Shown here: positions 1 through 40,124 of the stretch, in pieces
How the letters are laid out: every line of letters begins with the position of its first letter
Numbering within the stretch: the first letter of the stretch is position 1
Source: Bigelowiella natans CCMP2755
Taxonomy: Eukaryota; Protista; Cercozoa
DNA length: 40,124 nt
Assembly (NCBI GenBank): GCA_000320545.1
Contig: ADNK01001491.1
Coordinates: forward strand, 1 to 40,124
Reading direction: 5' to 3'
Notes under the pieces: generated by a model
The model's database searches: none
What the model saw: the letters and a program-made list of their open reading frames with translations, nothing else
Told to the model about the DNA's origin: nothing
Made by a program: the position numbers and the translations under genes

Positions 1-215
1 GGTGTCCTTGCACACCCGCCCACGCTCACTCTCAGTGGATCTTTCTGTATGTATGAGTCTATCTCTCTCTCTGTCTCACACAGGGTCATGTACGATATAT
101 GAGTGTGTCTGGGCGGGGGGGGAGGGGGGGGGGGAGGTTTGAACTGTTTCTATCGAAAGGGCTGGGGGTGTGGGGGGTAGGGGTATATATACATATATAG
201 GCGCCGACCTGGGTG

Positions 216-262
<47 letters not shown>

Positions 263-497
263 ATTATACAACGCCGTGCATCAAAAGCATGTGTATACTA
301 CTACCATTGTAACAAACTTCCCTACATTTCTTCCTCGCACCTGAATCAACCCCTCCCCCCCCCTCCTCCGCCGCATTCTAACCTTCATCTTCAACATTTG
401 TACTACTGGGACAGAGATAGACATGGTCTCTCCTTTATGCCGCCTCCTAGCATCAGCGGTGGGTGATATGCGCCATAACATCGTCAATAATATATAA

Positions 498-528
<31 letters not shown>

Positions 529-706
529 CAAGCCATAACATCGTCAATCTGCTGCTGTGTCCGACAACGATATTTGATAAATACTCAAGTAAAACTTTGC
601 GCTTTTTTTTTGTTTTTTTTTTGGGTGCGCGCGCGCGCGCTTTGCATGTGAGTGCGTCTGAGGATCGATTGCTTGCACGAATGGTGGCTCGTCGTCGTAT
701 GTATAG

Positions 707-1963
<1,257 letters not shown>

Positions 1964-1964
1964 C

Positions 1965-2930
1965 TCTCGATCTAGAGATAGGATGCATGCATCGATTTGC
2001 GAGTGCTGCTGGGTTCTGGGGTTTGTTGGGCACCTCTAGACCTGTGCCCAGACCAGTCGTTGCGGTTCAAATTTTGTCAAAGTTTTCGAAAAAAAATCAC
2101 GCAATTCGCCCAGCTAGCCAGGTGTGTTGTGGCCGATCTAGCGCTGTGATGGACATCCCAATCGGACTCACAACAAGTCCCTGTGCGCGTGCATATGTCA
2201 TTTGTTGATGCGTATATGCACAAGAAAGGCATGCGTGCACATTTTGCATCCATCTCCAGATCTAGCCATGCATGCGTGCGACCATGTCTTACTTTCTAGC
2301 TCTCTGCGACACGCGCTGAAGCTCAAAATCGCCTTGAAAAGCTCACGCACGCTTGCTCAAACACAAAGATTGTCACAGGTTTGGTGGGGGCTGTCTAGCT
2401 GTGTGGCGCGCGCACATTGACTTTGATGCTGGGTTGCGCTCGCTCGTCAAAGATGAGTGAATTTTCTGCGACAAAATGCATTGAGTGCCACCACAATGCG
2501 CAAATTGAACACGGCATGCGGAGTTCATGATTGTGCCCAAGAATGACGCATGTGGACACAAAGCAGTGCGTGTCGTTGTTTGGTGAACGTCGGGTTGATC
2601 ATTCTCACACATCATCACGACTATTCAAGACATTTCATCCAGTTCCAGGCATCCACGTCTACATGTCAAATGGAAAACATCAAACTGTATCAGATTTTGA
2701 ATCAACCCAATAGTGTTGAAGTGAATCTAGTTTTTCAAATCACAATGAAGGCAGTGCATTGTTGATCAAAATGAAACAATGCAGTAGTACCCAACTCACT
2801 GTCCGTAGGTTTGGCACTTTTTTCTCCGTGCATGCCATAATTAGAGCTTGACGATGGATCAGTGATGAGGCTATTCATGTGATTGAAGTGCACCGCTTTC
2901 ATGTGACCCTGCAACATTGTCGGAAATCAA
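1965..2930. other. TpA-depleted intergenic patch
   Basis: TG/CA-rich; many surviving TA sit in CTAG/TAG/CTA (tctagag, cctctaga, gctagcc, tctagcg, gtctagct). Confidence 0.7.
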
Positions 2931-2949
2931 AAGTGTACTTGGAAAGAAA

Positions 2950-4300
2950 CACGATGAACGTTATGGGTCTATAAGAGTAACTTGTTTCATCTACCTTCAA
3001 GTGAGGTTTCTGTCTGAAAGAGGCTAAACATAAATCTGCGTATCATGAAAAAGGTATTGTTGAATTCTAATAGATCGATGCGGCAACACCTTAAGAATCC
3101 TTAAAATTCCTACAAAATATTTTATATGCTCACCGCAAGCAAATGGCCTCGTTCCAGTGTGGGACCGCTGATGGCGCCTTAATCTTTTAACCATATGCAC
3201 AATGTAATGTTATCATTGATGTAAATCTTAGAGGATGGCTTGAAGCCTCTTTTCAGTCAGCTATGTACCTATACTTAGTCTTGAACGACTTTGTGCAACA
3301 GCTACATCTGTCACGATAAAATTAAATTGTATGAGCTGATGACCAAACTTTTGATTTTCACAAACTCACGCATGTCGGTTTTTCTCGAGTTCTCTTTTAG
3401 CAGAGCTGGTGCTGCAGTTTGTCGTTTTCAATGTTTCTGGATTTTGCGTATTCTCGGGACACTGAGACTGAGCCGTTCTATGTACACTGCAGAACCAATA
3501 CCAATCAGGACTATTCTTGCTTTTTGGAAGGAATGACTCACCTGAACTTCAAACCAGACATAGACAACGGAAGCGCAATGTGAAATGTATTCCCATTAAT
3601 CCAGACCCTGCACTGAGCGTCTGCCGGAGCTCTGAAATTTATACTTTGTAAATAAAACGACAGAGCGCAGGCTATCTACAGATTACCCCATGTTTTGAAA
3701 TGTCAGTTGTATTTCATTTATCGTGTTGACAGGCACAGGGAAGGCTCTGGGGCAAGTTTTTGCTGACGAGGGGGTCAGTTTTCTTTTCTTCCCACTCTTC
3801 GGAGAGTCGTCCTCCAGCTGCGCTGCAGAGACTGGTGCAGCGATGGCTTTTGGGCTAGCTGCTGCTAAGGCGATCATTTTCCGTTTGTTCCCGATCCTCT
3901 GGGAGTTGTTCGCCAGCTGTGCTGCAGAGTGTTTTCCCTTTTGGGGGGGGTTAGAAGTGCGGATCGTGGGAATGGATTTGATCTAGCTCCATCCACGGTT
4001 TTTTCTCTGTTTCTGCAATTCTGTTTGTCGTTTTACCGGAATTCGCATGCATTCGAGTAAGATGCAACAAAATGTTCCACTTGAACCAAGTAGATCATTG
4101 CGCACATATGTGGTACTGTACATCATGATGAAAAATTTCCTGCGCCATTTGAGGTAGTAACTCCTTCGTTTTTCAGCGATTCTATCGGTCTTAACCTAGG
4201 CGTTTTCGCCAGATTCCAGCCGATCTTATTTCGATAAGGGGTACCTTCTTTCTTCTGCGAATCGGCACGCTTATTATCACATGATCACCAGCTTCATTTG
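2950..4300 (-). CDS. Probable multi-exon gene, unknown product; boundaries approximate
   Basis: Minus-strand coding-like blocks (AAASPKAIAAPVSAAQLEDDSPKSGKKRKLTP with an NLS-like KKRK; VWINGNTFHIALPLSMSGLKF at ~3542-3607) flanked by plausible splice sites. No recognised domain. Confidence 0.4.
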
Positions 4301-4995
4301 CAGAGGAGCGACATAGCGATATCTGCTGATGCCGAAAGGAACTCCCCTTTTTTCTTTGCGACGCGTAAACAAAATTATGTAAAAAAATGAAGAGCTATAA
4401 GCTCTCACATAAATCCTAGGTAGAAAATCGTGTAAATCAGTATGTATTTTTGCGAAGCGGCAAGTGTAAAATTATGTCGCACATGATTCATCGCCAGTCA
4501 TTTTATTTGCCGACGGCAAAAAGAGTTATCTAGAGTCTGGGGCGCATTCAGGAGTAAGGAACGCATTCAGGAGTAAGAAACCGTTCTTGAGAACGTTGCT
4601 AAATAGCACAGTAGCCACATCGCTATATTTATCCGCGACAGCATTTTGGACTAATATTGGAGATAAACGGCTTGTGTTTTAGATGAAAACCAGCTTCGGT
4701 TTCAACAAAATGAGTATAAGTCGCAGCGAGATGTTTTCGCAAAAGTTCTTCAAAGTTCTTTCAACAACTACAGTCAGATTCCGCATTAGGCGACGCGTTG
4801 TGCCGAGGGTTTTTTGTTGCCTATCAACTACTTGTAGCCTGGTGACTTCAACATTGCCCTTTTAGGGTCAATCTGTCAACTTGCAAGGTTATGGAGGCAC
4901 CATTTGTCAACTAATGACAGCATTGACGGGTAGTAACAGGGATTGACGGGGAGTAACGGGTAAATGCCGGAAAGTAACGGGTAGTAATGGATGAA

Positions 4996-5491
4996 TATTC
5001 TAAATCAGTAGTGACAGTTATCTTGAGATTATATGTACACCTGTAAAATATCCGAAAATTAGAGGAAATGGTTGAACATTAGGGTTAGCACAAGCGCCGA
5101 TCGAAGCATCATTTGTAGGTATGTTTCCTATCCCCTAACCTAAGATCGATAATTGTATGAAAATGTGCAAGCCTATATTCTAAATCAGTGACAGTTATCT
5201 TGAGATTATGTGTACACTTGTAAAATATCCGAAAATTAGAGGAAATGGTTGAACATTAGGGTTAGCACAGGCGCCGATCGAAGCATCATTTGTAGGTATG
5301 TTCCCTATCCCCTAACCTAAGATCGATAATTGTATGAAAATGTGCAAGCCTATATTCTAAATAAGTAACAGTTATCTTGAGAGTATAAATACACCTGTAA
5401 AATATCCGAAAATTAGAGGAAATGGTTGAATATTAGGGTTAGTATTCTAAATCAGTAACAGTTATCTTGAGAGTATAAGTATAACTGTAAA
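4996..5491. repeat. Tandem repeat, ~177-180 bp unit (starts 4996, 5176, 5353 and partial 5443) carrying telomere-like motifs
   Basis: Near-identical units tattctaaatcag...gttatcttgag...aatatccgaaaattagaggaaatggttgaa..ttagggttag...cccctaacctaag. The third copy breaks right after TTAGGGTTAG. Confidence 0.92.
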
Positions 5492-5567
5492 GTCTGCGAA
5501 AATAAGATGAAATAGCAGGAAGAAAAAGAAAAGGAAGAAACCACTTTATAGATGTCCTTGCTCGTCT

Positions 5568-5731
5568 GTACAGAGGCGGAGGGGGAGAGAGTAATAGAAT
5601 ATGGAAAATATGGAATATATATATTCTTCTCAATATATATATATATATTCATCCTATTACACGTGTAAGCTCACATCCTAAGGGAAAAACATTGGGTTAA
5701 CCGTACAGAGGCGGAGAGGGAGAGAGTAATA

Positions 5732-5737
<6 letters not shown>
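5568..5737. repeat. Short direct duplication (~34 bp), each copy upstream of a (TA)n tract
   Basis: gtacagaggcggag(g/a)gggagagagtaatagaatat at ~5568 and ~5703. Confidence 0.8.
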
Positions 5738-5766
<29 letters not shown>

Positions 5767-5770
5767 ATAG

Positions 5771-6280
5771 GCAATGGGGGCGGAGGGGCTCAGACAGCAG
5801 CCTCCTCGTCCTCATCGCCAAACATGGCTGCCGCCGCCGCCGCCGCTGTTGCAGCTTCGGGCGTGACGATTACAGATCAGCGACTCCAGCAGGAACATCT
5901 CCGTCTACTAGAGGCCCAGGCCAAGCTTCAGCAGCAGCAGCAGTTCCTCGCACAACAGCAGCAGCTGCTCCACCAGCAAGCCGTCCTTAGAGCTGCACAG
6001 GGGCGCACAGCAGCAGTATCAGCGGCAGCAGCGGCAGCAGCACAAGCAGTAGCACATCAACGACGCCAGCAGGCTGCGGTAGCAGCAGCTTCGGGGTTAG
6101 TACCAGGAATAGGAGGAGGCCAACGACCGATCGTACAAGGAGGAGGAGGAGGACAGCTCCAGAATAACAATAATAATCGGAATAATTTGGCCGCGTCGCA
6201 GTCTTCAGCATCATTATCGCCAACGTGTAATTGTACTCGTTCGTCCCGGTCCTCTTCATTTCCGAGTGCGGCAGCAAGAG
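5771..6280 (+). CDS. Low-complexity Ala/Gln/Gly/Asn-rich exon(s) of an unknown, possibly disrupted gene
   Basis: Open frame after an AG acceptor that follows (TA)n: NGGGGAQTAASSSSSPNMAAAAAAAV...QQQQQFLAQQQQLL...NNNNNRNN. Possible GT donor at ~6282. Similar Ser/Ala/Pro-rich blocks seem to continue into the TA-free zone. Confidence 0.5.
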
Positions 6281-7087
6281 GGTGAGGATCACGACTGACG
6301 GCTATGTATTCCTTGTTACTATATTACTAGCTCACGCAGCTCGTTTTCCCGCCGCCGCTCCAAGGCTAGAATGCGTCAGTAGTAGCAGTAGCAGCAGCGA
6401 CAGCAGTGATTTGGATTCGACGTCCTTGTTTTGCTGATGCTCTTTGTCTGACTGTCTGTCATTACATTGAATGTGCCCCACACGCCATTTGTCACAGCGT
6501 TGTTGTTGGTGCTGCTACTGCTACTACTTGGATCCGCAGCCGCTGCATCCTCTGCCGCCGCTCCTTCGCTTTCTTCCCTGGGTGGCCCAGGGGGGGGAGA
6601 GAACCCTCTGATTTCTCCAGGATCTTGTGCGTGATTGGGAGGAGGAGGAGAGGGTCAAAAATTTCAACACAACAAACATGGTGCAATTGTCCCTCTGCGC
6701 CGCGCTTGCGCCCGCAACACGTCGCGCAATGTCGGAACAATTGACGGAAAGTGTGAACCTTTGATGAACACCATTGAACATCAAACAATTGGCACCAGTG
6801 TCAATCCCCATTGACACTGAGGATGCAGGATCATCTGCACAATTGCCGGCGCCGTCGCCGGTGTGATTCCTGCCTGGTCTCAACAATTGCGAATGCCAGA
6901 ACTCCGTCTGAAACATCACCCGATTGGGCAACACCCTCTCGACGCTGTCTTGCCTCTCCCCACCTCGCACCGACACCTCCCCAGGGTCGCTGCTTGCTCT
7001 TCGTCCTCTTCGTGTCTCTGCCTCTGCTTCCTTTCGGCCTGCCGCCGTTCAGTTCAATTGCGGAGACGTGATTGCCGTTTGCCAACT

Positions 7088-7204
7088 GCAATCCCCTCCG
7101 TTCACTTCCCTCTCCATCGGTCTCCTGGACTCAATTTGACACGGAGGCAATCCCCTCCGTTCGCTTCCCTCTGTGTCGATTGAACGGAGGCAATCCCCTC
7201 CGTT
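7088..7204. repeat. Three copies of gcaatcccctccgtt, two forming hairpins
   Basis: acggagg-caatcc-cctccgt (7141-7160) and aacggagg-caatcc-cctccgtt (7183-7204), directly abutting the left Harbinger TIR. Confidence 0.75.
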
Positions 7205-7665
7205 TGATCCCCTCCACGCAAGTGCAAACTGACCAACCAACTGACCAACCACCTTCGACGTCACCTGGTTTGATTTGTTTCACTTTCGAAGCGCCTTTTT
7301 GTGAAGACTGACCAACCAAAGTTTGAAATGTGACCAGTTTGCAACTTCAAACCGACCAGTCGGAACTGACCAGCACTGACCAGTGTTGTCGTGTTGTTGT
7401 CTGGTGCAAAATCAGAAAAAATCCAAAAACAACACGATTTTTCTCGTTGTGTCACCTCACGCACATCGTGCTGATGTCAAACCGAACAACATGCGCACGA
7501 TGTTGGTCCAAAGTGAGCCAATTTGAACGTTTCGCTTCACGTTCACACACTTGGCAAACACGTTTGAATCACGATGTGAAACAGAATGAACCGAAATCAT
7601 CGTGATGCTTTTGTCAAGTTTTCGTGAGGGGGAATTGAAACTGTGGTGTCGTTTCAGTCGTTTCA

Positions 7666-8960
7666 ATGGCGCCCTCTTTTGATGCTCTTGTCAAATTGTC
7701 GGCTGCATCCTCTTTGAAACGCTGGCAACAGCGTGCCGATGGCATGCGGAGAAAGATGGCCGCAGCCGTGGCCGTCACAACCATCGTGAGCGTGCTGACG
7801 GGAAAGAAGAGGAACAGACACAGGAAACAAATGAACTTCCTGCAGCACCTGCGTTCGTTCTCACCAAGTGCATTCAGGCGCACGTGCAGGATGCCCCTGT
7901 GCGTGTTTCACGAGGTGCTGGCAAAGGTGAAGCCAGACTTGGAGAGCAAGCACCCAAGAAAGGCCAGGCAGGATGGTGTGGTCCTGCCTGACATGGCTCT
8001 TTCAATGACACTGCGTCACTTGGCAGGGGGGTCGTGTCTTGACATCATTCGCCTGCACGGTGTCAGCAAAAGCAATGTTTTGTGCTGTGAAATCACGGGT
8101 CATTGAGGCCCTCGTGAAACACCACTTTCCTCGTGAATTCGATTTCACGAGGATGAAAGAATGCGAGTCGTCCTTTGCTCGCGTGAGCACCTGTGGCGAC
8201 GAGATGAGGGGTTGCGTGGATGCTGTGGACGGCCTGGCGGTCCACGTGAAGCAACCCTCATTGAAGGAGGATCCGTGTCAGAAGCGTTGCTTCAACAGGA
8301 AGGGCTGCTTCGCGCTGAACCTCCAGGCCGTCTGCGATGGCCGACGGGTGTTCACGCATGCAAAGGTTGCGGGCCCTGGTTCGGTCAACGACAGCCTGGC
8401 TTGGACTTTGTGCTCGCTGTCTGATGAAGTTGGTTCGGGGAAGTTGGGGGGTCACTGGTTCGCCGGAGATGCTGCCCACGGCAACAGTGACGGGCTGCTT
8501 TGCCCCCATCCCGGGAGGGAGCTGCCTCCTTCCAAGGCCAACTTCAACTGCCACTCACTTGTCCCAAAAGCGGATGAACGCAGAGTGTGCCTTCGGCATG
8601 TTGGTCGGCCGTTTTGGGGTGCTGTGGGCACCCCTGAAGTGTTCTCTCGCGGAGGCCGTGAGAACAGTGTGCGCCTGCATTGGGCCACACAACGTCACAA
8701 CTGAATTGACGCATGGCCTTCCTGTGGATGCCGACCTTCCACCCACAGTTCGCCACGTGCGCATCATGGGGAGGATGAGGCAAGGGCAGCCGCTGCCAAG
8801 ACTCAAGGTGACTTGTCGTGCTCCAAAGCTGGACAAGTCTGGCAGGCCATCGAGCCTGCTCAACTCGATCAACTCGAGTGGGGGCCGAACGCAGAGGTCG
8901 TGACGATGACTGTGCAAAGCGGGACCGCCTCACTCGCAAGCTTCAGACTGCCATCGACAA
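7666..8960 (+). pseudogene. Harbinger/HARBI1-type DDE transposase (DDE_Tnp_4-like), two frameshifts, Tyr-less
   Basis: Motifs FRRTCRM, LRHLAGGSCLDI, GCVDAVDG, FNRKGCFALNLQAVCD, GPGSVNDS, GDAAH, FNCH/LSQKRMNAECAFGMLVGRFGVLW, HN. Frameshifts near 8070 and 8555. The D, D and E catalytic residues are retained. Confidence 0.9.
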
Positions 8961-10048
8961 CATGCAGGTCTTGTGTTTGTCGTTTCATGAATGCGCTGTC
9001 AGGTGTCACTTGCAATGAGAAGAAGAGAAAATGGGTCGGCCGCAGAGGCAGCAGGTGGGAGAGAGGAAAGGTTTTGATGACGATGGATGTCAATGGCACT
9101 TGGCACCAGTGCTAGCACTGAAACCACATGACCACTGGCAGTGTGATGGTGACACATCAACCCCCCCTTTGTTAGCAGTGCCCTTGTCATTCTCGCCATT
9201 GCTTTTTGTTTCTGTTCAGTTGTGATGTGCACACATGTGTGCATGCACACATGCACATGTGCACAACAAACTCATCATTTGCAATTTCCATTCTTGCAAT
9301 TTGGAAGATGCAACTTGTCAAAACTTGACAAAAGGTTTCAAAAGAAAAATTCATTGCATTTTCATTGTGCAGTGCAATGCTGTGTCATTTCATTGAAAAT
9401 GATGTAGTTGCCTAGCTGCTCTTTGTTGACATCTGCGAGTTTTCACACACACAGCAATGGCACACGCATTGCATGTCTGTCATTTTCCCCCCAATGTTGT
9501 TTGAGTTGCAACTGTTCCAGGTGAGGCCTCGCCCCCATCCCCGTGAGTGAAACAGCAGTGTGCTGATGAATGGACAGGTGGTGCATTTTCCATTTTCCCA
9601 TTTGCATTGCATTGCATGATCATTTCAATTTCAAACAACACGTGATGTGTTTTTTGCGAGCAACCTCATTTGGCAGTCTTCCATTTGAAACCTCTGCTTC
9701 CAATGATCTCAAAAAAAAACTGAAAGATTGGAATTGGAAGAACTTCGCAAGAACAACAATGCAGTGGTGTGTGTGTTTGCGTCCCTCTGTTGTGGTGGGG
9801 GACATGTGTCTACGTCCCTCCTCCAGGGATGTGATTTCATTGCCTCAAGAATGTCTTGTTTCTGTTCGCTACATTTGATCCCTTTCTCGATTCCTTTCAG
9901 TGCTTCATTCTGCTCTTCACAATCATTCAAAAGATTTCCGCTGCAATTGAGAACATCACACTGCAAAAGATTTTCGCTGTGATTAAGAACATTGCACTGC
10001 GCAGTTTTGTGATGATGAATTCAATGTTCCAAATGTCAAATTAAAAAT

Positions 10049-10120
10049 CAGCGAACACTGGTTTCGATCCAGTGTCCTCCTGGTTGTGGGCCAGGCACGC
10101 TACCTCTGCGCCACTTCGCT
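10049..10120 (-). tRNA. Initiator tRNA-Met-derived gene with mutated anticodon CAC (probable pseudogene)
   Basis: Minus strand AGCGAAGTGGCGCAGAGGTAGCGTGCCTGGCCCACAACCAGGAGGACACTGGATCGAAACCAGTGTTCGCTG then ATTTTT. Full cloverleaf with A1:U72, C33 and a GATCGAAA T-loop (A54/A60), typical of eukaryotic tRNAi-Met. Pol III T-run terminator follows. Confidence 0.88.
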
Positions 10121-10172
10121 ACGTCATTGTCCTTTCATGTGCCAATTTGCAAATTGCTGATCGGACAAATCA

Positions 10173-10201
10173 AGGTCTCACCCGGATTCGAACCGGGGTT
10201 G
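10173..10201 (-). pseudogene. 3' fragment of a tRNA, Gln-like
   Basis: Minus strand CAACCCCGGTTCGAATCCGGGTGAGACCT is a T-arm plus 3' acceptor strand ending in ACCT, as in eukaryotic tRNA-Gln. The 5' half is replaced by sequence related to the 101-bp repeat. Confidence 0.6.
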
Positions 10202-10579
10202 CATGTACGTGCATGACACGCATCGCGCACATGCACGTGTCACGAATGGTGCGAAATGACGGTCTTGTACATGAATTAGCTACTGCAATTGAAGTAACTA
10301 GATTGAACATGAATCATTGGTGCGCAGGACTTCGAGGATTAAAACCAAATCATCCGGAAGATGATGATTTCAACAACAGAACAGATGAGCGCTTAATGAC
10401 GATGAAACATCATGATTTTTGCTTTCAGCATCTGATCAACAAACATTTCGGTGCAAACAAGATTGTCAATGTTGAGTCCTAATTCGGACTGTTGACGGTC
10501 ATTTCATGTGTTCAAAAATGAATTGCAGCACGTGCACGTGTGTGCAAGCAGGAGACAAAGTGCACAGTGCACATGCAGT

Positions 10580-10860
10580 GCACGCAATGCACTCAAGTTG
10601 CAACGCACGTGCATTGCATCTGCACAGACGTGTGCACGATGCACACGTTGCATCACGCACATGCACGCGTCACGAATGGTGCACATATGCAATGCGTTCA
10701 AGTTGCAATGTGCATTCCATCTGCACAGACGTGTGCACGATGCACACGTTGCATCACGCACATGCACGCGTCACGAATGGTGCACACGTGCAATGCGTTA
10801 AAGTTGCAATGTGCATTGCATCTGCACAGACGTGTGCACGATGCACACGTTGCATCATGC
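10580..10860. repeat. Tandem repeat, 101-bp period, ~2.8 copies (related partial copy at ~10221-10252)
   Basis: tgcacagacgtgtgcacgatgcacacgttgcatca recurs at 10621, 10722 and 10823. Confidence 0.9.
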
Positions 10861-11124
10861 ATCTTCACAGCGTACTGCTCGAGGACGAGTGGAGATTGTC
10901 TACCATTTGTCAACAACGTCCCAACGAAAAATCTTTGAGGAATTTTGTGGAGAATGTTGCTGAATAGTTCCAGTGTGCGAGTAATTGATTTTCTCCATTG
11001 CAATCATCACCACTCTACCACAGTTTGCTTGACTACTACTACTATTGCTACAATGGAAAAATCATCAAATAGTTCTGCTAATCATTTGAAATGAAGATGT
11101 TAATAATGTCTAATCATTGGAACA

Positions 11125-12696
11125 TCAGGCAGCGTCATTGTGGCAGACGTTCGCCATCTCATGCAGCTTCCTTCGCATTGCAGCGAGTTCATTCTCAAAG
11201 TATTCCTTCATGTCGGATTTCACTAGTCCCTTGTCTAGCCTTTCCTGCAGCTCGAAGAACCTGTTCTCCATCAAGGTTTTGGTGCGAATGTTCGAACACA
11301 CGAGTTTGTTGTGTTCGATTTTGTCCACGATGTTTGGACGAAAGCTTCGCGACAGCACAGACTCCAAGTCTTCCGTCGTCATGTTTCGCAACCGCTTCCT
11401 GCTGCTCTTGCTGCTTTTTGTGACGGAGCTCACAACGCTGTCCCCGTCACTTCGATTGCAGTCCCCGAGCTCGACAACAACATCGCTTATGTTCGATGGC
11501 ATGGAGCTGTCGAACAACGCGGAGGCGATGTCCCCATTGGTTTTTCTCATGCCAATGTTCAAGTAATATTGCACGTAAGACCTCCTCCTCTCCCAGTCAG
11601 CTTCCATGTCGGAGCCAGGATCCTCATCCGGAGTCTCCTTCATATGAAGCACGTACGACTGGGGAGCCTTCCCCTTCTTCCAACAATAATCGAAGAAGTC
11701 AGGATCATTGTTTCCTGACTTCTCGTAGTTGTGCAATATTCGCGTACGAGTGGCACGCATCTCGTTGCGATATCTCTGCAGCTTGGCCACTGTCTGATGT
11801 CCAGTCCACTTTGCTGGATCAAACAGAAGTACCCCATTTGCATTTTGAAGGAGTGGATCGTTAGGGGCGTAATGTTCCGGCTTGAACGACGGATTGTTGT
11901 ACAAAGCGTGGACAGAACGCCAATAGCGATCAGTGGGACTAACTCCTTCAAAATCCTCCTTGTTCATCTTCCTCTCCGAAGCAGAATACAGCTCAAGGAG
12001 GCTCCCCTCAGTCCACACGCTGTTAGGGGAATGCTCAGCCATGTCTTCTAGGACCTCATTGGACAACCGTAGATTACTTGAGCATATTATGTGGACCAAC
12101 CGTGCGCTACAGCTGTCTGACCACCTTGCAGTGGCTTCGTTCTTGCCTGCAGTCGTTTGGAGCTTCAAGTCTACATCATCACCAATGTGATCTGTTCTCC
12201 TGCTTGAATTGCTCTTCATCACTTTACCATTGACATATTTGATGGCCAAATTCAACCGATACTCCTTGCTGGTTCCTTTCGATCAATCAGGCACATTGTT
12301 TTCCTTCAGCCATTTCTTTAAGTCTATCCCACTCATCGCACGCAGTTTGCCCACTATATATTCATCTATTTCATCCGTGCCACCTTCAGAAACGTGGGAA
12401 CGCTCACTTACTGACGTCATTGAATCGTCAATGGATCCAAAGGTTGGTGTGGGACTCACAAAATTTTCAACGGAGACACCAGAGGCACACATTGATGGTT
12501 TCACAGTTTCCTTCACATCAGCGCTCGATACGTGATCCACCACATCGCGCACCTTTTCTGTGGTGATGACAGACGTGCATGGGGCTAAAGACAGGGTTTT
12601 TTTGGACTCAACGGCCAAGGTATGGCCTGCAACACCGTGCGTTGGGGGGGGGTCCAGAACCGTAACGTGAGTGGCATCCATCTTTTTATTTTCCAA
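11125..12696 (-). pseudogene. Harbinger second ORF (Myb/SANT-like DNA-binding protein) with one in-frame TGA at 12283-12285
   Basis: ORFs 12283-12696 and 11125-12255 are in the same frame. RWSDSCSARLVHII...YWRSVHALYNN...KLQRYRNEMR...NYEKSGNNDPDFFDYC resembles Harbinger-associated Myb/SANT-like proteins; C-terminal coiled coil; lies inside the TIRs. Confidence 0.65.
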
Positions 12697-13259
12697 TATT
12701 TTCGGTCAACATGATGGATTGATACCCAACAAATATCTACACACCGCAGAAATCCACTAGTCGAGATTCGAGATTGACGTCGATTGCGATGGGCATGTTT
12801 CCAATCAATGGACCGCAACAACATCGATGATATATCAACATATTTTGGTCAAAATTTGAAGTCAATTCAAATATTTTCATAACGAAATTGGTCAGATTGG
12901 TTGGTCATCAGTCAGTTTTGTATTTGCGTGGAACGAGCAAAAATCCATGAAAATCAACATCCAAAATCACCAAAAAAAAACCAACGCAGATTGGTTGGTC
13001 GGTTGGTCAGTTTGTATTTGCGTGGAACGGGTCTTATTAAATAGGCAGTAATACGTAAGTTACGTGACTTTAAGGGCGTAAGTTACCATTCCAAGGTATA
13101 TCTTAAGATATCTTAAATTGAATGGTCATGTCGCATTCTAAGAATGCTGGGGATTTTGCTGTCGAAAGAGCACACTTTTGGTGCTTTCTTCACAGAAACC
13201 TCGACCGCCACTGATCCCCCATTTAGTCACGTCGTCACTTCAAATGACGATGGGATAAG

Positions 13260-14571
13260 ATGGATGCGAAGAACCCAACCACTGCCCGGCATGGAATGCT
13301 CGACCGTGCAGCCATGCCCGAATTCAAGTGCGGCGAGCAAGAATTTACGATTGAAATGAAACTCGGGGAGGGTGCTACATCCAAGGTTTGGAGGCTTTTT
13401 ATTCACACATATCATGGAAGTGTTGGAGACGAAAATGAAAAAGTGATAGACACGGAAAGAGAAACCAATTGTAGATTTTGTCGTTGTGTGCCCTCCTTCA
13501 ATGACGCATATTGCTGTCCATTTGCCAGCAGGGACTAGAGATGTATGGTATTAAGACTTCCTATTTAGTGCAACTGTTATGATGCCACCAGGTCTTCATT
13601 GCAACCGCTAAATGCAATCCCAAATTCAAGGTGCAGCATACACATGCCTTGCCATTTTGTTTCAATGCAAACCATTTTGTTTCAATGCAAACGCGATAGC
13701 TACAAGAAGGCTTGTTTCTAGACATTTCTGACAGTAGTCCTGCTGTATATTCTTGGGAAAAAGAATTAAGAAGTTCTTTTCATCGATCACCAAGATCCAG
13801 CAAATGATTCGTAAGACATATTCTGCTGAACCGCTTTGAGCTGTGCTTGAGAGCCAAGAGCGAGGGTGTGCACTAGCAAGTATCTTGCTACCAGCGAATA
13901 AAGAAAAACGCAATATAAGTATAATGTCTCTATTCACACCCAGATTGCCGTAAAGCTTATGCCTCGGAAGCACAGGAAGTTGGCATGGACAGAATACCAA
14001 ATTCTAAGGTTGTTCCCTCCTGTTTGATTCCTTGCTGTTGAGTTTTTTTTCCCTATGGTAAGTACATTGCCTACAGAGTTCCGAATGTACTGCCCAAGGA
14101 AAAACATAACGATGGCGAGTTTCTCACTCTTATTTAGGAAGCTAAATCACAAGAATATCGTTCGATTGGTCGATAAGTTCTCTCCATCGAAAGGAGATAT
14201 CAGATGCGGTAATTCCATAATACTATCGTCAATTCTACTGATTGAGTACTGCATTTACGCACTGGACAGCCGACTTTCTGCACCAATCGTCCTTTTTCCA
14301 AAAAAATGACTGAAATTATGCGCTTTATGATAATACGGGGCCCCTTTTCATCCAGGAATCACGATGAATTACATTCCAGGAGACGATCTTTACGGGTATT
14401 TATTGATCTGAATATAACTTTGCGTTTGGAGTTTATCGTCGTTTGATAGTATCGAGAGACAACCGTACCCTATATTCCCAATATCCAGCAAGCATCATAG
14501 TTTGAAGATGTCTGTGCGAAAGAGCGTTTGATTTTAGTCCGACGGGTTAATATACACGCCGCACATACACA

Positions 14572-14603
<32 letters not shown>

Positions 14604-15889
14604 CACATATACTTCCTCAGATTTATGTTGTCTGCAAAATGCCTTCATGTGAAGACTGTGGCCACCATTATGCTTCAATTAGCAAACGCTGTCGCATACA
14701 TGTAATAATAACCTTAATCCGTATTGCCAAGGACTACTTTAATTTGGAGTCTGAAATGAGTGTCAGTCTGCTTCATCTATCTTTACCCAGCTATGGATAT
14801 TAACTTAACTCAGGCATTCAAAAGGCATTATGCACAGGGATATCAAAATGGAGAACATCCTGATCGTAATTGAAAACTAGAGCAATTGTTTGATGTCACT
14901 GTCATTGCTGGCAAAAGTACTTTAGTTTTACGTTCGAATTTTCACACGATGCAACATCGTTTTACCTTTGTTTTCACACAATGCAACATCGTTGCTGTTG
15001 TTCCTTTGTTTAGTGCAAATCCAACGATAAAGAACACAAAATCGTGCTCATCGACTTTGGCTGCGCGACTACGTCTCGATCCTCGTAAAATGAGAATCTA
15101 GACATAAATGAAAATATTGGGCTGAAGAATCATGGACATCCTAAAATAAATACTCTGCTCTATTTCAGTAGATTTTCTTAACTACGCACGACCCCCACAA
15201 CAAGGGGGTAGCAGCAGCACCATAGGAATGAAGAAACCAAACAATCGTTACCGAGCATCCCACTCATCTTATAATCTATTGAATATGTTTAGGATTCGAT
15301 TTTGTGGATCGCTGTACTATTTAGCACCCGAGATAGTCAGGGTGAGCAAATCAAAGCCATACAACCGCAAATTAGACGTATGGTCTATGGGAGTCGTCGC
15401 GTTTACTCTCAGTTGCGGGTACTATCAGTATAGAATGGAGGCTTTCGAACATTCTATACACGATTCTACATAGATTTATTCTCACTTTACTACATGTCGT
15501 GTCGTTGCTAGATTCCTCCCGTTTTGCTTCGACAACAGAGTAGATACGATGAAGGCAATCTGGTAATAGTGGTTTTCTTAAAAGAGAGAGCGCCGATGTA
15601 GAAGATTGAAATCCGTTGTGTTTGTTCTCGAACGATAGTTGTGGCACATTGGTCTTTCCCTTCTGGGTCGAAGAGTCAATCACAAAGATCATAAGGAAGA
15701 TGCTGGATCCTAACCCAACAACTCGGCCAGATTCCAATAAACTCGTGCAGTACTTCGAGTACCTAGAGAGTATATGCAGTAACCGCACGAGCCGTTTCTT
15801 CACCCTGCCTTTGTATAGACTTCTGGAACTATCAATGGAAGAAAACTGCAGGAAGCAAGTGATTGTGAAATATGTGCACACATACACAT

Positions 15890-15947
<58 letters not shown>

Positions 15948-16646
15948 ATGCATTTTTGTCACCAGAGTGTTATGTTCAAGAAAGAGCCGCTGGTTTCAAC
16001 TTCTAGGTAATAGAATAGCGTAAGCCCGAAGGAATACATACCTTTATCGGACCGATGCGAATATGATTTTTCTTTAATAAAGAAGTGAAGGATTAGCAAG
16101 AGGATCAGCAGCAACGACAGTTCAACACAACTGATGAGAACATGAGAATAGGGATGTATGAGTGCCGTGACGAAGAGATTCGATATTTTCTCACTTGCGG
16201 CCTTATTGCTTCACTTTAGATCGCATGAAGATCTAATACAAAACTGTCGGTCCCCGCATAAAAAAGCTGCAAGGTGCAGAATTGTCACCGTCGGAGACGA
16301 TGCGACAGCAAGCAATGCCCCGCTGCAGAAAAGGCCTCTGTCCACGCCCTTACTCAGTCGTAAGTTCTCATCCTCCCCAAGAAACTGTGTTACCCTGGAA
16401 GATCAACTTCGCGAAAAGGTTTCAAAAACTAATGATTCTTGATGATAAAATCTTAACTAATTTTTCAATCTTCTGTGGCCGGAAACCTCAGCGCCTGTCG
16501 CCTGTTGCGATCTGGTTGTGTTCGTTTGTGTTTGTGGTGAGCTTTTGGGGGGAGGGGGAGGGAGGGGACGAAAGACTTTCATTTAAACTTGTTGGGAACT
16601 GACCGGCCGAACTAACGATGTTTGTTGTGCTATTTGCTGACGGTTT

Positions 16647-16679
<33 letters not shown>

Positions 16680-16680
16680 G

Positions 16681-16721
<41 letters not shown>

Positions 16722-17020
16722 CTCAAACAGGAAGTCATCAACGACACCGATGGGGAGCCATCGCCGTATCCGGGTGGACAATCGCGGCAGCTTTCTTACC
16801 GAAAGTGTACGACAACACAGCGCGTGAAGATAATGCAGGGTTTTGCCGCAAATCAATGCTTTACAAGAGCGCAGCATTTTGATTCGCCCACGGAATCCTG
16901 CGCCAAAGGCTGTTCAAAACTAAGATCAAGAGACTTAGCAAGATGATGAAGGCATGGAGCTTATTAGACGCAATGAGTTGGCGAAGAAAGGCCATCAAAG
17001 AAGGAACACTTCTCAAGTAG
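13260..17020 (+). CDS. Ser/Thr protein kinase (CAMK-like), multi-exon; 3' end approximate
   Basis: Exons encode LGEGATSK|VFIAT, IAVKLMPRKHRKLAWTEYQILR|KLNHKNIVRLVD, MNYIPGDDLY, GIMHRDIKMENIL, IVLIDFGCA, FCGSLYYLAPEIV...LDVWSMGVVAF, IRKMLDPNPTTRP. All catalytic motifs are present. Confidence 0.9.
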
Positions 17021-17089
17021 CACAAAAAATAGGAACTGACGAAACACGAAGCGACAGGAAGGAACACAATTCTACTCGCTGAGCAGACT

Positions 17090-17800
17090 GTGGACTCGAA
17101 ATCAAATGAAAATGAATTGCAACATGATTTACCTTAGTTCCACGGATGCGAAGCATGCATGTGGACCGTGTGCATGCTGGACACGCATGCTAGCACGCCA
17201 GCGCACGCAATGTTGGTGCAATGCACGTTCTGCACACACGACGTTGCTGCATGTACGTGTCCTCTGCTAGACTGGTCTCGCAGTCTGTTTGTTCATGGGA
17301 TGCTCTCACATGCAGACATGCAATGCAACACACTGCACACCTGGCTAGCTGGACATGTTCTCTGCACACGTGACATTGCTGTCTAGCTGTGTCCATCATC
17401 GCTGCTCATGCACTTCTAGACTTGAACGCTGGCACGCAGTTACATCAGGGTGACCATTGAAAACATTCAGCAATCATGCACTTCGTTGCATGCATGAGCA
17501 CGATGCATTGCTGTGTCCATTGTTTGCACCCGCTAGCCCGTCTCACGCATGCTGCGATCATCCTCCACGACAATGCTAGAATGCTAGAATGGTCTGTTTC
17601 TAGGTTTTAGTGTTCCAAAATGCACCATCGATGAACGAATCAAATGTGTACCAGTCTTGCAAGCAGTGCAATCAACAGTGCACACAAGATCTAGCGATGC
17701 TAGGATGCGTGTTCTTCTGCACTTGCTGTCCAGAATGTCTAGATGTGAAAGCAGCAGTGAATGCTAAACAATGCGATCGTTACTACATCTTATAACTACA
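17090..17800. other. TpA-depleted intergenic patch with CTAG survivors
   Basis: TG/CA-rich; roughly a dozen CTAG make up most of the remaining TA. Confidence 0.8.
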
Positions 17801-18148
17801 CGCACAACAGCACGTGGTACGTTATCAGCGAGCTGAGGATCGCCTTCGAGCTCAATGTGCTACACGCCATGTCTCAAACAAAAGAACACAACGTCGGTCC
17901 GATATTTTGCCTCAAATCGTCTTGCTAGCTAGACAACTGGTAACCACCGAGTGATCATATCATTTTCTGTGTTACTGTGGAGCTTTCCCATTATTTAATT
18001 GCGATTCACAACATCATTCGCAGGACATGCTTAGCTGCGACAAACACGAGTTTTCCTCATTTTTGGGTGGTGCATATTAACACCGTTGGGTTTGGTTTTT
18101 TGGATTGATTCGTGGAAAAGCTTTCGTCGGAAATAGAGACGATTCAGC

Positions 18149-18514
18149 TTAAGCCTTGGAGCTGGTGTACTTGGTGACAGCCTTGGTTCCCTCGGAAACA
18201 GCGTGCTTAGCAAGCTCTCCAGGAAGGATGAGGCGGACAGCGGTCTGGATTTCCCTGGAAGAGAGGGTAGCCTTGTTGTTGAATCGGCAAAGCTTTCCAG
18301 CTTCGGAAGCGATGCGCTCGAAGATGTCTCCGATGAAGGAGTTCATGATCGACATACCGCGGCGGGAGATACCGGTATCAGGGTGGACCTGCTTGAGGAC
18401 CTTGTAGATGTAGGTGGAGTAGGATTCAACACGCTTCTTTCTGCGCTTTCCTTCTGCCTTTTTCTTTTCAGGCTTCTTAGCTGGGGTCTTGGTGGCTTTA
18501 GACTTGGCTGGCAT
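18149..18514 (-). CDS. H2B: Histone H2B
   Basis: Intronless 121 aa: [25 protein letters not shown]...[32 protein letters not shown]. Confidence 0.99.
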
Positions 18515-18803
18515 GGTGACTGTTTGAGTTGTGGGGTTTGGTGTGATGGGAGATGTTGCTATTTCCTCACGCTACACCTCGCGAAATCCGTCTTTCCAAC
18601 TTAAACCTATCCAAATTTACATGCGCTTCTAACTAAATTGTTTATAATTTACAACTGCGACAATAAAAATAGATCAACATTTCTGAATATTTTGCGATAT
18701 ATTTTATTTTTGAGTAGGCTTGTCACGGCCGTTAATTTGAAATCGAGTAAAATTCAGCCGATATTTTATGTATATTAATAAATCGGCTTTTAATGATAAT
18801 TAG

Positions 18804-19738
18804 ATGAATTCCCGCAAACTACTACAAAATCGACAGTTAGACCCTGCCGCCTTTTTAATATTTTCGGGGTCAAGAAGTAGTCAAAACTGTTATCGAAGGG
18901 GTCTGGATATAGTCAAACCTTTCTCAGACCTCCATCTGTTTGATGATGAGAGCGACATCCGATCTAGATTGTCGCAGAGACAAAAGTTAGCTCAATACGA
19001 TGAAGATATTTACGACAAAATCTTATACGGAGTTTGACTGAGACTTGTAAAGAAATAAACAGGCAAACTTTCATTGGAGAAACTTCTGATTGTGATAGGG
19101 AAAAGACCCCTCGTGCCCCCCTCCCCTCGATGACGATAAGCTGGTGATGGGCACGTATGAATGGCTGGCTTTCCTGCTCTCTCCTTGCATGCTATGCATC
19201 CCTTCACATGGATGAGGAGGATCTCAATCGTCTGAAGGTAGGAGCGAAGGACTAGAAGAAAGGCCGAGGAAGGAGTAGAGGATTTTTTCGAGCATGAGTT
19301 TCACCTTAAGACGGAGAGGGCCAGGCTTGCTGCCCTAATGTTGAAATAGTCTCCGCATAAATTTGTGACTTCAGCTTCCATGGCTCTATTTGGGTTTGGG
19401 TGTGTTTCTATTTATTGTATTGGTGTGTGCGTGTGCGTGCGCTTGTATGAATCGATCGAAGCTGGGTCTTCTGGCATCTTCTGGCACAACGGAACGGGTG
19501 CAGCGAGATGCTGAGAGACTTTTGAAGAGAACCGGAGAAAATCAGGTAGTAGTTTTTGGGATTAATCGCTTATGAACGACCTCGTGCGCATGGTCTAAGC
19601 AGGCATGTCTCTTCGTGGCTTGCTGTATTAGCACTCATACCATCGACGCCGAAGTTGTTTTCTTAAAAAGAAATGCAGGGAGAATAATAAATTAGATGCG
19701 TAATTGCCTCTATGTTTCACCCCCCCCCCCTCCCCCCC

Positions 19739-19820
<82 letters not shown>

Positions 19821-20553
19821 GTTCTCTCTCCATAGCTACCTTATATCCTCTCTCCTTCTGTCCATACCTCCTCAGGACGCAGAAATCTTTCTCCGAACGA
19901 ATTTCCCAGAGCACTGCACGCAGCTAGCTGATAGCCTCGTCCTAGCGAAGTACCCGGCATCTCGCCCGGAAGATCAACCAAAAGACGACGTAGACGCTGC
20001 TGGGGGTGATAACTATGTAGAGGCAGCCACGGTTCTCACCTGTAGGGTGAAGAAGGGGGGGGGTAGCGAGAGAGACAGGAACAGTAGGCCCACCTCCTCG
20101 AGATTTCGACTAAATGGTTTAGACGCGAAACATACGAGATTCGCCGATCTTCTCGGTGCGGTGTCTGTCGCCACGGGCATACCCCAGGAGCATGTCAAAA
20201 TCATCAACCTTCAACAAAGAGGGGGGGGTGGGGATGTAGGGGCGGCACACCAGCCCAGTCGGCGGATTCGACGAAAGCAAAGGAGGCAGCAGAGGGCATC
20301 CACAGGACCGAGAATTGGCGGGCTGATGCAGGGCAAAGCTGACACTCCAATCTCAGAGTGCGCTCCGCCCCTCACTCCCCGTTATTCTACATCTACTACT
20401 TCCTCAAGTGCTGGCGCTCTCGATGATATCCTTATTGTTGATGCTCGAAGCCAACAAGGACCGTCAAGAAAGGAGGGGGGGGTAAGTGGTGAGAGCGCCT
20501 CAGCTGTGATGCGAAAGGAAGCGAGAGAAGCCAGTAAGTGATTTATTTGTCAC

Positions 20554-20596
<43 letters not shown>

Positions 20597-20662
20597 TCCC
20601 TCGTTCTTCCTTTTCCCCCTTTATCTCCCACCACACACACATAAACACATACGAGCGCATGT

Positions 20663-20723
<61 letters not shown>

Positions 20724-21670
20724 TGTCCTTTTAATGAATATGTAAACGCGCCGGTGTTCGAACGCGTCGCGCAGAGTATGGAAATGCATCCACAACGCGC
20801 TATCTCTCCGTGGCGTGGCAAAGACACGACACCGGCCGTCAATACTCATCAGCCATACAGCTATGCGTCTTGCGTGCATACTCTCACCCTTGAAACTGAG
20901 CCACGCCTTCCTCCTCTTTCCCAGGCCAGGTCACGGACAACATCTGGATTGGCGGGATCGCCGCTGCGAAGGACGAGGAGGGGTTCGGTAAGAGAAGAGG
21001 AGGCCCCCCAACCGACATTAAATGCGCTGATGGGACAAGGGGGGCGAAGAAGCAAAGCCGGTTTTCGCACGTCCTCTGCCTCAGCGGCTCTGAGTGCGCC
21101 GTCCACTCCCCTTTGCTGCGGAGGGAATCGTCGGGGTCGCGTGTGAAACACGGGGTAGGAGGAGGGGTGGGGGGAAAGCGCGAGGTGTTCGTGGTGAGAA
21201 ACCTCGAGGACGACGCCAACGCAGATATCTCCCGGCATCTGTACAGCTGCGTGCGGTACATGTGCGAAGTTCTCCACTCGAACCCCCCCGACCGCACTCG
21301 TGCTGCAGCGGCGTGTGGCTTGGCGGAGGGGGGCGGGCCAGGAAGCGAAGGGGAGGAGAAGCGTCGAATGCTCGTGCATTGCCAGGTTGGCGATGCGTGT
21401 TTGTTCGTTTTCTAAGTTTGTAGATAATGATATTGATAACGTCCCTAGCGGCCGGCGTCTCATCACCGATGCTCTGCTGTCCTACAGGCAGGTGCTTCGC
21501 GTTCCGTCAGCATAGTTGTAGCCTACTTGATGTTCAGAAACCACTGGACCCTTGAGGAAGCTTTTCGCTACGTGAAAGGCCGCCGGAAGATGGCGCGACC
21601 GAATCCGGGATTTTGGGATCAACTGCGAGCATTTGAGAAGCAATACGTGCCTGCCAGAATCATGCGGTGA
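18804..21670 (+). CDS. Dual-specificity protein phosphatase with long N-terminal region; start uncertain
   Basis: Exons ~19877-20533, 20925-21385 and 21488-21670 give SQVTDNIWIGGIAAAKD...LEDDANADISRHL...MLVHCQ|AGASRSVSIVVAYLM...EEAFRYVKGRRKMARPNPGFWDQLRAFE (HCxxGxSRS motif). Confidence 0.88.
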
Positions 21671-21799
21671 GGCAAGAGCGAATACGTTTAATCGGGTTGT
21701 GTAGCGTTTGGAGTTCCCGGCCAAAAGGCACCTACTTTTCCCCTGACCGGAAAGACTAAGGCGCAGGTGGTAAAAGCGCGGTCCTGCCGTCGCTTGATT

Positions 21800-22560
21800 C
21801 GTCACGGCACGTGTCCAATGTATAAGCTCCTGCGATTAATGAAGAGTTGTGTGAAAATGAAGAGTCCGCTCATACGAAAAAATGTAAATGTTTGAAGACG
21901 TTACATCGCAGCATCGCAGCTGCAGTCGTTCAGCTGTGAAGAAAGAATCTTGAAATGCTAAGTGCAAGCTCATAGCAGTGCGTGTGCCGCAACATGATGA
22001 CGAATGAGCGATATCTGCATGATCCAAAGGCTATAGGTGTTCGACAGCAGAGCGCGAGTCAGACAACCCAAACAAGTAGAAGTGATATGGACCAATAAAT
22101 TTTGGATTCATCGTCGCACTGATTTAATCGCCAGCTAGAGAGCAGACTGCGGCGTAGCTAGCACGACGAATCATGATAAAAGACACGACTGCTGCGCATG
22201 CTGGATGGCATCCAAACATGTTTCATTTGTTGTGTTATATATACATGCGCACCCATGACCCTCACAACATGCTAGCTAGCTAGCGTGGTGTCAAGTATGA
22301 TCACAATTGGAAGCACTCTTGCTTATGCCATACACGCACATGCATGCCCATATATATGCTACACCCGCTGCATTGCACAGCTACATTAGGATGACCATTG
22401 AAACAATTTAAACATTTCATTACATCCGTCTCAAATATGCTACACACTGCTAGACTGGCCCACCTCCATGCAGCTAGACACATTGCATTGATCGACAAAG
22501 CTAGAAAGCAAGCGGCGCGCACACACGCGCGCAGCTTCATTCTCGTGTAAGTCTAGAAGT
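21800..22560. other. Partially TpA-depleted intergenic patch
   Basis: Enriched in gctag/ctagctag and TG/CA runs; weaker than the core domain. Confidence 0.5.
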
Positions 22561-22684
22561 TGCATCGCACCGTTTTGGCCGCTGCCGCTACCAATCCACA
22601 AAAAATAACGAGAAGCAGCATACTATGTACGCCAAAGACATGTTCGACACTCTTATACACACACACACACACACAAATACAAAT

Positions 22685-22737
<53 letters not shown>

Positions 22738-22829
22738 GTGTGTGCGTGTGTGTGTATTCGTGTATTTGCTGCGCATTTTACACGTATTGCATGAAACAAG
22801 TATTCGTTAGGACCCACTACTATTTTTTT

Positions 22830-23055
22830 TTAAGTAACGTTGCGAGTAGCATCCACCTTGATGCCCATTGTTTTGCAATTCGCAGTGATTGTACGGCACA
22901 TCGATTCTAATGTAACATTCGGCCTGTCGTTTTCCTGCAACTTTATCTTTGCAATTTCATATATTTGCTTGACGTGAATAGCACCGACTATTTCGTGTCT
23001 GCAAAAAAATTGGGTGTGGGCGGGAAGGGGGAGGGGTAACTTATGAGATTGATTG

Positions 23056-23104
<49 letters not shown>

Positions 23105-23783
23105 AGGTGGTTGGCAGTGTATAATTGAAAGATGAGAACAGCTTCTGCTTAGTAAAATAATTACTCTAATGTATGCAGTATGAGTCCCACAAACAAACCA
23201 ACATTATGTAGAAGTAAATACACATTTTGTACATCATATGCAGGAACTTGAATATGCGGTGTGCAAACGTGCATGCATCAGTGACATCAATCTATCCCTG
23301 AATCAGTAAAATGGAACTAGTACGACCCCTTACCCTGGTCTATTCGCCCCTTTCTCGACCCCAGCTGCTTCTTTGATATACCAAGAAGTTACAGGGGCCC
23401 GTGTTGTCAAGGAAAAAGTTCCATCCTTAAAAGCACTAAGCTTTACTCTCAGTGGGATCCCTGGGGCGAAGTCAGATGTCTGTGCGTTGAATTTCTTGCA
23501 GAACTGCATCATATTTACTCCGAGCGAACCCAATGCCTAAATGTTTAGAGCACGTTACCGGGAGAACAGCGAGTAATGTAAACCGATATTAAAACATTGA
23601 AAGGTGTCACGTAGGGTCGAGAAGAGAAAGATGTTTTTCTCTTTCAGAGAGAGGTCAACTTTGGAATCCCTGTGTCGATTTGATTTGAAAATTCTGGTTT
23701 GTTACCTGTCCGATTTTCGGCGATGGCGCCGCCTTTCCTGCTGGCACGACCAGTCTAATGCACGCCTTCAAAGGCCCCGACAT
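22830..23783 (-). CDS. MRPL11: Ribosomal protein uL11, bacterial/mitochondrial type; exons 23783-23706, 23536-23334, 22998-22830
   Basis: MSGPLKACIRLVVPAGKAAPSPKIGQ|ALGSLGVNMMQFCKKFNAQT...KGANRPG|HEIVGAIHVKQIYEIAKIK...CKTMGIKV. Confidence 0.93.
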
Positions 23784-24224
23784 AATGAATCGGCACTAGC
23801 TGTCGAAACTTTACTTCTTTCTGCAAGGGGGTGGGTCACCGCACTCACAGGTTCGACTGGCTGAGCTCGAATTACGGTTAAGTTCCAGAGACTTACTCAT
23901 ATTTGTGATGTACAATTGGCAATTTTATTAATTTGTCGAATTTTGGCGTGTCTTTCAAAATAAAGTACAGGGTTTCAAACATAATAAAGTTGGTCGTTGT
24001 TACCAAAGAAAGACTGACATTCAAGAACCGCAGTCGAGTTTCTATTTTGGAAAGACGACACTTTTTTTGGCTATGACGCTAGTTGTAATCGCCCGTATAA
24101 AGATATGTGTGTACATTTGGAAAATCGTAGGAGAATTTTCAAGAGAGTCTGCGTTCAAGTAATGTCGGAGGTTCCTGAACAAATCCTCCCGAAGATGGTC
24201 ACCGCGGAATCAATTCATGACCCT

Positions 24225-24550
24225 TGTTGCGCGTAAGGTGTTCACAGGCCGAGGCGCTACGTGCACAAGTAGGCAGGGGGGGGGAAAGGCACGTTTGCTT
24301 CCTTTTGAAGAGTTGTGTTTATTTTTATTAAAGATTATATTTTTATTAAATCGTGCACTGCGTAATCATTCGCGAAGCTTTCGCGAATGCCGCCGCACGT
24401 GGGGCAGCACACTTCCGGTGTGCTGCCATGAGTCCCGCCGGAACCCACGTGCCTATGCTGTATTAATATCTACGTTATCTATATTCTATATCCGCGACAA
24501 CCCCTTTGTTGTCGCACGTGACTTGTGCCCGCGTAGTGGTACGCGCTACA
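24225..24550 (-). repeat. 3' LTR
   Basis: Direct repeat of 29615-29940; terminal inverted repeat tgttgcgcgta / tacgcgctaca (10 of 11 match). Confidence 0.97.
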
Positions 24551-24558
24551 CCTCCCCC
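24551..24558 (-). promoter_or_regulatory. Polypurine tract
   Basis: Minus-strand GGGGGAGG immediately before the 3' LTR; further (GGAA)n purines upstream. Confidence 0.8.
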
Positions 24559-24601
24559 AAGTCACGTTGCTCCTTCCTTCCTTCCTTATTCCCTTAGACC
24601 T

Positions 24602-27600
24602 TCATCGCTTTCGGAACTTCACCAACCACCAGGTAATAGATTCCTCTCTAACCTTATCTCCTTTGTCGCTTACCCAGAACTCACCTTCGTCCTTAGGTTC
24701 GTGTCCATACCAGCCCTCTGCATCAAGGTCCCCCAGGACCTTATACCAGTGCTCAAAGGGTAAGTCGGGAACAGCTAGGTAGAGTAGCTGATATTTTCCG
24801 TCCTTTATTTTCATAGCTACCCTCTCCATATTTCGTAATCCAGGGTAGCCTAGATAGACAATCTTCATGCGCCAATCGTCGTTCACCCTGACCTTATTGT
24901 TTCCATATTCCACATCGAACTTAGGTCGGGGTCCTAAACAAGGCATTGCTCGCTCCCACACAGTAGGGTTTACTTTAACATCCTCTAGGAGCTTCTCACC
25001 GATATCATAATTCTTTAGGTGACTGATGTGGCGCAAGGTGACCCTGTTCCCATCATAGATGTAGTACTGCTTCCTCCCCTTCCTCTCGGTAACCTTTGCA
25101 ACGCCACCCCAGAAGGGGTCTTGTTTATTTCTCGATCTCAGATTTACCTTGGCCCTAACATACTGTCCTTCCTTTAGAACTCGGCCATCGTACGGGACCT
25201 TCTCGTCTTCGCTCTCGGTATCGTCGTCGTTGTCGTCGCCTTCTTCCCTCTCCTTATCCTTGATACCTCCCCCAGACGTGAAGGTGTCGTTTACTAACCC
25301 TTGTATCTTGTCTGGTGTGGTGCTATTTATCCTGCTTAGGTTGGCCAAGGTGCGGTGGAGTCGCTCTACCTTGGAGTTGGACTGGGCATAGTATACAGGT
25401 GAGGCATCAATATTAGGGTGTGGTAGCTGTAGAAGAGAGGTCTCATTATCCACATGTAACTTCTTTGGTATCTTGTTTATGCTAACTTCATCAGGGATAG
25501 CCTGGAGCTCAGACTCCCAGGTACGGTAGCAGTTAGTAAGCCTCTGCTTATATAAGCCTTTGTTCTTCTTAGCAACGTTGACCTTGATAATCTTTTTAAC
25601 CCAGCACTTTCCAGTGGCCACATCAACGAAGGTAAGGTAGTGATAGCCATCGTACTTATAAACATCAATTTGCACGATATCTAAGAAGTTCCTTGCTTTG
25701 ATTTTCTTAGATGCACGGCTCTTGCTGGACTCCTTGGTGGCGACGCCTGCCGCCTTCAAGCTGGAGCACCTGCAGCCACGCAGGTATGTCCTTATCTCTT
25801 TTAGCTTGTAGGGCCAGTAGTAATGGTAGAGTAGAGCAGTGATATGGTTTTCTCCTACGTGTGCAGGTCCATGGGCGGTAAAGAGAAGGGCTCCCCTGGT
25901 CCGCCGTGGCACGTAGGTACGCCTAACATTATTAGTGTATACATATATCCTATCACTAAGTACCTCATGCTTGTGTTTGTATTTATCCAGGTGTTCTTGA
26001 AGGTGCTGGAGCTCCTCTGGCTCAGGCAGGAAGTCGCCGTCCTCGAAGGTAATCGCGTTAACCATAGGGGTGACCTGGGTAGGGACTTTCTTTTCGAACA
26101 GCCTGCTGAAATAGTCAGCAAGCTGCTTGTCTCCTGGTGCGTAGACCACTGTCCTCTTGTCCCTAAACTCTTCCGTGTCCGCCCTCATAGCTGCATACTC
26201 ATCGTTAGGCGCTTCGAGCTTGCGGTCGATGCCTAGGAGGGGCTTGTGGTCAGTCATTAAGGTGAAGCTGGGCACCGACAGCAGGTAGTGTCTTAGTTTC
26301 CTCTGCGCCTCAGTCATGGCTTTATACTCTCCTTTTGTAGGGCTGTACTTGGCCTCAGCTGCTGTGCAGGCCCTGCCCCACACCCGTATGATCTGCTGGT
26401 CTTGGGTAAGTACAGCAGCCATACCTAGCTTAGACCAGTCTGTCCATAGGGTAGCTGGTCTAGTAGTGTCTAGCTTAGCATTCAATAGGGTGTTGCTGCA
26501 TAACTTTATTAGGTTATCGAAGTGGGCATCAAGGCCAGCCTTGGCCCACACCTTAGCGAAGCTGAGGCCTACAGAGTTCTCCTTCCGGTAAGCAGTAGTA
26601 AAAGCAGCTGCAGTCCTAGCGTAGGTAGGGGAGAACCTACGTAGTATCCAAGCTGCAGTCTGCAAGAATGACTTTAACTCCTTTGCATTCTTAGGTTTAG
26701 GGGCTTGCTGTAGTGCTGCTACTTTCTCGGGGTTTGGGGTGATGCGGCCTTGCTCCAGGTAATATCCACACCACTTGATTCTTGTAGCTAGGAATGTACA
26801 CTTCTGCAGTCTAATAGTAAAACCGAAGTGTGCAAACCTAATAAATATATTTTCCAGGAGGAAGATCTGAGCGACGACTGTGTTGGTACATATTATGTCA
26901 TCATCCACATACACAAACACAAACACCCACAACACAGACGCCATCCCATCATGTGTGTATGCCCTGTAGTTCTGACTACTGAACGCATCCCCTGATATGC
27001 TTAGGCCGTAAGGGAATACGACGAAGTGCCACTTCCTGTGCCTGCTGGAGAACGCGGTAATGGGGCGGGAGGTTTTGTGGATGGGTGTCTGCATGTATGA
27101 TTCATTTTTATCTAGGGAAGAGTAGTATTTGTATCCTATGACGTGTTCAATAACGTCATCTATCCTTGGTGTAGGTGTCTGGATCCTCTTTATTACTCGG
27201 TTGTGGCGGATGAAGTTGTGCGCCAGGCGGAAGAAAGGGTAAGTAGGTTTCTTAGCTAGCACATGTCTCACGTTCCATGGTGAGTTGCTTGGCTCTATCT
27301 TCCCTTCCTTTGCCCATTCATTGATCTGCCACTCTATCTTTTCCCAGTCCGCTTCCGGTCGCCTATGTTCTGGGTCATTGATGATGCACTCTTCGTATCC
27401 CTTCTTTAGCTCGATCTTTACTGGGGTAAGCTTGCTGGAGGGCTTCGTCGTCGGCTTGGTGATGTCAGAGTACTTCTCGTTTAATATTTTATTAATGTAC
27501 TTTTTGCCTTTGTCGATATCCCAATCATCAGCTGGGGGGGTCTTGTCCAGTAGCTCCGTTATCTGTCGGATGGTCTTGCCGGGGTTCTTCTTCCGTAGCT

Positions 27601-29575
27601 CGGTAGGTGTAGGTAGCTTGTTGTCCGCTAGGTCCATAAACTCTAACGCATTAACGCTTGACTCAGAGGTCCACTCGTCAAGCCGTATCATGTTCTGGCT
27701 GATGGTCCTGCCTGACTTCTTTGGCAACTTAGCAAAGTATATCTTGTGATTGTAGAATGATATGATCCCCCCTAATTTTTCTAGGGCATCCTGTCCGAGG
27801 AGTAGTTCCATGGATAAAGTCATGGCTACTCGGGTCTTGATTTGGGTCTCCGCGTCGCTGCCAGGTATCTGTAGCTTTAGCATTAGCTCACCGACGGTCT
27901 TCATGGAAGAGCTTCCGTCTGCTTGAGCATATTTACGTTCTTTCTTAGTCACTTGATCCAATAGTCCTAACCTTCTTACTGTGCTTAGGCTTATGAAGGA
28001 CTTCGGCATGCTGCCACTATCCCAAAGGGCAGGTAGTTTCTTGTAGTCTCCGTAGCTGTCTTTAACTTTAACCTTGGTCATAGCAACTTTGATAGTCCTG
28101 TTAGCGTCTTCGTCATTAATGTTGCATACTCCTAAGTTCTTTATGTCGTCTAGGGTCATGGGCTTGTCTTGGTCCTGCGTTGCTGGTACTGCTGTCTTCG
28201 TCGGCGCCTGCTTAAGGTGATCTAATATTCCGTTTATCTGCTGCTGTATAGCATTGATACTGTTCTGCTTTTTGTTCTTATATTTATTGTTCTTCCCGTT
28301 GTTGCTGCCTTGCCATTTGCTGTTGTTATATCCTTGTCCTCTGCCTTTCTTTCTCTTTAACTTCTCGTAGTGTTCGTTGAGCTGCCTGATCGTCATCCTG
28401 GGTCGTCCTTCTTTCCTGTCTCTGCAGTCTTTAGCGGTGTGTTTCCCTTTACGTGAGCAGTATCCGCAACGTCGGTTACCTTCCCTGTCCTTGTACCAGT
28501 CTCGCTGCGGCTTAATAGCGTTAATGTTTCCTATGCCAGGTACCTTAGGGCTGGTAAACTTGCGGTCCTGCTCCTGCTCGCGTAGGGATATAGCCTGCAC
28601 TGCTGCCTCCATCGTGGTGTAGCCTTTCTCCGTAACGTAAGTGGATTCCTTTATCTTTAACTTGAACTCTTCAAACCTTGCCTGATCATCACCTGTGTTG
28701 TAATTAAAATCATGTAGTTCGTCGATCATATCCTGGAAGCGCGTGGCAAAGTCTCTAACAGGTTCTCTCTCATGCTGCATCATTGCTCTGTATTTTCTAA
28801 TAGCCTGGGGTAGGGAGTTAGCATCCTGTTCATTTACAAAAGCCTTCATTATCGCCTCAACGTCTCGTAGCCCACTAACTGTAGTGTGTATTTTCTCTAG
28901 CTGCCTGATCCGGGTCCTGCCTGTCTCGTAAAGGTCCATGGCTTGCTTTATTATAGCTAGCCATTTGAGCTTGTCGTTTTCGGTGGGGTTAGGGGTAAAG
29001 TCGCAGAGTATACTCCTAGCGTTCTTCCACCACCTCCTTGCCTCACCTCTTTTCCCGTTGTATTTCGTTATCATAACCGGTGCTGTTTTAACAGACATGA
29101 ACTGGGTGTTCCGCTGTACCGGCTGCTGCTGCTTGACGGTGCTCTGGGTCGTCCCCCGCGAGGCGCCCAGACCCCCGTCGTTCCTAAACAAAGCTGCCCA
29201 CTCTGGAGGTAAGTCTGCTTCGTAATCCATGATGTCCTGCATGATAGCTGCCCAAACATCATGTGTCTGATACTTGTATTCTATCGATACTTTCAGTTTG
29301 GCGTAGTTGCTCGCCCTGGGTCGCAAGGCTCGTAATGCCATTACGACCTTCTTGCTTTCGGCGGCCACGTCCTCGTCGTCCGCCTCGTAGAAGTTCTCCA
29401 GTGCCTCTGCTGCTGCATCTGCTTTCTTAATCCCGGGTGCTGGTCCCGGCGGTGCCTGTGGAGGTGTTCCTCCTCCTTCCTTAGCGTCCGTATCGCCCTT
29501 CCTTTCCTGTTTCTGCTCGTGCCCTTGCACGGCCTGCGAGCCAAAGTCCTGCTGTTCTTCTAGCTGCTGTGACAT
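24602..29575 (-). CDS. Gag-Pol polyprotein, 1657 aa, with C-terminal Dam-like extension
   Basis: Zn knuckle CGYCSRKGKHTAKDC; protease LWDSGS; RT SSLD...PYGL...YVDD; RNase H TDWS...E...TDHKPL...ADYFSR; integrase H-x3-H...CRC, QID...VDNE...SNSKVER; GPY/F-like module; ~134-aa extra domain. Confidence 0.97.
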   Translation of the reverse strand: MSQQLEEQQDFGSQAVQGHEQKQERKGDTDAKEGGGTPPQAPPGPAPGIKKADAAAEALENFYEADDEDVAAESKKVVMALRALRPRASNYAKLKVSIEYKYQTHDVWAAIMQDIMDYEADLPPEWAALFRNDGGLGASRGTTQSTVKQQQPVQRNTQFMSVKTAPVMITKYNGKRGEARRWWKNARSILCDFTPNPTENDKLKWLAIIKQAMDLYETGRTRIRQLEKIHTTVSGLRDVEAIMKAFVNEQDANSLPQAIRKYRAMMQHEREPVRDFATRFQDMIDELHDFNYNTGDDQARFEEFKLKIKESTYVTEKGYTTMEAAVQAISLREQEQDRKFTSPKVPGIGNINAIKPQRDWYKDREGNRRCGYCSRKGKHTAKDCRDRKEGRPRMTIRQLNEHYEKLKRKKGRGQGYNNSKWQGSNNGKNNKYKNKKQNSINAIQQQINGILDHLKQAPTKTAVPATQDQDKPMTLDDIKNLGVCNINDEDANRTIKVAMTKVKVKDSYGDYKKLPALWDSGSMPKSFISLSTVRRLGLLDQVTKKERKYAQADGSSSMKTVGELMLKLQIPGSDAETQIKTRVAMTLSMELLLGQDALEKLGGIISFYNHKIYFAKLPKKSGRTISQNMIRLDEWTSESSVNALEFMDLADNKLPTPTELRKKNPGKTIRQITELLDKTPPADDWDIDKGKKYINKILNEKYSDITKPTTKPSSKLTPVKIELKKGYEECIINDPEHRRPEADWEKIEWQINEWAKEGKIEPSNSPWNVRHVLAKKPTYPFFRLAHNFIRHNRVIKRIQTPTPRIDDVIEHVIGYKYYSSLDKNESYMQTPIHKTSRPITAFSSRHRKWHFVVFPYGLSISGDAFSSQNYRAYTHDGMASVLWVFVFVYVDDDIICTNTVVAQIFLLENIFIRFAHFGFTIRLQKCTFLATRIKWCGYYLEQGRITPNPEKVAALQQAPKPKNAKELKSFLQTAAWILRRFSPTYARTAAAFTTAYRKENSVGLSFAKVWAKAGLDAHFDNLIKLCSNTLLNAKLDTTRPATLWTDWSKLGMAAVLTQDQQIIRVWGRACTAAEAKYSPTKGEYKAMTEAQRKLRHYLLSVPSFTLMTDHKPLLGIDRKLEAPNDEYAAMRADTEEFRDKRTVVYAPGDKQLADYFSRLFEKKVPTQVTPMVNAITFEDGDFLPEPEELQHLQEHLDKYKHKHEVLSDRIYVYTNNVRRTYVPRRTRGALLFTAHGPAHVGENHITALLYHYYWPYKLKEIRTYLRGCRCSSLKAAGVATKESSKSRASKKIKARNFLDIVQIDVYKYDGYHYLTFVDVATGKCWVKKIIKVNVAKKNKGLYKQRLTNCYRTWESELQAIPDEVSINKIPKKLHVDNETSLLQLPHPNIDASPVYYAQSNSKVERLHRTLANLSRINSTTPDKIQGLVNDTFTSGGGIKDKEREEGDDNDDDTESEDEKVPYDGRVLKEGQYVRAKVNLRSRNKQDPFWGGVAKVTERKGRKQYYIYDGNRVTLRHISHLKNYDIGEKLLEDVKVNPTVWERAMPCLGPRPKFDVEYGNNKVRVNDDWRMKIVYLGYPGLRNMERVAMKIKDGKYQLLYLAVPDLPFEHWYKVLGDLDAEGWYGHEPKDEGEFWVSDKGDKVREESITWWLVKFRKR

Positions 29576-29591
29576 TGTTAGTCAAATCGTT

Positions 29592-29609
29592 TCCCGTGTG
29601 TGGAAGCCA
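29592..29609 (-). promoter_or_regulatory. Primer-binding site
   Basis: Minus-strand TGGCTTCCACACACGGGA, starting 5 nt after the 5' LTR. The primer tRNA was not identified (loosely Glu/Asp-like). Confidence 0.65.
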
Positions 29610-29614
29610 AAGGT

Positions 29615-29940
29615 TGTTGCGCGTAAGGTGTTCACAGGCCGAGGCGCTACGTGCACAAGTAGGCAGGGGGGGGGAAAGGCACGTTTGCTTCCTTTTGAAG
29701 AGTTGTGTTTATTTTTATTAAAGATTATATTTTTATTAAATCGTGCACTGCGTAATCATTCGCGAAGCTTTCGCGAATGCCGCCGCACGTGGGGCAGCAC
29801 ACTTCCGGTGTGCTGCCATGAGTCCCGCCGGAACCCACGTGCCTATGCTGTATTAATATCTACGTTATCTATATTCTATATCCGCGACAACCCCTTTGTT
29901 GTCGCACGTGACTTGTGCCCGCGTAGTGGTACGCGCTACA
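29615..29940 (-). repeat. 5' LTR
   Basis: Matches 24225-24550; followed on the minus strand by the PBS and the gag ATG. Confidence 0.97.
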
Positions 29941-29944
29941 CCCT

Positions 29945-30850
29945 TGGGCCCTTAGGCAGTGACTGTTAGCAGCAGTGGTGACAGTCTAGCAGTGTGGTAG
30001 CAGTGGCAGCGATGACTGCACATCCACCTACCGGTGTTTGAGCTGAACTGACGAAAGGCTAATCACTCTCGGCTTGCTAGCTTGGGATTGAACCTCTGAG
30101 AGATCAATCACACGATCACACTTGTTGTTCCAGTGCCATGTTGGAATCCCAATTACCAGACTGAGACACCCAATCATTGCATGCGTGTGCTTATCCAACC
30201 TCAATGTGATGCAAAAAAGAACAAGAAAGCACACAACAAGTCAGACTTGCGTCTTCCTGCGACATGGCACATCATTCACGTGCGTTTGTGGCTCACGTTG
30301 AACTCGCTAACTCGTCTAGACGTCTAGACGTCTAGATCTAGAGAATGAGATGTGTGGACGTGTGGACCACATGATACAAGAATGGAGATGATTTATTTGC
30401 TCCTGCGCTACAATGATGTTGCATGCTGCTTTTGTCAACTCCATTCTGCCAGTCTAGCATTCTGTGAACGTGCATCAAAAATTCAAAATTGCTTTCAAGT
30501 TCAACACACAGACACCAAATGTGTGCAAATGTGTCACACAATGTGCTCACTGCCCTGGCATTTCGAGATTATTCTTGCGTCGATCAAATCTAGAAGTGAA
30601 CAAGTGATTTCCCCACATGCACGCATGCTCTGTCATTGCATCATGCTGGCATCATGCCATGACACTGCGTTGTGATGAGTTAACGTGGTAGCAGATTAAC
30701 ATCAGTGGGCTTCCTGTTATTGTGTCTAGCAATGCTGACTTTAATGCGTCTACCTGCAACTCTGAACCCATTCATGCATTGAACCGCAAATTCAGCTGCC
30801 TGCAACATAGGAGAGTACGCTTTAGGTGTCAAAACGAAATGTGCACATTC
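29945..30850. other. TpA-depleted patch flanking the LTR element
   Basis: TG/CA-rich, survivors mostly TAG/CTAG (gtctagacgtctagacgtctagatctag at ~30314-30341). Confidence 0.75.
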
Positions 30851-31454
30851 GCTTCAGACAGATTAGATTGGTGTAGTTTTAGATCATAAAAATACAACAA
30901 TGATAGCCTTTTACTAGATCAAGAGCCACAAAAAATGTAATCAATAATTTATGAGTGTTCCAGTTCCAAAAATGGTTAATTTGATGGCAAATTTGATTGC
31001 TATGAAAATACGTGCTTGATTTCTCAAGGTCGAATGAATTGTTGATTGATTTCCCCAGATAAATGTATCCGAAAAATTCAATTAATGCGACAATCAAAAT
31101 GCTAACTCTATGCAATAGCATTTGGCAAATTAAATTCCATAATTGTAAACCATTTGAAATTCCCATCCTCAGGCGTTTGGAAATCATATTAATTGATTAA
31201 ATATGAATCAAACCTTTTCAGAATCGAATTGTACAAAACCATAGCACTTGCTCAGTCCAGTCAGCAGGTCGGTAACTATACGGACATTTTCCACGTTTCC
31301 ACATGTTCGAAAGAGGAGAAAAAGATCCTAAATGAAATATCATTAGTCTCACTAAATCAACAAACATACACGACTTAACCCTTACTGGATTTCGAAAAAT
31401 TTGAGGCAGATTACAAACAAAGATGCTGCATCCAGTTCCTGTGATTTAATTAGG

Positions 31455-32630
31455 TCAGCTAATGAATTCAATGTCAAAGTCACAAATTCTACTCTCACCT
31501 TGCCTCGCTGGTGGACAATGCTGAGATTTATTCCGAATTCCCAAAATTGGTGGTTGTGGATCTAGAGGTATTTTGTGGTAGGGTGGTCTAGGAACCATGT
31601 GGGGAAACAAGTACTGGTTATTCCGATGCATTATGTGGCCATTGCTAGGCTTTGGTTGCTCTATGTGTGAGTCTTGGATGCGAAGATGCAGTCCTGGAGG
31701 ATGAGACGGGTTTGTAGCGATAGTAGCGATCTTCCTATGACGCACCAATTGTGCTACTGTTAGGGACTCATTAATCTTCTGTGGAACACTAGCTCTACGT
31801 TTCTTGTTGAGTTGTGGTAATTGAGAAGGTAATTGAGAAGGTATAATGTGGTCCTCCAAGGCGAGTGCCTTTCGCTTTCCTCTTTCAAATTTTGTCGCTT
31901 CTTTTGCAATTGGAGATGATGCACTCTTAGATTGGGCTAGTGATATTTTTGGTGGCAAATTTACTTTCTTATCAGTATCGATACTACCCCCAGGCCCACT
32001 ATCACCAATAGTATTGAAAGCTGTTGGTGAGTAAATTTCCTTCACGATGCCCATCCGACTATTAGTCTTAATTTCAACGTTTTTGTGATGATCAGGTTTT
32101 TCCATAACTTTTATAAGCATAGAGGCATCCGGATAATACCCATCGCTCTTACGCTGACTTTCGACAGATGCTTTCAATACTAATAAATTTTCAACGTCGT
32201 TAAATTTATTTTTTATTTTGTCCCTACTTGTCTCTGTACATTCTTCATTTACTATAGAATTTCTTTCCAGAAATGGAAAAAGGCCAAGCCAGTCATCGCA
32301 AACCTTTTCGGTATCCAGGATTTGTGTGTGTGTGTGCGTGTGTGTGTGATGGGGAGGGAGTGATTATTTAATGATAGGAGGAGCGAATTTGTTTCCATAA
32401 CATACTGCGTTTATGTTGTTCATTGATACAATTAGTAATTAGTCATGCACTCAGAAATTATCTTTAACAAAACTAATCAGTGGAAAGTCATCAAATCAAC
32501 ACACTTCAGTATCACAAAGAGAGCAAGCATATGAACTCCAGCTATGGAGCCCTTGCAGCTCACACATCTTAGAGAAGGAAACAAATGCAAACACTGGCTG
32601 ACCGCGAGAGATAGCTTCGCCTCCATCTCG
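31455..32630 (-). CDS. Hypothetical protein; last exon ~31455-32300, upstream exons uncertain
   Basis: >240-codon open frame, Pro/Ser/Lys-rich with basic clusters (KKRR). No recognised domain. Confidence 0.55.
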
Positions 32631-33197
32631 ACGTCCCGATTGGTACTGAGAACTGACGAATATGAACGGGGGTTTGTGCACTGCGACAACGACAAAGGAA
32701 CTATTGCGCTAGACGAAAGCCGCTACTTCCACATGCGCAGGGCCCTTGTGGTGTTACGACCCACTTTGAATGTTGTCGTAGAAACAAAAAAGAAGGAAGA
32801 AAAGAAAAGAGAGACCAGGCGTTTCCATCGTGCAGGACAAAATTTAAGCATGATATATCCTAGATGCATCCTCTGACAACAGCATTCATGCTGCCATCGT
32901 GCTATCATACCCAGATCGAGATGAGGTTGTCTGCATAAAGATTTGGATGTTTTCGGTTAATTTTTCTCCCCTTGCGCCAATGAATCTACTCATCGGCAAA
33001 GAAACCCTACGTAAAATACGTCGGATTTTGGTGCTGCGCAAAGGAAGATTTCCCACGAGTAGGTTTACCCAGGATTTGCACTGAACAAGTAATTGAAAAT
33101 GAGTTAATTTGCTTGTCGCATCCTGGAAATCCAAATGAAATCGCACCAAGTCACAAAAATCAGCACAAACAGCCGACAGCGGTGGAGCTTCGGAACA

Positions 33198-34533
33198 ATG
33201 GGCGACGATGGGAACAAGACTGCAAAATGGCGGGACACAAACATGGCGCTCTTCGGCAGTGATTTGGAAAAAAAAATCAAAGCTGCAGCTGCCATGGATG
33301 AACCTGCATGGAAGCAGGCTGGACAAAAAGTTGGCCTGCAGATCTGGCGGATCGAAAAGTTTCACGTCGTTGAGTGGCCATCTCAAAAGAAGGGACAATT
33401 CCACGTTGGCGATTCCTATATCATGCTCAACACGTACAAGAAAAAGTCTCGAAAGAATTCCGGAAATGAAGCTCTAGCATGGGTCTGCCGAGTCAGTGTT
33501 TGTGCAAATGGGGATGAGAAGGGTAGGGGTTCGATGAATCCTTGTGAGTATACGTGAGAGAGTTTTGCTCAAACTACAAAATCGTTATCACTCACACAAA
33601 ACCAAATGTGTCACATGTAAGGATGTCCATTTCTGGATCGGGTCTCAGTCAACGGCAGACGAATATGGCACCGCAGCTTACAAGACAGTCGAGCTTGACC
33701 ACCTGCTGAGCGACAAAGCTCACCAGCATCGAGAAACGGAGGGCCGGGAATCAAAGCTATTTCGCTCTTACTTTACAGGCCACAACCGACTTCGCTATCT
33801 TTCTGGGGGGATCGAGACCGGTTTCAACCACGTAGAGGAGAAAAAGGTGAAACCAAGGTTGTATAGAATTAAGGGACTGCGCGGGCACATCTCACTTAAG
33901 GAGGTCCCAATGACCAAGTCCTCCTTGAACGACGGCGACGTGTTCATTCTTGACAAAGGCGATTCCATCGTTCAATGGAATGGTTGTAAATCAAACACCT
34001 CGGAAAAACGTCAGGGAGGGGAATTCATCCGAGACGTCAAAGACTCACGTGGTGGTAAACCCATGATCGCCATAATTGATCAAACAGCCCCAGGGCAAGA
34101 GTCTAATGAGGCAGAGTTCTGGGACATGCTAGGAAATAAGGGGAAGATTCAAAGTGCTCGTCGGGGAGGCAATGATGCGGATGAACATGATTTCACGCCT
34201 CAGCTATGGAGGATACGCGAAGTCGGTGGTGGGAAGATCACATGGCAGAAGATGGCAGAACAAAAGAAAATCGAACGAGCTCGTTTTGCTTCTCAGGATG
34301 TTTTCATACTCGATGTTGGATTTCATGCATTCGTGTGGGTGGGGATGAAATCCTCCGCAACAGAGAAGGCCTCTGGAATGCGTTATGCAGATCACTATCT
34401 AGAAAAAAATGGACGTCCTCCAACTATTCCGATATCAAGGATACGTGAGGGAAGCAAAAGGAAGAACCACGACTTTGAGAAATACCTTAACGATGATCCA
34501 ATTCCTACTGCTTGTGCGTGCATAATTTTGTGA
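33198..34533 (+). CDS. Gelsolin/severin/fragmin-like actin-binding protein (3 repeats, ~398 aa); exons 33198-33482, 33622-34533
   Basis: GLQIWRIEKF...GQFHVGDSYI, DVHFWIGSQSTADEYGTAAYKTVELD, QHRE, GGIETGFNHV, SLNDGDVFILD, QDVFILD...VWVG. Ends in CACIIL*. Confidence 0.95.
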
Positions 34534-34539
34534 ATGCTA

Positions 34540-35010
34540 GTTCAATGATCAATCGCCGTCGCTGAAAATGAATGTTTTCCCATGCACACTACTAGACTAG
34601 TAGCATGGCCTGCAGTGCATTTTCATACATGTTCTTCGCATTGTATGTGCCTCTCAATTGCAAATACGTTGTGCATGTTGCATGTGTTGTCTCCATTTTG
34701 CGTCTGTAGTGTGCAGCTGCACTTTCACATGAGACCGATGCAGTGGATAAAATCATGTTCTCACTCAGAGCTAGAGAGGCACAACTAGACAACATAAGTG
34801 CGGCTGATGTTTTCAATAATTATTCTAATGTCTAGATGTGGCTCTGCCGGCCGCAGCATCAATTTGTGCTTGTTGTTTTTCAGCCAATGTGTAGATGTGT
34901 CTGAGCACGTTTGTGCGCACGTTTGCACTAGCGCTAGTGCTTGCACACGACGTGGACATTTCAGCATGAAAAATGTGCTGGTCACTGACACACGCAGAAA
35001 AGTTAAATCA
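34540..35010. other. TpA-depleted intergenic patch
   Basis: TG/CA-rich with actagactagtag, gctag, tctag and ctagcgctag survivors. Confidence 0.7.
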
Positions 35011-35173
35011 TTGTGCATAGAAGACACGTATTGGTTTAGCGTGGTTCATTGGTCCTATCTATTTAGATTGCAGAAACAAACAGATACCTAGGGATACAAC
35101 ATAATGAGCACTGTAGACGCTGCATACCATATCATAGTGTCCGAGACAATCACCCATGTGCAGCATTTAGTGA

Positions 35174-35973
35174 TTATTGTTTTTCTATACAACGAGTGCA
35201 TTCTGTCATTTTACGCCATAGCATCTTCCCATCCTTCCTTTTGAGCCTCACCCTTTCCCCCGTTTTTTTTACGCACTCCATTTTCACCCCTTCACACAGC
35301 ACCAGGCCGCCCTCCACCAACCACGCTGGGCCACTTTCTCCCGTCTTTTGGTCTACCGCACAATGCTCAGCTTCCGTCGCTTTGGAACGGTGCACCTCGA
35401 ACACGGAGTCCGCGACCAATGCCTTTCCCTCAGTAGACCGAACCCACTGGCATGCTGCTAGTAGCCCGCTGCGATTGTGAGCCTGGATCTCCAGGCCATG
35501 CATCGAGCCTTCTCTCAGGCCTACGGTGGCTTCTAGTGTCTGTCTTCCAAGCTTGCACCCACAGTGCAACGTTGGGTTGAATCTGCGAAAGGGAGGGTGG
35601 GATACGATGTGATACGAAATCACATATGAGTACACACATGTGCAGACGCATCACGAGACATACAAATCTAAACCCACCGAACTGCCTGGACGCAAAATCT
35701 CGATCCGGTCATCTTCTTCCCATCTCCGTCTTCCATCTTCAGACTAAGATGAATCGGAACCCTCGCAGATGTAAAGGGGGTGCTCTTTCTCCCAGCATGA
35801 AACTCCACGTCCTTTTCCCACGCCGACAAAGGGACAACTCTGGCTTTAACGCCAAACCCCATCGCCTTTACCGCTTGTTTAAGCCCGTCATCATCAATTG
35901 GAAGACTAGTATCTATCGTAAATACTATTCCCGGAAGCTCTGGCTTGTTAAGGTCCACCCCTTTGACCTCCAT
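35174..35973 (-). CDS. Hypothetical protein, probably two exons (~35973-35680, ~35583-35174)
   Basis: Two coding-like ORFs that can be joined by a GT-AG intron. No confident domain. Confidence 0.55.
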
Positions 35974-36453
35974 AGTTCATTGATTTTTGCTCAGAAGCGT
36001 TGACTTACCTGGGACCAATTCGAATCCCTAGTGTTTGGCAGCTTTGGTGTTCTAATTGTACACAGCTGTTTGCCGCGCACGCCGTACGCAAGAATCGAAA
36101 GCAATGTTGCTGATGGCGAGGACGGGGTGGCACCTCGGGCCTCTTCCAGATATGTGTAAATTTATTGGCGCAAGGGGAAAATATATATACCGAAAACATC
36201 CAAATCTGTTTGCAAGTATCTTTCCGAACGAAAGGGAGTTTTGCCTTCTATATCGCACCTGGGAAGAGATTTCGCGAAACAAATATGCCCTGAAAACTTC
36301 TAAGTAGAGTATCAATATCGAGCGAACTTTTGTGAGTCGAACCCCAGGCCATTTCCACCTATTTGTAAGGGGGAAATCGATTTTTGTCGCATTTTCCCCC
36401 GGACCATCGGATCGTGGTGCTCACCACAAATTCCATCGACGACCGCTCCTTCG

Positions 36454-37202
36454 ATGCCTAGCAACAATGGAAACCTCAAGCACTCGTCTGATGAATACAA
36501 GGACCAATTCGAGGCGTCTTATGACGTCGCAGCTCGGAATGTGGAACTGAGGCGGCCATTGTTTGTGGCAAGGATCCTGCAGAAGCGTCTAGGCTACACG
36601 GCGCAGGAGCTCGATGTCATTGGCCAGGACGTTCGGACGATGCAAGGGACCGGAAATCCGCACAAGCTTGCAAAGATTAAAGCCGGGGGTACGCACACTT
36701 AATGACGAAGAACGATGAGATGTTTGCTTTGTAGCTGTTGTTGTTGCTGCTGCTGCTGTTGGTACTGCTGCTGTTGGTACATGATCGATCGAGCATTCCA
36801 CTGCGGCGAGGCTATCTCCCTCAACTGCCCACGACGACTGAATTTCATTGCGTTAGAAACCGTACTGGATCTTGGGAGCGGGCTCGGCGCAGACGCATTT
36901 CTTGCTGCGCACAGCGTCGGGCAGGACGGGAGAGTCTTCGGACTAGACCTGTCTCAGGAGCACGTATCACAGGCACAACACCGTGCGGAAGAGCGCGGCG
37001 TGGGCAATATTGTGCGATTTGTGCGCGGCGACATGGAACATATCCCTCTTCCTGACTCGTCCGTGGACTGTGTCATCTCCAACGGCGGGTTCTGCCTGGT
37101 TCCCAACAAGCCGCTTGCATTCCAGGTTGGTTGGCACACCATCATCTAACTATCCATCAGATGAATCATAAGAGGGAAAGGAGAGATGGGAAGAGAGAGA
37201 GG

Positions 37203-37250
<48 letters not shown>

Positions 37251-38137
37251 CCAAAATCACGCTCTGACCTACAAATGAATTCCAAAAGGAGGTCTCACGA
37301 GTACTGAAACCGGGGGGACGAATGTCGATCGCGTGCACGACTCTGCGTCAGCCATTGCCGTCACCCGATACGCACGGCCCATGGCCGGCGTGTATGGAGG
37401 TGTTTCTCCCCCTCCCCTCCGTGAATGCAGTAGTGCAGGCAGCTGGCTTCAGCTCGGCGTTGGTTGACCTTTCGGATGCATCGATGGACAAATGGGACAT
37501 GTCAGATGACGAGCTTGTAACGGAGATCGCTCGGGATGACTCCGGCGAGGAATTCGCGTGCTCGCATGCCAGGAAAGCTGCAGAGCGTAGGGCAAGGGCA
37601 AAGTTAGATGCCGCTGTCGCTGCCCGGGAGGAGGCGGAGGCTAGACTACTGGCCGCGCAAGGGGAAGGTCTGCAGCCCGCTGATGCCGCAGAGAGGCAAG
37701 AAAACCTCGGACTCATACACTGGGGAGATCCTGAATACCAGCATCTGGAGCAATACGACATGAATTCGCTATGTGCTCGTGTTGTTATCTATGCGGAGAA
37801 GCAGCAGCAGCACCAGCAGCAGCAACAAACACCTCAGACGACGTCGAACCTGTCCTCGCCGTCCCTGCAGCCTTCCTTCAAATCCGCCTCAGCCTCCGCA
37901 GCTGTGGACGAATCAAGCTCATTTTCATATCTTCAAGATAACCTTGCGACCTGTGGTAGTAGCAGTCGCCGCGACCAAGGCACAAACTCACATCTCCTCG
38001 GGTTCGGCGCAGCTTTCTGCTGCGCCGCAGCTGCAGCATCGATTTCAAGCAGGAGAAGAAGACTTCGCGCTGCTGCATCGAGCAAGGTATACGGTCGCTT
38101 TGTCACGGCGTTCTCTCGCCTCTTCCGGAAATTGTAG
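36454..38137 (+). CDS. ArsM/AS3MT-like class I SAM-dependent methyltransferase; exons 36454-36688, 36857-37125, 37289-38137
   Basis: QGTGNPHKLAKIKAGETVLDLGSGLGADAFLAA...VFGLD...GDMEHIPLPDSSVDCVISN...LVPNK..AFQEVSRVLKPGGR...WPAC. Confidence 0.85.
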
Positions 38138-38139
38138 GC

Positions 38140-38700
38140 ATGTATCTATATGTACGAAACAATCGAGACAGGACCCCGCCTTGCGCAGCAGTACGTGTCT
38201 GCTTCGGTCTTTTTAGCATGCAATGTGTACACATACGAAGATCTACTTAACACAGCACTAGAGCACGCTAACAATTATTCAAACGCCTAGGTACTGCGAC
38301 GCTGTCGTGTGCATACATGCTCGCATCTAGCTAGGCATGCATCGAATATCTACAACTCAGAGCCCGAGCAATCTGTAAAACTAGTGTACACTTTGTTGAC
38401 TACAAAAGCGTCGTCGTCGTACGTGCAAGAACCAGTGCTTGCTGTATTCAATGTCGCCTCGCTTAAGGGCCACACTGGCACCGTGAATACTATCGCTTTT
38501 GTCATAAAATTATTCGGTATTGTTACAACGATGGCGCATTTGCGCAACGCGCGCGGGTGTGTGCATGACGCGACCGATCTTAAGCGTCGAACCTCATGCT
38601 AATAATGCATGATTGGATGATTGATCGGAATGTTTGCAACAGCACTAGGCCCCTCTGCCTTCATTTACATGACATGAGCCACCAATCTAGAAATGCGCGC
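38140..38700. other. Weakly TpA-depleted intergenic patch
   Basis: Several CTAG and TG/CA runs; incomplete depletion. Confidence 0.4.
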
Positions 38701-38713
38701 TCCGCTACAACAC

Positions 38714-38773
<60 letters not shown>

Positions 38774-38899
38774 CCGAATATGTCATCATCATCACCATAG
38801 TTTCTTTTAATACAGGGAGACTTTCGGAGCACATTTCTCACGCTTTCTACTTCATTGGTATTACGGATGCATAAATGACGACGTCACCCCACATGTAGT

Positions 38900-38985
38900 A
38901 CCTCGATGATCTCACTTCAAGAACGGGTCATCGATCTCCAATTTTCGCGCGAGAGCTGTGTTGCACAGCACACGTAAATTCCAGG

Positions 38986-39038
<53 letters not shown>

Positions 39039-40124
39039 AAGAGAGGGAGAGGAGAGAGAAGAGAGACGTATACACTACACGTGATCTGAGCTTAAAATAT
39101 CGAAATCGAAGCAAATGAGGTGGTTGCAAGTAGGGTAGGGATGATTCCTCTTTAAAACCAAACCTTGCGTGCCTTTGAGCGGGGTTACGCCAATCTCCGC
39201 CAACTACGAGTATGTAACGCAATCAAGGAAGGATGCACAATGAACGTCGCATTATTATTCCAGAGACTAAGAAGGCCCAGCAAGCTTTCTCAAGTGTGTG
39301 TTGCAGTAGTATAGATTCTAGAGTGTAAAGCGTAAGGAAAAAACGCGTAAAGGCCACCTGTCGAATCACAGCTTCGGCCCTCTGAGATGACCCCAAACGG
39401 TAATACCTACGAAGCAAACGATGCGTCATTAGATCTCCAAAGGTCATTTCATACAAACAAAAAGACATGCGTGTAAAATAACCCCCCCCCCCCCCCCCCG
39501 CCCCCCCTCCTATTCACACGCACATCCACACAGACACACGACGAACGTGCGCACACGTATGCATATGCCATGCATGATACTCCTCATAAGATCAAACGCC
39601 CTCTCAATCTGAAACACGCACACACACACACACACACAGACACATACACACACATACACGCGCGCGCGCGCGCACACACACACAAACACGCCGTCCGTCC
39701 CCGCTCGTACGCACAACGCACGCACCCATACGCTGCGGATTGGAAAGCACGGGAAACAAGGAGCTCATGCTTGTTCAAGAAAGCTTCCAGTGATGATGGC
39801 GAGGGGAATGATTCATCGCCGGGGGGGGAAGAGGAAAGCAGCGGTAGTGACAACGACGATACAAACGACGAATCCATCTTCGACTCGTCCCCGACTGACA
39901 CGAAAGCCACAACAGAAGTCAGGGAATGCATCGGCGGGGGATGAATACTTGGGTGTGCGCACCTCCACCCCTCCACTCGGTGTCATTAGAATAGAACTCC
40001 GACACGTCCATCATGCTCTCCCTTCTCTGGAGAGGGGGGGGGGGGGGGAGAGAGAGAGAGAGAGAGAGAAGAGACAATGCATTCAATCCCATGTCAGGGT
40101 CAGTGACCTATGGCACTCACGCGA
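38900..40124 (-). CDS. 3' part of an unknown multi-exon gene
   Basis: Coding-like minus-strand blocks (~39730-39970, ~39110-39430) separated by microsatellite-rich introns. Confidence 0.4.

Follow-up and report, generated by a model that had tools for sequence, protein, structure and literature searches.

Genes, spacers and mobile elements of the window

The window, a single 40-kb stretch of Bigelowiella natans DNA (40,124 nucleotides), contains a series of genes, one PIF/Harbinger-like region and one intact Gypsy retrotransposon. The exons of the thiolase (plus strand), kinase (plus), DUSP (plus) and uL11 (minus) genes translate as expected, and Pfam matches were obtained for H2B (minus), uL11 (minus), gelsolin (plus) and the methyltransferase (plus). 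The gelsolin is 100% identical to jgi Bigna1/39589, and the methyltransferase model is named Bigelowiella natans. The spacers and elements on which the analysis rests are as follows.

1964 to 3023: 3' flank between the thiolase (plus) and a minus-strand gene; TpA o/e 0.38, CpA+TpG o/e 1.57
6525 to 13035: PIF/Harbinger-like region, the positive control; right half only partly mutated
About 7741 to 8900, plus strand: DDE_Tnp_4 transposase of this region
11125 to 12705, minus strand: second ORF of this region
7213 to 7255 and 12983 to 13026: end-like inverted repeat of this region
17021 to 18148: 3' flank between the kinase (plus; stop approximate) and H2B (minus); TpA o/e 0.52, CpA+TpG o/e 1.62
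18515 to 18940: divergent spacer between H2B and DUSP; TpA at background
21671 to 22829: 3' flank between DUSP (plus) and uL11 (minus); weak TpA loss, o/e 0.83
23785 to 24223: 5' spacer of uL11; TpA share at background
24225 to 29940, minus strand: intact Gypsy LTR retrotransposon, the negative control, with identical LTRs, a 4-bp duplication (CCCT) and a 1659-aa ORF
29943 to 30679: 3' flank of a minus-strand gene, tandem setting; TpA o/e 0.38, CpA+TpG o/e 1.76
34534 to 35050: 3' flank between gelsolin (plus) and a minus-strand gene; TpA o/e 0.60, CpA+TpG o/e 1.74
35980 to 36432: divergent spacer between a minus-strand gene and the methyltransferase; TpA share at background
38138 to 38700: 3' flank of the methyltransferase; TpA o/e 1.0, undepleted

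TpA loss in the 3' flanks

A preliminary description of this DNA had delimited six TpA-poor patches (P1 to P6) in these flanks. For each, the share TA/(TA+TG+CA) was determined with microsatellites masked and compared with a background of 0.322 from the 5' spacers and introns of the window. Depletion was clear in P1 (1965-2930; share 0.105, p = 5e-13), P2 (17090-17800; 0.128, p = 3e-9), P4 (29945-30850; 0.135, p = 8e-10) and P5 (34540-35010; 0.164, p = 9e-5), and weak in P3 (21800-22560; 0.237, p = 9e-3), while P6 (38140-38700; 0.302, p = 0.36; TpA o/e 1.00) has to be struck from the list. The three upstream or divergent spacers indeed keep their TA, at background level (shares 0.47, 0.30 and 0.29).

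When stop-to-stop (3') and start-to-start (5') spacers were compared as classes, six against five, by the Mann-Whitney test, TpA o/e alone did not separate them (0.38-1.0 vs 0.55-0.95, p = 0.33), nor did it separate 3' spacers from introns (p = 0.39). The restriction to 3' flanks lies rather in the CpA+TpG excess (o/e 1.30-1.76 vs 0.92-1.21, p = 0.004; p = 0.026 against introns), in which all six 3' spacers exceed all five 5' spacers; the composition class is thus confined to the 3' side as claimed. Coding exons in the window are also TpA-poor (o/e 0.59), without a CpA+TpG excess (1.07 vs 1.56 in the 3' flanks). All six 3' flanks, including the two barely depleted ones, are poor in CC/GG (o/e 0.59) with GC at 1.39, against simulated values of 0.70-0.85 and about 1.0. 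CpG deamination was rejected as the source of CpA and TpG, the pooled CpG o/e in the 3' flanks being 0.90 (p = 0.18 against 5' spacers, p = 0.33 against introns).

Hypermutation of TpA to TpG and CpA has already been reported in B. natans, with adenine deamination proposed, untested, as its mechanism and an ADAT2-like candidate named (Mettrop et al., bioRxiv 10.64898/2026.01.13.699255). That preprint deals with viral inserts of 25-186 kb, with 231 mutations in two viral regions, and with clusters of at least three 1-kb windows (TpA o/e not above 0.43, CpA+TpG of 1.52 or more), and lists DDE-transposase genes among the TpA-poor genes; the words CTAG, footprint, flank and downstream are absent from its main text, and gene orientation is not analysed there. 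The species and the signature are the same here, and the PIF/Harbinger-like region is likewise a TpA-poor DDE transposase locus, but our patches are short (0.5-1 kb) and lie in 3' flanks of the host, not in large viral inserts. The preprint thresholds are reached by two of the six flanks as they are and by four of the six with CTAG masked; the DUSP/uL11 and methyltransferase flanks fall short.

The deepest depletion of the window, missed in the preliminary description, lies in the PIF/Harbinger-like region, where there is no TA between 6525 and 9113; directly beyond its right end TpA is intact. In its transposase, His or Cys stands opposite 11 of the 12 tyrosines of the homolog P0121, and Tyr opposite none of them (6 of 18 rows, out-of-frame or duplicate, were dropped). 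Change of TpA to both TpG and CpA, on both strands, is thus recorded here by tyrosine codons, and in the flanks by composition, by mutated cores and by a nested site described below. The PIF/Harbinger-like region is foreign, while the flanks look like host DNA carrying putative scars. Gypsy is spared (TpA o/e 1.13); since it is multi-copy with identical LTRs, repeat pairing alone is insufficient as the targeting rule, as previously supposed, and since it is intact and unmutated, the mere presence of an element is not enough to set off the mutator.

Two transcriptional explanations had been suggested for the patches, namely convergent read-through and an untranscribed state. P2 and P3 do lie between convergent genes; for P1 and P5 the minus-strand partner is called by reading frames and splice motifs only, and P6 is without a defined downstream partner, the homolog search with a candidate exon beyond it (39762-39941) having been empty. 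P4 lies 3' of a minus-strand gene as described, which we take from its translation to be RRM-like and whose stop maps to 30680; it adjoins the Gypsy LTR. Since this tandem patch is among the most depleted, convergence is not required, and convergent P3 is barely depleted. Nor is the untranscribed state borne out at P4, the one patch for which contig cover was examined, as it is covered by contigs from presumed RNA runs, none being recorded as such. Near 30646-30671 these contigs end at differing positions and thus fix no poly(A) site. In a run guessed to be DNA, contigs leave most of 30040-32770 uncovered, which says nothing on copy number. An assembly or cloning artefact was rejected, as a run guessed to be RNA carries 29914-30801 with no differing letter over six scar or near-scar sites; contig sets of three such runs, comprising little sequence, list no variants in P4. 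A search with the LTR end for further host DNA returned one spliced contig from metagenome contigs and none from viral contigs.

CTAG sites between four-base duplications

The preliminary description had recognised no transposable element in the patches. We find that 24 of the 54 CTAG words in the six 3' flanks stand between exact 4-bp direct duplications, compared with none of 73 elsewhere in the window. With matching at three or four positions the count rises to 37/54, against 6/73 elsewhere, all at three positions. The sites, listed here by flank, and their confinement to 3' flanks are direct observations.

Thiolase flank: exact at CTAG 2036, 2114 and 2395; three 3-of-4 sites; mutated cores CTGG (2016) and CCAG (2256)
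Kinase/H2B flank: nine exact (17345, 17383, 17416, 17533, 17576, 17584, 17600, 17700 and 17739); four 3-of-4 sites
DUSP/uL11 flank: exact at 22276, 22450, 22501 and 22553
Tandem flank beside Gypsy: exact at 29986, 30077 and 30324; four 3-of-4 sites; nested site at 30442-30461
Gelsolin flank: exact at 34592, 34771, 34785 and 34832; one 3-of-4 site
Methyltransferase flank: exact at 38258; one 3-of-4 site; doubled core at 38327

Permuting the left and right words gave a mean of 1.1 and a maximum of 6 exact duplications in 5000 permutations. Duplications of 3, 5, 6 or 7 bp were found at 0/54 flank CTAG each and of 2 bp at 2/54, and among 26 short cores tested the signal was limited to CTAG. Exact sites numbered zero in introns (5,873 bp, 10 CTAG), in 5' spacers (3,384 bp, 7 CTAG), including the three listed above, and in both the PIF/Harbinger-like region and Gypsy. 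The duplicated words follow a symmetric consensus, S-[M H D K]-S, with A or C at position 1 in 43/48 and C or G as the flanking base in 38/48 (24 sites, each read on both strands); this bias is absent at the 73 other CTAG of the window.

CTAG density in the 3' flanks is 10.6/kb, against 0.6-3.2/kb in equilibrium simulations even under full protection. The view that CTAG words simply accumulated because the mutator spared them was thus rejected, the simulations reaching no more than 3.2/kb and the partly mutated PIF half being also without CTAG excess. The nucleomorph telomere word contains CTAG; it was dismissed as a source, since G follows CTAG in only 6/108 half-sites. A single repeat family behind all patches was likewise discarded, as shared words fall from 23 to 3 once the cores are masked; a collapsed-alphabet self-BLAST was too noisy.

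A fixed-length direct duplication around a short core, with a symmetric target consensus, is what a cut-and-paste footprint looks like, and the sites are most likely excision scars of such an element, judging from their sequence; likely scars thus fill flanks in which no element had been recognised. The window contains no element that is bounded by CT...AG and flanked by a 4-bp duplication, and a filled/empty pair was not observed. In the parts of the literature available to us, Sleeping Beauty excision footprints (PMC520745) and P element donor junctions (PMC2895639) keep terminal residues. A target duplication flanking a short core from the element ends is common to these and to our sites, the difference being a variable 4-mer with CTAG here, as against TA around a 3-nt core, or a longer duplication in the case of the P junctions. 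A 4-bp length is shared with Ginger1 (CCGG/CCGT, ends TGTNR; PMC2836005) and Sola2 (AT-rich AWWT; PMC3627910), as far as the excerpts describe them, but the putative scars are M-H-D-K words with implied CT...AG ends, and none of CCGG, CCGT, ACGG or AWWT occurs among the 24 exact words. By description, the implied ends thus fit neither of the two 4-bp-duplication groups checked, Ginger1 and Sola2, and point to another transposon.

Other families were also rejected. Tc1/mariner duplicates TA, whereas the words here are variable 4-mers, and CATG, CAG and CTG cores between YR steps were at or slightly above controls. A hAT-type hairpin footprint has a core that repeats the flank in inverted orientation, whereas here the core is constant and exact inverted flanks number 2/54. 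PIF/Harbinger elements duplicate a 3-bp TWA, and an adjacent 3-bp duplication was seen in 0/54. Longer cores as clues to the element ends (17656 and 30066) were mutually discordant and near chance.

Possible origins of the putative scars and of the TpA loss

The patches are fields of likely excision scars and the TpA loss is centred on these, so that the absence of a transposon link is not supported. The share of non-CTAG TpA rises with distance to the nearest scar as 0.09, 0.11, 0.14, 0.19, 0.24, 0.30 and 0.29 (0-25 up to 800-1500 bp), i.e., the loss is deepest beside the scars and fades over 200-400 bp. In 6/6 flanks the share drops inside 100 bp of a scar; the gradient within flanks is borderline (circular-shift p = 0.061). 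Across the six flanks scar density and TpA o/e are not significantly correlated (Spearman -0.49, p = 0.33); the least depleted are the two with fewest scars (3.5-3.6/kb). Cores of CCAG or CTGG with a duplication make up 4/30 in flanks (2 exact) compared with 1/237 outside, and the one nested scar polarises both TA>TG and TA>CA.

Across ten dinucleotides, the four depleted flanks resemble PIF 8900-11124. Context order is also common to them, CTA/TAG half-contexts retaining more TpA (34/230 vs 42/669, p = 2e-4). On the question of which strand context protects, CT[A] or T[A]G, the records disagree: the four Tyr codons that follow a C have all gone to CAC, but the nested scar shows CTA>CTG.

We give about even weight to the reading that the 3' flanks were landing zones of a transposon and that hypermutation aimed at the resident elements leaked into them. 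Each insertion would create a 4-bp duplication with the above consensus. The element ends would start with CT(AG), the non-transferred strand being cut inside the ends, and end joining would leave CTAG between both copies, a gain of 8 bp per visit. Insertions may be aimed at, or tolerated in, 3' flanks, and each residence would attract the TpA mutator, with a leak of some 200-400 bp outward. The CTAG cores would persist because they formed late and because CTA/TAG is a poorer substrate. Weighing against this reading are the missing element, the borderline gradient and non-significant density correlation, the intact TpA past the right end of PIF, the unmutated Gypsy, the TG or CA in the middle of the duplicated words and the basis of one window; the CC/GG and GC values of the flanks are not accounted for by it. 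Should the leakage be real, a mutator directed at invaders also remodels the 3' regions of its host. A wider version is offered tentatively: a hitherto undescribed B. natans DNA transposon (4-bp M-H-D-K duplication, CT...AG ends) may target termination zones and have left tens of thousands of 8-bp scars, which would date and map the action of a TpA 'immune' mutator, a genome-defence deaminase that spills into host 3' flanks and rewrites ordinary gene ends genome-wide.

Leakage has a parallel in fungal RIP, which in Leptosphaeria and Neurospora extends as a gradient into single-copy DNA (PMC2973834, from the portion accessible). Common to both is a defence mutator that leaves a gradient in single-copy DNA beside its target; here the direction is opposite (A:T>G:C at TpA), repeat-pairing evidence is lacking, and the putative targets would have since departed. 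RIP itself (C:G>T:A in paired repeats) was rejected by that direction and by the unmutated identical LTRs. For this lineage, the available excerpts of 10.1101/2025.11.19.688996 and PMC12695648 are silent on methylation of the host. The preprint on B. natans leaves open how the TpA mutator chooses its targets, a question on which the co-localisation of scars and TpA loss bears. The scar pattern can be found by regular expression and is thus testable on the public genome, while duplicated words and nested scars serve as internal before/after pairs from which direction, context preference and timing are readable without outgroups.

The main rival, possible but less likely, extends the chromatin idea of the preliminary description to a shared compartment: the chromatin or RNA state of terminators (read-through, dsRNA, missing protective marks) would recruit the mutator directly and, by a separate route, draw in or tolerate the transposon, whose scars would be passengers. 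The separation of all 3' from all 5' spacers in CpA+TpG, and the CC/GG poverty of every 3' flank, agree with it. So does the middle dinucleotide of the exact duplications, which is TG or CA in 7/24 and TA in 1/24, identical in both copies; target words were thus TG/CA-rich already at insertion, and much TpA loss is older than the visible scars. The convergent inter-gene region of PIF has the flank-like profile with nearly no CTAG (3 in 2,225 bp), and the main hypermutation target of the preprint is single-copy and silent (10.64898/2026.01.13.699255). A terminator state would nonetheless have to explain why P6 is undepleted and convergent P3 barely so when tandem P4 is strongly depleted, and TpA loss follows scar distance more than distance to the spacer edge (shares by edge bin 0.18, 0.14, 0.15 and 0.11).

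It is improbable that the patches are the decayed bodies of old transposons, or foreign DNA of another kind, which were hypermutated in their own right and later jumped into. The PIF-like interior profile speaks for it, as do a likeness over 55 bp that P2 shares with P3 (z 4.8) and a weaker one that P1 shares with P4 (z 4.4), each against 30 shuffles and among 120 pairs, but the 23 12-mers shared by the flanks (6.0 +/- 2.9 in 6-mer-preserving shuffles) include only 3 with CTAG cores masked, the patches are without ORF or end repeat, and the first scar-like site of the thiolase flank lies 8 bp past the thiolase stop. Topoisomerase II type breaks are 4-nt staggered, and such breaks in supercoiled termination zones, if repaired by fill-in and a joining step that always adds CT/AG, over a native TpA-poor 3'-UTR bias, would suit the duplication length, the 3' confinement and the TpA-poor exons; we hold this unlikely, as it leaves the constant palindromic core without a source, the exons show no CpA+TpG excess, and the mutated cores and polarised nested scar record a real change of TA to TG/CA.

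TpA loss in the 3' flanks

The gelsolin gene at 33198-34533 showed 100% identity to jgi Bigna1/39589, and the database model of the adjoining methyltransferase carries the name Bigelowiella natans. According to main-text portions of a preprint on this species (bioRxiv 10.64898/2026.01.13.699255), two integrated viral regions underwent TpA to TpG/CpA hypermutation, elevated about 1000-fold, TpA-poor genes are enriched in DDE and reverse-transcriptase domains, and an ADAT2-like deaminase is the proposed agent. Since TpA hypermutation was measured there in B. natans, the mutational process is already known, and the question left is the nature of the small intergenic patches. Six patches, each in a spacer downstream of a gene stop (3' flank), and two resident elements serving as controls are considered, and every statistic refers to this one window:

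P1, 1965-2930
P2, 17090-17800
P3, 21800-22560
P4, 29945-30850, in tandem orientation, beside a minus-strand RRM-like gene and the Gypsy LTR
P5, 34540-35010
P6, 38140-38700
PIF, a PIF/Harbinger-like region, the mutated control
Gypsy, 24225-29940, a retrotransposon, the unmutated control

The preliminary description, which had reported all six patches as TpA-depleted, was real in its overall observation but partly misdescribed. Tested at its coordinates against 5' spacers plus introns, depletion was clear in P1, P2, P4 and P5 (p 5e-13 to 9e-5) and weak in P3 (9e-3), but not seen in P6 (0.36), whereas all three upstream spacers were at background and keep their TA, as it had stated. One exception to its statement that promoters and exons are spared is a 312-bp TA-free run (33105-33417) over the gelsolin start and first exon, which may be due to coding bias. 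Gene structures were delimited manually, using translations together with splice motifs, save for two introns of the gene beside P4, which were taken from contig pieces. A database protein whose end coincides with the 38137 stop supports placing P6 3' of the methyltransferase, and minus-strand genes are plausible partners of P1 and P5.

Across the eleven spacers bounded by stop or start codons, TpA observed/expected (o/e) did not separate 3' from 5' spacers (p=0.33), whereas CpA+TpG o/e did, all six 3' spacers lying above all five 5' spacers (p=0.004). The contrast in CTAG density was stronger still, with 54 per 5,101 bp in the 3' flanks versus 16 per 9,257 bp in 5' spacers plus introns (p 1e-12). 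In every one of the six flanks CC/GG o/e fell within 0.40-0.69, whereas the controls stood at 1.06 and 0.98.

A contig overlay covered 24560-32770 with four runs, X4 (guessed to be DNA) and X15, X17 and X18 (guessed to be RNA), as contigs only. One X15 contig spans 29914-30801 and two X17 contigs span 30093-30270 and 30356-30554, all identical to the window over these positions. Since these putative RNA runs thus contain P4 sequence, perhaps through DNA carry-over, the suggestion that such DNA is untranscribed lacks support at P4.

CTAG sites and their 4-bp duplications

The claim that no transposable element is recognisable in the patches overlooks CTAG sites bearing a direct duplication of 4 bases on each side. 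Alignment on CTAG revealed a wider symmetric pattern that resolved into this duplication, which was exact at 24 of the 54 CTAG in the 3' flanks, with at least three matches at 37 of 54; of 73 CTAG outside the flanks, none was exact and six had three matches, and permutation yielded a mean of 1.1 exact duplications and a maximum of 6 (n=5000). No duplications of 3, 5, 6 or 7 bp were found around flank CTAG, and CTAG alone among 26 cores tested showed the pattern. The duplicated word begins with A or C and ends with G or T, and the flanking bases are usually C and G. Exact sites number 3, 9, 4, 3, 4 and 1 from P1 to P6, some of them tandem or nested (17576/17584; 22272-22280; 30316-30332; 2250-2269; 30442-30461); introns, 5' spacers, PIF and Gypsy have none, and neither has the other 12.7 kb.

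Because a direct duplication of fixed length, a symmetric consensus and a constant core together make up the design of a footprint, these sites are very probably excision scars of a transposon. Sleeping Beauty (PMC520745) and the P element (PMC2895639) leave footprints of this design when transposase cuts inside the element ends and end joining then seals the donor break. The ends of the putative element would begin with CT, CTA or CTAG, any of which would yield CTAG upon joining; no element with such ends was found within the window. The pattern fits none of the TA-, 3-bp- and hairpin-type rules, nor Ginger1 (PMC2836005) or Sola2 (PMC3627910) in the portions of those papers covered. That introns and promoters lack scars may be due to targeting; alternatively, insertions there may have been selected against for as long as the element stayed in place. 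Hypermutation as the source of CTAG density was rejected, as simulations reached 0.6-3.2/kb versus 10.6 observed; so was descent of the flanks from one family, since shared 12-mers fell from 23 to 3 after core masking.

Scars and hypermutation

The TpA share, TA/(TA+TG+CA), outside CTAG was 0.09 at distances of up to 25 bp from a scar and rose to 0.29-0.30 past 400 bp; it was reduced within 100 bp of a scar in all six flanks, and the two least depleted flanks are the two poorest in scars. Mutated cores (CCAG/CTGG) with the duplication made up 4 of 30 in the flanks versus 1 of 237 outside, and the nested scar at 30445-30456 shows polarised TA>TG and TA>CA changes. The four depleted flanks match PIF 8900-11124 over the ten dinucleotides compared, and in both depleted flanks and PIF the CTA/TAG contexts retain more TpA; in the partly mutated half of PIF, CTAG survived at 7 of 29 versus 52 of 747 for other contexts (p=0.004).

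Against these points, a circular-shift test gave p=0.061 and the Spearman correlation p=0.33, the duplicated words were mostly TG/CA before duplication, no spread was found past the right end of PIF, Gypsy is without mutation, and simulation falls short of the CC/GG deficit and of the GC excess, both of which are present in barely depleted flanks too. Given both sets of points, and by analogy with RIP leakage (PMC2973834), it is about an even question whether TpA loss in the flanks would be leakage, that is, hypermutation aimed at resident elements spreading into the neighboring flank; that a shared terminator compartment explains the flanks is a tentative alternative that we consider less likely.

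The main-text portions of the preprint describe neither CTAG scars nor orientation-linked TpA loss, and full-text literature, with subscription journals and Repbase outside its scope, returned no account of either and no match pairing Bigelowiella natans with CTAG. The TpA loss represents an already known mutator in surroundings new for it, linked to an apparently undescribed scar type.

The resident elements and other repeats

PIF carries a DDE_Tnp_4 domain match and has no TA throughout 6525-9113. Opposite the tyrosines of its homolog P0121, the transposase has His or Cys at 11 of 12 and Phe at one (6 of 18 alignment rows were left out as out-of-frame or duplicate), which shows that TpA hypermutation has acted in the window. 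Its right half is only partially mutated (TpA o/e 0.36-0.45); across this one element (7200-13035) mutation is graded, the transposase being fully hit and the second ORF partly (o/e 0.45), with long open frames kept. TA is also missing from some 670 bp (6525-7200) to the left of the end-like repeat of PIF. This stretch lies downstream of a plus-strand intron and of a strong acceptor at 6620; it may belong to the element without having been recognised as such, or it may be host exon/intron DNA that leakage has mutated. Within the hypermutated region, a tRNA called Val(CAC) at 10048-10121 (minus strand) has A1:U72 and a GAUCGAAA T-loop, which we take to be initiator-Met marks; it may be an initiator tRNA with its anticodon changed from CAU to CAC via TpA>CpA. 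Another tRNA-like fragment is located around 10175-10205. In a 101-bp tandem repeat (10584-10911), one site reads TA in one copy and CG in another, so that both bases of a single TpA have changed.

Gypsy has identical LTRs, an open 1659-aa frame and a TpA o/e of 1.13, and contigs that end loosely at the LTR termini, together with diverged internal pieces, show that there are further copies; repetition is therefore insufficient for mutation. Many GT..AG joints read on the plus strand, antisense to the gag-pol frame; among the 15 joints listed of 277, 14 occurred in all three runs guessed to be RNA, one in two of them, and none in the run guessed to be DNA, and a metagenome contig (L001) is Gypsy in the same spliced form. 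With run kinds guessed, these joints amount to a spliced transcript antisense to a multi-copy retrotransposon that is itself unmutated. Diverged Gypsy pieces of the guessed DNA run, over 27567-29015 (64, 59 and 29 differences over 477, 482 and 284 nt, respectively), are possibly hypermutated copies.

A TA-rich, unmutated 177-bp tandem repeat at 4995-5530 has about three copies, 94-97% alike, with TTAGGG in every unit. Two divergent spacers share a 63-bp inverted copy (32932-32993 and 36152-36214; 84% identity, z 23), either a promoter module or a small repeat.

Follow-up and report, generated by a model that had tools for sequence, protein, structure and literature searches.

The analysed window, that is, the whole stretch of 40,124 nucleotides that makes up positions 1 to 40,124 of contig ADNK01001491.1 of Bigelowiella natans CCMP2755 (assembly GCA_000320545.1), contains a broken Harbinger-like transposon whose transposase region has, with a probability that we estimate at about 0.6, been rewritten from TA to TG and CA by a host hypermutation that acts on TpA in both strands, probably by means of a DNA adenine deaminase. 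The most prominent feature of this region is a tract of 2,586 bp from which TpA is completely absent, a result with a Poisson probability of about 2e-57; elsewhere in the window the second longest TpA gap spans 398 bp, and the gaps of the other dinucleotides are all 295 bp or less. The process itself is not new, since a TpA-specific hypermutation of T/A to C/G in B. natans was first described in 2026 by Mettrop et al. (bioRxiv 10.64898/2026.01.13.699255), and the locus is most likely one more of its products. What the locus adds is an erased domain that is offset from the element, the likely conversion of bystander sequences and a possible bias in sequence context. The coordinates of all these features are collected in Table 1.

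Table 1. Features of the Harbinger-like element and of the TpA-depleted zone in the window.
Feature	Positions	Strand	Remarks
Left shoulder	6331-6526		7 of the 8 TpA that survive lie in CTA/TAG; edge chosen post hoc
Tract with no TpA (saturated TA->CA/TG domain)	6527-9112		0 TpA vs 130.6 expected
TpA-free DNA outside the left terminal repeat	6527-7205		possibly a host gene fragment or another repeat
Left terminal inverted repeat	7206-7251	+	28/33 first columns match the right end
Seven subterminal GACCA motifs	7231-7382	+	
Harbinger-like DDE transposase pseudogene	7666-8964	+	Pfam DDE_Tnp_4, E 5e-11; 64% identity with P0002
Right shoulder, partial TpA loss	9113-11124		rho 0.10, 0.32, 0.09 and 0.60 in successive segments
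20 in-register CA/TG units	9226-9265		11 CA and 9 TG, with nine switches; TA and CG absent
tRNA gene called Val(CAC)	10049-10120	-	A1:U72, C3:G70, G31:C39, A54, A60
101-bp tandem repeat, CA/TG-rich	10584-10861		about 2.5 copies
Second ORF (ORF2)	11125-12705	-	first ATG 12681; a single in-frame TGA (12283-12285)
Five subterminal TGGTC motifs and terminal inverted repeat of the right end, then TTA	12846-13033	-	

The transposase gene is preserved in four frame pieces (7666-8079, 8081-8554, 8559-8897 and 8899-8964), with frameshifts near 8080, 8555 and 8897. A preliminary description of this DNA had placed a Harbinger transposase at 7666-8960; the family assignment stood, the middle piece giving the expected alignment with Pfam DDE_Tnp_4 (42.9 bits, against a cut-off of 24.8), whereas the single open reading frame had to be replaced by the four pieces. 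Together these comprise 431 codons, with 20 Cys, 17 His and not a single Tyr, in agreement with the absence of this residue that had been noticed in roughly 430 codons. The DDE triad had also been described as intact, and the three acidic residues, which we take to be the catalytic ones, are indeed present at 8228 (D, in 147 of 148 homologues), 8468 (D, in 142 of 147) and 8583 (E, in 112 of 123). Nevertheless, the gene is dead because of the frameshifts and of ordinary substitutions, such as Gly to Asp at 8219 and Arg to Gln at 7828. A protein predicted from this pseudogene, P0001, is present in public collections.

The second ORF is arranged tail-to-tail with the transposase; it encodes 15 Tyr, and its TpA rho of 0.44 resembles that of host exons. 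It is weakly similar to ORFs in the same position in the metagenome loci L003 (pairwise E 6e-5) and L067 (E 5e-5), and ORF2-like ORFs in the same orientation were found beside related transposases in four of 76 metagenome loci, i.e., L003, L031, L067 and L068, the last three of which are probably one element. A homologue search with ORF2 recovered, out of 1,466 candidates, a single protein, that of the window itself, and no relevant Pfam match was obtained; the Atlas rows Myb_DNA-bind_4, MADF and NAM-associated score only 0.79-0.81, and the lead towards oomycete hypothetical and Myb/MADF clusters stays below 0.9. The terminal inverted repeats, of which the left one starts at 7206 and the right one ends at 13033, align with a local score of 94, against a maximum of 57 in 100 shuffles. 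The element is flanked by TTA on the right and by TTT on the left, where its end is degraded and adjoins a short tandem motif; three copies of a 31-bp motif at 7082-7214 adjoin, and may overlap, the left terminal repeat. The element is thus a broken two-gene Harbinger-like transposon. PIF/Harbinger elements have terminal inverted repeats, a DDE_Tnp_4 transposase and a second ORF of opposite orientation (PMC9179366), and these are found here as well, with terminal inverted repeats of approx. 33-45 bp. The differences are that both ORFs are broken, that no exact 3-bp target duplication is recognisable, that the Myb/SANT domain of ORF2 amounts to a lead, and that the 2-kb spacer contains tRNA sequences. 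The element at 939-3432 of L003, an intact metagenome two-ORF Harbinger-like element with the same tail-to-tail arrangement and an ordinary TpA content (rho 0.61 and 0.50), is a useful unmutated model.

Within the transposase the rho of TpA is 0 and that of CA+TG is 1.49, and the absence of Tyr follows from the location of the gene in a tract without TpA. The core of this tract has no TpA left as a mutation target. Its beginning lies approx. 680 bp to the left of the left terminal repeat, and 6527-7212 contains no TpA where 32 are expected; 6527-7205 gave no match in Pfam or in the Atlas, and likewise neither collection matched a possible ORF at 6527-7048 (minus). To the right, the segment 9113-10047 shows a rho of 0.10 for TpA and of 1.91 for CA+TG; further on, the TpA rho is 0.44-0.45 in ORF2, 0.36 at the right end and 0.70 beyond the element, and host exons range from 0.50 to 0.67. 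Since the erased zone begins beyond the left repeat and wanes ahead of the spared ORF2, it is offset from the element.

Other repeats and genes of the window were also inspected. An LTR retrotransposon at 24225-29940 is intact, with 329-bp LTRs that are 100% identical (TG...CA) and a 4-bp CCCT target duplication; its ORF of 1,659 amino acids (24602-29581, minus) has Pfam matches to protease, reverse transcriptase, RNase H and integrase-zinc domains in the Ty3/Gypsy order. This retrotransposon, located 11 kb from the erased zone, keeps its TpA and is a young insertion that has not yet been mutated. The retention of TpA in ORF2 and in the LTR retrotransposon (rho 0.44 and 1.13, respectively) indicates that the process spares some mobile DNA. 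A 177-bp tandem repeat at 4995-5513 (2.5 copies and a fragment) with TTAGGG motifs is TpA-rich and unmutated at approx. 1 kb from the tract. Among the host genes, gelsolin (33538-34533, plus) was identified by its Pfam match, and its exon is 100% identical to P0164, a B. natans gene model whose label carries the JGI prefix of the species; by eye, we take others to be histone H2B (18149-18571, minus), a SAM-dependent methyltransferase-like gene (approx. 36300-38137, plus) and the end of a thiolase-like gene (approx. 1580-1963, plus).

Homologues of the transposase were collected by an exhaustive protein search, in which 1,432 proteins passed E <= 0.001; removal of the window's own protein from the 150 best left 149 homologues. 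A word-index search with the core transposase piece matched 0 of 429 candidates. The nearest relatives among these best 149 of the 1,432, P0002 (64%) and P0003 (56%), are full DDE_Tnp_4 proteins from metagenomes. In the same best 149 of 1,432, Tyr has a median share of 3.35% and a minimum of 1.6%; at these two shares, a transposase without Tyr would have a probability of 4e-7 and 8e-4, respectively. In the 12 alignment columns in which at least 25% of the 149 homologues have Tyr, the pseudogene has Cys (5), His (4), Phe (2) or Arg (1); P0002 has 12 Tyr, of which 11 align to Cys or His.

Six codons had been singled out as former Tyr codons, and all of them read as described (CAC at 8017, TGT at 8035, TGC at 8306, CAC at 8477, CAT at 8507 and TGC at 8549); their weight as evidence is, however, unequal. 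The changes GDxAY to GDAAH at 8477, where 132 of 147 homologues have Tyr, and GSY to GSC at 8035, where 62 of 106 do, are strong cases. A moderate weight corresponds to LRYLA to LRHLA at 8017 (W 29, F 25 and Y 21 of 107; the nearest relative, P0002, has Tyr) and to FNY to FNC at 8549 (F 83 and Y 46 of 139; Cys is close to 0%). The proposed change of PY to PH at 8507 is weak (Y 47, W 45, F 38 and H 6 of 146, and P0002 also has His), and that of RKGY to RKGC at 8306 was not borne out, for the consensus is RKGF (F 100, C 12 and Y 11 of 149) and Phe is also the residue of P0002 and P0003. Since homologues carry Phe, Cys or His at these last two positions, the former was downgraded and the latter rejected as evidence. 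Additional Tyr-rich columns are located at 7885 (Tyr in 50 of 81), 8081 (81 of 114), 8288 (106 of 149), 8453 (69 of 147) and 8552, and several of them are stronger evidence than the cited ones. A case that does not involve Tyr is the Pro at 8685, where 80 of 97 homologues have Leu. Overall, Tyr is what intact close homologues have where the pseudogene has Cys or His, apart from the His at 8507 and the Phe at 8306.

The direction of the mutation was evaluated by scoring every single-base back-change in the transposase against the homologue profile. Of 105 back-changes that restore TpA, 18 improved by more than 2 log-odds, versus 9 of 264 for the same transitions elsewhere (odds ratio 5.9, Fisher p 2e-5). 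With a profile HMM, a gain above 1 bit was seen for 17 of 115 TpA-restoring back-changes and a gain above 2 bits for 11 of them; the corresponding figures for control transitions in other contexts were 11 and 0 of 294. When all the TpA-restoring gains of more than 1 bit were applied, the summed HMM score rose from 307.3 to 353.0, whereas six control classes handled identically reached 308.6-317.2. Blind replacement of all Cys and His by Tyr was unusable as a test; the score fell from 307.3 to 294.4, a loss of 13 bits, and in the homologues the mean drop was 35, with a rise in 0 of 149. The preliminary description had read the changes as TAY to CAY or TGY, and this direction was upheld by the Cys or His found in 9 of the 12 Tyr-rich columns and by the enrichment for gains among TpA-restoring changes. 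The presence of both Cys (TGY) and His (CAY) products indicates that both strands were hit. From relatives that are at most 64% identical and from witnesses internal to the window, the polarity can be deduced, and we hold with great confidence that mutation was directed at TpA and ran from TA to CA or TG.

The internal witnesses include non-coding sequences. The run of 20 CA/TG units is unique in the window; 2000 simulations of the zone never exceeded a run of 13, and the (TA)n runs that are intact in the window comprise 12-22 units. It is likely that this run is a converted (TA)20 microsatellite, and the lack of CG among its 20 units is expected if a single hit per site removes the target. 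In initiator tRNAs A73 is canonical. The anticodon and the last base of the tRNA gene called as Val(CAC) are those expected if CAT and a terminal A had undergone TA to CA and TA to TG, which suggests a conversion. All the residues listed for this gene in Table 1 are signatures of initiator tRNAs (PMC3950347); it also has T29:A41 and a mismatch at 7:66. The gene is thus likely, although not certainly, an initiator tRNA that changed at TpA in its anticodon and last base. The left terminal repeat of the element carries TG where two right-end copies carry TA. A second tRNA-like 3' half (T-arm and acceptor end) was seen by eye at 10170-10205 (minus), truncated by the 101-bp repeat motif, of which a copy lies at 10220-10252.

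Another aspect of the erased zone is the context of the sites that survive. At both edges of the zone, 15 of 18 surviving TpA are in a CTA/TAG context, against a share of 0.416 in the window (p 4e-4), in counts for which the edges were picked after looking and some of the sites are tandem. Three other intergenic zones (1950-2750, 17100-17950 and 29970-30760) are TpA-poor and CA/TG-rich, with rho values of 0.33-0.43, and are possibly old repeats or the result of a second mutation process. In these zones CTAG reaches 2.9 times its expectation, the nine other classes of TA 4-mers range from 0.15 to 0.48, and CC and CCG are depleted. The excess of CTAG, with CC and CCG depleted, is more than simple sparing could produce; sparing was therefore rejected as a sufficient explanation, and the context bias is best regarded as a lead.

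In mutation-accumulation lines of B. natans, 231 of 302 nuclear mutations fell in two integrated viral regions, where the A/T to G/C changes were all on TpA; the de novo change of TpA to CpA/TpG was estimated at approx. 6e-7 per site per generation, and the main hypermutable region is single-copy (bioRxiv 10.64898/2026.01.13.699255). The same work identified 324 TpA-poor genes, enriched in domains of reverse transcriptase and of DDE-superfamily endonuclease, as well as 124 TpA-poor clusters, and put forward an ADAT2 candidate. The novelty that had been implied for the process is therefore lost, since it was already measured directly in this species. The species, the change of TpA to CpA/TpG, the involvement of both strands and the foreign or mobile nature of the DNA are common to the preprint and the present locus; nevertheless, live mutation was limited there to two viral regions that still hold TpA, whereas here the substrate is a DNA transposon at full saturation. 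As far as the main text of the preprint is available, it contains no mention of Harbinger, tyrosine, CTAG or spread; the locus may be among its TpA-poor genes. On a 1-kb grid, the two windows with zero TpA have CpA+TpG values of 1.44 and 1.46, below the cut-off of 1.52 given in the preprint, and the locus may thus escape its cluster rule. In open-access PMC and bioRxiv, the preprint was the one paper found on TpA hypermutation, and none was found for diatoms.

According to the mechanism that we favour, a silenced or RNA-marked domain would recruit the enzyme, and deamination would turn the A of TpA into inosine, which would be read as G during replication. Editing of the coding strand would convert TAY to TGY (Cys), and editing of the other strand would convert TAY to CAY (His); every edit would destroy its own target, so that the zone would saturate at zero TpA, and the domain would spread past the left end and fade before ORF2. 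This chemistry, its targeting and the spreading are what we infer from the pattern, the polarity, the involvement of both strands and the extent of the changes observed at the locus. Deamination of A seems to us the probable chemistry, at somewhat better than even odds; the spreading of the erasure into non-element DNA is put forward tentatively, with the odds leaning against it. A little more doubtful still is the wider proposal that the mutator marks a spreading domain nucleated on the transposase gene, and not a whole element or a paired repeat, that this domain saturates, that it would extend approx. 0.7-0.9 kb into single-copy host DNA with (TA)n and an initiator tRNA (CAT to CAC) as bystanders, and that it disfavours CTA/TAG. 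If true, this last preference would be a fingerprint of the enzyme. A natural conversion of A to I in DNA, which likewise gives A:T to G:C, is carried out by BjADAT2 of amphioxus; this enzyme prefers GAA, TCG and hairpin loops, and not TpA, and the available part of its description shows no targeting of transposons (PMC10354150).

Modification of A and modification of T would lead to the same sequence outcome, and the two are indistinguishable by sequence. Oxidised thymine mispairs with G, and the same mutation could arise if the thymine of TpA were oxidised as a silencing mark (5-hydroxymethyluracil or 5-formyluracil, by a TET/JBP enzyme) and then read as C; given that T to C at TpA equals A to G at TpA on the other strand, all the counts fit this chemistry equally well. 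Enzymes of the TET/JBP type make 5hmU and silence transposons in dinoflagellates, but T to C hypermutation is not shown in the available part of that work (PMC11572971), and a literature search aimed at dinoflagellates found no report of 5hmU in chlorarachniophytes; we consider this chemistry unlikely. As for the targeting, the saturation and the sharp left edge could also result from a mutator that acts on paired homologous copies along their shared stretch, as in RIP but with the direction reversed; 6527-9112 would then be the multi-copy part, and the tract could correspond to a partial repeat of higher abundance. In Neurospora and other fungi, RIP introduces dinucleotide-specific transitions into both strands until transposons are saturated and inactivated, and it leaks into flanks; it changes C to T and creates TpA, whereas here TpA is removed to zero, so that the polarity is the reverse. 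RIP also needs duplicated DNA, and in the window two identical 329-bp LTRs, perhaps too young to reveal a dependence on duplication, and the 177-bp tandem array both keep TpA; likewise, the erased zone extends approx. 680 bp outside the left repeat and spares ORF2, and the main hypermutable region of the preprint is single-copy (bioRxiv 10.64898/2026.01.13.699255). A mutator guided by pairing is, in our opinion, improbable.

Known spectra of polymerase errors are broader than one transition in one dinucleotide. A localised error-prone repair or translesion polymerase that misinserts opposite A or T in a TA context in heterochromatin could produce clustered, line-specific bursts as those in the preprint (bioRxiv 10.64898/2026.01.13.699255); nevertheless, a near-pure single transition in a single dinucleotide, carried to full saturation, is narrower than such spectra, and we give this possibility even less credit than pairing. 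It could also be argued that no directed mutation took place, and that the tract reflects codon bias, a high GC content, avoidance of TA by the element itself or an artefact of assembly, given that coding DNA is generally low in TpA, as seen in the host exons, and that His at 8507 and Cys at 8306 are found in intact homologues. However, even at a baseline rho of 0.43 the tract would have a probability of about 4e-25, non-coding DNA was hit equally, the Tyr kept in 132 of 147 homologues was lost here, and none of the 76 related loci or of the 149 proteins is alike; this last reading is largely refuted and is the least probable of all. Host hypermutation at TpA, probably by adenine deamination, stands as the preferred explanation.

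Further cases were searched for in metagenomes. A first scan for related loci gave 0 of 117 stretches and a second one 76 of 352; these 76 loci are too distant for alignment at the DNA level (three short blastn matches), and their TpA rho ranges from 0.33 to 0.98, with a median of 0.60. No second case appeared among the 149 proteins, none of which is Tyr-less, or among the 76 loci, none of which is TpA-free; both sets favour intact genes, so this is a weak sign that no other case exists. The screen for Tyr-less proteins, which had been suggested as a way to find the process in other genomes, is weaker than a count of TpA in the DNA (P 4e-7 versus approx. 1e-57); the DNA count is the more sensitive detector, and the protein view is useful for polarity.

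Regions of this kind are also a pitfall for annotation, since they yield false gene models that are Tyr-less and poor in stops, such as P0001, as well as miscalled tRNAs. For the biology of B. natans, the locus is a saturated and polarised example of this hypermutation on a DNA transposon, for which the available part of the preprint offered domain enrichment only. It provides testable edges, bystanders and a context bias that can be compared with the list of mutations in the preprint and used to screen candidate enzymes.

Follow-up and report, generated by a model that had tools for sequence, protein, structure and literature searches.

A gene derived from an initiator tRNA-Met, reading CAC in place of the CAT anticodon, is present in a 40,124-nucleotide stretch of Bigelowiella natans CCMP2755 DNA (contig ADNK01001491.1), hereafter the window. 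Judged from its sequence, this gene is with high probability borne by a transposon, its anticodon and discriminator base having likely been rewritten by the TpA mutator of the alga; a misfold of its product is predicted, and the gene is probably dead. In the course of events that we propose, an initiator tRNA-Met gene would have become lodged in an element of Harbinger type, TpA would have been erased across that element by the host mutator, striking the U36-A37 and U72-A73 steps, and an ordinary transversion (C66>G) would have broken the acceptor stem. Observed directly are the sequence, its three differences from the nearest CAT relative, the loss of TpA around it, the transposase and the host-gene fragment; a single element, the capture of the gene as cargo, the mutator as the agent and the loss of function are deduced from these. 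A more specific reading, namely a virus-derived initiator tRNA that became Harbinger cargo and was recoded from Met to Val but is dead, has in our estimate an even chance of being correct. The mutator itself is already known for B. natans, and the tRNA example and the possible viral cargo are modest additions. The features of the region are summarized in Table 1.

Table 1. Features annotated around the initiator-type tRNA gene (positions in the window)
Feature	Position	Strand	Remarks
TpA-erased tract	6527-10960		
Proposed left end, with an imperfect motif at its terminus and GACCAACC/TGACCA subterminal repeats in an oriented array	7205-7385	+	
PIF/Harbinger-type transposase (DDE_Tnp_4)	7666-8903	+	two frameshifts, no Tyr codon, no TA
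Host gene-family fragment (Zn-cluster/ankyrin/kinase; Bigna1 67140)	9766-9936	-	TpA-mutated
T5 run adjoining the 3' end of the gene (candidate Pol III terminator)	10043-10047	-	
Initiator-tRNA-Met-derived gene, anticodon CAC	10049-10120	-	72 nt; probable pseudogene
Second tRNA 3' half (T arm and acceptor 3' strand, U73)	10173-10201	-	most like tRNA-Gln
CA/TG-rich unit of ~101 bp, ~2.7 tandem copies	10584-10861		
Second ORF, convergent, annotated as protein P0121	11125-12705	-	in-frame stop at 12283-12285
Proposed right end: left-end motifs in inverted orientation	12840-13035	-	

Identity of the tRNA gene

Initiator-type motif scans, in which T or C was allowed at position 36, returned at least 148 matches representing at least 124 distinct bodies; bacterial-type Met genes without the initiator pattern were excluded from the 124, and all 16 of these had CAT. 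The closest body among the matches listed is a metagenomic tRNA-Met(CAT) gene on a giant-virus-type contig (L027), identical at 69 of 72 sites, followed by L056 with 66 of 72 (six differences), and the next body listed is 14 differences away. All 124 distinct bodies (148 matches) listed have the anticodon CAT, their discriminator is A73 in 120, T73 in four and G73 in none, and G at position 66 occurs in none of them. In viral_contigs, neither the CAC form, scanned for directly, nor the T arm, sought as an exact motif, had any match, and blastn against a phage collection gave no match. A literature search, which is not proof of absence, turned up neither a description of this gene nor a naturally occurring initiator with CAC.

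The Rfam tRNA model scores the gene at 49.9 bits. Its anticodon loop reads CC-CAC-AA, with the anticodon at 10088-10086 (C36 at 10086), and its discriminator is G73 at 10049, both as the original prediction, made from the letters alone, had read them. The initiator hallmarks named there, A1:U72, C33 and a T loop (ATCGAAA) with A54 and A60, are all found, together with C3:G70, and position 38 is A. Three G:C pairs at 29-31/39-41 are among the features given for eukaryotic initiators in the available text of PMC3950347; the gene has two of the three, the first being replaced by U29:A41. This pair also occurs in L027 and in 33 of the 124 CAT bodies among the matches listed, so it is inherited and not damage. 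L027 has the same A and B boxes, letter for letter, and the gene is followed by a T5 run at 10047-10043, in agreement with the earlier description of intact boxes and terminator. The earlier description of a complete cloverleaf fails, since G66 (10056) stands unpaired opposite G7 (10114), a C66>G change that had been overlooked, and a misfold is predicted; the pair 7:66 is marked as non-standard in the Rfam match.

ARAGORN labels the gene tRNA-Val(cac), the mislabelling that had been foreseen, and the CAC anticodon agrees with an ordinary tRNA-Val. The comparison of initiator and Val models suggested beforehand was run by profile, the initiator profile comprising 133 initiator genes with L027, L056 and L149 left out, and the Val profile about 20 Val genes. 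Against this Val set, which is bacterial/phage-type only, the gene scores 22.4 bits, versus 55.8 as an initiator, so that it does not score best as Val; its best matches reach 40.5 (Val) and 67 (initiator) of 69 anticodon-masked positions. The 69/72 identity to a tRNA-Met(CAT), the A54/A60 loop and G73 also argue against an ordinary tRNA-Val(CAC), whose probability is negligible. By its sequence, the gene body is that of an initiator-Met, not of a Val tRNA.

A second trivial reading, in which the unusual bases arose as errors of sequencing or assembly, is similarly negligible. Over 501 bases, the window agrees letter for letter with the contigs of both DNA runs, which belong to different studies and either of which may be the source of the window; this identity argues that the bases are not an error, and the changes match the regional TpA pattern. 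At a low threshold, Rfam returned chance matches only besides the tRNA. Matches to sigma-70 promoters and terminators were discarded as irrelevant, the locus being nuclear.

Nature of the three changes

Relative to L027, the gene carries T36>C, A73>G and C66>G (3 of 72 sites). The first turns TA into CA and the second TA into TG, both at TpA, and the third, at 10056, does not involve TpA. The near-identical CAT gene thus bears out the earlier claim that both of the changes then recognized lie at TpA and follow the mutator direction. Under a simple model, two TA>CA/TG changes among three differences have a probability of 0.002-0.009, and T36>C and A73>G are likely the work of the alga's TpA hypermutation. 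Because every initiator gene has TpA at anticodon positions 36/37, such a gene would be prone to turn into CAC or A37G once its tract is targeted.

Two of the three TA sites of the L027 gene are converted in the window gene and one survives. With a second surviving TA at the 5' edge of the gene (10121-10120), two of the four TA sites touching the gene persist (A1 and the D-loop A21), a number in keeping with the survival rate of the surroundings (P 0.11-0.35); selection on A1 and A21 need not be invoked, as that rate suffices. The original prediction had noted one surviving internal TA in TAG context; the survivor is real, but the context is not special, given that the 46 survivors on both strands of 6527-10960 comprise 16 TAG, 14 TAC, 14 TAA and 2 TAT. 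Protection by TAG was rejected on this count.

TpA erasure in the window and in Bigelowiella natans

Hypermutation of foreign DNA from TpA to TpG/CpA has been described in B. natans (Mettrop et al., bioRxiv 10.64898/2026.01.13.699255). According to the available text of that preprint, the proposed mutator is an adenine deaminase, DDE endonucleases are enriched among TpA-depleted genes, 124 depleted clusters occur genome-wide, and active mutation was measured in an NCLDV and virophage region; the same text mentions tRNA once, for ADAT enzymes only.

Within the window, TA is absent over the 2.6 kb of 6527-9112 (130.6 expected) and occurs 23 times in 9113-10960 (139.1 expected); across 6527-10960 the observed/expected ratio (o/e) is 0-0.22 for TA and 1.3-1.9 for CA+TG. 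Over the proposed element (7205-13035) the loss is asymmetric, being complete on the transposase side and partial over the second ORF (11125-12705), which is half spared (TA o/e 0.44). A full-length LTR retroelement at 24224-29913, whose two 300-nt LTRs are identical and whose gag-pol ORF, on the minus strand, encodes 1659 aa, has a normal TA o/e of 1.05; it is young or as yet untargeted, and serves as a mutator control.

The TA-free tract extends about 680 bases past the proposed left end (6527-7205). Short CCCTCCGT inverted units lie at 7090-7205, the rest of this interval is without a family match, and no ORF in 6370-7180 has a credible Pfam match; mutator spreading or a second element may account for its lack of TA. 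Low TA with high CA/TG is also observed at 2001-3000, 17001-17500, 30001-31000 and 34501-35000 (o/e TA 0.3-0.6, CA 1.6-1.9), and these four stretches may be older mutator-targeted repeats. Between the two DNA runs there is no difference over 501 bases, a small sample, and mutator activity at the tRNA locus looks past or slow.

A candidate Harbinger-type element

The transposase matches DDE_Tnp_4 with an E-value of 5e-11 and stands at 63% to its relative P0122. Counted in the in-frame stretches, with out-of-frame ones dropped, the 11 Tyr of P0122 face 7 His, 3 Cys and 1 Phe in the transposase, so that Tyr>His/Cys changes can be polarised in 10 of 11 cases, and in a further 3 of 3. The second ORF has no Pfam match; its atlas leads, all sub-threshold (<0.9), are to Myb_DNA-bind_4, MADF and NAM-associated domains.

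At the proposed ends, an inverted motif of 36-39 nt pairs 7213-7251 with 12991-13026 at about 85% likeness, and at each end the GACCAACC/TGACCA array faces the interior; together these suggest a single element of about 5.8 kb, and 7205-13035 is likely one such unit. Two adjacent elements flanking a native tRNA locus are a possible alternative, which gains from the imperfect ends, whose outermost 14 bases match at 11, and from the lack of a matching 3-bp target duplication (TTT on the left and TTA on the right, where end placement is uncertain). Clean terminal inverted repeats (TIRs) were not found at the proposed ends either.

Elsewhere in the window, a gelsolin is 100% identical to a Bigna1 protein, tandem 177-bp AT-rich units at 5010-5532 are 94-97% alike with TA intact, and pieces of a putative protein-kinase-like gene, read from several short ORFs, lie at 13227-15700 on the plus strand.

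Probable cargo between the transposase and the second ORF

The initiator-type gene, in the likely case of a single transposon, would be passenger cargo accompanied by other captured-looking pieces. The kinase fragment (57 codons) retains 46 of 57 residues of the host family, and 7 of its 11 differences are explainable by TA loss. The tRNA-Gln remnant lies 52 nt upstream of the initiator-type gene, repeat-derived DNA stands in the place of its 5' half, and a partial copy of the ~101-bp unit (10220-10252) abuts it; exact-motif scans for this remnant in viral_contigs gave zero matches. We infer that the kinase fragment, the tRNA, the Gln half and the 101-bp repeats form a mosaic typical of cargo. 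The Gln 3' half was also considered as part of a permuted tRNA, a reading rejected for want of a matching 5' half nearby; the permuted tRNAs of B. natans given in the available text of PMC3978253 are nucleomorph Ser genes.

Origin of the tRNA: giant virus or host

L056, extended as L149, comes from a contig with a GVMAG label and 19% GC. It shares with L027 a glycosyltransferase upstream of the tRNA, which places both in one giant-virus-type lineage. The nearest relatives of the window gene among the matches listed are on giant-virus-type contigs, in a comparison set without nuclear eukaryote initiator tRNA-Met genes, and the similarity of L027 to the window covers the tRNA and about 12 nt of 3' flank only.

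In the contigs of two same-species DNA runs searched at 85% likeness, which cannot prove absence and from which a filter may have dropped records, no near-identical CAT copy was found. Paralogous pieces of 33-35 nt near the tRNA were recovered in the same search. A single 3124-nt contig crosses the tRNA unbroken, including 34 bases identical to L027; since a host twin should split the contig at these bases, given a word size of 31 letters, the unbroken contig favours a foreign donor. The original prediction had tacitly taken the gene for a mutated copy of the host's own initiator family, which agrees neither with the lack of a near-identical copy in these contigs nor with the giant-virus-type relatives.

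A host donor, in which the B. natans initiator tRNA was copied or resident and the L027/L056 virus lineage took its tRNA from a chlorarachniophyte-like host, is nevertheless a minority possibility to be weighed. The adjoining cargo includes a host kinase fragment, the tRNA remnant 52 nt upstream recalls a genomic tRNA pair, and tblastn of 15 ORFs of L149/L027 against the window gave no match, so that no viral protein gene was found beside the tRNA. Chlorarachniophyte giant viruses exist and, in the available text of PMC13196603, carry up to seven tRNAs, which are possibly host-derived. Set against these points are the missing near-identical contig in both runs and the unbroken passage through the 34 bases, and a giant-virus donor appears, on the sequences compared, somewhat the better supported origin.

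Two observations concern the viral contigs themselves. Two related, interspersed ORFs for putative C2H2 zinc-finger proteins occur in L149 (1120-2076 and 8171-9133), resembling the repeated zinc-finger genes of algal mimiviruses. The motif TCTA lies just upstream of the tRNA in L027 (510-525), a weak sign for four bases in DNA of 19% GC; TCTA is described as a late promoter motif common to ChlorV and CroV (PMC13196603, available text).

Folding, charging and function

In an unmodified RNA model, a crude approximation that modifications could overrule by rescuing the cloverleaf, the cloverleaf of the gene lies at -22.4 kcal/mol versus a minimum of -28.3 kcal/mol; for L027 the cloverleaf is the minimum. 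Introduced singly into L027, the changes lower the cloverleaf probability from 0.37 to 0.17 (C36), 0.35 (G73) and 0.0002 (G66). C66>G opens the acceptor stem at its base and allows the T stem to extend, which makes a non-cloverleaf structure the predicted minimum.

Charging is predicted to suffer as well. The Met determinant is the CAU anticodon and the Val determinants are A35, C36 and A73, with C38, according to the available text of PMC9976931. The gene has A35 and C36 and lacks A73 and C38 (G73, A38), so that the loss of CAU and the replacement of A73 by G would weaken the Met and the Val routes alike. One raw RNA-seq run, of a non-tRNA library without a positive control, gave no reads on the tRNA in the roughly 6% of the run that was covered, with read lengths of at most 60 nt. 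The gene is probably a dead pseudogene with no tRNA function, and its product, if transcribed from the intact boxes, is predicted to misfold and to charge poorly.

The original prediction had raised, as speculation, a GUG-reading product of the initiator body. Such a tRNA would be transcribed by Pol III, charged with valine and either start at GUG or misread internal GUG. The intact A box, B box and T5 run and the retained A1:U72, C3:G70, A54 and A60 are compatible with it, as are the Val determinants A35 and C36; wheat-germ ValRS was indifferent to A73 in a viral tRNA-like structure (PMC9976931, available text). Initiation at GUC in mammalian cells by initiator tRNAs with engineered anticodons, as cited in the available text of PMC11744186, also speaks for it. 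Opposed to it are the G7:G66 mismatch with its predicted misfold, the presence of G73 and A38 where Val identity calls for A73 and C38, the position of the gene within a tract targeted for erasure, and the occurrence of CAC in none of the 124 natural bodies among the matches listed. We regard this rival as very unlikely, a working GUG-reading initiator as hardly to be expected from the folding and charging predictions, and its fullest form, a virus-derived cargo tRNA turned by the mutator into a transcribed, valine-charged GUG initiator, as highly improbable too.

Relation to known systems

The window shares with the B. natans hypermutation of Mettrop et al. the species, the TpA>TpG/CpA direction and the depletion of DDE genes. 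Active mutation is measured in the available text of that preprint in an NCLDV and a virophage region, whereas the likely target here is a DNA transposon with host and tRNA pieces, and the changes are polarised against an outside gene.

The giant-virus initiator tRNAs (L027, L056/L149) and the window gene have in common A1:U72, C3:G70, A54, A60, U29:A41 and the promoter boxes. The window gene differs from L027 and L056 in CAC, G66 and G73, and in its place, which is likely within a transposon of the nucleus, where viral genes do not flank it.

PIF/Harbinger elements and gene-capturing 'Pack' transposons are known for a DDE_Tnp_4 transposase, a Myb-like ORF, inverted repeats and captured fragments, and gene capture by DNA transposons reportedly occurs in maize. 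The proposed element resembles them in its DDE_Tnp_4 transposase, its inverted subterminal repeats and its host fragments, and may do so in its convergent ORF, given the weak Myb-like leads. Unlike them, it shows no clean TIRs or 3-bp duplication at the proposed ends, would carry tRNA genes as cargo and has a transposase eroded by A>G/T>C, not C>T, changes.

Fungal repeat-induced point mutation (RIP) destroys mobile DNA by dinucleotide-specific transitions that spill over neighbouring sequence. The same holds here, where dinucleotide-specific transitions affect mobile DNA and may spill over into adjoining sequence, but in this case the direction is opposite, TpA being destroyed and GC raised, and the stretch looks single-copy in the contigs, which gives no sign of a repeat trigger. 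RIP is also named in Mettrop et al. (10.64898/2026.01.13.699255).

Implications

The gene offers a clean polarised case in which the B. natans mutator acts on non-coding DNA and transposon cargo, beyond integrated viruses. For annotation, it means that a call of tRNA-Val(CAC) in genomes of this kind can hide a mutated initiator gene. Were the GUG reading true, a genome-defence mutator would have created a new decoding specificity. If the donor was a giant virus, the locus would record the passage of a translation gene from virus to nucleus. The gradient across the window, with the transposase side erased, the second ORF half spared and the LTR element untouched, provides a starting point for studying mutator targeting.
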